Origin: Rhizophagus irregularis
Lineage: Eukaryota
Reading direction: 5' to 3'
DNA length: 64,000 bases
Assembly: GCF_026210795.1 (NCBI RefSeq)
Contig: NC_089434.1
Span: 4,464,001 to 4,528,000 of the forward strand
A program made the translations under genes and the position numbers. Positions within the stretch are counted from its first letter, which is position 1, and the number at the start of each line of letters is the position of its first letter. The notes under the pieces were generated by a model. It was not told where the DNA came from. It was given only the letters and a program-made list of their open reading frames with translations, and did no database searches. Shown one piece after another: positions 1 through 64,000 of the stretch.

Positions 1-12
1 CCTGTTGGAAAT

Positions 13-264
13 TTATTTAAAGGTAATAAAATATTCTTCCAGATTATTCGGTAAGAAGTGGGTGATAACATTATAGAATTTCACGTGATTCTCGTTGGTA
101 ATAGCGAGAATATTCGTAAACACCTGAAAATATATCCATAGAAAAGGTACGGATACTTGACACCAGGTTTTATTTACTAAACTACATGAATGCAAAGAAT
201 TGACTGAGATCATCATGTAATTCAGTAAAATTAAGAAGAGACAATCTCTTATGAGTGATGCCAT
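13..264 (-). pseudogene. F-box-like N-terminal fragment (Glomeromycotina F-box/LRR type), truncated or continuing past the window edge
   Basis: MASLIRDCLFLIL...SLHSCSLVNKTWCQVSVPFLW matches the LHSC.LVN..W....P.LW F-box pattern, also seen at 58.5-59.4 kb. The frame stops after 83 aa. Confidence 0.65.
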
Positions 265-886
265 ATTGTTAAAAGTGATAAATGCGATTATGAGAATTAT
301 AAATTATTAAAAAGCGCCTCTCTAGCGAAAAGGAAATTTTGAAATTGAAGAGAAAAGGAAAAAATTACAGCTGAAAGATATGAATGCATATTTATATAAA
401 AATTTGTCAAGACTAATCGTAAATTAGAAATTACTATATATGTTTAGTTTAGTTAATAATGTTTGATGAAATACTAGGGGCTTACATGCTTTTCATGCGA
501 GCATGTTCAATTCTTAAAAAAAAAGATAAAATTTTTTTGATTGTTTGAATCAATAAAACAATCATCAGAAGATAAATATTTAATGGTCTTGATTTTCAAA
601 TTAGAGAAATCTGCTGTGTCCCAATGATGACACTTTTTCTTCCATTTAAGATAATTATTGAAAGTGCAGCGTTTTTTGTATGACATTAACTTAATAAATC
701 ATGAACTTCTATTGGAAACCAATAAATTTTATTTTAGAAATAAAAATAAATATTTCTTCATTGAAATTGATAAGTTTATTTCAGAGATAAAATAAAAGAT
801 GTTTCAAAATTCAAAATTCAAAAATTAAAAATTCAAAATTAACGTTAATATTTATTTTTGTGGCTAAAATGACAATCATTTTAAAG

Positions 887-1012
887 TTTTCTTGTGTAAC
901 ATCTACATCAATTAATAATCTTGATACACAAGCAGACAAGCTATTATTGTTTGGTAAGAAATTTCTTCTTGTGTAACATCTACATCAATGATATCAAATA
1001 ATCTTGATACAC
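887..1012. repeat. Short tandem duplication (2 copies)
   Basis: ttcttgtgtaacatctacatcaat...aataatcttgatacac occurs at about 889 and about 966. Confidence 0.7.
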
Positions 1013-2913
1013 ACTCGTTGAGATTTCCATATGTGGTTTAATTTGTAATTAAAAGATTTATTAAGATAATTGATTTGCTTATCTGTTTTATTTGTTCAAA
1101 TATGTGAGAACAATTCGGACTTATCTTCCGCAAAATTTTTATTATGAGAAGGCATAGTATATATGATAACGGCTTTTCTTTCCTCGCATCGTAATAATAA
1201 ATTATTTTTCGTTTAATAAATTAGTGTTCGCTCAATTAAGAGATTTGTGTTACCTTAATAAATAAAGTTTTAAAAATAATTAATGTTTAATGTTATTGAT
1301 AATGTGAAATATAAAATATTTTATACGCCATGCACCACTTTGCAGAAACCCGTGATTTGTTACCATGCAGTTAAGAAATCGTCATCAAATCACAACGATC
1401 TATTATCCAACATGTGACGACATAGTATCAAACGATCTCATGAAATTGTCGATATCAATAGAAGTTGTAAAATGCTACTAAATAGGTGTGAATATGGTAA
1501 ATAGGTGGAATAACACCGAGAATTAGTAGTGAAAATTAATCTAAGATATTTCTTAGATGTATTAAATATTATTTGGTGATGAATCTGCCAATATACTTTA
1601 TTCATATTTTTATATAAATTTTATTCTGTATGATAATTTTTTAACACGTGGTATTATAAAATAACTATAGTTTGATCTAAACTATTTTTTAACTTTTTTT
1701 TTTCAACAAAAATCCTCCCTTTCGCTCTTTACCTTTCATTCCCCATTTCTTTCCTTTATTTTTCTCTTCGTTCCTTCTCCCCTTCGTTGTTTTATATCTT
1801 TTTTTTTAAAAAAAATTTTTTTTCTGTTAAAAAAACTCTGTTTTATAATTTGCTTAAAAAAATTATTTTTTTTTACGTTTTTTAACTTTATTTTTTTTTT
1901 ATAAAAAAATAAATTTCGGGTTTCTTCCCTCATCCTTTCCTTCTTCTCTCGTATTTTATTAAAAAGAGTTGAAGAGAACCCACAAAAAAAATCAAATTCT
2001 ATAACAGTAACGAAACATTATAACATTTCAATTTTTTTTTTTTTTTAGGCTGCTCCCTCGGTCCCCTATACGATATTTCGTTAGGAAAAAAAATAGGAGA
2101 GTTTATTTAGAATATGAAACATTTAATAATATAAATTTGAGACATGTTTATTCATTTGTAATATTTACCCGTTGTAGTTCCGGCTTTACTATTCCAAATG
2201 TGACCGCAGCACCACCTGCGCCTTCTTCGGACTCCGTATCACTAAATGGTGCTGCGCGCGTGAAGTTTTGCTCGTTTGGTAACTAAATGTGCATAATACA
2301 CTTGCGGTACCTACTTAAATATAAGACTATTATTACTATTACTGCATACAATAATAATAAATGCAATTTAAAATCTTACCAGAGATACCGAACGCATACT
2401 TCGCGCGTATAAATAACAATGACAATGTTTGTAACCTAAATTATTAAATACATAAATTAGTTACTAGTATATTAAATTTATTAAATTAAATTAAAATTAA
2501 CTTACATGTCTGGATTAAAGCCATTATCATCTTATAGAACATAATAGTGAGCTGACCGAGATGTCCCTAATAGCCCAGCGTGACTTTGCAAATCTATTAT
2601 CATATTTGCTCCATTATCAGTTGCTTATCAAGGATTCTAAAATCATTTATTAATGTTTGTTATAAATTGTATATGTTAATATAAATTAAAAAAATTAAAA
2701 TTACTTACAAAAGTCGAATTCAAACGGATGGGTTATAACAGTATCGATTACTGTACCAAGAAGACAATTTCCCGATCACATCTATCTATTGAGAAAATGG
2801 GACTAAGGAATGAATTCATTCCACCGAGTTTCACGTTAATTTTAGACGAACGTTCGCACAATATTGTTTTTTAATCTGCTTTGTGTATTTACTCTGGACA
2901 CACTGAGTCGCAA

Positions 2914-3074
2914 TGTTGTGCCCCAAATCTCAATATGCCCCAAATTGGCGATAATCATCGATGATTACTATATGTGAAAAGTAATGCTTTGAAAATTCTT
3001 AAGGTATTATAAAGATGGGCCGATAATTTAGGCCGATCGTTGATTTGGGGCAATCGTCAATTTGGGGCACAACA
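2914..3074. mobile_element. 161-bp MITE with TGT...ACA termini and 4-bp TSD (Ginger-like)
   Basis: TIR tgttgtgccccaaat / atttggggcacaaca; TSD gcaa at 2910-2913 and 3075-3078. Removing it restores the Argonaute GVATQC motif. Confidence 0.85.
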
Positions 3075-3116
3075 GCAACACCCGATGACAATGTCGCTCA
3101 TAATTATTGTCCCGTG

Positions 3117-3774
3117 TAGGGATGGCAACGGTCACGGTCATTAACCGATTATGACCGGTCATGACCGTGACCGATATCGGTCGGTCAAGACTTCTGACCG
3201 ACCGTTTGACCGACAGTTTGACCGACCGGTTTGACCGACCGTTTGACCGATCATTATCACCGCAACATTTTTATTTAAAAAACGTTGCGAAAACGTTTTT
3301 TATTAATAATTTAACGTTTTTCGCAAACGGGTTTTAATTAATTTAACAAAAAACGTTGCGAAAACGTTTTTTATTAATAATTTAACGTTTTTCGCAAACG
3401 TTTTTAATTAATTTAACAAAAAAATGTTGCGAAAACGTTTTTTATTAATGATTTAACATTTTTCGCAAACGTTTTTAATTAATTTAACAAAAAACGTTGC
3501 GAAAACGTTTTTATTAATAATTTAATTAAAAAAAAACGTTTTCGCAACGTTTTTTAATTATTTTAATAAAAAAAAAACGGTTTCGCACGTTTTTTTAATT
3601 GCCTTAATAAAAACGCTGCGAAAATGTGTTTTATAATGATCGGTCAAACCGGTCGGTCAAACGGTCGGTCAAACGGTCAGCCATAGCGGTCGGTCAGAAC
3701 GGTCGGTCGGTCAAAGGTTCTTGACCGGTTATGACCGACCGATGACCGACCATGACCGACCGTTGCCATCCCTA
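3117..3774. mobile_element. hAT-type non-autonomous element (658 bp)
   Basis: TIR tagggatggcaacggtc / gaccgttgccatcccta; 8-bp TSD gtcccgtg at 3109-3116 and 3775-3782; dense subterminal GACCG repeats; internal ~70-bp aaaacgttgcgaaaacg repeats. Confidence 0.95.
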
Positions 3775-5706
3775 GTCCCGTGTTAGGAATGATGCATAGT
3801 ATTAGTTGTGGTTGGGCCTTGGCACTATTGCCTTAATATTTCCCTGAGAATTTGCATGTAAAATGAGAGGATTTTGATTTGGTATATTCTGTGGTTATAA
3901 TAATATTAATTAGAAACTTGAATGATTCATAAAAGAATAATTCATTAAAAAATGGATTAACTTATTCACTTACCATCCCTGTATCTTAATACACGGTTGC
4001 TAGTTCTCTTACAAACGTAGAAACAACATGATCGGGTAAAACGTCAGAGCTTAAAAAAGCCAAAACACACTAAGAGCTGAAGGTGGCCCCGATTGCAAGT
4101 TTCTTATTACGTAAGTTCCAAGTTTCATCTGTAGGGTTGGATACAATTCTCTCTTGATGACGGATGATAATTAATTGTTGAGGTGGAAAGAACTCTAGCA
4201 TCCACCTGTTCGTGTTAACTTTTATTTTGAGGTTTTGATTGTTTTCTAAAACATTTGATGGTTCCTTTCAGAAAGGCCCCTAAGGAGATCCAAATTCCAA
4301 TATTTTTGTTAAAATTTGTATAAGTGGACGTCATTTTGATTGAAAGCGGTTGCACTTAATAAGTAGTTATTATTGTAAAGGTATTTATGGAATTATGTGT
4401 AATTCTTTTCTACTATTCTGTTGCCATATAGCCTCTCATGATACTGCCACGCCTGATTCTGCCAATGTTTCCATTTCTTGAAGTTTGTATCCATACTATT
4501 ACTTCTGTAGCTGGTACTTGTTTCACTTTAAATGCTGTTGCACTTGCTGATGAGCTCACTGATGCTTCTACTTCTGCTAAAGCATACTAATCTATGGTAA
4601 TTATAAACTCTGGTTAAGGATAATCATATTTAATAATTTTAAGAACTGGTAATATCTTGACTCATAGGATGTTTTGATATTATTTAGATTGTTTGATATT
4701 TTTGACTGGTTATAGGATTAATTGATATATTTGATAGAGAACAAAAAAGGGGGAAACCATTTGATTTATCACAAATTCTTAACCTATTTATATTTAATTT
4801 TTAACACATGAAGCTTATCTGTTTTTAAGTAACACCTGGATGAAATTTCAAGATTTCAGTTTATGCTAACTCCAATTACCATTACAGCCACAAAATAAAC
4901 ATGTTAAGGCTTAAAATATAGGCTTAGTAATATTTACATTGCTAATCCTGAATCTTATCCAATATGTACACAGCATACATTATATATGATAACAGACTAT
5001 TCTACACTAACTAACTTTAAAGTACCTATTATTACATAGTATTTGGTAAAAATTGGTATAAAGATAGTTGAATTATAGAAAAAGACAAGCAATTAATATG
5101 TTATTAATAATCAATGATACCACTTTTATTAGCAGGATATTTTAAATTCTAAATTATACCAAACTTGTAAAGTATATGTATATATATAACTAGTGAGAAA
5201 ATTTATTCCTATGTTTATTATGAGTGGATTGACAAATTATATTGCATTCTTGATATTTATTTAATAAATAAATTACAATCTAATTACAATGCTTCAATTT
5301 TCTTAATAATAAATTTGTAAGTTATTTTCATCATTGACTAAACCTGACCATATTTGAGTAACTAATATACTGTTTTAAAATAAAATAAATTTTATCATAA
5401 ATTATACCATTGAAAATAGTTAACTAAAGAGACAATAGAATTATACTCCAAAGATCTTATACTAAAATTGAGTTTTAAATTGCAATTTGATCATTATTAC
5501 ACTTTATTCTATAATAACTATCATAATACAATATACAACTGAAGCTTGAATTTGTAATGTTAATCATTTATAGTACAAAAATCTTTCTTACTATAAATTC
5601 CAATTATGCATAAATAATTTTTATTTAACATTCTTATTCTTGAAAAGTCAAACTTTATTGGTAAAGTCAATAAAAAAAATTCTGGAAAGATAAATTGATT
5701 CAACCC

Positions 5707-7756
5707 ATTATAAAAGAATTGGAAGACACTTGATAATGATAGGAGACGAATATGACTTACACAATTCACCAAATTTAATACATTGCGAAGGTTGTTTTAG
5801 AAATATAAGTAAAAAGAAAGGAAAAAAGGAATGTCTGATTTATATAAACAATGACATTAGTAGAAAAATAGAAAAACGAAAAGAAAATGAATTCATAAAA
5901 CCTTACGAAACACTTAATAACATCTTAGAAAAGAATATCTGGTTGAAAAACCAAACAGAAGAAGAAAGAGTCGATATATTTTATAATAAGAAAATCGAAA
6001 TTATAGATAATATAATAAAAGCGAACGAGGAATTTATAAATATTATGAAAAATAGTATCTTCGAAAGATCAGATTTAGTAAATGATATCAAGAAATTTTT
6101 TATTATAATCGAAGTTTCAAAAAATAAATCGATAGTAGACGATAAAGGTAAACGATCAAGTTTATACAGCATAGCTTGGAAAATCAGGAATTTTAATATA
6201 AACAATAGTGACGACGAGATATTTTTTATGGCAAAATACGAAAGTGTGGTGGAAAATGAATTTAAAATAATTTTGAGAAGTTTAATTTTAGGACTAATGA
6301 TAATAACAGAAAATAGCGAAATAATTTTAGGATTAAATGATAATGTAGTCAAAGTAATTTTAGAATTTATTAATAATTGTAGCAATAGACGTAAAATAGA
6401 TAGCGATTATTATTTAGAATTACTTTTTATAGAAAATTTTTTGGAAAAAAATGAGATACAATTATTGGAAGTAGATGAGAAAATCTTAGATAATGTCATA
6501 GAATTAAAGACAAATTTAAAAGAACTTCTAAAAACCAAATCCATTACAGATATGATAAAAAATGAGTTCGAATTAATAGATGAGGCTTTAGTGGTAAACG
6601 AATTCAATTTGATATGGAAAAATAAAATTATAACAGGAGGCCTTAGAACATGGCGGAAAAAAATTACGAACGCTATTTGGAAAAACGAAATATTAAATAG
6701 CGAAAAACTTGATGATCTTTTTGTATACAATTATAAGAAGGAATTTGATTGGGTGTCTACTTTAAATTTTATAAGTAATAGAATTAATTTTTCCACAAGG
6801 CAATGCGGTGACAAAGACACGAGAGAACGATCATATAGAATCAAGAATATGTTGAGAGAACTTCCAACATATAGTATTTTATACAAAAGAGATACGAATA
6901 AAATAAATTCACCAATTTGTATAAGATGTGGGAAAGAAGAAGAGGTTTGGGAACATGTTTGGGTTTGCGAGGCCAACGAATTCTCAATCGATGAAATAAT
7001 TCAAGAATCACCATATAGATTTGAATTAGAACTAGAAGCACACGGCAAAAATAAAGAGATAGAAATACTTAGAGATCATCTCTGTAATTTTTTAATGATA
7101 CTCGAAAGTCCTTCATTAATATTACAAGGAAAAAGTAGAAAATGGGAATTGATCAGAGGAATTTTCAACGATAAATTTAATGACCTATCAAAAATAAAAG
7201 AAGAAAAGACGACGATTAAAGAACTTTGGAATTTTATATACGACGAATTAAAGAAAAGAATTTGGATACCACGATGCGAAGAAATTAAATTTCTAGAAGA
7301 AAAGGAAGGGATAACAAAATTGGATTTGAAATTAAGAAAGCAGAAACTGAAAGATGATCATAACGAAGAATCAGAATTAGAAAAAATTAAAAACAACAAA
7401 AATACAAAAACAAAAGAAAATAAAAATAAAAACAAGACAAACAAAATCAAAAATAATCAAATTAAAATAGTAACTTTGGGAAAGTTAACGAACGCAGTAA
7501 CAGATGGTTTAAATATAGATAAAATTTGGGATACATCAACGAAATTACCATTTTATTAGAATAGAAAATTTTACATAGTTTTATTTCAAGCACTAATTTT
7601 TAGTTTTAGTAATTTAGAAATTTTTATTTTTTTATTTTTTCGAAAATTACTTAGTTATAGGGTTTTACAAAATTTATTTTTGTTTAGCTCTAGGTATTTT
7701 TATATTTAATTATGTAATTGTTTTCGCAATTCTAAATAATTAATAAAATGCATTAC

Positions 7757-7787
<31 letters not shown>
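5707..7787 (+). mobile_element. 5'-truncated non-LTR retrotransposon (LINE), recent insertion
   Basis: 15-bp TSD aaattgattcaaccc at 5692-5706 and 7785-7799; poly-A 7763-7787; open ORF2 C-terminal frame followed by a T-rich 3' UTR. Confidence 0.93.
5730..7559 (+). CDS. LINE ORF2 C-terminal region (degenerate RNase H-like segment, CCHC zinc knuckle); no RT domain retained
   Basis: 609-aa frame, open from the 5' junction; CIRCGKEEEVWEHVWVC zinc knuckle, ELPT motif and IWIPRC motif typical of LINE ORF2 C-termini. Confidence 0.85.
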   Translation: MIMIGDEYDLHNSPNLIHCEGCFRNISKKKGKKECLIYINNDISRKIEKRKENEFIKPYETLNNILEKNIWLKNQTEEERVDIFYNKKIEIIDNIIKANEEFINIMKNSIFERSDLVNDIKKFFIIIEVSKNKSIVDDKGKRSSLYSIAWKIRNFNINNSDDEIFFMAKYESVVENEFKIILRSLILGLMIITENSEIILGLNDNVVKVILEFINNCSNRRKIDSDYYLELLFIENFLEKNEIQLLEVDEKILDNVIELKTNLKELLKTKSITDMIKNEFELIDEALVVNEFNLIWKNKIITGGLRTWRKKITNAIWKNEILNSEKLDDLFVYNYKKEFDWVSTLNFISNRINFSTRQCGDKDTRERSYRIKNMLRELPTYSILYKRDTNKINSPICIRCGKEEEVWEHVWVCEANEFSIDEIIQESPYRFELELEAHGKNKEIEILRDHLCNFLMILESPSLILQGKSRKWELIRGIFNDKFNDLSKIKEEKTTIKELWNFIYDELKKRIWIPRCEEIKFLEEKEGITKLDLKLRKQKLKDDHNEESELEKIKNNKNTKTKENKNKNKTNKIKNNQIKIVTLGKLTNAVTDGLNIDKIWDTSTKLPFY

Positions 7788-8334
7788 TTGATTCAACCCC
7801 TTCATAGTTCTCAATTATTCAATTGTGCAACATGAAATATGACTGTGCCCAATTTATTCCACATTTATTATAGTTAAATTAATTTGGTCGGCTATCATGT
7901 CATGATTATCATGTAAATCATGAGATTTGTGGCTTATCCAATTCCGGCTAAGTCAGATATTTTTTTTGACAAAATTTGTACACGTATGTATTTGTAATTT
8001 GTTCCTTTCATGTTGAAAAAAAAAAATTTTTGCCCTGTTATATGCTGCGGCCAATTGCATCGTATAAAATATCTTTTTCCAATTCTTACAACCAAAATTT
8101 TTTCTGAAACTTTAATATTTTATTTATTTGTTTTTTTCTTAAAACCGAAAAAATTTCTTTAATTGGTTTTTATTAGCTAAAAGTTTTAATTTTTTTAAAA
8201 ATATTTTATTTTCAGTAAAGTTGAATTTTTTTTATTATTACCTCTAAATATTAATCAAAATTTAATTGTTATATTAAGTTAAACTCATCAACTGTAGTGA
8301 ACAGGTTATAGTTAGTAAATAACCAAGAATTTTT

Positions 8335-8615
8335 CCAAAACAATAATAAGCCAATTTTCACAAACAGTATAATAAGCCAATTTCTAAGCCAAATTTCCAC
8401 AACAGTTTCAAAACAATAACAAGCCATAAGCCAATTTCCAGTTTAAAAGCAATAATAAGCCAATTTCTACAAACAGTTTCAAAACAATAATAAGCCAATT
8501 TCCACAAACAGTTTCAAACCAATAATAAGCCAATTTCCGCAAACAGTTAAAAACAATAATAAGCCAATTTCCACAAACAGTTTCAAAACAATAATAAGCC
8601 AAATAATAAGCTAAT
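8335..8615. repeat. Tandem minisatellite, ~35-bp unit, about 8 imperfect copies
   Basis: Unit aataataagccaatttccacaaacagtttcaaaac. It lies downstream of the hAT transposase and may be subterminal. Confidence 0.85.
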
Positions 8616-9973
8616 TTCTTTATTTGTCAAATCACACTTGTGGCTGGCACTATAAACATCAAATATCCTCCTATAGATTAGTGATGCAACTCTAAAATAT
8701 TAATGATTTATTATTTAAATTTTAGTTTCTAAAAATTGATTAACTAAAACAATAGGATTAAAAATCCAATGATATCGTCTAATACTGAATTAGTATGTGT
8801 TTGCATTTCTATTTCTCTTCAGAGATAATTTCACAAACAGTAGAAATACTTGCAATTTCTTTTAATTTTAATATACTAATTCATTCTTATATTTGTCAAA
8901 TAAATAAGAATGAATTTTGATATACTTAACATCAGGACTTGTACGTTTATCTCCAATCATCCATTTAGGTATGGAAAAATTTCGTTCACAACCTTACTTG
9001 TGAAGGGGTCATACCAAATAATCCTTATTTTTTAAAACTTATAGAACCCCACCAAAGTTCAAGTGTATCTATACCCATTTCAATTTTTGATCAAACCACC
9101 TAAATTGACTGAGAAGTTTTCTGCATTATTCTTCAGGATTTCAGGATAACCTAAGTTCTGCCAAAGAGTTGTAGCAGCAATTGCAGCATTTCTGAATCCA
9201 TCATCATTAACACCTAAAGCTAAAAACAATAATTTTAATAAAATTTTTAAAATGATAATCAAACTTAAATATTTTACCTTTATAGTAAGGATGAAGACAA
9301 TAACATAAAAAGGTAAGAAGAATGTTGAAATTCAAGATAATATAATTAAAAACTTGAATTGCTTCATACTTGTAAAGATTTGAAGTAGAAATATGGATTT
9401 AATCATTCGAACAAAACAATCAGCTAGAACAGCTGATTTTGCTTCAAGAATATTAATGCATTCTTTGATAAAAGCTCAAATTGAATTTGACGGCAATTTA
9501 TCCTCATCCTGCATCAAAAAATGAACTTCAGAATTTAAAATAATATCATTATGTTCTAATAATATCTATTAATAATCAAGTTAGTTTTAATTGTTAGTGA
9601 TTATATAAATAATAACATAATATCTATTAAAAAATCCTATCCAGGATGACGTAAAATGAATATATGATGAGCCCTATCTAGTTTTACACCATGTTTGTAA
9701 TCCTTCAATCTTAATTTTCATATTTTTTAAACCTTGGAATAGAATTGCAGAAGCTTGATGTGAATTATTAAAAAATCTTGTAATTTTTCCACGATCTAAA
9801 ATAAGATCTTTAATATTATCAAGTTTTACAAGATCGTCTGCCATTAAATTAATAGTATGAGCTATACATCTTAAATCCCAAATATGACTATACTTTTCCA
9901 CTCCAATTTTTTCTATAATTGCAGAAATTTTTGAAGCAAAGAACTTTCCTGTATGTGATTCTGTAGAATACTT

Positions 9974-11441
9974 CCCTATAAAAATTAATTGTCCGTAAAA
10001 TGTAATAGTAAATAATTGATAAATAACGGTTATATAGATGTCTAGTAATTTAACCATTTTATATATGTATTTTAAATGTTAAATATACGGAAATTTGAAA
10101 TCTAAATGTAAATTATTTGTTTATTAAATGTACTATTCTCACTAATATGTATATAACCCATTCTATTAGTTATTCATCTGTATAATCTACATCCTTATAT
10201 ATCACGTAATAAGTAGTTTTAATCAGAAAAAACCCTACACAATGGTCTATAGCAAATGCATCAATAAATTCATGCGCTCCAGATTTTTGAAATGAGATAA
10301 GACCTGCACTATCTTCTCTAACATCTGCAGTCCAATGAATATACGTTAACATATAAGTTACTTTGTCAAATTCGTAAGCAAGATAATATTCAACCTGTTC
10401 ATAAAAAAAATTAAATAAATTAAATTATTTTTTTAAAAAAAAAATAAAGTTTTGAAGTGTTGTTCAAGACGAAACTCACCTATCCAACGAACTAGAGCCA
10501 AAATCTACAAAATAGAAAAAAAATTTTATTATAAAGTTTCGAAGTGTTATTCAAAACGAAACTCACCTATCCAACGTCCAAGAACCAGAGCCGAAACCTA
10601 CAAAATAGAAAAAAGAAATTAATAAATTAAATTATTTTTTTTAAAAAAAAAAATAAAGTTTCAAAGTGTTTTTCGAAACGAAACTCACCTATCCAACGCC
10701 CAAGAGCAGAAACCTACAAAATAAAAGAAGGAAAAAAAATTTTTTTAAATGAAAAAGTTTCAAAGCGAAACGAAACTTTAATAAAAAAAAGTTTATCACA
10801 TATACACGTGATAATCTTTGCCAGCCTATAAAATATGTTCAACCAACTTCGGAAATGATATTCGTAAAGTCATGTGTCGAAATTTAACTTTGGCTGAAAC
10901 TTAGCCAAAAGTCACATGACCAAAAATTTTTGATTTTGACTAGTGCAATAGAAATAAAGAATCTATCGAAAAGCAGCAAATTGAAAAACAAAACAAATTG
11001 CCAAATAAAATCTTCAAATTTGTATGTACCTTTTAAATGTGTAATAAATAATTGATTTATAGTGTTAATATTAGAAAATCGACACCGCAGCTAACATTTC
11101 GTAAATCATCTCGTAAAAAAGACAAATGTTGGAAAACGTCTAATTGAAGATAATAATTCAAGCAAACCTGTCAATAAATGACGATATAAAAGAAAATAAA
11201 AGTCATAAATTTTACAATAGGAATTTACTATACGTAAATTGACCTTATTATGTAATGATTGCATTTTGCATTATGTTTAAACACGTTATTTGAATGTATG
11301 TTAAGTTAGTTCTTGTTTATGTTTACAATACAACTTACGAATATTTAATTAAAATTATGTTCAAATTATAAACAAACAATGATTTTCAAATAATATATGG
11401 TCAAATAACATACATTTTATGGAAATTGTGTTTTCATAGGG
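9974..11441 (-). mobile_element. Non-autonomous CCC...GGG TIR element with 3-bp TSD (CMC/CACTA-like), carrying a micro-exon array and a residual coding exon
   Basis: Ends ccctata (9974) / cataggg (11441); TSD ctt at 9971-9973 and 11442-11444. Excision rejoins the hAT reading frame. Confidence 0.85.
10170..10394 (-). pseudogene. Residual terminal exon, probably from a CMC-type transposase C-terminus
   Basis: After a CAG acceptor: VEYYLAYEFDKVTYMLTYIHWTADVREDSAGLISFQKSGAHEFIDAFAIDHCVGFF. The family assignment comes from recalled similarity and context only. Confidence 0.5.
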
Positions 11442-12161
11442 CTTACTTAAAGTGACTAAATATTCAAAAAAAGTTGGTTTATTATTATTAATCATTTCAT
11501 TTCCATTATGCATCGGTTTTGTTTTAAACCCAGATTTTTTAAAAAAAAATTTAAAAAATTTTCTTTTTTTCCTTCCTTCCGGTTCTTTTAAGGCCGTTTT
11601 ATTTTAATCAGTTTTTTAAACCAGATTTTCAATTAATTTAATTTTTTTCTTGCAAATTTTAATAAAATTTTGTTCATCTCTTTCATAAGACACTAGCCAC
11701 TCACTAGCCCCACCTTTGTTACAAGAACCTGGAGGTGTGTTTCAGAATACTTTCAAAGACTCTTTTTTTTAAAAAAAACATTTTAATACGCAATAACTTT
11801 TATTTATTTTTTTTTTTAGAAGAATGGCTCCCAATATAGTTTCGGAAATTTTGAAAAAATGTTAAAATGTTATTAATAGAGTTAAAAGGACATTTATCAT
11901 TATAGGAAAATTTATATCTATGTTTATTGAACAATTTAGTTTTATTATAGATTAGAATAATTCGTATGATTAGATTTAGGATAGAACAATTTAATATTTC
12001 TAAAATAAAGTTTATAGTACATCAATTTTAAAATAAATAAACTATAACTTTACTGCAACTTTAATATTTGTTTACTATATTAAACTTAAACATGCATTTA
12101 ATATAATTTAAATATACATTCACTATATGTTTTCGATTTCAATACTATTTTTGCACGAGCT

Positions 12162-12322
12162 CCCAGTAAATAGTTTTTATATAAATCTGTACCAAATGGG
12201 CTCATCTATATATAATTGGCTCTAGATTGGCTTAAATTTGGATTATTTTTTGCATAAATTTGAGCTAATTTCGAGCCAATGAGCCCGTTTGGTATAAATT
12301 TATACAAAAACAATTTACTGGG
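12162..12322. mobile_element. 161-bp MITE, CCCAGTA...TACTGGG, 3-bp TSD
   Basis: Imperfect TIR of about 40 bp; TSD gct at 12159-12161 and 12323-12325. Confidence 0.85.
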
Positions 12323-13447
12323 GCTGGTTAAATCCGGTGACGATTTCCTTAATATGCATCAACTTTATACATACGATCCGCGTCAAGATTTGTGGTATTA
12401 AATCTTTACATGATAAAGTTTTGATATTGTTACGATATAGTTTCGATTTTAAAAGTTTCTGCAAAATAGGCACTAATAGAGTAATGAAATAAAATCATGA
12501 GATATGGAGTACGTAAAATTAATGTAATTCCCGACCAGTGGTATTAGAGTAACAAAATAAGTAATTTCATGAATTTTCATTTTAAGTGTTTCCAAATTTA
12601 GAAATATATCGTATATTAAAGAGAAGGTACACAAAAACGCACTACTTTAATATTGGAGGACATTATTAATCTTACACAACCGATCTTTGAAAATGTAGAA
12701 AATGTGGATAATAATACTTTTGAAGAAATTAATATAGACAGAAATGTGGATTTTATTCCTATTGATTTAGTTAATCAAATTTTAGAAAACTAATTTGTTA
12801 ATTGTTAATTTGTGATATTAAATTGAATAACCGAAACTCATACAGTAAATCATATGTCAAATTTGCCAAGTTTTAATTATTATATTTTAAGTTGCATGCG
12901 TCTTAAAATACGGCATACGTCATTATTTCAAATTTACTCTTGAGTTACGTGTCTGTCGTGTCATACGTCTATGACGTGACTTACCTTGAGGTTACGTCAC
13001 GTCATTTAAGGTAGTCTTAGCATAAATTTTTTACATTTTCCTTTAATTAAATTTGTAACCCCGCAGTTATTCGATTTCTTATAATAAATTAATGTTAAGT
13101 TCAATAGGTTAAATATATTTACGTAAATTAAATAAATAAATCGGCAGAAATTATGATTAATAAAAATCAATCGATACGAATAGGCTTGTAGGCGCGTGTA
13201 ATTAGTGAGCGTCAGATTTTTCGTAATTTCAAAATACCATCTATATGTTACGCACAGCTGCAAGTTACAGTATGATAAATTGTCAATTGCATAAATTTAT
13301 AGACAATGTTTAAAAATTAAGTGATCTTCATCTAATATTTTACTCGGATTTATCCTTTCAAAATCCTAGCCGACTGTAGTATTGTATTTGTTGCTACAGG
13401 TGCAGTATTGATAAGTCCGTTAGTTCCGATTTACGTCTTATACTATA

Positions 13448-13842
13448 CATGTTGCTGAAACTTTTTTTCAATTTCGGCCGCATTTCGGCTCCAAAATATA
13501 GCTACTTGTAGATATATCAATAAATTTTTTTAAACCTCAGATAATTTGGGCCAGATCTGCAGCAACTTTTAGCAGACTTCAGAAAATTTCGGCATAATTT
13601 GTAATAATTTCGAATCGGACTTTAAAGTTTTGGCCATATATTAAATATAGGTTGTCCGAAATTCCAGAGCCCTGCCGAAATTATGTAAGTTGGTCGAAAT
13701 TCCTCAAAAGTTCTTTCATAGGTTCTTCAGACCCGGATTAACCTATTTGAAGCCTAATTTCAGCCAGATCTATGAAATCAGATGATTTTGCTTTGAAGAG
13801 TTTGTCATGTGGACGAAATAGCCAAAATATTTCGGCAACATG
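13448..13842. mobile_element. TIR element flanked by TA/TATA
   Basis: catgttgctgaaa / tttcggcaacatg, tata on both sides, internal ccgaaat/atttcgg repeats. Confidence 0.7.
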
Positions 13843-14518
13843 TATATCTTATACCAAAATCGGTGGTAACAATGTTATTTATTAATTTTGTAAAATTATT
13901 TTTTTTTCCTCGTTGCGAAATTGTAATTCTAAAAGAAAAATTTCCTTAGATATTATGATAGAATTATAGATACTAGCTAAATAAACCCTAGATCAAGCAA
14001 GCAAACAATGACGTCGGTAGAAGTGAATTTGATTGCCATCCGTACACAAATCAGTCCCGATTTGGTTTCGATTTGAAAAGTTTCTGCAAAGAAGTTAAGC
14101 ATTTTTTTAAGTTTTGGTCGTTAAAAAAATTATTTAATAATAATATCATAAGCAAAAGTGTAAAAGCCTTTAATGATGTCTTGTAAAAAATAATGTAAAG
14201 AGTAAATACTTTAATTTTTTTCCACGATCTATCCATAATCTCTTCACGATCCCCGACGCGGTAATAATTAAACGTTTTATATAAAGGGAAAATGCATATC
14301 TCGCAGTTAAAATCTCGCATTCTGTAACAAAAAAAGAAATTCTTAATATACAAACTTTTTTAAAAAATGTCTAATATGTGTATTTTCCCCTGCTCTGCAA
14401 GTTTACTTAATTCTGGTCAGAATTAAATGATCGTCATACAGAATATCCTTTTTGGAATAAAGGCGAGATTTAAACATCACACAATCACACATGGGTGCGA
14501 GATCTAAATTTACCCTAC

Positions 14519-16326
14519 GAGAAATTTATTCCTCACCCTCCAATCACGTGAAATTTAACGTTTATAATTTTTTTTTTAAAAAAAATTAGTAACGCGTTTA
14601 TTAATTATGGTTATTTTAAAAAAAAATTACAGAAGACTATCTAAATACTACACTAAACTATTATGTAATTTAACTCTCGTTCCCCAATTATTTTTAATCG
14701 ATCTATCCACTAGTTACATCACCTAATAAACTATCTCTTGTTACTAATTTAATTAATTTTCTGTATTTTTTTCATTTAAACTATTTTTATTTGTTTTTTC
14801 ATTTTTTCTTTTCTTGATTTTTTATTACCGTCCCTATCATCATCATCATCTTTTCTTTTTTTCCTTTTTCTCTTATCCTTATTATCTATACCCTTATCTT
14901 TCTCTATTTCAGCCACTTCATCGTTCTTAACGTTTATAATTAGTACATGCGTCAATTGCGTCATCATATAAAACTATTTGTTTCGCTTTATTTTCTTTAG
15001 CAGCTGACGGCCAGAATTTTTTTTCTTTGGTATCAGGTATGTTTCTTTATTTTTTTTCTTCCTTATTTGTTTATTTAATATTACATTTCTAACTTCTTTC
15101 CTTTTTTCTTTCTTTTAAGTCTTTGGGCCTTTTGGTTTCGCGTTTAAAGGTATGTTTCCTCTTTTTTGTTTTCGTTCCTTACTTTTCATTTTTTAATTCC
15201 TTTTTCTTTTTTTTTCGGGTCTTTAGATTTTCGACTCTATGGTTAAAAATAAGTTTTTATTCTTTTTCTTTTTTTTCTTTGTTTTTTGTTCTTGCTTTTT
15301 ATTTCTAATACTTTTTTTTCTTTCTTCAGTAGGTTCTTCTTCGGGTTTGCAGTCAAAGGTGTGTCTTTGCTTTCCTTTTTATTTTGTTTTTTATATTTTG
15401 TTTCATACTAAATACTAACTATATTCTATTCTTTATTTTATGGGTTTCTCATTTACGGGTTTTGTCCTTTCTTTGTTTTAAATTTTTGTGGGTTGCTTTT
15501 CGTTCTTCTTCCCCCTTTTTGCTCTTTTTCGTTTCTCCTTCCCTTTTTCTTGTTTTCTTTCGTCCCTTCTTTTCTTATTATCTTTCATTCCTTCTTCCCT
15601 TTTCCTTGTTCTTTTTTATCCTCCTCCTTATTATTTTTCGTTTCTTCTCTTTTTTATTACTCTTATTCGTTCCCCCTTCTCTTTTTCTTACTTTTTTCAC
15701 CCTCTTTCTTTTCTCTTATCCTTTTTCGCTCCTCTTTTTTTTATTATTCTTTTTCTTCCTTTTCTTGTTCTTTTTTATTTCCTTTTCCTTTTTTCGCTCT
15801 TTCTCATTTTCATCTATTTTTTTCATCATGTTTCGTTCCCTATTGTTTTTTCGTCCTTTATTATCTTTTTTTCACCTTATCTTTATCTCCCATCATTTTT
15901 CATCATCTTTTCATTTTGTTCATCACCTTTTCATCTTTATTATTTCGTTCATTACATTTCATCTCTTATGTTTTTTTCGTTACCTAGTTTGTTTGTTGTT
16001 AAAACAAAATGTATATTTCTTGACTCGGAAGTAAAACCTGCCTGTTAGGTGATCATGTTTTTCTGATATATTACTCGTATGTAGCGCTCTTGTCTTTGAC
16101 TTGTTTTGTTATATATTTAGTAAATTAATAAACATCAATTATTTCTTTGCTATATAAAAAAAAATGTATATTTCTTGATTTTGATCGGTATTTCTTAAAA
16201 TACTTATGAAAATAAAGTCTTTGTTGTTAATTTTCTAATCAAAAACATAAATAAATTCGTGTACTGTTAATTAGCCAATCAACATTTAGGAGTGAGGACT
16301 CACCCGGTGTGAGGAATAACTCTATC
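14519..16326 (+). mobile_element. Non-autonomous TIR element (possibly Sola2-like) with micro-exons and a long polypyrimidine tract
   Basis: TIR gagaaatttattcctcac versus reverse complement gatagagttattcctcac (15/18); flanks ctac / ctat (imperfect 4-bp TSD). Confidence 0.55.
14570..14926 (-). mobile_element. Heavily 5'-truncated LINE tail
   Basis: 15-bp TSD ttaacgtttataatt at 14555-14569 and 14927-14941; T-run at the left end. The peptide IKLVTRDSLLGDVTSG..WGTRVKL resembles IKIVTLGKLTNAVTDG..WDTSTKL of the 5730-7559 ORF. Confidence 0.85.
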
Positions 16327-17639
16327 CTATATATATTTATAAAAAAAAATAACTTGATCTTTAAATTCATCATTTCATTCAAAATATCTTAAATTTGTTT
16401 GAGCTTTGATTAATTCTACTATTCCATAATTAGTTTATACGCATTTATTGATTTTAATTTTTTGTATACATTTACAGATTTTTCTTAATTCACAAAGGTA
16501 GAGATTAATTATGGTGTCACAGACTAATTCTGAGAGTAATTCTATTCGTGGATAAGCTTCTGAGAATCGATGATCAGTGTTTACCACGTCGAGTCGTCAA
16601 GATATTGTACTCTTGAACATTTACTTAACAAGAGTTGGTAAATTTCTTGTTCTAATAAAAGAAATTGATTATGAGGTAAATGAGATCCAATAAAAATTAT
16701 TATTAATAGTCTTTACAGTGATACTTCTGCCATAAGATAAATAATCAAATACTGGAGGCAATTCAATTCTTGATTTGTTAAGAGTCGTTTCATGTCATTA
16801 GGTAAATACTAGGAAGCGATAACGTTGAATAAATAGATTTCTTTTTCCGACAATTTTATGATAAAGCCAAGGATTCCTCCATAAAATTGGAATTGCAGCT
16901 ATGCACCAAAGTCTATTTACTATTGAACATGAATGTAGAATATTTAAATCATCTTAAATATCAACTTTATTAAGATTGGACATTTTTTTTTTTGATTTCT
17001 ACCAACTGGAATAATGCCTTTAAATATAATTTTCGTCTAAAAACCCAATACATATGTCAAACACGGCTTGCCATACGTATGACAATCACATAACGATATT
17101 TTACGATAAAAACTAATAAAATATCATGTTTTCAAATATATTATGCATATATTATAAAAAATGGTGCTGTATAATTAATTCCTTATAAGAAAAAGATTCG
17201 ATTCATAAACTTGTTTATGATACTTACGATTGCTGTATATATTTTAATTAATTTGAAATTTTAGTTTTTGCCTCAATTAATTTTTCCATTTTATTCACTA
17301 TTCTGTTATCCATTTCATCCGTACAACATCTGAGTTAATAAACATGTCGGACATACCCGAGATGAATGTAGACATATAAATAACCCTTGACTTGTTCATG
17401 TAGGATCTGCAAATTTTATTTTAGTTGTTTATGTATCTAATATTCATATATTTTATTTTTTTATATTGATGTTAATTGTAATAATGATACAGTCGTGTAT
17501 GCAGTTGAAAATACAGCGTCCATAAAAAAAAAAATCTTCCTTATTTTTATGGTTGGTCAATTATTTCAATCAGTAGTAATGTATAATGACGGTATATTGG
17601 CGCAGAAAAATTAACTATTGTATTTGACATATTTTCATA

Positions 17640-19110
17640 ATTTTGATAATTTTGGCCAAAATCAGTAACATTAGATTTCCTTTTTCGTTTTAGAACAAGG
17701 TATATATGGTAAAGAAGTTCTATAGATTTGTTCCAGACTCCTAATAAAGAAATACAAATATAACAATAGAATAATCAGAAGAATAAGTTATGCAGCTTAT
17801 TCATACGTACATTGAAATTACACAAAAGGAATAATAAATAGGAATTAAAAAAAGAAATTTTTATTTAATTATTATAAAATTATGTTGTTTATTATAAATT
17901 TTCTAAATCAAACCATTGAATAATTAATTTCAATGACATAAACACATGTGAAAAATATATTAAACATATTAAATAATTTTACAAAGAACTTATACAACTA
18001 AAAGCGTCAATAAGAACTTTCAAAATCTAGTTTAAGTAAGGGTTTACTTGATTCTAACAAGTTCAAAATGAAAATTTAATTAATAATTCTTTTGAAAAAA
18101 TACATTTTCGGAAAACACAAATGCATATTGGCGCACCAGAATTGGTCATATGCCATCTTTTATTTATTATTTTTTTTAAAAAAAAAATCAAAATGCTCAA
18201 TATTAGTCGATCGACTTACGTGTAATGGAGTTTTTCCTATTGCGCCCTATCTCTTTACGAAATAATTACAATTGATTGAAAAGTTAACCAATCCTTCATA
18301 CTGTATTAATTACTCTCCAAAATCCGCTAGATAAATGCATTAACATATAAGCTATAACCGATTTTCAAAATTCTTTTAAATTTTGGCTGCGGAAGAAAAT
18401 TGATGTCACGGGTAATGCAGATGATTACGTCAACTCAATAGTAAAAACGTAGAATTCCAAAATTTTATGGTAAATCCCTTTTTTTTTAAAAAAAAAAATC
18501 AACCCCATTTTTTGAAAAAAAAAATAAATAATTTATCTAAATTTAGTTTCTTTTAAAAAAAAATTTATCTAAACAGATGACCAATTCTGAAACGTCAACA
18601 TGCATCGGAGTTTCCAGAAATGCAGCTTTTTTAAAAAACTTTATTAATTTAATGTCATTTCGAACCCTCTGGAATCAAGTAAAATGGATTATGAAAGCTT
18701 CTATGACGTCTTTTGTGTCGAGTAATTCATTGTAAAATTTTATAAGAATCATACTTGTTTCACATATGTTTACGCCATTTGAAATTATTTATTTAATTGT
18801 TTGATTTAAAAAATTTAAAATAAACAACATATTTTTATAATAAAGAAACAAAAATAGTTAATTTTAATCCTTATTTATTATTCCTTTTACAGAAGTTCAT
18901 TACATGTATGAATTAACGCCTTTGATGATCCTATTGTTCTTTGCATTCTTTGTGTAATTCCTTTTAAAGGTTTGGAACAAATCTATAGAACGTCTTTACC
19001 ATTCTTCGTTAAAAAACAAAAAAGGAAATCTGACGTTATCTGACTTTGGCCAAAATTATGAAAATTATCACGGGTTTTAGCTGAGGATCTGCAAATTTAC
19101 TTTATCTGGA
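17640..19110. repeat. Head-to-head pair of diverged copies of a small gene-like repeat family
   Basis: 17640-18160 (minus) aligns with 18570-19060 (plus) at gatgaccaattctg, aatcaagtaaa, ggaacaaatctataga and tttggccaaaattat. Confidence 0.75.
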
Positions 19111-20639
19111 TGATTGATCATCTAAAACTATCTAAAACTCTTTATACGTTAGCCATTCGCATCTACAGATCAAATTTCTATAATCAGAATCATATGAACA
19201 CATTTTTTTTTCTCTAATGGTGATATGATTTATTTATTTTGGTTAATGTATACTTATAATATCAGACAATATAATAGTGATAACAGAAAATATATACGCT
19301 AGTATAAATGATAAATGATTGTAGTTGTATAATTTATATTATTATAAATAAAGAATTTAGTTAGCTTAAATTATAGCAATTATTATAAAAATATGTAATA
19401 ATAAATTTAACTTAAATATACTCAATGGAATAACATTGTACATGACGTATACACCGATGGATTTTATACTTTTTTATATTTTTTTATACCGGTGAAGTAA
19501 TTTGCAAAAAAATCCATCGGTGTATACATAATACTGACGGGATAATAGTAAATAACTTACGTCCTATAATTTTTTAAATAAAGAATTATACTGTAACTTG
19601 CAAACTAACATAAATTACCGAATAATTATTAAATAATATAAATAATGACGGCAGAATATACTGTAAATAAATAACTTACGTTCTATATTATTAATAACGA
19701 ATTTAGTTAGTTTAAATTATACTCTTGATTTATTGGTATTCCTTGATTTTACAGGAGTATATTAAATATGATCGTCTAATTGGAAGTTTTGTTAACAAAG
19801 AAATTCTTTCGGATTCTTCTACTGTAGATGAAAAACTGGCATCGGGAATTATCGGGTTTCACAAACTAATACATATACGGTAATAATATTCGGACAAAAG
19901 CATTTTTATGATTATGTTGGCAGAACCAATGCAACAATAACCAAATACGTGAAACAAAATCGGAGTATGCATTCTTTCAAAAAAAAAATATATATATAAA
20001 TGCTAAATTTTGTGCTGGATCAAATCAACTTCTAGTAATAGCAAACCATTAATTTTTATACATATAAACTGCTTCTCTCTTAATCGCAATTTCACGATAC
20101 TTTTCGTATCAATCTCTAATAAGAACTCCTTAGAGAACAATATATTCGTATTATTAGAAGATTTAGTTATTCTTTGATCAACCTATTGTAATTGATAAAA
20201 GTATAAACTTGACGTACTATTCAAAGATAACACATTTGATCTCGGATCCTTTACAACTTATTGAATCAAAATATAATACATCTTAGATATTTTAATAACC
20301 GGATCAATTTAATTTTCTAACACACCCCCCCCTCCCCCCCTCCAAATTTTAATTTAGATAGACACCAAAAAAAAGCAAAATTTTATCAATTTTTTAAATC
20401 CTCCCTCCTTCCTCTCAAAAATTTTGGTCCATATAGATATTAAAAAAAAAATTTTTATAATATTCCCCCATGGAAATCTAATTTTTAGATTTCTTTTTTA
20501 TTACTTTTCCCTCCCCCCCGTCCCCTCATTTTTTAAAAAAAATTTTGTAATTTATTTTTGTCCCTCCCTTCCCCCTCTTTTTAATAAAAATTCTTGTTAA
20601 ATAGAAAATCCAATTGGCCTGGCCTTATTTTTAATTTTT

Positions 20640-21215
20640 AAATTCATCCGCGATCATAAATCTGCACGGTCTTACCAAAAATTCAGATTGTCCTGCAGAT
20701 AATATAGTCATTATGGACTATGCATGTAGTGGAAATTTAAGAAGAAACAAGTAAAAAGAATTGGAGAAATTTATAGACAAGATATTTCCATCATAATGAT
20801 GGAAATATTTTACTTCATAAAGATGTGGATGAAAAAATTTAAAGATACCCACAATGTTACGTCAATTTAATGAAAAGGTGTTGAGATGAAGATCCAAATG
20901 AAAGACCATCAACATCCGAAGTTTTGGAAGATTGGATTTATCTTTCTGATGAAAAGAAAATTGAAGATATTAATGAGGAAATAAAAGACCAAATTATGGA
21001 ATTTGGCACGGTGGTATTATCACATTAAACGAAGAAGATATTCCAGAAATACTACGAGTGTTAGGTGCTGCTGATCAACTTCACCTCCAAGAACTAGTTG
21101 ACTTTTTACAAAAATATTTAATTGAGAATAAATCTGAGTAAGAATATTACTACAGATTCTCATCCACAAGCGGAATGTCTAAATTGTATGATTGATGACA
21201 CTAAGAAAATTAATT
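20640..21215 (+). pseudogene. Tyrosine-kinase-like kinase pseudogene with an embedded BTB fragment
   Basis: HGLTKNS..VIMDYACSGNLRR, DGNILL, IPQCYVNLMKRC*DEDPNERPS; then GGIITLNEEDIPEILRVLGAADQLHLQELVDFLQKYLIENKSE (BTB); then SHPQAECLNCMIDD. Confidence 0.8.
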
Positions 21216-21304
21216 AATGACTAAAGTAATAATTCTATAGTTTTTCTTTATATCATTATACTGTATATATAATTGAATTAAAAAGCTTTAACATGATATC
21301 ATTT

Positions 21305-21384
21305 TCCTATAAACATTTTCTAATTTTTACTCCAGAAAAACTCAGACATGTGATCAAATTTTTTTAAAAAAAAATTTTATAGAG
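21305..21384 (-). mobile_element. Decayed mini CCCTATA MITE (reverse copy of the 25874 and 45691 elements)
   Basis: Contains aaactcagacatgtgatca, the reverse complement of tgatcacgtgtctgagttt with one mismatch; ttt flanks. Confidence 0.6.
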
Positions 21385-22089
21385 TTTGACTGAACAATAA
21401 AAAATTAAATTAAACAAGATAATCTTAAATCAACCTAGTCAGATTTAAGGCTATCTTTAATATCTCAAATTACCAATTGCATATTTTTTATAAAATGTAT
21501 AAAATGTTCGATTTTTTTCGTCCTACATAGGACATTGTTTCAAATTTCCATATGTACAAGTAGTTAGTGCATAACAAGAAGATAAAAATTCAAACTTGTA
21601 ATTAAAATTATTATCATACAAATTTTATGCAATTTATTGTAGAGATAAGTATTCGATATATAAACTTGTTAATGTATGAGAACGTATTTTTGAAACATAT
21701 GACCAGCTTCAAACGACAAATAATAAATGATTGTGGAAAATTGAAAAAAAAATATTAAAGAAATAATTTTTTTTTATTATTTAATAATTATATTTTGATA
21801 TAATTATTATTAAACTTTCAGTTATACTTTATATTAACAGCAGCAGTAAGTAAACACATTTAATAAAATAATTTTTGTAAACTAAATACATATAATAAAA
21901 ATTAATTTATTTATGATTTGGAGGCTGCACTTCAATTTTATTAATTTTATAGAGTTTCGCGCCAGTTAATTATAGAATAGATGACGCAAATTAAGGGAAT
22001 TTCTATCCTGGTGATTTTTGGCGCTAATTTATTAGATCTTTTTTAAAAACTTTTGCACTAGTAAAAAACATAACTTGAGAATCAAACAC

Positions 22090-23004
22090 TACGTTTAAGG
22101 CATCAGATGCGAAGATACAATATCATATTATTCAACTCACAATTAATTCAATTATTGCACTCAATCACAAATCACAATGTTCGATACCGAAACCAAAATA
22201 CACTTCACGATTATATTATCGAGGCGCCGGCGAGTGATGTCATAACTTTCTTCATTAAAACAGAAATAATAACTTTGGACTTAAGTCACTTAACCACAGC
22301 GGTACACCCAATCTACTTCATTAATACTACATCAATTTCCCGCTTCATTAGCTAATTTCGTTCAAAGCTATGTCAAAAAATTTTCCTCTTAAAAAAGGTC
22401 AACTTAAATACAGTTCAAGCGATCCAAAAGGATATCTTCGAAGAAATATGGATGGCTCACAACCGATACCTTAAAGATTGGGAAACTCTCGATAATATCA
22501 CTAAAAATCACAAGAAATCTTACGATACGTTTAGTGACGCAGCTAATATCGCACGTCGTCGTCAACATCACAATTCAAGATCCTTATACCCGAACGCGAT
22601 CAAAGGCGGGGTCGACACATTTTACCCCGATGTGGATGGTTTGTCATCAATCCTTGGCTTATTAAAGTACAAATATTACTTCCAACTATTTACATTCGGG
22701 TGGATGGACTTCATTTATTAATACTTATGATTCAATAGAAAATTTTTTTTTATATTTTCTTTATTTTCTAGTTTTTTTAGTTTAGATTCTTTTATTTTTA
22801 CTTTTAATATTTCTAATAAAACTGGTCATGCCTAGATACTAGTTCGAGGTATGTATTAGGCGGGACGGTCTCACGCGTGGGATTAAGTTTCAACTCTTTC
22901 AGTTGAATGAACAGTTTTATTACTTTATTTTAAAGTGATTGCTACATACTTGTTGTACTTCTGTTCTGTCGTTATGTTAAAAATAAAAATAAAAATAAAA
23001 AAAA
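22090..23004 (+). mobile_element. Degraded LINE 3' end
   Basis: Frameshifted coding-like segment with IFEEIWMAHNRYLKDWE (LINE C-terminal IW..WE pattern), T-rich 3' UTR and (TAAAAA)n/poly-A tail. No TSD found. Confidence 0.6.
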
Positions 23005-25873
23005 GTAATGGTCGTTTCACAAGAAGCTTAAATATCATTGATTATCACGATCCGTACGAAATCAAAATCAAAGTTGGTATAAAAAATGTTTTTATTAAAA
23101 TATGTAATTTCTAATAATTAGTATCAATTAAAATTATTAAAATTTCGATTAAAAAAAAAAAGAGGTTATAAAGTAAAATCGAAAGTATACAACACTCTCA
23201 CTATATGATCTCTATAATTCTAAATAAAAATTTTCGTACTAATAAAATTCCGAACCATAAATAGTTACTGTATATTCACCACACTACCACTACCACATAA
23301 AATGTTTAACAAAGTTTCAAATTTTGTATAAACTTGAAATAAAGAACCTTTGGCCTTATTTTTATTAAATTACGGCAAGTTTTGTTATTTCAAATTAACG
23401 GATTTTTTTTCTTTAGGCGAAAATTGAAACTTTTGGAATCTCGGGGTATGGGATTACGGGGCTACCATCATCAGTCATATCGACATTGAGCCAACCAATC
23501 CAACCATATTGAGAAATATTTCCAATTCCATTATTTTAGTTCGGTCAAGGGCTAGCTTCGTCAGGTAGGACAAAAAAATCAACCGTTTCGAAAATTTATT
23601 AGGACGAATATATTCATTTAGAATTATATGATTATAGAATGAAAATATCGTCTCCTGTTCAATGTTTAATTTGAAATACGAAGGATATGGAGGGAAAGTG
23701 ATTTTTTTTAATTGTTTTACATGATTTTTTTTATTTTTATTTTTATTTTTAATTTTTTATGGGCCTTTTTACTAGCTATTTTATATTATATTGATATTAG
23801 TTGCCTGTCCTGTATGCCATATTTAGGAAGTTATTTAATGATGGAATTTTAAAATTAATATGTTAGTTGCGAGACAAATAAACTTTAATGAACTACAATC
23901 ACCACCATTTTTATTATCTGAAACTTATTTATATGCTATATATGTCAAACAAATAAGAATGATAATAATTTAACCGGTTACTCGGAATTATGAACTTACA
24001 AATCTTTAACTGATATATAGTAAAGATCAAAGAAGTTTTGTTAAACTGAATTAGAAACAATGGACAGAATATGTTATACGTGCCGATTGACCTTAGTCAC
24101 GTGCTTATTACTACTCAGTATATAGGATACGGAAATCATCATCTCATCCATGGCTCATTCATGGTGTCTCATTAAAATACAGTCTTAAATTTGTTAATAA
24201 CAACGATCAATCGTATATTCTTCGTAAATCTACAGTACTTACTCTCACAACAAATAGTGATAATGCTAGTAATTCATTTCGGAGATTCACTATTTCGCAT
24301 CATTATCGAAATTTAAATGAGAAATTTCTATTTACATGCGGTAAAACCTACTTTCCTAAGCGATATTTGTATGCAATTTCCATAAATATACATTCGGAAC
24401 ATTCAATTGATTTACCTCATTAATGATCAAATTAAATTTTAGCAATTTTTTCAAATGATGTAATTTGATTTGTAGTTCGTGTAACAATCTTACAGACTTA
24501 TACCAATTAAATTTGCATTTGAAAGAAATATTTTGTTTAATAAACAATCATTAATTTATTAAACTTAATATCGTGAGATAGTACAAATATCTCATTCAAA
24601 TAGATGTAAGATTGGACAATCAATAGCGATATCATTGATTACTATGCATATCCATACTATAGAAGTATGGTCCAAAAATTTGAAATAAACTCGTTTACTC
24701 CTGGTTTCAGAGATTCCCGATCCTGTAATCCATTTTTGGGATAATTAAAGTTTATCGCACCCCCACTTAGGCGCCGATCAAGGTTATAACCTCATTATTT
24801 ATGTCACAAGTGTATATGTTATAACCTTTGAGTGGGGGTGGTTAAAAACAACAGATTTGCTTACATTATAAATCAAGAATTCAAAAAAAAAAAAATCCAA
24901 TCAAAAACGGTTCTAAATAAAAAATTTTAGTACTATATATCGACGAAATTATCAAACTTGCTGTTTGATAACGCATTTAATTGGAGTAAGAAAATATGTT
25001 ACAACTGAAATTCGAGGGTAAAACCGAATTTTTTCATTATTCAAAGTCAAATTTATACTACTGTTTGATAGCAAGGGGTTCTAATAGTACTTTTAATGAG
25101 CTTCACGAAAAATTCCTGAAAAAGACCTCAATCGAGAAAAAAAGAACTTCAATACTCCAATCGATGACGGAAACGATAATCGAATCTAATTAACTTATCT
25201 CGAAAGATAAAATGCCAAACTAATAATCTAACACCGTTGAAATATAAGAAAAGTTCATCAATTATCATGCTTGTTAAATTTTGAAACTATTAACAATTTA
25301 TAAATATGATTATTAAATCTTATAATGAATCTTGCGCTAGAAGAAAATACAGAATTTTTTTTTTAGTAAACCGTACGTATAATTTTTTACTTTTATATCT
25401 TTATAATAATTTTACTGAAATTTAAAATAATTCTTTATATTTCGTATAGGAAATTGATTCGCTAGAAACATCATTGCTCAGATCGACTTTTAACCGGTAA
25501 AATTTGATTAAGCGTACGATCAGTTGTACCTGCGCAGCTGGAGAAGAGCACGTTTTAAATTTCCGCGCATGCGATTGAATAGCGACGCTTACTAAAATAT
25601 AATTATTAAATGATTATATTTTATGTTTACATTTCTCCTAATCTCATTTATTAAAAAGTAACAAGATTATACCTTGTGTTTCCACTTTACCTTACGGTAA
25701 AACCTCGTCCTCAAAACTAATTTTATAATCCTTATCTCAAGGTAAATTATTTAAAAATTATTTTTATGTTCTTTATTATAAAATTCTTTAGTATTTCTAA
25801 AACATTACTGATAATTTATACTAGTGGTGACAACTAACGAAATACGAACAAATTTACGAATAATAAAGGATCA

Positions 25874-25960
25874 CCCTATAAAAATTTCAGAAAAATGATC
25901 ACGTGTCTGAGTTTCTTCGGAATAAAACCGGAGTTTTTTCCAGAAATTTTTTTATTAGGG
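25874..25960 (+). mobile_element. 87-bp CCCTATA mini-MITE, 3-bp TSD
   Basis: ccctata...ttaggg; TSD tca at 25871-25873 and 25961-25963. Confidence 0.8.
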
Positions 25961-26865
25961 TCAATCTGTCGGGAAACGGTCCGTAAGCGATATGTAGTTG
26001 GAGATTATTAATTATTTATTAAATATTAACAGCGCATCGTTTCAGATCGCGAAAAAAAAAATTTCAACGATAACTTTTTATTTTAATTAAAATACTATTC
26101 TATATTTTAGCATTTCCAATCATTTTAAATAAATGATTTAAGTAAAAACAGAGTATGCATCGGAAAATCTATTATCCCTGATAATTCCGATAAACCACTC
26201 CCATTCAGGTGATCATCAAAGACTATAACCTTACTATTTATGTCACAAGTGTATATGTTATAACCTTATATGGAGCAGCTAGCTCACTCGGATCCTGTTT
26301 TTAACTGCCTGTATTCCAAATTTAGGAGGATAATTTTTAATTGGAGGAAAAACAAATAATCCGGCGGATGCATATGATAAGATATCTTTGTGTTCTCGCT
26401 AATAATGATTTAAAAAAATCTAAATTTAAATGCACTTGTCTCCTGAATTAAATACTTTAATAAACGAAACAAGAGGAGAAAATAAAGCATTATATTTTAA
26501 AAAAAATTATTTTTCTTTTATGATAATTTTCTAATATGACTGACGATCGAAATTTTTTTTTTTTTTTTTGAAGTAAATATAATATGACTGACGATCGTAT
26601 GTTCAGCAATATATGAAAATTTGACAATCAAACTGATGACTTATTTAGTCAATTTTGCTATTATAACAATTACGCGTAATTAATTGTGTCGGATCGGGGA
26701 TATGTATTTTTAAACTGAAACATATTGCAATTTTAGTGATAAGTTTGTAACCTATTAAATTCTTTGAGGCATAGTTTTAAAATCAGATTCCATTCCAATA
26801 ATAAATATCGCAAAATTAAATAAGTTAATAAAAAACTTTTATCAACACACACTCCAACTGAAATA

Positions 26866-27610
26866 CAGTGAAATTCGATATAACGGAACCATCCGTTCCA
26901 GTAAAATTATCCGGTATATCGAGACTTCCGATATACCAAAAAATTTCGATATACCGGATTTTATATATAAATCATATGAAATTCCGTTATATCAAGTTTT
27001 TATTTGTGCGACATGTGCTACGAACATTGAAATTTAGATTATTTTTTATTTAAAAAATTATTTGAGAAATTTTATACACTGAAATTAACTAAAACTTAAA
27101 AAAAAACAACTATCCTCTGTTTTTGCTTTTCTTACTTCACTATTAGACATATTTTCAATAAAAAAATTCGTGATTAAAGTGTAAAAAAAAGATTTCGTGT
27201 ATGATCTGATTTATTTTTAGGTGTTTCACATATATTAATATTTCCAAATAAACAATTTTTATTTAGGAGATTCTATTTATATTACATCCTTATAAAGTGA
27301 TAAAGATCTTTAATATTTTCAACATTCCTAGTCAATATATTCAGAAAAATTTCATCCGAGTCTTCAAAGCTTGCGTATTTCACTAAAATTTTTAAAAGGT
27401 CATCACACTTGCTGCTAATTTTATTGGTTTAAAACCGTGAATCATCACGTGTTCCGGTAAATCGAATCATTTTTAATATAACTGATTCGTTATTTGTTCC
27501 GTTATAGCCATTATCGAGATTTTACTAATAAATTCCGTTATATCAAATTTATTTTAATATATGTAATTTTGTTCCAGAAAAAAGTTCCGGTATAAGGCCA
27601 GTTCCGACAA
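26866..27610. mobile_element. pogo/Tigger-like non-autonomous element, right end decayed
   Basis: ta|cagtgaaattcgatataacgg at the left end; ttccgttata subterminal motifs at both ends. Confidence 0.55.
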
Positions 27611-28074
27611 ATTATAGCAATATTTTTAGAATTAGATCAGCGATCATTTAATCTTTTTCCCCAATCAAAACATACAAAGAAAAAAATTATAATTATTGCT
27701 TTTTAAGAATAAATTAAGAAAAGAATTTTACCAATATGGATTATCATTCAGAAGCACGCAGTGAGAATTGTCGTTATTAGACAACAATGATAAAGGGAAA
27801 ACTTAAAAGTATTTTAAAATTTTATCAAATAAAATAAAAAAGATTTAGGGTAAAGAAATAATAATTTTGGGGTTAAAAATAATGCTGGCTTATTAATAAT
27901 ATTTTTTTTTTTTGATTACAATATGTTTAAGCTTATATTTTACTCAAAAGATAATAATAATACGAAAATTTAATAATATGTATTATTCAAAAAAAGGACA
28001 TGAATAAAATTACCAAATTTCATGCATTTTTCACAGTATCTGGACTTTTCACCGAAGTATGTTGATCACTAATA

Positions 28075-28230
28075 TTTTCAGCGAAATGTCCTTCGACAAA
28101 ATGAACGATTCGGGGAAAAGGATTCGGCGAAATGTCTATTCGACAAAACGCCCATTTGACGATATATCCCTTCGGCGGGATCTCGGCGAAATGGGTTTCA
28201 GCGAAATAGACTTCGGCGAAACGTACCGTA
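28075..28230 (-). repeat. Array of cggcgaaat motifs, probably an orphan transposon terminus
   Basis: About 7 copies of (tt)cggcgaaat-like motifs ending in acgtacc. Confidence 0.55.
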
Positions 28231-28845
28231 ACTTTTTTCACATTTACTTGTTAAATAAATGTATTAGGATTCCATCAGTACATTAAAATAATTAACGTAT
28301 TTTTGCTAGAGTTTGTTGATATCTATCGGAAGCGTTGATGTATAATCCTTAAATTCTTTCCTCCTTTTTTTTAGAGTCATGTGGCAACGTCTTAATTTTG
28401 ATATATCGCAGATATATTATTAAATTTTATTTAGTTTTTACTACATTGAATTTAAATTTTTTAAATCACTGATATATTAACTAATTAATGCATAATTTTA
28501 ATAATGTGCCATCTAGAAGTGGGAATAATATTGCTAATAATTTATTAATCAAAGTATTTGACTTTATAGTGGCGAACAAAGGCAGTTCGAACCAATTTAG
28601 TTAATTTTGTCATATTAGTATTTGTTGTAAAAAGTTCTTATCTATTGCAGAAATCCATCATGCCAAAACAACAATTGTCACATCATCATGATCGTGCCTT
28701 CCCTGTATACAGAATAATTATTATAAAAAACGCTTGTTTATAATAACTTTATACTGATGTATTGACATAAATATTAGACAAATTCACAATTTATACTTTA
28801 AAAACGCATTTTTATTTACTATTGTTTAATTATATTAATAATATT

Positions 28846-30337
28846 CCCTATAAGAAATATGTATACGGAAAGGATACGTTTTGTATACATTTTATGTACG
28901 TTTCTATAGTTTCCGTATACAAATTCCGTATATTTAATAAGCAATTCATTTTTGAACATTTTTTAAAAAAACTAATGTATACGGAAAAAATTAATCATAC
29001 GGAATGTATACGGAATTTTTAAACTTAATATTTTTTAGTTACGTATCATAACACGAGATCACGTGATTGTTTATTGTTTTGTTTATGATACGTTTTTTGT
29101 TTTTTATATAAACCCTTACTTTGATGAGTTTGATCTTCCGATCTTCCTTTCTGTCTTGTCTTATTTTTGTTATTTTTTCTAAATTTTTCTTCTTTTGTCA
29201 CCCCCCTTTTAAAAAAAAATTTTTTTTTTCGTCACTCCCTTAAAAAAAAAAATTTTTTTTTGATTTTATTCTTTTATTCCCACTATTCCCACACTTCTTT
29301 TTTTTAAAAAAAAATTTCTTCTTTCTATTTCTATTTCCTCTTTATAAAAATTTTTTATTTTTCTAACTTTGACGTCCTCCCTTTAAAAAAAAAATTTTTT
29401 TTTTAACTTTCCTAACTTCGTTACCCTCTTTTTAAAAAAATATTTGTTTTTGATTTATTCTTTATTCCCCTTTCTTTTTTATTTATATATATCCCTTTTT
29501 TTATTTCATAGGCCAGCAGATTTTTTTTTTGTGAGAAGATTCAGTTTCTTTTTTCTTTTTTGTAGATCAGTTTGGGAGTCCTTCCTTTTGTAGGATTGTT
29601 TAGGATTTTTTTCTTTTTTTAAGTCAGTTCAAATTTTCTTTTTTTTTTTTTTGTAAGTTGGGTTCAGATTCTTTTCTTTTTGTAGGTTGTTTCAGTTTTG
29701 TTGCTTCAGAGTCTTCTTTTTTTGTAGGTCAGTTTTGGATTTATTTTGTTGTTTTGGTTTCTTTTTCATCAGATGCTTCATAATTCTTTCATTTATGTAG
29801 GTCAGACATTCTGGAGTTCTCTTTCTTTTTTTGTAGGAATGCTGACCTTTGGTGACTTGGACGATTGCAGATACTATATGAAGGGGGTTTTGTTTCCAAT
29901 TAAGTTAGACGTTCTTATGTTTCTTTTTTTTGTTTTTTTTTTAGGTTGTTTGACTCCAAATGAACCTGAACTTATAGATAATTTTGGTTGCAATAGGTGG
30001 TTTTAATAAGGAGGGAATTTTCATAATGTATTTGTATTTTGTTTATTTTTTATTTTTTATTTAATTTAATAAAGTAAAATTAGATTTATGTAAATATATT
30101 ATAGTAAACTGTAATACAAATAGTAAATTCAGTGACCAAATCGTATAAATTTCGTGATAAAATCAGTGATCAAATCATGTAAATTCCATATGAATTCCGT
30201 GCAAATTCCGTATCCAAACCATATTTTAGTGATACAGAATTGTGCATTTTTCCGTATCCTATTATGATACGTTATTTCTAAGGAAAAAAAATCGTATAAA
30301 AACTTTATAAAAAACGTATCCCGATTTTTTTATAGGG
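28846..30337 (+). mobile_element. 1.49-kb non-autonomous CCCTATA element with 3-bp TSD and an array of splice-acceptor-like motifs
   Basis: ccctata / tataggg; TSD att at 28843-28845 and 30338-30340; subterminal tacgga/tccgta repeats. Confidence 0.9.
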
Positions 30338-30549
30338 ATTATATTTATATTGCCATATATTTATCTTATTAAATTTATTATATTTTTTAAAAACCTTATT
30401 TTTTTTACATATCATAATTAACATATATATGTTTCCATAATAATATTAATAATTTTAAGAATTTTGTAGTCCATAAATTATAGTCTACGAAATTCAATTG
30501 TGAAAGAGATTTTTTTTCACAATATCATTAAAATGTTGTATCTGCAACG

Positions 30550-32120
30550 TTAAAATACTTTCGCAAATACTGGTTATCTTGTATGTTTATCTTGGATAAA
30601 CACGTTTAATTTTGGCGTATAATGATTGACCCGTGTTTGGGAGGATACAGAGAAATGAGATGTGGTTGGGCTTGCTTAACACTATTACCAGCCTTCAACC
30701 TAATGATTCCTCTATATTATTTGCTTGAGGATTTGCATGTAAAATTGGGAGATTTCTATTTGGAATATTTTATGATTATAATAATATTAATTAGAAACTT
30801 GAATGATTCATAAAAAAAAAAATGTGTTTATATGGTTTAACTTACCATTTAATGTATTTACTAGTTCTCTTAATAAGAATGCATTAATAGGTAAAACATT
30901 AGGGCTTAAAAAAGCCATAACAGAGAGTAGCGCTAGTTGCTACCTTAAATTCTATGATCCATTTGTTGGTTTGAACACTTGACGGGGCGGTAATGACATC
31001 CGCCTGTAAAATTAAGTTCGCGTTATTAAAGATAAAATTATAATCAAAGAATAAATTATTCCTATGTCGCAATGAACCTACCACGGCCATTTCTTTTGAT
31101 ACTTTAAATAATTATTTTGATAACTCTTGGGTTTTATTTGCACAGGTGGACGGATACTGTCAAGAAAATGACATCACACCATCCGTTTGCTTCGTATTTA
31201 ATTTTTTAATATATCTTTGTCCTTGGCTCCCTGTTATATAAAATAATTTTATTTTTTTTTAGAAAATAAATTCTTATAATCATATGATATTGCGAGATTA
31301 ATCACATAATTTACCGTAGATATTTTGCAGATCTCGGAAGGGAGATAGATGTTCTTCCATACGATCGATGACGTAAGGAAAAATTGGGTAATATAATTAT
31401 TGCCTATTGTAAGCGTTGAAGAAATATGTTACTACAGTAATGTTATTAATTAAGAAAAAAAAAAAAATTACCCTCTTTCTCAAATGTAGTATTGTTTTTC
31501 ATTTTGGGATCTCTTGTTTTTAGATTTCTTATAACTCTTTCTACAAAGATCATCTGGAGATCTAACGTCTAAAAGTTTGAATAAGTGAACCACCTTCATA
31601 AATAGTAGTAGCACTTAAAATCTATGTTAATCCCATTCTTCCTCTCGTGAGACGCGCAGATTGATAATACCCTTGCACGACTTCAGCACCTCCAGTGATA
31701 GGATTGATAGGATGAGCTCCCTGCGGGATGTAAAACACTAACATATACTGTATGACCAATGACAACGCCTAGCGCCATATTTACTTATTACATAAATGAT
31801 TATAATCCATTATGAGATTCATTTTATTAAAAAGACAGAAAGGAAAATAATAAAAAAAACTTACTCGTTCGGCAATTGTTGGTCATGTGGCTTCTTGCTT
31901 GTAAAAAACTGAATTAATTTCTGCCATCGCGATATGCCCAACTCTTTTGATTTTAATCGTAAATCCTTGTATTCATCACGACTATGCATTCTAGTTGCAC
32001 CAAATTTATTGAATATAATTAATAAACTTTTTTATAATTTCAAAAGCCAAGAAAAATAAAAAAAAATTAAAGATATTTACTGAGTAGCGATATCTCCGAC
32101 ATATTTTTTCTTCCTACAAA
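30550..32120 (-). pseudogene. Second Argonaute pseudogene (N/L1-PAZ-L2-start of MID)
   Basis: PITGGAEVVQGYYQSARLTR (L1/DUF1785), SATTIYEGG, NNLPNFS...EEHLSP (PAZ-like), LYAKIKRV. Shares an intron block (ataataatattaattagaaacttgaatgattcataaaa) with the 3.9-kb copy. Confidence 0.85.
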
Positions 32121-35100
32121 CCATTTGCTAAAAGTTAGTATCTATTTCCATTCTTTTAATTACAAGTATATATTTAGATACAGTTTTGGCACATTTTTAA
32201 CGAAAAATAATTTTTCTTTTACGTACCATCGAATACTGGTCTCGCGCCACCAAGGCAGTACCATTCTTCCACTATTGTTTAAACACCAATTTCTCGCCGC
32301 ATTAAATAAAACCAAATAGACTAAAAGAAAACCAAAATTTCCTCATGGCTCTATTTCCAGAGGAGAATTGATTCTTTTTATAGGCATTTGAGTATTTGAG
32401 TCACAAAACAGTTAAATATTTTCATATTTAATCGCGGATTATGGATAAGAATATAATAATAAAATAACCGTATTTCACTGTTATTAAGCACTCTTTTCGG
32501 GAGTGCTTAATAACAGTTAAAATAGGTATTTTATAAAATTTTATTTAGGAGTGTAAAAAGGAATTTTTATTTCTTTTTTTTTTTCCTGGTAGCTTAGCTC
32601 TTGGACAAAAATGAACGATTTTTATAATAATTTGGATATATTCATGAGTGATTGATTGTCATACATGAAAGTTGTTTCGACAATTCGACTTGTATAATTA
32701 AAATAAATTACACATAAATATATATTTCAGAATAAGTTGGATTATATTTTTTTTTTTTGCGTATGAAATAAATTAACGGCTAATTCCTAATTGAGCTTAG
32801 ATTAAATGCATTCGTAAGCCTCATGAAAAAAAACATTGTAATTGTCTTCCAATTTGGTAGAAAGCAGTATACAAAAATAGATAATATTATTAACACTTAT
32901 ATGAATTTGGTAACTATAAATAAAATAATTTATCTATTTTAATATAATCTACCGTATTACATGGTACATAAGTGATATTATAACTAACCAAAATCGATCC
33001 AGATTTCGGATAACATATAATTTATTGAAAATTCTTGACTCCTTACTTTCCATATATGCATTGAACCATATGATCAAATCATTTGATGATGATTGATCTA
33101 CACAAAAGAATTTCCGGTTCTGGTTACTGATTTTTTTTTGAAGGGTTTTTTTTTATTTTAAATCATTTAGATGTATGAATTAAAAAGTATATTTTACAAT
33201 CGGACTTAAACACGCTTTTAATCTTTTATTTTGTGCAAACTTGTTTAAAAAACTTTAAATGAGATTAATGAAAGACGCCAACGAAATAAAAAAGATTAAG
33301 AAATCGCTTATATAATATTAAATTAATTATTGGCGTAAAAAAACTATGCCAATTAAGAAATGCCCCATTCTTCATGGGTTTTCTGTTTTTAAATATAATA
33401 TCACATACACTGTAAATACTTGAATTATTTTTAATTTATTAAATATATTATATTAAAATAATTTACTGTAAACGTATTTTACTATAGTATCATTATCATT
33501 ATATAATACGGCATTTTTTTTTATAATTTTATTATCTCCCTCTTAAATATATATTTATTTGTATTATTCAAACAGAAAATGCCTCAAAAAAGATAAAAAC
33601 AGCTAAAAGACAAAGAATCAAGAGAAGGATATATGGAAGACATTCTATTCAAATGCCACCAATAATAGATACACATTGAGCCGCATAATTTATGAATATC
33701 TTGTATTACTATATGCTATTCATCGTAAATCACCTTATCCTTTGTTGTGGTTATTGTAAAAAAATTTTCTAATAGATAACCAACTTTTATAGTAACGTCA
33801 TAAAAATAATTATTATCTATGTTACAATAGGTTCCATGTGAAATTTTTTTTTATGTTTTCCTTCTCCTGCTGCAGGAGAAAATGTTTCATAATATATTGT
33901 AAAACACATATATATGTTGGCGCAGGTGACGCAGCTAACCTTTTTACATTCTCTATTTTATGCATATTTGTCATGCATATATTGCATATCGTTGTTATGA
34001 TCGATACTGTATATTCCAAATTCCTGCCTTTTTATTATGCTGATAACGTATGTTAATATTGTTAATAATATTTAAAAGTTGTCTAAAAATGATAAACATT
34101 TGAAGAATTTATTTTTTGAAGATATTAGAATAGTTAAAAAATACTTCAAATTTAAAAAGAACGAAATTTTCAAGATAAAGGGCAAAATAATGTCAAAAGA
34201 AAAAAGAAAAAAAGATTCTTATATTCGACTAAACCTAAAGTGAATTTTTTTTTAAAATTATCAATATGACGTACTGAAAAGTCGGAGTTTGGACATATAC
34301 ATCCGCTAGTTTACAATCTTATTCGTTAAAGGAATACCAATTTGAAGAAGTTTCGGAATCTCCACGATTCTATGCAGAATGTTGAAATTGAATTATTTAC
34401 ATTTTTTATTAATACAATAAAATTCGTTTATAGAAAATTAAAAATAAATTATCCTAATTCTTGAAATAATAACATAATCTATTATTGATAAAAAATGGTC
34501 TAACTTAAAAAAGTACCTCCGGTGGGAAAAAAAAATTTTTTTTTTTTATTCCCACTTTTATAAAATCTTTTCATCCATTCAAATCAAGAATCAGGTTTTA
34601 TTACAAGTTATTCGGCATATTTTTTTATTAGTTATATAAGTATAGATATTCTATCATAGTATCACAACACTATCACAACGTTTCTTATTTGTATAATTCT
34701 ATTATAGTAAGATACTGATCTTTCATATACAGAAAAAATCTTAAATATCTTTTTATCATCTATTATCGATTTCAGGTAGGGTATAATATTTTAATAATTA
34801 TTAATTAGGTGACAAATACAAAGTAAAGGCAGAACAATGAATCACGTCAGCATGAGCCGCCTTCACGTGATCTCAATTTATGGGTGATCATTATCAATGA
34901 ATTACTTAGAATGCAAATCAAAAATTTTTATTTAATTACTTTGTTTTACATTTTAGTAATTTTGGATCGGAGAACAATAAAAACTTGATCTATTTCTAAT
35001 GAACTTATTTTATCCTAAACTCTCTTCTCTACCCGAATTTTCTCCTTCTGCGATCCTTCAACCTCATACTATAAAATAAATTAAATAATAATGTATTTAT

Positions 35101-35512
35101 TTGTATCATTTATCAGCGCTCTTTCGCGTACATTATTTGAAATTTTTATGCATAAAAAGCATAATCTATTTTTCTAATGGGTTAAGGCCCTATAAAAAAA
35201 CTTATCCATTATTTCCGTAAAAACTTCGTAAAAATGTGAAATGTAAATAATTTGATAAATAATTCTGTTGTATAAGGTCATTAATTCTGGTAATATGAGC
35301 CTTTAACGGAAAAAGATGGAATATAAAAAACGGATCGGCTTTTTTTACAGGCCTTGGGTAAAAGGATTAGGTAATAATTTGATAAGGGATTTGGGGTAAA
35401 GAAATTAGTAGGAAATTAGGTAAGAAATTTCAAAATTATCATAAAGAGGTGAGTTAAATATTCAAATTATATAAATTGTATCAATGAAATGAATATGATC
35501 CAAAAAAATGTA

Positions 35513-35784
35513 CAGTACACGAACCTAAACTCTCGACTTACCGAACTTTTTTAAAAAACCGATTTCATAGTACTATACCGAATTTCATATAAAACATAAA
35601 AATTCTTAATATAATCACGTGGTTTGAAACATATCTGGTAATGATTAAAATCTTAATTCTGGCCAAAAATAATATTCTTATTCACGTGACATATTTATCT
35701 CGGTATATAAAAAAATTTACATCGATCATATATCGACCCTTTTTTCTTGAACTTTCACTTGCTCGGTATATAGAGGTTTGACTG
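35513..35784. mobile_element. pogo-like MITE (TA flanks), left TIR degenerate
   Basis: ta|cagt... and ...gaggtttgactg|ta; accgaa / tcggt subterminal motifs. Confidence 0.5.
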
Positions 35785-36282
35785 TAAACAGGTAATAAAT
35801 CAGTATTGATCGATATAAACTAATTAAGATATAATTTTTGACCATAACCTGAAATAATCTTAATTTCAGCAACTGAAGTTATATTTTGATATTGTTAATT
35901 ACCATTATTTGTTTTTGTTACTGATAATTATTAAAAATTAAATAAATATTGATTCTTAGTTCATTATTTTTAATTATTTATTTCAAGTATTTTAATTCGT
36001 TCATTTGGATTAAATAAATGATACTTAAAGACAGTATTTTTTTATCATGAAAGTAGGAAGTGCGTGATTGATTTAGGCAGCTTCAACGGGTTAATTGATC
36101 GCACTAACAAAATAAAATTGGCTTTTAAAAATGAGATTTTAAAGAAGAGCGTTCAATATTAAGTCAAGAGGATAGTAATTACATAAATTATTGTTAAACT
36201 TTGTAATTGAGTGATTAATGTGTGCATTTAATTTATTTGACCTGATCCAGCACGTCGCGAGCTTAGACCAATCTAATAGCAA

Positions 36283-36514
36283 CCCTATAAAAAAATATTG
36301 TCCAAACACTGGTTCGGAAAATCGACCCCGTTCCGAACATTTACTTGACATTTATTGGACATTCATCATGACATTGTACGTTTTTAATGTGGTTAAAAAA
36401 TTCTCAATCTCCGCATCTTGTATTAAATTGTAACAAATATTGTATAATAACGTGCGAATGTTCGGAAAATTGACCCCATTCCGAATAATTATCGGACAAA
36501 TATTTTTTATAGGG
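36283..36514. mobile_element. 232-bp CCCTATA MITE, 3-bp TSD
   Basis: ccctataaaaaaatattgtcc / ggacaaatattttttataggg; TSD caa at 36280-36282 and 36515-36517. Confidence 0.9.
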
Positions 36515-37247
36515 CAAAAACATAGTAATCAATTATTAAAATAAAGATCATAATTTGGGTATATAATAGAATAATACTATTTATTTCCTTAATTATCTTA
36601 AAAAATTTATAATTCATAAAAATAAACCTAATTACAATGTTTGGAACTATTGTATAGAAGCATACTTTCATTTTTTTAAAATCTTTTAAGACAATAATAT
36701 TATCATAAATCTTAGACATGGAATGAAATTATAATAAAGCAACAACCTTCCATTAGATTATGAATATTGTTGGATCAGTTCTTTAATGCTTAAATAATTA
36801 AGCGAATGATTTAATTATGTAAGCAGAAGGTTTATGTATAATAATCAGTGTATAATTAAACGGTATATCGAAAATATCCAATCAGACGTGTAGTATAGCA
36901 CTTTACGTCGGCATATATATACGTTCAACCACGAATAAAAAATATTAAACTTATCAATAAATAATAATAAGATAAACTTTATTAAATATCGTTATCTGTT
37001 GTTATCTAAAAGAAATATTACTACAAAAAAATTGACCTGTATTTATAATAAAACTACATATACTAAATGATTAATAAATTTAACATATTCAACATGTTTA
37101 AGTTTAATATATCTTACATATTTAATATGTTTAATATGTTAATGTCACCACCGGTTTTTGACGTTCGGTCAGGTAGTAACAGAAAGAGACATAAGGATCG
37201 GTTAACAAATGATAGGGTAATATGACGTTGTATAACAAGTGATAGGA

Positions 37248-37422
37248 CCCTATAAAACCGAAATGTGTTAAATTTGTTGTTCATGTGTAATAAGTGTCTA
37301 AAAAAGCACCATTTTGTCCAATTTATGTCTTATTACAAAAAAACGAAAATTAAACAAATGGTGCTCTTTTAGACATTTATTACACATGAACAACAAATTT
37401 AGCACATTTCGTTTTTATAGGG
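37248..37422. mobile_element. 175-bp hairpin CCCTATA MITE, 3-bp TSD
   Basis: Near-complete fold-back; TSD gga at 37245-37247 and 37423-37425. Confidence 0.9.
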
Positions 37423-37906
37423 GGATAAAAGTGTATACAAATAAATAATGATGTAAAGTGAACGGGTTAATAAACGATAATAAACGATGTGATAAACTGA
37501 GGGTAAATCGGATTGTGTGTGTATAGGAAACAGTTAGTAATAAAATGTATACAGATAATCAATGATGTATAACGAAAAACTAATAAGTGATAATAAATGA
37601 CAATGACAATAAACGATAATAAACGATAAGGAGTAATAATTAACAGTATGATAAAATATGATAAAACGTGTATAAGAAGTTCAGAAACAAATCGGCAGGT
37701 TTATTCGTTAATAAAAAAAATACGATGTTACTGCCTCTGTCAGCGCTCTGTAATATCCGTATATCTATCTTTTAACTTAATAAAACTACACGAACTGCAC
37801 TTTTCCAATCCTCCACCATCGGTTCTTTATATATTGTTAAAAATCCGGTGCGAATCTGACTATCGAACAGATTTGCCATCTGGTCGTATTTTGTCTATTA
37901 AGCCAC

Positions 37907-38303
37907 TGTTACCACCGGTTTCTGACGTTCGGTAGGTAGTAACTAGGGATGGCAACGGTCGGTTATCGGCGCTCTGTAATATCCGTATATCTATCTGTTG
38001 AAAATAAAACCTATACTAAACTTAAACTGAACTTAAAAAAAATCTCTAACTAATTACTCCAACTGCACCTCCAACAACGGTCCTTTTTATATTGTTAAAA
38101 TTCTGGTGCAAATCTGTCTTTCGAACAGAATTGCCACCCGGCCAATTGTGGCGATCTGGGCACATTTGTCTATACAGCCACCTGTATTCAGCCGCTAAGC
38201 TTCCGTTGTTTTATCTAATCACTAATTAACTAAAAATAACTAAAAATAACATAACTAAAAATAAATAAATAAAAAAAATAAAATAAAAAAATATCCCGTG
38301 ACA
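37907..38303 (-). mobile_element. Inner, internally deleted copy of the same TGT...ACA family, 4-bp TSD
   Basis: tgttaccaccggtttctgacgttcgg ... cccgtgaca; TSD ccac at 37903-37906 and 38304-38307. Confidence 0.8.
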
Positions 38304-38561
38304 CCACCTTTAATTCAGCACTGCTAAGCTTCCGATTTTATCTAATCGTTAAATAACTAAAAATATCTTTACGTAACATAACTATAAATAAACAAATAAT
38401 AAATAATAGATAAAAATAAATACATAACAACAAATACATAACAACATATATATATATAAAAGAATAATATATCCCGTGACATAAACATGTTAAACTTTCG
38501 TAGCATCGATCAATTCCGAACCGGCACATGATGATCACATGACATCGACATCGACAATTTA

Positions 38562-39812
38562 CAGTGGTGTGCAAAAAAAATGACAATTTTTTTGAGTAAT
38601 GATCAGCAGGCATAACTTATCCGATTTTAGTCGTATCTACACAAATAAATATGCGTATGAAAGCCCCGTGATTACTTTATTTTTTAACGAAAAATTTTAA
38701 CCGTATAAAATGCCACTATCTAAGCAAGAAACTCAAAGACAAACGATATTACAATTCTGGAGGCAAGGAATACGTACTGCCGCCAAAATTCATTCTTTGA
38801 CAAAGATACCACTTAGGACAATATATAGGAACCTTAAAAAAATCAAAAAAACCGGAGATGTGAAACATAGAGGTGGCAATGGACGTATTAGTAAAATAAC
38901 GCAAAAGGCTGCTCGTGAAATTGGACAATATATTCGAAGAAAACCCACAATTACCGCCAAGTTCATTGCTGCCAAATTGGAAGATGTTGGTGTTAACGTC
39001 TCTCGCTCAACAGTTTCAAGGTATTTGACCAGTCACGGATACAAAAATGCACTCCCCCTTGCTACACCAATGCTTACTCCAGCCCATAAGCATAAACGTA
39101 TTGAATGGGCACAAAATCACATGAATGATGACTGGGCAAAATACTTTATTTAGTGATGAGACAGCTTTCCAGCTATTCCGCAACACAGTAAGACATTGGT
39201 ATAAAAAACAACGGCCAATTCGTCCCATACCAAAAGACCGAAGTAAAATTTTTGCATGGGGTGGTTTTTGCATAAGAGGTAAAACAAGTCTTTTTTGTTT
39301 TAGGGGTATAATGGATGGAAAATTTTACACAAAAATATTAGAAAGACAAATTCCAGAGGTGTACAGTATGTTAGGAGATAGTTGGCGGCTGCAACAAGAT
39401 AATGATCCTAAACATACTAGTCGGGTTGCTAAGGAATTTCTCAAAAATAATGTCCCAGAGGTTATGGACTGGCCATCCAATAGTCCAGATCTAAACCCCA
39501 TAGAAAACCTTTGGGCAATTGTTAAGAGAAATACAGAGTTGCGTAGACCAAAAAATCTTAATGAATTAGATGTTTTTTTGCATGAAAAATGGGTAAAAAT
39601 TCCAAATAACCTCCTAATTAATCTTGTAAATTCAATGCCGCAACGTTGTAGGGAGGTTATTGACAGAAATGGTGAACGAATACCATATTAATTTTTTTTA
39701 ATAAAGTCTACTATGTTTTAGCTTTAAAATAATACTTTTTATTTTTTGATTGGTTTATTGGTTAAAAAATTAACGTGACTTGAAAAATTGTCATTTTTTT
39801 TGCACACCACTG
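38562..39812 (+). mobile_element. Full-length Tc1/mariner DNA transposon (1251 bp)
   Basis: TIR cagtggtgtgcaaaaaaaatgacaattttt with a matching reverse complement; TA TSD at 38560-38561 and 39813-39814. Confidence 0.97.
38710..39691 (+). pseudogene. Tc1-family DD34E transposase with a single frameshift
   Basis: HTH region with GR..K; FSDET, QQDND, WPSNSPDLNPIENLW with 34 residues between the second D and E. One extra base at gactgggcaa (~39135) separates the two ORFs. Confidence 0.93.
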
Positions 39813-41679
39813 TATATCAGATAATAATAATAAGTGTATTTAATTAATATTGTTAACATAATTTAAAAATTAAGCGCTTTTGTCTTTTGAAGCACAACCG
39901 GACGGATAAAGAAAATTTAGCAGGTATTCTGGAACGTCAATTTATAACTTTACGAAAGAAACATTAAAGAAATTATCTTAAACCAATAAAATTTACATTT
40001 AAAAGAAATACCTTGTTTCAATAAAGTTTATATGGCTAAATAATTGAACTCATCAAAGGCACGTTAAAGTTTACAAATAGTAATAAGAAACAACTGAAAC
40101 AATATCAAAATTAACAATATTAAGAGATCCGATATATACTTTCTTATTCTGTATAATTGATTATACGGATGATCATCCATTTAGATGAACGTATGATTGG
40201 ACAACTGTTCAAAGTACTAGCATTTATGTTTATCCATACTGTAATGTTCATTCGTGATTGGTTCTAAGTTTTGAATGAAATAATATGAATTGATGAAAAA
40301 AGAAATTCGGCTAATATCGAAGAATTTCATTGATTCACTCCTACAGTCCTATAACCTATATTTGAAATTATTTTGTTTGAGATGAAACTTTCCGAAAGAT
40401 TCGCCGATTCATATTACTGTGAGCATAACTGGTCACGAGCCAATTAAGTTATTTCTCCTTGTTTCATAAATTACAGTAGTAATCTATTTATGAAACATTA
40501 AAAGTCTTCCTAATTTTGGAAGTTTATCGAAGAATTTCATATCATTACTTGTTTAATTGCAAAATTTTTTGCAACCAATAAAGACCAAGTAAAACTAAGC
40601 AACTTTATATAATTTTTATTAGTCTAAAGCTTAAGTATGATTTATCATAAACTTTTAAGTCTCATGTTTATATGATTGATAAATTGCTCGTTGTTTATCA
40701 GATACTTTAACGTTGGGATAATGGTCGATGTTGAATTGTGCCATTACGTACAACATGACAATAATTAATCGGGAATAACATATTAGTATACTAAAATTTT
40801 GAAATAAATCTTTAGAATTTTATTTTCATATTTTTTTGGAAGAAAGCGGGTTTCAAAAATAAATAAATAAATAATAAATAATTCTGACGAAAATATTATG
40901 CGCCAAATAGAATCTGATATACTGATAATTTTTAGACTAAGATACAAATAATTAGTACTTTTGATATTTTTTGCGTTACGTCATTTAGATTAAATATCAC
41001 ATTTTACAAGTAAAGTAGTACTATATATAGTTTGTTTATATGAAGCATGATCTTGGACATCAACAGACTGCTTCGCAGTGATATTCCCTATCCAATAGTT
41101 GTGTTGTAAATAATTATTCATTGATAAAATAGATAGAATTATAGGATATTTATGGTATCGGTATGTTGCACGATTTTACATTTCGCATTTGAAATTAGGA
41201 ACGTGAGAAAGTTATTCGCACTTTCTTAAATTTTTGTTTTTAGCGTTTTTTTTATTAATTTCTTTTACGTAATTTTATTAAATAATAGTAAACAAATAAA
41301 TATTCATTATATAATTCTCGTGAGTTTTGTTCTAAAATATTAATTAAGAAAGAATTTTTAATTCTAATTCTAAATTATTATGAAAACTAGAAATAATAAA
41401 TACTGGAGATGTAAAATCATGCGCGGAATATGTAAAAATGTGTAGCTAGTGTAGCCATATCAGCATATATAGGTGTATAGGAATCCCACGCAACCAGTAC
41501 TTCCATCAAAAGATGCATAAAAATTTTTGAATTTTCGAAGTTTTAAAAAATTGTACACTTCTAATAATAAACGTCATTTAGAACCTGCTGGAACTAAATA
41601 AGATGATATGCACAAAAATTATTAGATTTTTTTAGCTACGTCACTCATTAAGGTTGTTATATAAATTATTATAACTGCA

Positions 41680-42185
41680 GTGACGTTATTGACGTAACTG
41701 CACCTCTATTATAGGTTAATGCATTTATCTAGTGGAACACGTAACATGATTTATTTTTTTAAAAAAAAAATAAATAAAAGATGGCAGATGACCAATTCTG
41801 GAGCGCTAATATACATTTGTTTTTCCGAAAATGTATTTTTTTGAAAGAATTATTAATAAAATTTTCATTTTGAACTTGTTAGAATCAAGTAAACCCTTAC
41901 TTAAATTAGATTTTGAAAGTTCTTATTGACGCTTATAATTTTATAAATTCTTTGTAAAATTATTTAATGTGTTTATGTTATTGAAATTAATTATTTAATG
42001 GTTTGATTTAAAAATTTTTAATAAACAACATATTTTTATAATAATCTTCTTCTGGTTATTCTATTGTTCTATTTGTATTTCTTTATTAGGAGCCTGGAAC
42101 AAATCTATATATAGAATTTCTTTACCATACCTTGTTCTAAAACGAAAAAAGACATCTGGTTTTGGCCAAAATTATCAATTATTAA
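41680..42185 (+). repeat. Dispersed copy of the small gene-like family; close inverted homologue of 17640-18440
   Basis: Long near-identical stretches to the reverse complement of 17.6-18.4 kb, including the upstream motifs gttaatgcatttatctag and ttgacgtaa. Confidence 0.85.
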
Positions 42186-43154
42186 AATATGTCACTCACT
42201 GGTTTCTATTTTAAAAATTTTTATATTACAATTTTAGATTGAAAATAAAATAATATATATTATAATTTAATAAATTTATGCTTTTTTCGCGATATTATAT
42301 ATTATAAATTATGTACATTTATTATACTAAACTTCATGGCAATTAACGTATTTGACGCAAATTTTAAGGAAAATATTTGCATAAACGTAATAAAAGAGTA
42401 ACAAGACCATTGATGTTACACCAAGAACCAGTTATTATCTTAAAAAACACAAAACACAAAACAAAAATTGCAGGAAAAGTTTCATGACGAAAAGTATCTA
42501 AATGAGGTAAAAGGAGCAATCTTCTATAAACATTCTGTAAGACAATATAATATATATATGTATGATTTCTGAAAAAATCTTAGTATGATCTTATCGTTAA
42601 ATATATTAATCAATAAAAAAAAATCCAATTATATTGATACTACTACATTTCTTTTATATAATATGTCTTTTAATTACTATCAAAAAAAAAATTATATATA
42701 AATGTACATGAATAAAGGAAATATTTAACAAATAATTGTCTTGTTCACTACTTAATTTACAAAAGTAAATGTTATGCTAAATAATAAGAAAATATTTAAG
42801 TTTTTAAATTTTTTGATTTCGATATGATTATTGATTATTCAGTATTGCAGTAGCCATACGATACCATATCATACACATGCCTATATATAGTACAAACTTA
42901 ATGATCTAATTAAAGTGAAACGATTACTGAACAGTAAAATTACATCAGAAAAGAACAAAATTACGACTCCAAATATTGAAAAGATTTATTGATTTACAGG
43001 ATTATTTTACAGAAGTTCCTACGCATGGAAGTTATACTTAATAAAAAATTATCGTAATAAATTTAATAAAACTGTTCAGTGCGAGCATCTTCCTGTTTCT
43101 TTTTTAAGAACAAATTTTAAATTAATACATAATTTATATTATTAGCTATTTAAG

Positions 43155-43580
43155 TTAATTGCCACCTACTTTATCAAAAAATTGATTGTCTTCATTTTGT
43201 TCGTTATAAACGATTTTTGTTGGGTCTTCATCGGTGATCTTCGATTTCTTATGATGGACTTTTTCATTTTCGCCATGGGTATCCTCTTTATGACGGATTC
43301 TCTTGGAGCTTTTCATGTAGGGATGTCCCATTTGTTTAAAGTGTTTGATATGGTTGACGGGACGATTGAAATTCCTAGTTGATGGCACAATAGTTTCAGG
43401 AGGACTTTTAGTTGTTGTCGCAGCGCTTTTTTTTGCTTTTAGATATTCAATCAACTGAGCGATCTCAGGATCATTTTTAATATCATTATTATCGATGTTC
43501 ATGCTTTCCGACATATCCATATTTTCCGACATAATAATAAGAAAGTGCGTTTGTGATGAAAAATTTGTTCTACTACTCAT
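43155..43580 (-). CDS. Hypothetical 141-aa hydrophilic protein or fragment
   Basis: Open frame with coding-like composition in very AT-rich flanks; no domain recognised. Confidence 0.4.
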   Translation of the reverse strand: MSSRTNFSSQTHFLIIMSENMDMSESMNIDNNDIKNDPEIAQLIEYLKAKKSAATTTKSPPETIVPSTRNFNRPVNHIKHFKQMGHPYMKSSKRIRHKEDTHGENEKVHHKKSKITDEDPTKIVYNEQNEDNQFFDKVGGN

Positions 43581-44662
43581 TTATAACTTTTTCTGCTTTG
43601 TCTAAAAAAAGATGTCAGACACCAATTCTAGAACGCCAACATGCATTGGAATTTCCTAATCCAAATGTAATATTCTTTATTTTTTTTTTTGTTAATAATG
43701 TTTGTCCATTTAAAACTTAAAAGATTTTTGTGTTACAAAATTCTTTATAAAAAAGAAATAAATTTATTATTATTATTATTATATATATAAATTATAATAA
43801 AAAAAGAAAAATAAATATATATATTAATCGTTTTCATTATTCTTTTTACAGAAAAGAAATTCAAAGAGCTATATACGGATTGTTCTATTTATACGCATTT
43901 TTCTATAATTGATCGAGCTATGCCCTGAATATCTAAGATCTGCTAACTTTAAAAAAATTATCTGTTATTGTTTTCTACTTTTGGCATTCATATTTTTTTT
44001 TTTATTGAATTTTTATTTTAAAATTATATAGTTATTTTAAAATTGTATTGTTATTTTAAAATTGTATTGTCATTTTAAAATTATTACATACTTCGTGTGA
44101 ATTTTTTGAAAAATATATTATTCTTAAAAAAGGATTATAATTAGGTTGTAAATCCTTATATTTTCATTACTTGTGTTTATGTTTATTTTCAGGAGACAAA
44201 AAAACGTTTCAATTGTTTCATGATAACTGATAAGTCAATCCGTATGTTTTTTTTTCTTTAGAGAAAGGTTATATTACATGTATGTTAACGCAACAAAGAA
44301 CCCTACCCTATCTATATATAGTGCATCACATAAAAATAAATTTTTTTTTTTGACAAATCAAAGCCGATTTGCATTCATTCATTCATTAGTCAATTAAAAA
44401 TAGTGCAGTATAATTCAGGCCAAACTCACGATGCCGGCCAGAATTACATATTTATAATATCACGTGATATATTATCGAATGAGATCACATGATGCGATTT
44501 ATCATGCGGTTTCTCATCATATATACATCGAACATTATCAATTTGACCTGAGTCTGCCATCAACCTCCACAATCAACAAATATTTAGTTAAAATCTCTTC
44601 AATTCAACTTGAATTATTGGCGAACTATTAAAAATTTTTGCCTGAATCGGAATACAGTTAGT

Positions 44663-44860
44663 GAGTCAGACCTCCATAATTGCACACCCCTTGGGACCAT
44701 ATGCATAATTTTCAAAATAGTGCATTTAAAGAGGGTGTGCATTTATAGAGGTAAAATAATTAGAGATCATATAAGCTTGGGACCGAACCAGAGGGTGCAT
44801 TTAGAGAGGGTATACATAGTGGGTGCAATTATGGAGAGTGCAATTATAGAGGTCTGACTG
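44663..44860. mobile_element. pogo/Tigger-like MITE
   Basis: agtcagacctccataattgcac / gtgcaattatagaggtctgactg|ta; gagggtg repeats. Confidence 0.75.
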
Positions 44861-45134
44861 TATTTACCTATTTTGATCGACTATATGTAAATGATTCTAA
44901 GTACGAGAGAAAAATTTTGGGTTACTATTAGTGGATCTTGTGTATCCCTCTTTAGCTAGTAGTCTATCAGCGCGATCATTGTGAACGTCGGTTATTTGAA
45001 TGTGCTTTGACTTTATGCATATTTATTTCTCCCAGATTAAAACATTGTTAATTCCCATAAAAAATTTTTAATTTGCGTCGAATACTTAATGTAGGTGAAT
45101 TAATTTAACAGTTAATTACAGTAAATATAAGATT

Positions 45135-45265
45135 TACTACGAAATCCCGACAATCAGAATCCCGCTACAACACAAATCCGACGCTCACAATCCCGACAAA
45201 TCATAATCCCGAAACTTCAGAATCCAATAACCACATTATTCCCGACATTCATTATCCCGAAACTA
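45135..45265 (+). repeat. Array of aatcccga motifs, probably a decayed transposon terminus
   Basis: About 7 copies of (a/t)atcccga in 130 bp. Confidence 0.5.
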
Positions 45266-45690
45266 TCCTCCTAGCAATTGAAATATAATGACATAATATA
45301 GAAATTCTAAAAAATGATTTATTAACATCTTTAATCAGTATATTAAAAAAATAAAAAAATTATTATATCTCTATGACGCAATAATTTAAATTTTTATTGA
45401 ATTTAAAAACAAGATCTTTTTTTTTAAAAAAAAAATTAATCAAAATAAATAAAGTTTACAAAAATTTATGATTTTGCATTTTACAATAAATCATTATATT
45501 TATATTACGTCCATAAAAAAAGTAATAAAAAAAATAGCGTATCAGGATACTCGCTAAATTTATAAGTTAATATTTGGTGCAACATGAAAATATAAATGAA
45601 TTAAATTTAAACTTTTAATTAAATAGGATTTGGATAGGATTTGGATAGAAATATGACGAAGAATAGGGGTATTAAAAAGTGCGCTTAAAT

Positions 45691-45787
45691 CCCTATAAAA
45701 AATTTTCAGAAAAATGATCACGTGTCTGAGTTTCTTCGGAATCAAAACTAGAAAAATGATCATTTATCGGAAATTTTTTTTATAGGG
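45691..45787 (+). mobile_element. 97-bp CCCTATA mini-MITE
   Basis: First ~50 bp nearly identical to the 25874 element; ends tataggg; flanks aat / act. Confidence 0.8.
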
Positions 45788-48735
45788 ACTGTAACAATTT
45801 ATTAGAAAGATTCGCCGAAACAATACAAGATTTGATATAAATTCTTAAAATGGATTTTCTTTATTGCATTTTATTTCTTTTAATTCATCTAAATAATTCC
45901 CTGTTGTTAAATTGGATATACAACTTTACTGACTCTTTTGTATCTTGAAACAAAACTATTTGTTACATTTAATATAAAAATATTCGGCATTTGATAGGAA
46001 AAAGAAAATTTATAAGTTAATGCAAATAAATGCATTGTTGGTAACTTCCAAGGATTATTAATGAGCGAGCGATTTTCTGATTTTAGGCATAGTTCATTTA
46101 TAAGAACTAATAATATTTGGTTGCTTGGACATGAACTATCTTTTATACATATATGAATTTATATTAGTATTAAAAAGTTAGATAACCTGATTTAGATTTA
46201 GTACTTAATTGATTTTACCACCCAGTCCAATAAACTAATAACTTGATGATAAGATTTAAATCGACGATTTATTTATTTTATCAATATATTTAACCCACCG
46301 TTGTGATTGGTGATTTCATTAAAACGTTTATAGTTTTAAGAGCGTTATAAAAACGTTGGGAAAGATATAAAATAAAATACATTTAGGAACTATACTAATC
46401 AAATTAAAGGTTAATACGATCACCTTGGCATGGGTTTGGATTTTGGAAAAATTTATAAACCCGGATCTGGGTTTAGGTCGGAACCTCTTTACTTTTACCA
46501 TGTTAAAAACTGAAAAAAGGAAATTCAATTGGCCTACGGTCTTACTATATCGTGAGTTTGGGCTGAAGTACTGTAAAACAATTTGACTAGTAAGACTTCA
46601 GAGAATTTTTTTACTAGTGAGTTTTATAGTTTTATACATACAGTTTATGAAAATTAAATTTATTTGTATCAATTATTAAAATAAACGCTTTCGAAGTTTC
46701 CCGATTTCTTTTATTATAATTGTCTTACGAAATGGAAGAAAAAACATTATCGAAATAAAAAACGTTAAAACGAAAAAAATAAATATCGAATTCTTACAAT
46801 CACTAAACAAAACGCGAGACATGGACCAAAAAAAATCTTATAATATCTTAATTTCTTCTTAAAACATCTTAATTTTTCATTATTAAAAAAAAAAAAAAAT
46901 GACAGTGGTCGGGTACGGAAGTAATGGGTTGGAGAAATGGACGTGTTTTTTCTCTTGCCTCCCGGTCTATTTTACCGCACGTTAAAGACTGGGGGGAAGG
47001 ATTTGTTTCTCCAATTAATTGGGATTCGGATTTGATGTTAATTATTAGTAACACTTTTTTAGCGTTGCTAATTTATTTTTAGGATATAAGGAAAGAATAG
47101 AATTTTAGATCTCTATTTAACAGAAATTATATTTTTTGATAATAATGTTTTTGATAAACATTAATTAGCCAGGAATGTGATACGAGAACAACAGTTACAT
47201 GACCAGATGACCAGACGATGATCATTTTCATTAAGATGCGCGAACGATTGGATAATTGCATTTTCTGTTCATACTATAATGAATGTAACTGGTCCTAAAG
47301 ATTATATAATTAAAAATTAATTAATTATTAAATGTTACAGTTAAAATTGTAAATAACTTATACGAATAAGGTTATTGATATTATCGGATATAAAGTTTGC
47401 ACCGAATAATTTTATTACGGTTGAGGGGTTTGTTTTTTTAAATAGCTACGATAAAGAAAATTCTCACTGAATTGTTTTTATTCTGTGATCAAAACAAGTA
47501 ATATTTGATTGTTCTATTCATGCAAACAAATGACTGGATAATAAAAAGTATAATTCTATGTATGTAACAAAAAATTGGCTGATGAACACTTCGTAGATTC
47601 ACGATTCTTTACGTTCTTATTCTATACTTGGAATCATATTATTTATTGTATTGATTGTATTGAAATAAATAAAATTTTTTTTCGAATTTCCAGATTTCGT
47701 AAGATAAGCAATATTTTGATGTATTGATATAACCTTCAACCCGAATATGATTAAGAGTTTGTTTTTCAAAATATATATGTGTGTGTGTATATATTTGCAA
47801 GTAAATGCTATTGGCTGATTATCAGATGTATGTACGCAAAGCGAATAATTAATTAAATAATGTAAAAATAACTATTTAATATTATTAAATGTATATAATT
47901 AAATACAAATCTCCGTAATTTTTTCTATTTATTTTCACATATCGGAATATCGTTAAACGGAGTTAGAATCATTCAACATGGATAATTTGCGTTCTTATTT
48001 GACATTATATGTGTGAAAATATGCAAGTAATAATATTTTAAAAAAAATTTCTAAAAATACTATAAATGTTGTAATACATCCAAAAATCTAAAATGCGACT
48101 TCTTCAAGTTCTATTAATTATGATAATTGCATATAAAGTTATGTTTAAAACGACAACTAACCTTTTATAGGACAATAAATAAGATTTTAAATAAATTATC
48201 ATTTAGAATTTGATACTTTCCAAATAAATAATTTATAGAATCATATGATATATTTCTTGGCATTTTTATTTCACATGTTTTGTAAATTTCGTGTGGCAAT
48301 TAAATTTTATATTACATTTATTTATTATGTGTAATATTTTATAATCATTTGTCGCGCAAACAAAAATTTTTAAGAATTATTTTTATTCGTTCTATTATAA
48401 AATTAATGTGAATTTACGAGCAAATTATTTTAACTGTAGATGTCACAGGCTCACATGTAAGTTTTTTTCGGAATAACATTTTTAATTCACGAATTCACAC
48501 GGATTACACGTTCTAGATTATATTTTATCAATCACGATTGGTGTCACAGAAAGGTAATCAATAGAATGGGTTCAAATTTTATTCACAAAAAAAATTAATA
48601 CCTTTTTGTGTTGAATTTACAAATAATATATATATGTGTGTGTAGGGACGCATTTATTTATAGTATGGCATTTTTATCAGATGAAGGAAAATATATAAAA
48701 AAAATGCAAGTATTAAACCATCTTTAAAGATATTT

Positions 48736-48892
48736 GGGCGCTTTGCAGTAGAAAAGGACGAAACTACTAAAAAAATTCAAATTTTCTTTTATATACCAAA
48801 AATATTCTAAATGCTATAATTTGTTCAGATTTTATATTAACTCATTTTTTATTTTTTTTAGTAGTTTTGTCCCTTTCTACTGCAAAGCGCCC
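48736..48892. mobile_element. 157-bp MITE with ATTT TSD (Sola1-like, AWWT)
   Basis: TIR of about 38 bp, gggcgctttgcagtagaaa / tttctactgcaaagcgccc; TSD attt at 48732-48735 and 48893-48896. Confidence 0.85.
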
Positions 48893-51800
48893 ATTTATCG
48901 ACATCTCGAATTCCTTATCTGACAACATGTTTTTAACATGCATGTAGTAGATCTATTGTATCCCATGTGAAAGTTTTTATTCGACAATCATAATATATTA
49001 ACATAAAAGAAAATTTTGAAATTTCACGATATTTAAAAAATATTTTTCTATCGCGATAAGCTTTTTTTTCTGAGATAAAAGAAAGAAGTAATAATTTACC
49101 TAAATTTGATTTTTTTTTTGATTATTAATTTATAAAAACTACATTTGGCAAGTCTTTTTAAAAAATGAAGATAAGAATAAAAAATAAAACTAAAACTAGT
49201 AAATAACCTCATTAAACAACAAAGAATATTGGTTGTCATAACGCCAATATGCATTCATTAGAGTTTCCGAATGTACATATTTTTTTAAAATTATCAATAA
49301 ATTATCATTCGGAATTAGTAAAAAAAAAAAGATTTTAAGAGTTCTCATGACATTTTTTTTTTTTTGTGTATGCGAAATAATTTGTAAAATTATGCAATCC
49401 ATTTCCTGTAATGTTTCACATACTCACATATGTTTGCATCGTAATTTGATTTAAAATATAGAATACTTTTATAATAACAACATAAAAATAATTTTTTTGA
49501 TCCATGTTCTTTGTTCTTTTACAGAGCTTTATTATCATAATATGATATTATTTCAACCAAACTTCTCCTTTGCATATTTGCGTAATTGTTTATAGACGCT
49601 TAGAACAAATTTATGGAATCTCTTTATCATATCCTCATTATAAACCAAAAGAAAATTGGAAATTTCGGCCCGCATTAGGATTTTTTTGGCCTGCATTATT
49701 ATGATCTTTACCGGAATTGTAAAGGCTTATTTTCAGTTCATCTGTAAAAAAAAGTTACATATGAAAGAAATAAATCTTCCTTATCTCCTTTATTGACTCG
49801 TTCATATTTTGCGGGAGAAAACGTTTCACAATAAATCAAATAAATATTTTTTTCAATATAATTATTTACAGTACGTTGATAACAGTTGATAATTCTATAT
49901 TGTATATAATATATACTTGTATCACAATTCACAGATCCGCATAGCAACAGAATTTTCGAGTTTTTTTTTTGGCTACATAATTTGAAATGATTATCTGACT
50001 AACCATTTTTCTTTCTGGCTAATCAATCTTTTTTTTATATAATTTCAAAAAATTACTTGAGCCGATTGTTATTGAATTTTCGTCTAGTATGATGTTAACT
50101 TGTTACTCTCCAAGTTTTTGAAAATTTTAAAAAGTATCTCGTTCAGTTTGTTAAAAGACTTCTTACAATTCATAAACTCCTTTTTACAATTAACTTATTT
50201 TAGACACATTTTCTTGATATCTATGAAGGAAGAATGATACTTCTGATGAGAGGTTAATGTGGAGAGGTTGTTATTTGAAATAAAAGCGATAGGCGAGATC
50301 TTTCTTAGAATGAATTTAGATCATTTATATAATTTACAGAAATAATTTGAAATAAGAATTTTGAGACAATGATGAATTTTTGTGTGAATCTCATAAAAAA
50401 TATTGATGATCCGAATGATCCATGTTCTAAAATGTGGAATATTCACGGAATTTTCGAAAAAAATTTTTTGTAAGTTGATTTTTTTGCTTTTTCGAATTTT
50501 TTTTAATTTAATGTAGGAAAAGGAAATTTTGTAATTTAAAGACGAGAATGAATATTTTGTATGGATTTGCGTATTTGTTATTTTGAAATGTTTTTTTTTT
50601 TTTGTAATTTCGCTAAGAAATTCAAATGAAAAAGGTTCTTACTTAAAAATAGACTTATTGAAACGTTTAATCATGAGATCATCGCGAGAAATAGTTTTTG
50701 AAAGAAAGAAAAATTCCCCTTATAAAATGCGTTACTTGTTTCGAGCCATTATTTTTGTAATTAAATTAATAAATCAAATTATTTTTGTAAGATTAAAAAT
50801 TTATGAAACAAAAATTTCCATGATTGTCATTTTAAGATGACGACATATCACATTTTCTAATGATAGAATCTACTTTAATTATTTGATGCGACCTTAACTC
50901 CACCCAGAATACATCATGCACACAAGCAACAAATTGCACTTTATCAATCTTAATCATTCACTTACTTTTTCATACCAGGCTCCTAATAAAATATTGATCC
51001 CCAGTATCATCATTTATAATTAATTGCGAAATTTATGTGATTGCATTACCATTTTATCATTTTTATCATTAAGCGAACCATAATAACCGAATGGTGATTA
51101 TGGAATACGGATGTTTCAGAAACAGGTAAATAATGTCACGATAAGCTAAACTCATCTAATATCTTTATTATCAAAATAAGTAATAACAGATAAAAATCTC
51201 TGAAAATTTTTACCAAAATACACGTTAGGAGTTTTTATTAAAATAAGAAATTCAGAATAGGACCAAAACCTAAATGTTAATGGCCGGAAAGTAACTTATA
51301 TTTTTAAATGCACGATCATGAGAAATACTACACATAATATTAATTTCAAACTAATTTACAGTACAATTAAAAATTTAATTTCAGTACGGGTTATATCGAT
51401 TAATTTATATTAAATTCTTTTTTATTAATCAAGGTTTTTCGAAAGTATCGGAAATCATAAAAAAGATTTTAGATTCCGTAGTGAAGTTTAATTTACTCAT
51501 AGGATCGAAATTATTGTCAAATCGTTTATTGTAAAATGTTTCATCAGAAAGATTCGTAGAATAAATTTATTGAGTATCGTACAAAATATATCAATGTAGC
51601 GTGACATTCTAAATATAGTTTACAAAATAATAGAAAGATTATTTAGTATAGACCCACCCCTTATAGCAAGATATTTTTTATATAATCACATAAGATATAA
51701 TTTGCGATTTATACAAAAAAATTTTATTATATAATTTTAAATAAAATATTAATAAATTTAATAGTAAATAATTGTATCATTAACGTGATTACCTTTTTAA

Positions 51801-51999
51801 TGAATTTTTGATTGTAATAATTGAATGAAAATTCATTATAACTGAAATCATTGTTAACTTTCAATAATAAATGCATCCCACCCACCTCCTAATTTATACC
51901 TTAATTTGAAAATTACGAGTACCCCATTTTATTATAACTGTAAAAATTAAATTTGCATTACCCTATTACATTAAACAAATAAAAAAAATACAATTATTC

Positions 52000-53500
52000 C
52001 ATACCACAACCATTAAAAAATAAATTAAGTGTACCTTGCTTTTTCGAATTAAACTAAATATTTTCTCCATTATATCATTTTGTTGCTCAAAAAAATTAAT
52101 AAAAGTTTCCGGTCCACTAACTGCTTTTTTTACCGATATTGCAGGTATTTCGTCATCATTTACTTCTTGATTAATCAGCTTGTACCAAATTAATAATTTC
52201 TTCATCAGTAAGGTCGAATTTCATGATCAAGTATCTTAAAATATTCTATTACATCATCGGACTCTGGCAAACGATTAAGAAGACTTTCTTCATCTACATC
52301 ATAATTATCATAAGATGGATTTTAATCTAATAATTTCGTATTTTTTTTTGAGTAACATTATTTCATCCTTCAGCAATATAATCAATGGACTCCTTAGTTA
52401 ATATTTGTTTCTAATATAATAATTAATATTAATTAAAAAATAGTTTTATAACTTACTTTACATAATCTATTCCAGGGTCAAATTGACGAATTAAACGTTT
52501 ACAAAACTCCTGCTTGTACTTGATTTTAAAACTATGAATAATACCCGCATCCATAGGTTGAAGATGAGCTTTTGTATTTGGTGGTGCCTATGATTTTGAC
52601 TTGATTCTTGTTCGTTATCTATCATTTCCTCATTATTAATATCATCATCATCTTTTTCATGTCTTATTAGATTAAAATGGGAGCCTGCATTATCAATAAG
52701 TAGTAAACTCTTTCAATATAATGTACGAAAATAATTATCTAAATGCTTTAATCATTCAATAAAAATATCAAAACTCATCTATGCTTTTGAATTAGCACGA
52801 TAAATCACAGGAAGAGCCAAATTGTTAAAATTTTTAAGGCATCGAGGGTTAATTTATGAGAGCCCGTAGCATTAGCATAAAAAGAACAGAACCCAGCTTT
52901 TATCCTATAAATAAATAAAAAATCAATAACTAATTGTAATTAAATAATAAATTAATTTTTTTTATTATATTTTATAATATAAAATTGAAATATTCTTACT
53001 TTTTTACGTTCAGCAACTGCTCCAGTACTAAGTGTTTGATTTGGTTCCATTCAAAAAAAAAGGCCTGTCTCATCTGCATTATAAATATCTTCATCATATT
53101 TAGCCAAAAATGCACGTAAACGTATACGTTCCTCTGAAAAACCTTCAAGCGGTGCACTTTTAGCTTTCCCTGAAACATGAATTTCTTGAAGACTATTACG
53201 CAATTTAAATCTACACACCCATCCATTAGCACAACTTTCAATATTTAACCTAGTCTAACCCTTTTTAAAGGAACTCCACTAGCTAAGTCCAAATTTGCAT
53301 AGCCAATATCAAGTTCTGAAACTGAACAGAACGTTGCCAAAAAGTACGTGCAGTCTGTGAAGTAGAAAGTGCTTCTACCCATTTTTGATGATCCTTCCAC
53401 GTTTATTAATGGTCGTTCTTTGGATATCTAGTCCAGGATATTTGTATTAAAAAATCACCTTGACTTAACTAAAATATAATTTTTATAATTTTTCATAATG
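52000..53500 (-). pseudogene. pogo/Tigger (CENP-B, DDE_1) transposase pseudogene
   Basis: DIYNADETGLF, LLIDNAGSHF, PPNTKAHLQPMDAGIIHSFKIKYKQEF; introns, stops and frameshifts. Confidence 0.88.
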
Positions 53501-54099
53501 CGAAATTGAGATTTGGCAAATCATCAACAAACATTCAGTGAGTAATATTGGTAAAAATATATTATAAATATTATTACAATTGAAATTGCAATTATTTGAT
53601 TCATAATTAAATCCAAACAAAAGAAAATTTCTGAATTTCCACTGAAATCCATGTCCCAGATCTGACTAAAATGAAAAAGTTGAAATGTTAGTTTCGTTAA
53701 AATTAACAAAATTAAAAAAAATATCTTCCGATTTCTCACCAAGAAAAATCTTCGTGAATTACTGAATTCACACATCCATACTCGTCTAAAAAAAAGAAAA
53801 GAACGAAATGTTAGAAACATTTCGTTAAATGAAAAAAATTAAAAAAAATATTCGTTTTCCCACCGAAATCCACATTCTACCGTCTGAAAAAAAGAAAATT
53901 TTCGAATTTTATAAGTTCAGGCATATTAAAAAAAAAAGAATAAAATTTTGAATGTTAAAATGTGTTTCGGTAGAATAAATAGACTAAGGCACTAAGCAGA
54001 CAAAGTATTACGGCATGGGATTGCGTGGTACTATTCAATATTAGATGCGTCGTAGAGCTGAATTATTAGATCTGATAAAACAGATAAGGTCTCAGAGAA

Positions 54100-55400
54100 T
54101 GATTTTCTTTACATTTAGCGCAGATATACATTAGCAAGACCTACATAATCTAATGCCTAATGGAGAAAATTCTGTAAACACAGAAACAGCCCAGGAAGCT
54201 GCCTAAAGATCTCATAGATAATCTCCATATTGCTGCATGGTTCTTTGAAAAGCGATTTAAATTTTTTTTTTTGAGAAAGTGTTAATTCTTAAATGGGGAT
54301 TAGTTGACTAGTGGTATCAACATCATCATGGTAGTGTTCATGTTCATCAGTTCATGGCATAGCCAAGCGAAAATAAGCACCAGAAATTGATTGAAAAAAT
54401 ATGAAAAATAATGATGAAATAATGGAAGTAGTAGTACATTGCTTGGATTCTTTAGTTACAACAATCAACCTATGCCAAAAGCGCTCTGAAGACCCTTAAT
54501 GATGATATGCAGGACTACGCAATATGCCTTTTATCAAAAAGATGTGATCATGAAACACCAGAAATGTGGTGCTCTCGTATTTGCTGAATTGATCGATAAT
54601 AATGGTCACCTAGAACTAACAACTGCTAGAATGATCCACTTATAAATCCATTCAATTACAGGGATGGAGGGCAAATGTTGATTTGAAGCCATCCTTACCA
54701 CATGCTGCTTTACAGTATGTTTCTAAGTATGCTAGTGAAGCAAAACCACGGTCCTTAGGGCCCTTAGCCTTTTCAGAAGTGTTGGACGAAGCTCTAATGA
54801 TAACCCAATGATCCAGCTGTTAAAGCATTTCTCATTCGCACAGTCAAAGAACGTGATTTTTCGGTGCAAGAAACTTGTCATCATCTTCAATTACCGCTCT
54901 ATCATAGTAGCCGAAATTTTGTTAGTCTAAAACTTAACAAAGAAGCGAATCGACAGCTTCGTGATAGTAATGAAAATGATGAGAACAATGGAAATAGATC
55001 TCTCACCTCTACAAAGATATCGGCCGAACTTGGGGAACTTTCATTGTTCAAATTGGATCAGCAATATAAATTAGTAAAAGGCAACTGGGTAGAATGCTCT
55101 GGTGAAAACATTGTACGTATTTAGCCACGTCCACCTCCCATTCGAAATGGTCCCCAGTGGGAGGAATTTTGTCGTATAAAAGTCCTCCTACACGTTCGTT
55201 ATAGAGACCTTCTTAGCCTCACAGAGAATCACATTCTTTCATGGATTGATCTATCAATATGATGGAAAGTCTACACGATCCGATTGGATGACGCGAATTC
55301 CAGAAAATATTCCTGAATCAGAAAGAAAAACTTCTTCAGAATTCATCAATGTTATAACAACATAGGAAGAAGTGGATAAAATAAATTTGAATATGAAACC
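54100..55400 (+). pseudogene. Helitron-like Rep domain pseudogene
   Basis: AWFFEKRF, GSVHVH (HUH motif), GWRANVDLKP, AALQYVSKYAS (YxxKY), ERDFSVQETCHHL, QWEEFCRIKVLLHVRYRD. Confidence 0.85.
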
Positions 55401-56239
55401 TCCAAGTTAAAAAAAAAATAAAAATAAATTAATTAAAATTAATTAAAAACAAATTAAAGACTCACCCTCGATATTTAAAACTGACATTGGAGATAATGGT
55501 ATATCCACGAGGAATCTTAAATGATGCAATGAAACTTTTAGATTTAGTTGCTGATAATTAAAATTGCCAGATGAAACATATCCATAAGCGTGTTCAAGTT
55601 GAAAAAAAAATACTCATCCACATTTAACCGACACACTGCCACCATGGTCCACGACACGTCGACACCACGTTATGTAGAATTTATACATGTACTTTCACGT
55701 GATTAAATATTTCAAAAGATTTTTATTTAAAAATAAAAAATAAAATAAATTCATTAAATTTATTAAATTTCTAATTTACTTAATTTGTTGATCGACTTCC
55801 CGCATACACCTATAGATTGCCTTCGTTCATGTATTTCACAATTCCTTCTCCCTCTCATACATAAAAACGATATTGTATTGGATTATAAAATTTTCCACTT
55901 CATTTCATCCCTGTTAGATCAACTAATCAACTATAACGCTTCATGTAATATGCTCAGAGCCCGCATTTGTGAGTATGGCGGCAAGCCATTTATGATATAG
56001 AAAAAAGCAATTAGAAAGAAGTAATTCGACTGCTTTTTCCTTAAATCCATGAACATTTGATTGAATTTCCATTGACATGTCTCCAGGTTGTAATTCAGGT
56101 ATAGAATCGTTCGCGAGAATCTCCTTTCATCACGTTGTCCTTTGCAGTATAACAAGAATTTGTGGATTCTGTTCATAAATGATGACAGGAAGAGATATAT
56201 AAGTAAATAAATATAAAGTATATGTGTGTGTAAGCACAT

Positions 56240-57480
56240 TTATAATTTAACCAATTAGAGAATAAATAATTCGTAGATTATAATTAAGATTATATTATAT
56301 TTACCGGTATAAATTTTACATAATCTTCAGGTGTATTAGGAACAGGTGTCTCCAAATAAAAGCATTTTTAACGGGAAATGTCCACTGGATATTTCCCATA
56401 ATAGTACACTAATGCATACTTATTGGGAAGATTGGACAAACCAAGATTTGCTAATTTAATATTTTGATGAATTAACATCATAATATTGTAGTGCTATTAT
56501 CAGATGCAATAAATAACAAATATTAAAATTATAATATAATAACAATATAACAATATAAAATAAGAAAAATAAGAATGTAAAACAAACGAAATTTACCAAA
56601 TCATCTTTCTTGACACTAAGAGTACCATCATCAGAAGTTTATTTAAAAAAAAAAAATTATTTTAGGTCTGTATATATATATATATCAAAAATATTTAAAA
56701 GAATTCATTATACCTCTCATATAGAGTCCTAATTCTTGAGGTAGAAATTCCACGCAGAAATTATAATTAACGTCAACATGATCCATGGAAGTATGGATCA
56801 TTTTCATTTTCAAATGGTCTTTCTTTTCTTTTACGATTTATTTCAGATGCTCCTATTCCTCTGATGGTTCTTATCCGCGGTATTTGCATCCAATTTATCG
56901 TTGGCTGTGAAGCTGCGGATTTGTCCATACCGCAAGAACTTTCCCTCAAGATCTAAGTACAAACCTCCATATAATCACCCTCAAATCTTGACATTAAAAG
57001 TACCGCCATCAGCGTATTCTAGCGAAGTTTATTTAAAAAAAAATTATTTTAGGTCTAAGGTAATTATATTTTGTGTATATATATATCAAAAATATTTAAA
57101 AGAATTCATTATACCTCTTATATACATTAAGAGAACCGCCATCAGCGTATTCTAACGAAGTTTATTTTTTAAAAAAATTTAAAGGTAATTATATTATGTA
57201 TATATCTATATCAAAAATATTTAAAAGAATTCATTATACCTCTTATATATCACAAATCTTGACACTAAGAGTACCGCCCGCAATCAGCGTATTCTAACGA
57301 AATTTATTTAAAAAAAATAAAAATATATTAGGTAATTATATTATGTATATATATATATATCAAAAAATATTTATTATACCTCTTATATTGGCGTAAAATA
57401 TAACAAGTTCAGCGGCAAATGCACTTGTTGTTCATACCTCTCTACTTTGAGGAGGACAAAGTGTTCTCTTTCTCTCCCTC
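56240..57480 (-). pseudogene. Tyrosine-kinase-like kinase pseudogene with tandemly amplified intron+exon unit
   Basis: LEYADGGT (repeated), LIHQNIKLANLGLS, VLLWEISSG, ETPVPNTPEDYVK followed by an intron donor. Confidence 0.75.
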
Positions 57481-57819
57481 CGAATCTCTAAGTACAGTCA
57501 AACCTCCATATAATCACCCAGGTTGGTGTTTAGCATAGGCCGATTCCGAAATTGCAAAAGGAATTGAAGCTGAAATATTATTATGCAGAATGCTGGACTT
57601 ATAAATGGGGTAAGACAATAACAGATATTTTATATAAAAAGAAGCCTCCTTTACCTGCAGTTATTTTAGTTTAGACGTATGTGGGAAAGCAAAACCGGAA
57701 GTTGCTCTCGCTTGCAATTTCCATTTTCTCTTGCGTGGGCCAAGGTCTGACTTTACCAAAAGCAGTAATAGACCTTGAGAACCAAATTTTTATCAATTCG
57801 ACTAATGCATAACAATAAA

Positions 57820-58437
57820 CAGTCAAAGCTCGTTATAGTGAACCCTCGGTTCCAACTTACTTACAACCATTTTCGTTCACTATAACGAATTCACAAAAAC
57901 GAAAGATTTCTTTATAGTGAACCTTATATTAATACAATAAAAAGTTTCTTTTAACAAAAGTATTTAATTTTTGATTTTAAAGCCTTTAAGAATTTCCAAT
58001 TCTGTGTATATTTAGACCAATGAATTATTTATAATTTCTTTATCTGATAATAGTTCTATTGGCATTTCATAGTATGATCTTGTAAATTTAATTCCTTATA
58101 CATATAATATCAATAATAAAGTGGAATACCAATCCTAATTTTGTGTTTAAAGTGATTCGTGAACAATATACCTAATGATTTCACATGATATTCACTAAAC
58201 GAATATAAACTTTATAATATACGTTCTATATAAAATTTTTAAAAAGTTTACTATATCACCTCCATCCCAAAACTCCGTATTTGGCCCGCCTGAAATTTAT
58301 GTATTCGACTAAAGGCTCCAGTCTAAGTAAGTTTACTATAACGAATAAGATTTATTAGTAAGTGAACCGGGGGAATAAAAAAAGTTCACTATAAGCAAAT
58401 TTACCATAACGAGCTTCACTATAACGAGCGTTGACTG
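57820..58437. mobile_element. pogo/Tigger-like MITE (618 bp)
   Basis: cagtcaaagctcgttatagtgaa / ttcactataacgagcgttgactg|ta; the left flank is aa rather than ta. Confidence 0.85.
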
Positions 58438-58506
58438 TAGAAAGTCCTTCACATAATTACTGTAATTCCATTGATTTGAGATATATATTTCCATAGGAAA
58501 AGTACT

Positions 58507-59540
58507 GCTATCTGAGACCAGGATCTACAAATAAATTCTTAGCCAATCGGCGTTCCTTTGTTAGCCAACTTCCGCCTGCTTTTAAAGCTTTTCACAAGGA
58601 CGCAAGAATGTAAAGAAGAAATATCATCTTGTAATTCGAGCATAATCAATATAAGAATATCTGCATAAAGTTGAACCATAGCTATGATGAAAAGAAGAAT
58701 AAATAGTATGAATGATTATTATGTATGAATGAATAGTATGTATAAACGATTGAATAGAATGAAAAAAATTATAAATGTCAAAAACAACAAAATACATATA
58801 AAAAAAAAAATTCTTATTGTTACCAAATATGTTAATTTAGATGTCTGGTGGTTTGACTAATACAATGATTATTATAGATTTGCTATGTTCCGATTTCCGA
58901 TTTATATTGGCAAATTCCGAGTCGGCCGTTAGGTGTGAAAGGTATGGCTATCCGAGACCAGGATCTATTCACAAGGACGCAAGAATGTAAAGATGAAATA
59001 TCATCTTGTAATTCGAGCATAACCAATAAAGAATATCTGCGTAAAGTTGAACCATAGCTATGATGAAAAGAAGAATAAATAGTATAAATGATTATTATGT
59101 ATGAATGAGCAGTATGTATAAACGATTGAATATAATGAAAAAAATTATAAATGTCAAAACAACAAAATACGTATAAAAAAAAAAGTTCTTATTGTTACCA
59201 AATATGTTAATTTAGATGTCTGGTGGTTTGACTAATACAATGATTATGATAGATTTGCTATGTTCCGATTTCCGATTTATATTGGCAAATTCTGAGTTGG
59301 CCGTTAGGTGTGAAAGGTATGGCTATCCGAGACCAGGATCTATTTACAAGGATGCAAGAATGTAAAGATGAAATATCATCTTGTAATTCGAGCATAATCA
59401 ATAAGAGAATATCTGCATAAAGTTGAACCATAGCTATGATGAAAAGAAGAATAAATAGTATGAATGATTATTATGTATGAATGAATAGTATGTACAAACG
59501 ATTGAATAGAATAAAAAAAATTATAAATGTCAAAACTAAC

Positions 59541-59572
<32 letters not shown>

Positions 59573-59705
59573 AAAAAAAAGTTCTTATTGTTACCAAATA
59601 TATTAATTAGATGTCTGGTGGTTTGACTAATACAATGATTATTATAGATTTGCTATGTTCCGATTTCCGATTTATGTTGGCAAATCTGAGTCGGCCGTTA
59701 GGTGT
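58507..59705 (-). repeat. Tandem triplication (376-bp period) of an upstream region plus F-box start
   Basis: Start codons (cat on +) at 58677, 59053 and 59429, each beginning MVQLYADIL...LELQDDISSLHSC.LV.RSWS. Confidence 0.9.
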
Positions 59706-59823
59706 AATTGTATCGGAAATCAAAGCTGTATCAAATCAATTGTTAAAATTTTATCATGCATAAATCAAAGATTCCGACTATGTAATAGATCACAGAAATA
59801 GTGTATACCCTATTTAGAAAGTA

Positions 59824-60320
59824 CAGCCAGCCCTCGATATAACGAAGTAGGCGTCCGGGCTGGTCAGGCCTTCGTTATGAGAAAATTCGTTAATGCTATA
59901 ACGAATTATTCGGTATAGCAAAAAAATTTGGTATAATGCAGTAAAATAGAGGAAAATCAAACCATTTGTAGAACGTGGCAAAGGAAACTTCGAAACATAA
60001 ATCATCCATCTTTTGATAAATTGAATTAAAAGTGGTAAATTGCTTATTTGAGAAAAATTCTATAAAACCAGCATCAAACTGCCCTTTATATTAAAATTTA
60101 TCTTGCAAAAATCTGTCATATTAAACGTTTAAAAAGAAATTCGTTATAAAAGGGGTCACTTACATCCGTGAATTTATAAGTTTTTCTTCGTTCAACGTTA
60201 TACTGCATTTTATTAGTAAAATTCGGTGTAACAATTTTTTTTTCACATGATTAAATGCGTACCACAATAAAGATTTGAAATTCGTTATATCAAAATTCGC
60301 TATAGAAAGGGAAATCACAT
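59824..60320. mobile_element. pogo-like element left end, right end unclear
   Basis: ta|cagccagccctcgatataacgaa and repeated aattcgttata motifs. Confidence 0.45.
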
Positions 60321-61200
60321 TGAATAACTTTTTCATTTTCTTTAATCTCTTTTAAAGACATTTGATTCAAAAGATATTTGCTTTCTGTGTAATGACGTTG
60401 AAGATCTTTATTCAACACATCACTTTTTAATATATTAATAATATCGAGAAAATTATTTTTCATGAAATTATACCTTCTTTATTATACTAACAAAGTGTAA
60501 ATTATAGCTCAAGCATCAAAACCGCGTGATTGTTATTCATGTTGCTCTTACTGTTCATACCCAGTGATGAATTCTTAACAGTATGACATCGTCAATTATC
60601 ATTAAATGACTTGGGTTTCTTTTTATGTGATTGTTATATCCGATTTTTCCTATGAATCTTCTTTGTATATTTTTTTTTCTTCTACATTAGAACATCTTCC
60701 TTTGAATAACAATTTTTTTTTTATCATTATGCCCTCACTAGTCAATGCATCAATTCTTTTTCTTTTAGTTTGCAATCAATATCGAACAAAGGACGAAATT
60801 GATTCATTATCTGCTGGGGACGCTGCCAATGATAAATATTAATTCGATGAACTTTGAATTTTTTTAAAAAAATTAATATAAAATTCTTATCATTTAGACT
60901 TTCTAAATTTTTCACGATTGTTTATATCTTCAGCCAAAAAATATGCTTTTCGAACTGAACACGCTAACAAAGTAGTAAATCCAATGTATAAGCCGAAATC
61001 TAAGCAACACCGATATTACAGTTTGAGAATCCTTACAGTTATGATAATGTATCATGTGCGTTATTTATATATCTTGTGGAGCGTTAAATCAGTAATCAAC
61101 AGTGACTGTTGTTTTTATTTTAAAATAACTTCCTTTCTTTTAATTTACAGATTTACTTTTTCAAATCCTATGGAGATCTTTTTGCCACCTTGGTTGTAAG

Positions 61201-61796
61201 AACAGGGCGGACATCCTCATATTATCACATTTTTGCAGATCATTTTGCCGATCATTTGTTAATTATCTATTCGATATTATCACTATTATGGGTTTTTTTG
61301 CAAATTCTGTTATACATAAAACTAAAATAATTTGAATTGATCATCTTGAGGGTCAAAATGGTCAAAATTAGCCAAAATTACATCATATAATTAGAAAAAT
61401 TAAAAGTAATTTGATGATACTGCAGCAGCCAGTGATCAGAATTTAATGTTTTATGGCTTGTTGAATTCGTCAAATCAAGACGAACATTTTGATTATAAGT
61501 TCATAAATATTTACACAAAATTGATTGAGAAATGATATTTTAAAAACTTCTATTTATTATATAAATTATAACAATATGATTGCCAGTATAATTTCGGCCA
61601 TAACTTTTGTGTTACCTAAAATTTTACTGTGTTACTTTGGCCATTAATTCTAAAGCTGTTAATCTATAACCCATAAAAGTTTCAAGTTTCGCCCGAACTT
61701 CTGTGGCTTCGCCCGAAGCCTTAAAGTCTGATATCACCAAATTACTATATGATCGGCAAATGATCGGCAAGGTGATATAAGGATGTCCACCCTGTT
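61201..61796. mobile_element. Mutator-like (MULE) non-autonomous element, 9-bp TSD
   Basis: TIR aacagggcggacatcct / aggatgtccaccctgtt plus ttgccgatca / tgatcggcaa; TSD ggttgtaag at 61192-61200 and 61797-61805. Confidence 0.9.
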
Positions 61797-63463
61797 GGTT
61801 GTAAGTGGTATATCACGCATGGGTAGATTACTAGATTGCTTTATCTCTATATGATCTGCTTTTTAGAATTTCTGGTCCAATTCTCGATAATTTTATAGGT
61901 CTTAACAATAAATACAATTTTTTATGAAAAACGTTTTATTATAATATATAACAGATTTATTCTTTTACATATTTTTTAATATGAATAAAATTCTGGGTTT
62001 AATATTTAGTTCATATTTTTTCTTTTTTTTTGATGTTAATATTTGCTTCTAAAAATCCTATGTATATTCATCGAAGTCAGACTTTACTCATATTGATCTA
62101 ATGATAAATTTATTCCAAAAAAAAATAAAAAAATACAAGTAAAATTAAAAAAAAAAATCATTTATCGTCATGAGAAAAAAAAGATGAAGAAAATCGGAGA
62201 GGAAAGAAAACAGAAAATTTAATTAAAAGAAAATTTAATGTAGGTGAGCGGAACGCGCCGCAAAAATATAGTGCCTTTAAAATGCACGCAGAAGCCTTTT
62301 CGTATTCCTCGTGATATTTCGAATCCATAAGACTACAGTATTGTAAAAGGCAAAACCCCAAAGTGTGTTGAAAGAATTTCTGAATATTCTAACAAAAGAA
62401 AAAGAAGCCATTGATCTTTTAGTAAATAATTTTTTATCAAATTACCATGAAAGACGACATTTCAAAAGAAAAAGAAGTCATTGATAGTAAATAATTTTTT
62501 ATCACAAATTACCTTGAAGGATCATAAGATTTTTATAGGCGCGAGTTCCGCCCGCCAACATTAGATCTTTTTTTAATTGTGCCTTCCGGTTTCTTTCTTC
62601 TCCGATTTCCTTCGTCTTCCTTCTCCCGATTACTACGCGGTGAATGCGATGCCTCGTTCATTCAAGGACTAACATTTGATTCTTTGCCGGATGATGCATT
62701 TATTACAATAAAGCAATCTAAAACGATTCATAATATCGCATTGTTCGTTTAATTTAATTATGATTTAAATAATCGTTTTTTTCCAAGTATAGGTTCCGAA
62801 GTAATAAATATGATGATGTTCCAATTATTCGACCAACAATTAATGACAACATCGGTAATAAGCTTAGCAATTGGTACGATGTTTACGTGATCTTGAATTT
62901 CACGAAATAAGGCATGAAACATGTGCATTACACTCTTGTTCCTATCAGTAATGTCACAGCTTTATTAAAATTGTTATTGCGTCTCGACCAAGTTCAGAAA
63001 AGGTAATTGAATGATCCTTTTCCAAAGAGATATTATAGTATTCATCACTAACATTATTCCCATTCCCATTTCGAATAGACAAGTTTCGTAATTTACTCTC
63101 AAAGGTTGACATAATAACTTTCGATTCAGTTTCATTGGTTAGTCTGTTGTCACAAAACTCTTTGATTACGATAGATTTTGTACATTCGATTAATTTACGA
63201 CATTTCAAAAGAAAAGGAAGTCATTGATGGTAAATAATTTTTTATCATAAATTACCTTAGGAGTATACAATTTAATGACGCATTTGTAGCAACAGATTCT
63301 GTAAAGTGATAAAAAGAATTATCTTTGGTATATCAACAGAAATACATGATTGCTGTTACATTTAGATGCATTCTAGAGGGACGACCAAGACCTCTATTTA
63401 TATACAAAATTGCAACGGAGTACATGCATTGTGGCTCAGCAAAAATCTTTCGATGATTAGCGT

Positions 63464-63632
63464 ATGGTGATTTACTGAATTAGGACCGTGTTTCATGTTT
63501 TCGTGTTTTGTTGTGAAGAATTTTAGATTGTTTTGTTGTGAACGATTTACTGAATTAGGATCGTGTTTCGTATTAAGTGAATCAAAAAATTCTTCGCAAC
63601 AAAACACGATCCTAATTCAGTAAATCACCATA
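63464..63632. mobile_element. Small TIR element or fold-back
   Basis: tatggtgatttactgaattagga.cgtgttt at 63464, a second direct copy at about 63544, and an inverted copy ending at 63632. Confidence 0.65.
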
Positions 63633-64000
63633 AATACTTTGTAACACATGTAATAACAAATTGCGCGACGTGAGGCGTATGCAACTTTTTTAATTAAAAA
63701 AAACGTAGTACTAAACGTAAAAAATAATATTAATAAAAAAATTCAATCATAAATTAATAATTATGATCTGGATAGAACAGGATAGAACCGTTATCCGGAT
63801 ATCGTAATTGTTGCGCCACTACTATAATGGTGCAATCATCCGGATATCCGAGAAAATAAAATTATCCGATTGAAAATTTCCAGCCTTTTTTTTTTATTTC
63901 TTGTTGATATTCACGCATTGACATTATCCATATGGTCGGCTTTTTATTTTTCTCAGAAGCAAAAAAGCCTCTAATAAGGTAAATTCAAGAATTCTTATTG

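What the first reader, a model, noticed from the sequence alone, without database searches (positions are those of the whole stretch)
10394..10780. Tandem micro-exon/intron array inside a CCC...GGG transposon
Seen: on the minus strand, three repeats of polypyrimidine-TTTGTAG | 25, 31 and 25 nt exon ending GTTGGATAG | GTGAGT (exons 10689-10713, 10567-10597, 10480-10504), followed by a CAG acceptor opening a coding exon at 10394. Splice signals are identical in all units while exon lengths and intron interiors drift. The exons look non-coding and each ends in AG|GT, so recursive splicing is also possible. Inference: an amplified spliced leader kept by a non-autonomous element.
Basis: partly seen in the sequence, partly recalled or inferred. 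Interest (0 to 1): 0.8.

Follow-up and report, generated by a model that had tools for sequence, protein, structure and literature searches.

The report
Spliced micro-exon array in fungal transposon
A small, defective jumping gene of a mycorrhizal fungus carries a head-to-tail run of 25-31-base exons that public sequence data show being spliced together into an RNA that likely makes no protein, an unusual layout within a well-known transposon group.

Summary
Three units on the minus strand each hold a 25, 31 or 25 nt exon ending GATAG and a 62-91 nt GT-AG intron. They lie in a 1,468-bp CCC...GGG element (9974-11441; TIR 24/31; 3-bp TSD) inserted into a DUF659 transposase ORF. The host is likely Rhizophagus irregularis. 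The 'coding exon' is the last 74 codons of an EnSpm/CACTA (tnp2) transposase; its CAG acceptor lies in the conserved FYG-x motif, so it is likely a cryptic site left by an internal deletion. Splicing is seen: one contig (run kind guessed as RNA) identical to the window lacks intron 3. Poly(A) reads of two samples, plus a contig from another study, show chains of at least three unit exons from a sister copy, while a DNA-like run has an intron after the same exon. Splicing is partial and expression low; introns 1 and 2 of this copy were not seen spliced. Stops close all three frames. Recursive splicing is not supported. No autonomous parent was found, so 'leader' is inferred. Verdict: new variant of a known kind, interest 0.45.

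The parts
9974..11441 (-). Non-autonomous EnSpm/CACTA-type DNA transposon with CCC...GGG ends, 1,468 bp
   Evidence: TIR and TSD; excision in silico restores the interrupted ORF; tnp2 remnant
11411..11441 (-). Terminal inverted repeat at the 5' end with respect to the transcript, starts CCCTAT
   Evidence: 24 of 31 bases match the other arm
9974..10004 (+). Terminal inverted repeat at the 3' end, starts CCCTAT
9971..9973 (+). 3-bp target-site duplication, left copy (CTT)
11442..11444 (+). 3-bp target-site duplication, right copy (CTT)
10781..11410 (-). 5' part of the element, role unknown; presumed to hold the promoter or first exon; shared with sister copies
   Evidence: Exact 8-mer peptides from it occur in gene models P0002 and P0011; raw RNA depth was zero in 10734-11057 and near zero up to 11462
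10714..10780 (-). Partial unit 0: intron-like, has the acceptor, lacks the GT donor
   Evidence: unit alignment
10689..10713 (-). Micro-exon 1, 25 nt
   Evidence: sequence; not testable by reads: 10617-10757 was skipped as repeat and lay outside
10598..10688 (-). Intron 1, 91 nt, GT-AG
   Evidence: sequence; the equivalent acceptor is used in sister-copy reads (loose ends at 10600)
10567..10597 (-). Micro-exon 2, 31 nt
   Evidence: sequence; sister-copy versions are joined to unit exons on both sides
10505..10566 (-). Intron 2, 62 nt, GT-AG
   Evidence: sequence; its 3' 36 nt are still present in X4 record 9, so it is not shown spliced in this copy
10480..10504 (-). Micro-exon 3, 25 nt
   Evidence: joined to 10394 in X4 record 9, 0 differences over 10478-10540
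10395..10479 (-). Intron 3, 85 nt: array donor plus a likely cryptic CAG acceptor inside former coding sequence
   Evidence: absent from X4 record 9; FYG motif in relatives
10170..10406 (-). C-terminal remnant of a tnp2 (EnSpm/CACTA) transposase; F-Y-E-Q at 10406-10395, then 74 codons from 10394 to the stop
   Evidence: (E 2e-10 to P0027)
9677..9970 (-). Interrupted host ORF, downstream piece (DUF659, likely a hAT transposase remnant)
   Evidence: PF04937 E 7e-6, below the curated cut-off; 63% identical to P0036
11445..11501 (-). Interrupted host ORF, upstream piece
   Evidence: colinear with P0036 across the empty site; alone it gave no BLAST alignment

Best explanation
This is a non-autonomous EnSpm/CACTA-type transposon in which one short exon-plus-intron unit has been tandemly repeated; the spliceosome removes the small GT-AG introns and joins the 25-31 nt exons into a chain that is closed by stop codons in all frames and likely served as the 5' untranslated part of the parent transposase transcript. 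Shown: the element's ends and insertion site, the tnp2 remnant, removal of intron 3 in a sequence identical to this copy, exon-to-exon chains in a sister copy, and the closed frames. Inferred: an internal deletion fused the T-rich end of the last array intron to the TTT TAT codons near the transposase C-terminus, where an existing CAG became the new acceptor. Also inferred: the shortened element was then copied in trans to several loci, and unit number changes by slippage or unequal exchange. The expansion is likely close to neutral, since each added unit removes most of itself by splicing and adds only about 28 ATG-free bases to the RNA.
For: Ends, TSD and rank among 8,266 pairs. The empty site gives a stop-free 47-aa peptide colinear with P0036. 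The remnant matches tnp2 proteins: P0010 carries PF02992, E 2.6e-16; window vs P0027 E 2e-10. In 29 relatives under 70% identity, some near-redundant, the residues before the acceptor are F 17, Y 24, G 24; the window reads F-Y-E-Q. X4 record 9 (341 nt, depth 4.5, 0 differences over 10478-10540) continues directly into window 10392-10363. Loose ends at 10565 and 10600 are further unit exons ending GATAG: X21 8 and 6 of 44 reads laid, X22 6 and 4 of 38, and X4 record 10 on both sides. In X17 the same upstream exon variant is followed by an intron start (loose end at 10580). A joint from an exon-2-type unit to the remnant was seen in 8 reads in 3 of 4 runs. Stops fall at spliced positions 25, 56, 69 and 81, and every one of 7 exon subsets ends in an in-frame TAG before the remnant. 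Unit-like peptides occur in 5 R. irregularis gene models (6 hits among 92 proteins scanned, 1 a chance hit).
Against: X4 is only guessed to be RNA, and record 9 has depth 4.5. None of the raw reads was 99% or more alike to the window, so they come from other copies or strains. X21, X22 and X23 are one study and two samples; X24 showed no such joint. Most reads crossing the exon-2 acceptor run on into intron-like sequence (X21 depth about 30 there against about 40 on the exon), so splicing is partial. Introns 1 and 2 of this copy were not seen removed. The joint is marked 'between: not known' and may contain other micro-exons. The libraries look unstranded, so the strand rests on the GT-AG ends. 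No transcription start and no autonomous parent were found. The lack of ATG in the array is weak evidence (P about 0.09). Near-neutral expansion was not tested.
Confidence: 0.68

Rival explanations
1. The array is kept by selection as an expression or anti-silencing device: several short, well-spliced introns near the 5' end would mark the transposon RNA as self or raise its output, and non-autonomous copies inherit it.
For: In X17 contigs no substitution is listed at the 17 positions 10558-10574 (exon end and donor), against 12 of 23 positions in the rest of exon 2. In Cryptococcus, stalled spliceosomes can trigger siRNA production (passage in PMC6643885 citing Dumesic 2013). CMC-EnSpm elements are expressed in R. 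irregularis (PMC8647823 passages). Unchecked AI notes describe similar arrays in Plavaka-type elements of diatoms (leads only).
Against: The conservation figure is biased, because alignments seed on the shared core and exon CpG sites mutate fast. Two X17 contigs have lost the acceptor G, one has an insertion at the exon end, and the +5 G varies in RNA reads. Splicing is partial. No small-RNA or methylation data were available.
Confidence: 0.17
2. The repeats are internal transposase- or TnpA-binding repeats, and the splicing is incidental noise on AT-rich sequence.
For: Tandem and subterminal repeats are common in CACTA elements (recalled; SmTRC1 has a tandem-repeat region, PMC1636069). Expression is low and most reads are unspliced.
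Against: The conserved core coincides with the splice signals. The array lies about 430 and 660 bp from the ends and has no mirror copy at the other end. Joins are base-exact at GT-AG in runs of two studies.
Confidence: 0.07
3. The units are recursive-splicing ratchet points, so the region is removed stepwise and the micro-exons are intermediates.
For: Exons 1 and 2 begin with GT directly after a pyrimidine tract and AG, the AG|GT juxtaposition that defines RS sites (PMC8758631 passages). Exon skipping cannot be excluded for the joint.
Against: Poly(A) reads hold chains of included micro-exons. The regenerated site GTTTC is a poor donor next to GTGAGT. Exon 3 starts with AT. The introns are 62-91 nt, whereas RS is described for introns over 10 kb.
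Confidence: 0.04
4. The array is a coding micro-exon gene that makes variable peptides, as in schistosome MEGs, or is fused to the transposase tail.
For: Public gene models translate the units and join them to the remnant (P0015, P0039, P0040, P0087, P0090).
Against: Exon lengths are 3n+1 and each ends in TAG, so all three frames close within 81 nt; there is no ATG; every subset stops just before the remnant. The models use different frames of the same unit, as expected of prediction artefacts. The Atlas gave no hit above 0.79 for the P0040 peptide.
Confidence: 0.04

Closest known systems
SmTRC1 of Schistosoma mansoni and the CCC-ended TRC elements (CACTA superfamily; PMC1636069: abstract, parts 1-2 of 6 and passages read)
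   Same: CCC termini, Transposase_21 family, internally truncated copies, and spliced transcripts that omit most of the transposase ORF and probably come from truncated copies.
   Different: SmTRC1 has a 2-bp TSD (3 bp here) and a 54-bp TIR. Its tandem repeat is described as 3', and the passages read do not describe the repeat units as exons. Here each unit is one exon plus one intron.
CMC-EnSpm elements of Rhizophagus irregularis (PMC8647823 and PMC11075540, passages read)
   Same: Same superfamily and likely the same host; reported as recently expanded and transcribed.
   Different: The words 'intron' and 'spliced' do not occur in either main text, so no exon-intron structure is described there. 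Their repeat libraries and supplements were not examined and may hold this family's consensus.
Plavaka A/B and fungal EnSpm with CAC ends (CMCT clade; PMC12730594: abstract and passages read)
   Same: Related clade; 3-bp TSD as in fungal EnSpm and some PlavakaB.
   Different: Termini are TGT..ACA, CATCA..TGATG or CAC..GTG, not CCC..GGG. The relatives here hit PF02992, and no Plavaka family was reported for them.
Schistosome micro-exon genes
   Same: Runs of very short exons in tandem.
   Different: MEG exons are mostly frame-symmetric and coding. These are 3n+1, end in TAG and lie inside a transposon.
Recursive splice sites and RS-exons of Drosophila and vertebrates (PMC8758631 passages)
   Same: AG|GT at the start of exons 1 and 2.
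   Different: Short introns, exons included in poly(A) RNA, weak regenerated donor.

Membership tests
EnSpm/CACTA (CMC) DNA transposon, non-autonomous derivative | Terminal inverted repeats with a CAC or CCC core | tested here: met
   CCCTAT ends at 9974 and 11441, 24/31
EnSpm/CACTA (CMC) DNA transposon, non-autonomous derivative | 2-3 bp target-site duplication at a precise insertion | tested here: met
   CTT on both sides; the empty site restores the host ORF, colinear with P0036
EnSpm/CACTA (CMC) DNA transposon, non-autonomous derivative | tnp2 / Transposase_21 homology | tested here: met
   The remnant has no Pfam hit itself but aligns to the C-terminus of P0027 (E 2e-10), near-identical to P0010, which carries PF02992
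EnSpm/CACTA (CMC) DNA transposon, non-autonomous derivative | Dispersed copies and an autonomous partner | tested here: inconclusive
   Sister copies are indicated by 39 variant contigs in X17 and by gene models in different contexts; no autonomous parent found, and no genome was held
Plavaka A/B | Termini TGT..ACA or CATCA..TGATG | tested here: not met
   Ends are CCC..GGG (definition from PMC12730594)
Spliceosomal micro-exon array | GT-AG introns removed exactly in RNA but present in DNA | tested here: met
   Intron 3 is absent in X4 record 9; exon chains in X21, X22 and X4; intron start after the same exon in X17; X17 record 1 is unspliced and identical over 10452-10572
Spliceosomal micro-exon array | All three introns of this very copy spliced in one transcript | tested here: inconclusive
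   The exon 1 region was skipped; part of intron 2 is retained in X4 record 9
5' untranslated leader of the transposase gene | Lies between the transcription start and the start codon of an intact parent | not testable with these tools
   No parent locus and no start-site data; only orientation and lack of ATG point to it
Recursive splicing | Long intron removed stepwise, exons excluded from mature RNA | tested here: not met
   Introns of 62-91 nt; exons included
Recursive splicing | Lariat intermediates from the regenerated donor | not testable with these tools
   Needs nascent or lariat sequencing
Coding micro-exon gene (MEG-like) | Frame-preserving exons in an open reading frame | tested here: not met
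   Lengths 25, 31, 25; stops in all three frames; no ATG

The most novel reading that the evidence does not exclude
CMC-clade transposons grow arrays of self-splicing-out exon-intron cassettes as a selected device that licenses their RNA against host silencing. In arbuscular mycorrhizal fungi, the non-autonomous copies spread these portable splice cassettes next to host genes, where they trap transcripts and account for part of the fungi's many orphan gene models.
Probability: 0.15. Interest if true: 0.72.

Novelty: new variant of a known kind. Interest (0 to 1): 0.45.

Why it matters
It gives direct evidence that a tandem repeat inside a DNA transposon can be a working exon-intron cassette whose copy number likely varies between family members. 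That makes intron gain by unit duplication, and the link between splicing and transposon silencing in fungi, testable with public long reads and small-RNA data. It also has a practical side: the array and its cryptic acceptor enter public R. irregularis gene models as 'hypothetical proteins' and as tails on real genes (for example kelch models P0003 and P0011, against P0012 without the tail), so such models should be treated with suspicion. Without a shown function it remains a structural curiosity in a known superfamily.

Tried and rejected
No whole genome was held, so copies could not be aligned directly. The pattern scan of metagenome contigs gave 1 locus, L001, with 52% GC and no similarity beyond about 30 bases: chance. 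Viral contigs gave 0 loci for P0010 and 10 single chance matches for a 17-mer. Genome contigs was not scanned, as it is prokaryotic. The run search listed no indexed holder on record as RNA; this is no evidence either way. CACTA words at 10140 and 10945 were first considered as the ends and rejected: they match only over the first 5 bases and have no TSD. Read depth at 10399-10450 and the joints to 11762-11818 come from unrelated AT-rich or poly(A) reads and were ignored. Rfam found 0 matches at E up to 1 in 9900-11500. Atlas searches with unit-derived peptides gave only leads under 0.9. BLAST of the 20-aa upstream host piece alone against P0036 gave nothing; the in-script empty-site alignment did. 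Plavaka membership was rejected on termini. Earlier-finding look-ups by place, by sequence and by the first word set returned nothing. Literature searches for such an array returned nothing relevant: 1 listed, title on Rhizoctonia; 1 listed, a review; 0; 8 listed; passages of 2 read; 3 listed; passages of 1 read; 0; 0. The library lacks most subscription journals and Repbase, and no supplements were opened.

Full report
Observation. Each has TTTTGTAG before it and GATAG|GTGAGT at its end, and the introns are 91, 62 and 85 nt. A partial unit without a donor lies at 10780-10714. The shared 19-mer occurs three times and nowhere else in the window at up to 3 mismatches; shuffles give at most 1.

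Host and element. Protein relatives of the downstream exon come from Rhizophagus irregularis, R. diaphanus and Funneliformis geosporum. Some R. irregularis gene models are identical to this locus, so the host is likely R. irregularis. No genome was held. A scan for CCC...GGG ends found 9974 and 11441: 24 of 31 bases complementary, with CTT duplicated on both sides. This pair ranks third of 8,266 pairs tested, and three other high-ranking pairs in the window also carry 3-bp duplications. Cutting out the 1,468 bp and one TSD copy in a script restores a stop-free reading frame, colinear across the site with the DUF659 protein P0036. The element is therefore a precise insertion into an older transposase ORF; that DUF659 marks hAT transposases is recalled.

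The 'coding exon'. The 74 codons from 10394 have no Pfam hit but align to the C-terminus of long R. irregularis transposases (E 2e-10) of the PF02992/tnp2 family. A profile-free search found 53 relatives. Of the 56 proteins aligned (two over 1,200 aa were left out), 29 were under 70% identical, aligned from the exon start and had upstream sequence. Among these 29, some near-redundant, the residues just before the exon are F in 17, Y in 24 and G in 24. The window's last four 'intron' codons read F-Y-E-Q. The CAG acceptor thus sits in former coding sequence. The simplest reading is an internal deletion that fused the T-rich end of the last array intron to these codons (inference). The long tnp2 proteins found are only 40% identical to the remnant, so the autonomous parent remains unidentified.

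Splicing. The run search listed 24 runs and no indexed holder on record as RNA. Four raw-read runs were laid on 9600-12000. Eight reads in three runs (X21 1, X22 3, X23 4; X24 0) link an exon-2-type unit to the remnant. The skip of 168 fits the 172-nt GT-AG span once the 2+2 shared bases are counted, but the tool marks the letters between as not known. These reads carry other letters than the window, and 10617-10757 (exon 1) was skipped. A second lay on 10452-10614 was more telling. X4 record 9 (run kind guessed as RNA; 341 nt, depth 4.5) is identical to 10478-10540 and continues straight into 10392-10363 (checked): intron 3 is gone, while part of intron 2 is still there. In X21 (8 and 6 of 44 reads laid), X22 (6 and 4 of 38) and X4 record 10 (depth 52.5), the loose ends on both sides of an exon-2-type unit are further units of 30 and 31 nt ending GATAG, read by eye from the printed consensus. 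This is a chain of at least three micro-exons from a sister copy. In the DNA-like run X17 (39 contigs laid) the same upstream exon variant is followed by an intron start, one contig is identical and unspliced over 10452-10572, and none of the 6 loose ends shown is an exon-exon join (9 rows over all runs were not shown).

Limits of the read evidence. Splicing is partial: X21 depth is about 30 in the intron just upstream of exon 2 against about 40 on the exon. Expression is low (44 of 11 million reads). No raw read was 99% alike to the window. X21-X23 are one study and two samples. The libraries look unstranded, so the strand rests on the GT-AG ends.

In X17 no substitution is listed at the 17 positions covering the exon end and donor (10558-10574), against 12 of 23 positions in the rest of exon 2 and 6 of 17 in the adjoining intron (10541-10557). 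The acceptor G is changed in 2 contigs, one contig has an insertion at the exon end, and the +5 G varies in RNA reads. This points the expected way but is biased by alignment seeding and by CpG sites in the exon.

Coding capacity. All three exons are 3n+1 long and end in TAG. The spliced 81-nt chain has stops in all frames and no ATG, and each of the 7 exon subsets ends in an in-frame stop just before the remnant. The missing ATG alone is weak (P about 0.09). Public gene models nevertheless translate the units: unit-like peptides occur in P0015, P0039, P0040, P0087 and P0090 (6 of 92 proteins hit, one by chance), in differing frames and numbers. By eye P0040 has about five. These models suggest that unit number varies between copies, but they are predictions. 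Peptides from the element's 5' part also appear in an R. diaphanus model (P0002) and at the end of a kelch-gene model (P0011).

Mechanism. Shown: precise insertion, tnp2 remnant, canonical splicing with exon inclusion, closed frames. Inferred: origin as the 5' untranslated region of the parent transcript, cryptic acceptor after deletion, spread in trans, and near-neutral growth of a cassette that removes most of itself. Overall confidence is 0.68. A selected anti-silencing or expression role (0.17) is compatible with the anatomy. It has a precedent in Cryptococcus, where stalled spliceosomes can trigger siRNA production (passage in PMC6643885; the primary paper was not read), but it was not tested. 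Recursive splicing (0.04) fits only the AG|GT at two exon starts: it is described for introns over 10 kb with exons mostly excluded (PMC8758631 passages). Incidental splicing of binding repeats (0.07) and a coding micro-exon gene (0.04) fit poorly.

Comparison. The element meets the tested EnSpm/CACTA features. The nearest described case is SmTRC1, with CCC ends, a tandem-repeat region and spliced RNAs from truncated copies (PMC1636069; abstract, parts 1-2 of 6 and passages); there the repeat units are not described as exons and the TSD is 2 bp. It is not Plavaka by termini (PMC12730594, abstract and passages). Two R. irregularis TE papers report expressed CMC-EnSpm without exon structure (passages), and passages of the long-read annotation paper do not mention it (PMC10234402). 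Searches found no description of such an array. Repbase, subscription journals and supplements were not seen and could hold it. Unchecked AI notes on similar arrays in diatom Plavaka-type elements are leads only.

Verdict. A real and spliced feature: a new variant of a known transposon kind, with function unproven. Interest 0.45.

Noticed in passing
window 37248-37422, 12162-12322, 36283-36514: Three short CCC...GGG elements with TIR matches of 29, 27 and 22 of 31 and 3-bp TSDs (GGA, GCT, CAA); 13 CCCTAT(A/G)A words lie in the window. Likely MITEs of the same superfamily.
   Followed up: partly
window 14700-16050 (+): Pyrimidine-rich region with further micro-exon-like candidates at about 15001-15036 and 15330-15358; possibly a second, unrelated chain of short exons. 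No reads were laid.
   Followed up: no
window 56608-57388: Tandem array of about 125-140 bp units with GC-richer cores in AT-rich spacers; it did not pass the micro-exon scan.
   Followed up: no
window 10950-11183 (+): Lysine-rich, coding-looking stretches on the opposite strand inside the element's 5' part; may be the remnant of a second, divergent gene.
   Followed up: no
window 10263-10348: RNA reads of a sister copy (X21 3, X23 2) skip 84 bases of the transposase remnant, with 9 other letters between in X21 and without GT-AG ends; likely a DNA deletion in that copy.
   Followed up: no
window about 8075-11730 (-): Likely extent of the interrupted DUF659 element, with decayed end sequences and a 35-bp minisatellite at 8336-8602; ends and TSD not confirmed.
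   Followed up: partly
window 5694-7559 (+): 621-aa open frame that looks like the 3' part of a non-LTR retrotransposon (only a weak zf-RVT hit, E 0.13).
   Followed up: partly
window 38701-39691 (+): Tc1/mariner-type transposase split into two overlapping frames (HTH_Tnp_Tc3_2 E 1.6e-20, DDE_3 E 2.8e-14).
   Followed up: partly
window 58591-59705 and 3117-3774: A 376-bp unit repeated 2.9 times at 92% match, and a large imperfect inverted repeat with internal short repeats.
   Followed up: no
proteins P0003, P0011, P0012: Two models of a kelch-repeat gene end in this element's remnant while a third does not: a sister copy likely sits at the gene's 3' end; whether it traps real transcripts is untested.
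   Followed up: partly

Follow-up and report, generated by a model that had tools for sequence, protein, structure and literature searches.

Three unrelated sites in the window, a 64,000-nt stretch of Rhizophagus irregularis DNA, were found to carry arrays of two to four intron-like segments of 62–91 nt between spacers of 20–46 nt (sites 1, 2, and 4). We put the probability at about 0.5 that these arrays are spliced non-coding 5′ leaders in or beside decayed DNA transposons, multiplied by tolerated local tandem duplication. All three sites combine canonical donors and acceptors with this narrow range of segment length, and GT donors, branch motifs, pyrimidine tracts, AG acceptors, and short fungal lengths were observed, with the exceptions described below; the sites and segment boundaries were picked after inspection. 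Judging from these sequence features, the segments are likely ordinary spliceosomal introns and the spacers non-coding exons of element leaders, and the segments presumably are or were spliced. Sites 1 and 4 clearly read as local tandem duplications of a single exon+intron unit, and site 2 is probably an older duplication of this kind.

The original prediction held that one architecture, with no obvious shared primary sequence, recurs at four sites. A masked self-blastn indeed gave no cross-site match at E 1e-4; raw local alignment scores exceeded those of shuffles in three of six site pairs, probably reflecting shared T runs. The intron-like anatomy held at sites 1, 2, and 4, and thus in elements of differing terminal type (CCCTAT in element 1, GAG...CTC in element 2), but not at site 3, a T-rich minisatellite with two donor-like motifs.

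Site 1 lies within a CMC-type element:

9974..11441, minus strand: element 1, an internally deleted non-autonomous CMC (CACTA/EnSpm/Plavaka-type) DNA transposon with 31-nt inverted termini (CCCTAT) and a 3-bp duplication (CTT)
10404..10713, minus strand: site 1 array, with three exon-like spacers in tandem and a GTGAGT intron-like segment after each
10689–10713, 10567–10597, and 10480–10504, minus strand: site 1 spacers of 25, 31, and 25 nt
10173..10403, minus strand: CMC-type transposase remnant (C-terminal part), immediately following the array on the same strand

The insertion target of element 1 was a hAT relic, and the flanking relic gave a weak DUF659 match. Each unit consists of a T-rich TAG acceptor, a spacer, and a GTGAGT donor. 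The intron-like segments are 91, 62, and 76 nt long, the third being truncated by the internal deletion. They are homologous to each other (z 7–10 against 300 shuffles), indicating that one unit was triplicated rather than that three arose independently. Around the donors, 21/21 positions were identical across the three units, which only modestly exceeds the agreement deeper in the adjoining intron (19/24). YTRAY was absent near the 3′ end of intron 2. The AG preceding the remnant was rejected as the original acceptor, since it lies within coding sequence in relatives, and the spacers were rejected as coding exons because the last one ends in an in-frame TAG ahead of the remnant.

The transposase remnant had 51 relatives at E ≤ 0.001, and one of the 14 relatives scanned, the longer P0051, showed a weak DUF4218 match (E 0.013) below the cut-off. 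In the R. irregularis gene models P0008 and P0054 (near-identical), P0009, and P0057, translations of two to four units precede the same remnant. Since these models of other copies join the units, the array appears to be a family trait whose unit number varies, and gene finders treat the segments as introns; the models are predictions in which cryptic donors are used to dodge stops. Models P0002–P0005 fuse the remnant to neighbours, including a Kelch-repeat host gene in P0002 (prediction only). In protein searches limited to near lengths, the unit-derived part of P0009 matched only itself and the antisense frame of the array had no relatives. One contig of run X15 lacked one 86-nt unit, at repeats where joints are often false according to the tool's warning. 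A 20-nt site 1 motif yielded one chance match, GC-rich (65%), in a metagenome scan. The viral scans returned three single motif matches and one weak protein match, on contigs of 36–55% GC without arrays; the prokaryote genome scan confirmed 0/91, and the top score of an atlas look-up (0.80) was at chance level.

Site 2 lies in an element of another kind:

14519..16322, plus strand: element 2, T/C-rich and non-coding, with GAG...CTC termini that pair imperfectly and flanks that form a degenerate 8-bp duplication (6/8 identical)
15001..15442, plus strand: site 2 array, four intron-like segments of 83, 77, 80, and 84 nt, each with a branch motif

MULE and hAT elements have inverted termini and 8–10-bp target duplications. 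Element 2 is likely of MULE or hAT type, with imperfect termini, agreement at six of eight flanking bases, and no transposase. Its segments are spaced at 100–113 nt, with spacers of 36/33, 30, 23–24, and 29/26 nt. The YTRAY motif was located 25–34 nt from the 3′ end in 4/4 segments (joint shuffle probability 6e-4, with hand-chosen boundaries). Two of the eight splice sites are broken (the third donor and the fourth acceptor); in addition, AAG occurs once as an acceptor and GTGTGT once as a donor. Spacers 2 and 4 are homologous (P 0.004), the one pair of ten below 0.01. The intron interiors no longer align, while branch motif, length, and spacing agree. Within element 2 downstream of the array, neither a transposase nor any other recognisable coding remnant was found, the long stop-free frames being low-complexity; site 2 is therefore a candidate leader at most.

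None of the joints listed for poly(A) RNA on sites 1 and 2 (15 of 75) was of the GT-AG type, and part of site 1 was skipped as repeat. No RNA run was among the 24 listed in a run search, a result with no bearing on expression. The mean RNA depth across site 2 was 14.6 and 11.4 against exon-only expectations of 7.2 and 2.5, an excess that hints at unspliced or cross-mapped reads. The RNA-supported joint 14568–14944 was rejected as splicing, as it ends in TT..AG, lies on a 15-nt direct repeat (14555, 14927), and also occurs in an X1 contig; a deletion variant of the genome is the most likely explanation. Reads at 10399–10435 were rejected as expression, as they cover a 36-nt A/T patch in which each run shows about 70 loose ends.

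Site 4 accompanies a pogo-like gene:

53620..53883, minus strand: site 4 array, two homologous intron-like segments and a degenerate third unit, with spacers of 20 and 46 nt
53786–53863 and about 53662/53666–53739, minus strand: site 4 segments of 78 and 74–78 nt
52200..53300, minus strand: broken gene for a pogo-like transposase (DDE_1 domain in Pfam, E 3.5e-5, above the cut-off; 1.9e-5 in another scan)

The two segments are homologous (z 8.1), and both carry the branch motif CTAAC about 29 nt from their ends; their donors, GTGGGA and GTGAGA, are weak. As predicted, the array lies upstream of the pogo transposase, about 350–400 nt from the broken gene and on the same strand. A further intron-like segment (~52905–52999) is located within the coding region of the gene. 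No convincing pair of terminal repeats enclosing the array and the gene was found between 49–52.1 kb and 53.6–56.5 kb, and the copy is decayed; site 4 presumably belongs to the pogo element. A PDB search with the pogo-like piece returned nothing.

A transposase remnant thus follows the array at sites 1 and 4 only. The description of the arrays as leaders agrees with these two sites; among the possible interpretations, a non-coding leader that is spliced has the best odds. The introns had also been called short and strong: they are short, but not uniformly strong, given the weak donors at sites 2 and 4, the two broken sites at site 2, and the lack of YTRAY in site 1 intron 2. Units within each of sites 1 and 4 are homologous, as local amplification would leave them. 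Across the window, strict units numbered 20 against 14.5±4.2 and 14.0±4.1, and relaxed units 47 against 53±7.5 (200 local shuffles each), so single units were not enriched over local shuffles in the window. Strict chains of at least two complete introns numbered 2 against 0.09, a count reached by 1/100 shuffles; broad chains of at least two introns numbered 6 against 4.3±2.0 (P 0.25), and those with a branch motif 1 against 0.8. A nearly intact Tc1 element at 38.6–39.8 kb contains a single unit and no chain.

Site 3 had been predicted to be an acceptor array in a second element with CCCTATA ends:

28846..30337, plus strand: element 3, a non-coding CCCTAT element with its termini and a 3-bp duplication (ATT)
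29512..29945, plus strand: site 3, a degenerate T-rich minisatellite of 28–54-nt units mostly ending in TTTGTAG, acceptor-like with few donors

Elements 1 and 3 have short inverted termini with a conserved start, which fits CMC/CACTA. Termini of non-plant CMC/CACTA members start with CCC, and the target-site duplication is 2–3 bp. A 3-bp duplication was found in two of six CCCTAT elements examined (CTT, ATT) and was absent in four small ones. A TnpD-type transposase is a further mark of the group; element 3 has no coding remnant. Acceptor-like sites did exceed expectation, with 11 against 5.4 (P 0.007) and five TTTGTAG against 0.24 expected, spaced at 28–54 nt. However, the units form a minisatellite, and the one strict two-intron chain that can be drawn has no branch motifs. 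On its sequence, site 3 most plausibly represents a T-rich minisatellite in its own right, unlike sites 1, 2, and 4 in structure. Another minisatellite is the 35-nt repeat at 8.3–8.6 kb.

The other arrays might likewise be T-rich internal minisatellites or subterminal protein-binding repeats, with splice-like motifs that arose by chance and multiplied along with the repeat. Tandem arrays are known from CACTA elements (PMC8978399), site 3 and the 8.3–8.6 kb repeat are minisatellites, single units are as frequent as chance predicts (about one per 6 kb of strand), and no GT-AG joint was among the 15 of 75 listed at sites 1 and 2. We nevertheless hold this explanation to be doubtful, though still worth weighing, as the site 2 segments match in branch motif, length, and spacing although their interiors no longer align, and three unrelated repeats would need intron-sized periods with donors and acceptors in the correct order.

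A similar architecture was found at a comparison locus:

56600..57400, minus strand: broken gene with four tandem exon+intron-like units, period 125–142 nt, donor GTATAA

Its peptide contains motifs that we take to be kinase-like; Pfam did not confirm a kinase, and its pieces gave only weak WD-repeat matches in PDB. No transposon ends were seen around the locus. That duplication of this kind also occurred at 57 kb points to a mutational process of a general sort. This apparent host pseudogene also lends some weight to the idea that the arrays are captured or neighbouring host-gene fragments (5′ UTRs or dead coding exons) rather than leaders on transcripts of the elements themselves; a transposase remnant is missing at site 2, element ends are missing at site 4, and gene capture by CACTA elements is known (PMC8978399). 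In several copies, however, the site 1 array precedes the element's own transposase remnant, and we regard this origin as unlikely.

The original prediction amounts to selection, in several transposon superfamilies, for amplified short introns that splice efficiently and thereby let the RNA evade RNAi or methylation. The anatomy does turn up in two superfamilies at the least, perhaps three, with no sequence in common; CMC elements are expressed in R. irregularis, whose AGO-like genes number about 40 (PMC11075540); and in mammals, T-rich intron-like DNA shields from HUSH (PMC7619638). The two precedents cited in support cut the opposite way. In Cryptococcus, RNAi is set off by transposon introns that splice poorly, through SCANR and a stalled spliceosome (Dumesic 2013, summarised in PMC5851062), and the splice sites here are weak and broken. 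The targets of HUSH are long stretches of retro-derived DNA lacking introns, and the protection that introns give is independent of splicing (PMC7619638), whereas the elements here are DNA transposons. In addition, an intron-like segment already lies inside the pogo-like gene, the nearly intact Tc1 element has one unit and no chain, and like duplication occurred at 57 kb outside any recognised transposon. An anti-silencing role of the arrays found no support here, and such selection seems rather improbable. Its boldest form is a long shot: in this Argonaute-rich mycorrhizal fungus, DNA transposons of at least three superfamilies would independently have built leaders of tandem micro-exons and introns, and unit number would set how well the RNA evades silencing by small RNAs. 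Such a counter-defence would be convergent, would work through splicing, and would come with a natural dose series across copies.

That the splice sites act on host transcripts, the acceptors trapping upstream host RNA or the element being spliced out as in maize dSpm, is very improbable: site 3 has an acceptor excess, a Kelch-repeat host gene is fused to the site 1 remnant in model P0002, and terminal splice sites are known from En/Spm, but the arrays are hundreds of bases away from the element termini, and the P0002 fusion is a gene prediction only.

If the arrays are spliced non-coding leaders multiplied by tolerated duplication, slippage or unequal exchange between A/T-rich tracts would copy one exon+intron unit at a time. 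Extra units would cost little because the spacers (25, 31, 25, 20, and 46 nt, those of site 1 ending in TAG) carry no reading frame. Non-autonomous derivatives would then carry the array along while decaying, and any benefit would be the ordinary gain in expression and export that introns provide.

Such arrays are not described in the portions of the literature searched, including those of PMC10234402, PMC8647823, PMC11075540, and PMC5751038, although supplements or curated repeat libraries could hold them. The strings "intron" and "splic" are absent from the main texts of PMC8647823 and PMC11075540, and an internal exon+intron array is thus undescribed there. Tandem exon+intron arrays are likely an undescribed structural trait of R. 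irregularis transposons. They would explain spurious "hypothetical protein" models that stitch units together (P0008, P0009, P0054, P0057) or fuse the remnant to neighbours (P0002–P0005). Copies of one family seem to differ in unit number, so existing long-read RNA, small-RNA, and methylation data for this species could show whether introns help or hurt transposons under fungal RNAi; if they help, this would be a new form of transposon counter-defence.

Maize En/Spm produces a multi-exon transcript, and terminal splice sites of En/Spm (dSpm) were reportedly described by Menssen in 1990 (cited in PMC8195511). It too is of the CACTA type, and its splice signals likewise lie outside the frame of the transposase, whereas the units here are tandem duplicates with 20–46-nt spacers, internal, and present in unrelated elements. 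The CMC superfamily is abundant and expressed in R. irregularis, and its elements likewise have short inverted termini, a 3-bp duplication, and a C-terminal transposase remnant (PMC8647823, PMC11075540). SCANR also ties transposon intron quality to silencing in a fungus, but its introns make transposons targets, and evasion through intron amplification does not figure in the summary of that system in PMC5851062. HUSH is a mammalian system, in which introns and T-rich DNA protect transcribed loci (PMC7619638). Introners likewise represent transposon-related intron multiplication (PMC9860276), but they are dispersed, near-identical insertions in host genes, whereas the units in this window share no sequence between sites and are tandem, local, and placed in or beside larger elements.

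The window contained four arrays of intron-like or acceptor-like segments, three of them within DNA transposons (elements 1–3):

10404–10713 (−): site 1, three units of T-rich TAG, spacer ending GGATAG, GTGAGT and A/T-rich segment
9974–11441: element 1, with CCCTAT termini and 3-bp duplication CTT, holding site 1
15001–15442 (+): site 2
14519–16322: element 2, holding site 2; its GAG...CTC termini are imperfect, and 6 of 8 flanking bases match
29512–29945 (+): site 3
28846–30337: element 3, a second CCCTAT element with duplication ATT, holding site 3
53620–53883 (−): site 4

The likeliest reading, to which we give a probability of about 0.5, is that the arrays of sites 1, 2, and 4 are non-coding leaders that are spliced and have grown by tandem duplication, which such leaders tolerate. 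At site 1, the spacers were 25, 31, and 25 nt and the A/T-rich segments 91, 62, and 76 nt. These segments were homologous to one another (z 7.4–10.2), indicating that one unit was triplicated; upstream of the triplet lay a degenerate fourth unit that had lost its donor. Around the donors, 21 of 21 positions were identical across the three units, versus 19 of the next 24. The third segment ran into a C-terminal transposase remnant with 51 relatives at E ≤ 0.001. Since the stretch preceding the remnant is coding in these relatives, the junction of array and remnant is a deletion breakpoint. One longer relative (of 14 scanned) gave a weak DUF4218 match and contained a motif that we take to be CACTA-type. 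Together with the termini, these features point to element 1 being a putative member of the CMC superfamily. Passages in two reports describe this superfamily as abundant and expressed in R. irregularis (PMC8647823, PMC11075540).

A 77-aa frame at 10173–10403 showed 80–100% identity to Rhizophagus proteins. Four R. irregularis gene models (P0008, the near-identical P0054, P0009, and P0057) included 2–4 translated units ahead of the element 1 remnant; therefore, the array is a trait of the family, in which the number of units varies. As predictions, these models show that gene finders accept the site 1 splice signals, which is not proof of splicing, and they seem to escape stops by means of cryptic donors. 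Three R. irregularis gene models also matched the flanking hAT relic (96–100%), and thus appear to be this very locus, which places the window in R. irregularis or a very close relative. At another locus, the model P0002 joins a Kelch-repeat ("galactose oxidase") host gene to the remnant, possibly through an exon trap or an annotation artefact.

Site 2 comprised four segments of 83, 77, 80, and 84 nt spaced 100–113 nt apart. The branch motif YTRAY occurred in all four, 25–34 nt from the end (joint probability 6e-4 under shuffling, for manually set boundaries). The donors were GTATGT (two), GTGTGT (one), and one broken; one acceptor was AAG and one was broken. The intron interiors were scarcely alignable (z 2.0, 1.1, and −0.5), and spacers 2 and 4 aligned (P 0.004), the one spacer pair in ten below 0.01. 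This pattern fits an older duplication whose intron anatomy would have persisted and which is now in decay. In element 2, we saw no remnant of a transposase, and the long stop-free frames were low-complexity.

In site 4, CTAAC occurred about 29 nt before the end of two homologous segments (78 and 74–78 nt, z 8.1), whose donors were weak; the spacers there measured 20 and 46 nt. The predicted array upstream of a pogo transposase lay about 350–400 nt ahead of a broken pogo-like gene (DDE_1), which has a 95-nt intron-like segment within its own coding region. Termini that would enclose the array were not detected, and its membership in a pogo element is therefore inferred from position only. Just past site 4, broken frames at 54300–55260 (+) resemble a Helitron replication protein; one piece scanned gave no Pfam match.

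The original prediction of one architecture at four sites held for the intron-like units of sites 1, 2, and 4, but not for site 3, a degenerate 28–54-nt repeat in which most units end in TTTGTAG. Against 5.4 expected, it had 11 acceptor-like sites; donor-like motifs numbered just two, and its single drawable chain lacked branch motifs. As anticipated, nothing was alignable across sites after masking. CACGTG, found 14 times in the window, lies at 10805, 14545, and 29060, a short way upstream of the T-rich region in each of elements 1, 2, and 3, and is possibly promoter-related.

Using about a quarter of each, we mapped two unstranded poly(A) runs whose labels name the same species, along with two contig sets, to 9975–19974. 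Of the 1137 and 1117 reads aligned, 984 and 1012 aligned only partly. RNA depth was zero at 10643–10976 in site 1, where 10617–10757 was masked as repeat and the 25–31-nt exons may not provide enough sequence for reads to anchor. Position 15006 in site 2 was covered by 23 and 8 reads, 30 of 31 with a variant base; hence they came from another copy or strain. Some extended back to the element 2 terminus, pointing to read-through or DNA. Among the 15 listed of 75 joints, none was GT-AG, and the two with RNA support look like genomic deletions. Mean depth across the site 2 array exceeded the exon-only expectation. These data are, if anything, slight evidence against that copy being spliced efficiently. 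A 372-nt segment between 15-nt direct repeats (14555–14941) was absent from a related copy present in the RNA reads and in an X1 contig. Depth was greatest at 13315–13982, where each run reached about 40x; these reads derive from a diverged repeat copy.

That the splice-like motifs are accidents of T-rich repeats appears doubtful. The window (GC about 27%, many transposon relics), to which all our statistics apply, showed no enrichment of single units over shuffles, whether strict (20 vs about 14±4) or relaxed (47 vs about 53±7.5). Strict chains with at least two complete introns were enriched (2 vs 0.09 expected); such broad-donor chains were not (6 vs 4.3±2.0), nor were those with a branch motif (1 vs 0.8), and these scans do not pick up site 2. 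Shuffling within each site gave P values for strict units of 0.0005 at site 1, 0.02 at site 3, and 0.08 at site 4; at site 2, which has one donor common to two of its three units, the outcome was 0 of 2000. All these values were obtained post hoc, and duplication inflates them.

The arrays are unlikely to be fragments of host sequence, whether captured or neighbouring. At 56600–57400 (−), a broken gene, around which we saw no transposon ends, carries four tandem exon+intron-like units (period 125–142 nt) that fail the motif filters. The peptides of this gene resemble those of a protein kinase, an identity that neither Pfam nor PDB confirmed. Because of this duplication and a similar one at 38178–38416, this genome may generally be prone to duplicating exon+intron-sized pieces. 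Other features of the window were:

5694–7790 (+): 621-aa open frame, no Pfam match, followed by a poly(A) tract; resembles a LINE-type 3' end, as we infer
8336–8602: 35-nt minisatellite, strand-asymmetric, ~7.5 copies
25874–25960, 36283–36514, 37248–37422, 45691–45787: four small CCCTAT...TAGGG miniature elements, of the terminal type of elements 1 and 3, no clear 3-bp duplications
38178–38416 (−): two-unit 127-nt duplication, T-rich segment and short spacer ending AG-GTGG, adjoining the Tc1 element; a possible further exon+intron pair
38557–39817 (+): nearly intact Tc1/mariner whose 35-nt inverted termini share 97% identity; its transposase spans two frames (HTH_Tnp_Tc3_2, DDE_3), and it lacks an array
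58588–59705: three 376-nt tandem copies, ~92% identity

Literature searches, and term look-ups in the main texts of fungal genome or transposon papers, turned up no description of such arrays. Selection for anti-silencing, as originally proposed, is quite unlikely, and exon trapping, despite the P0002 fusion, is highly improbable. The anti-silencing precedents fit poorly, because in Cryptococcus poorly spliced introns trigger RNAi (passages of PMC5851062) and protection from HUSH needs no splicing, although T-richness in itself is protective there (passages of PMC7619638). Furthermore, HUSH concerns intronless retroelements, whereas the arrays described here lie in or beside DNA transposons.
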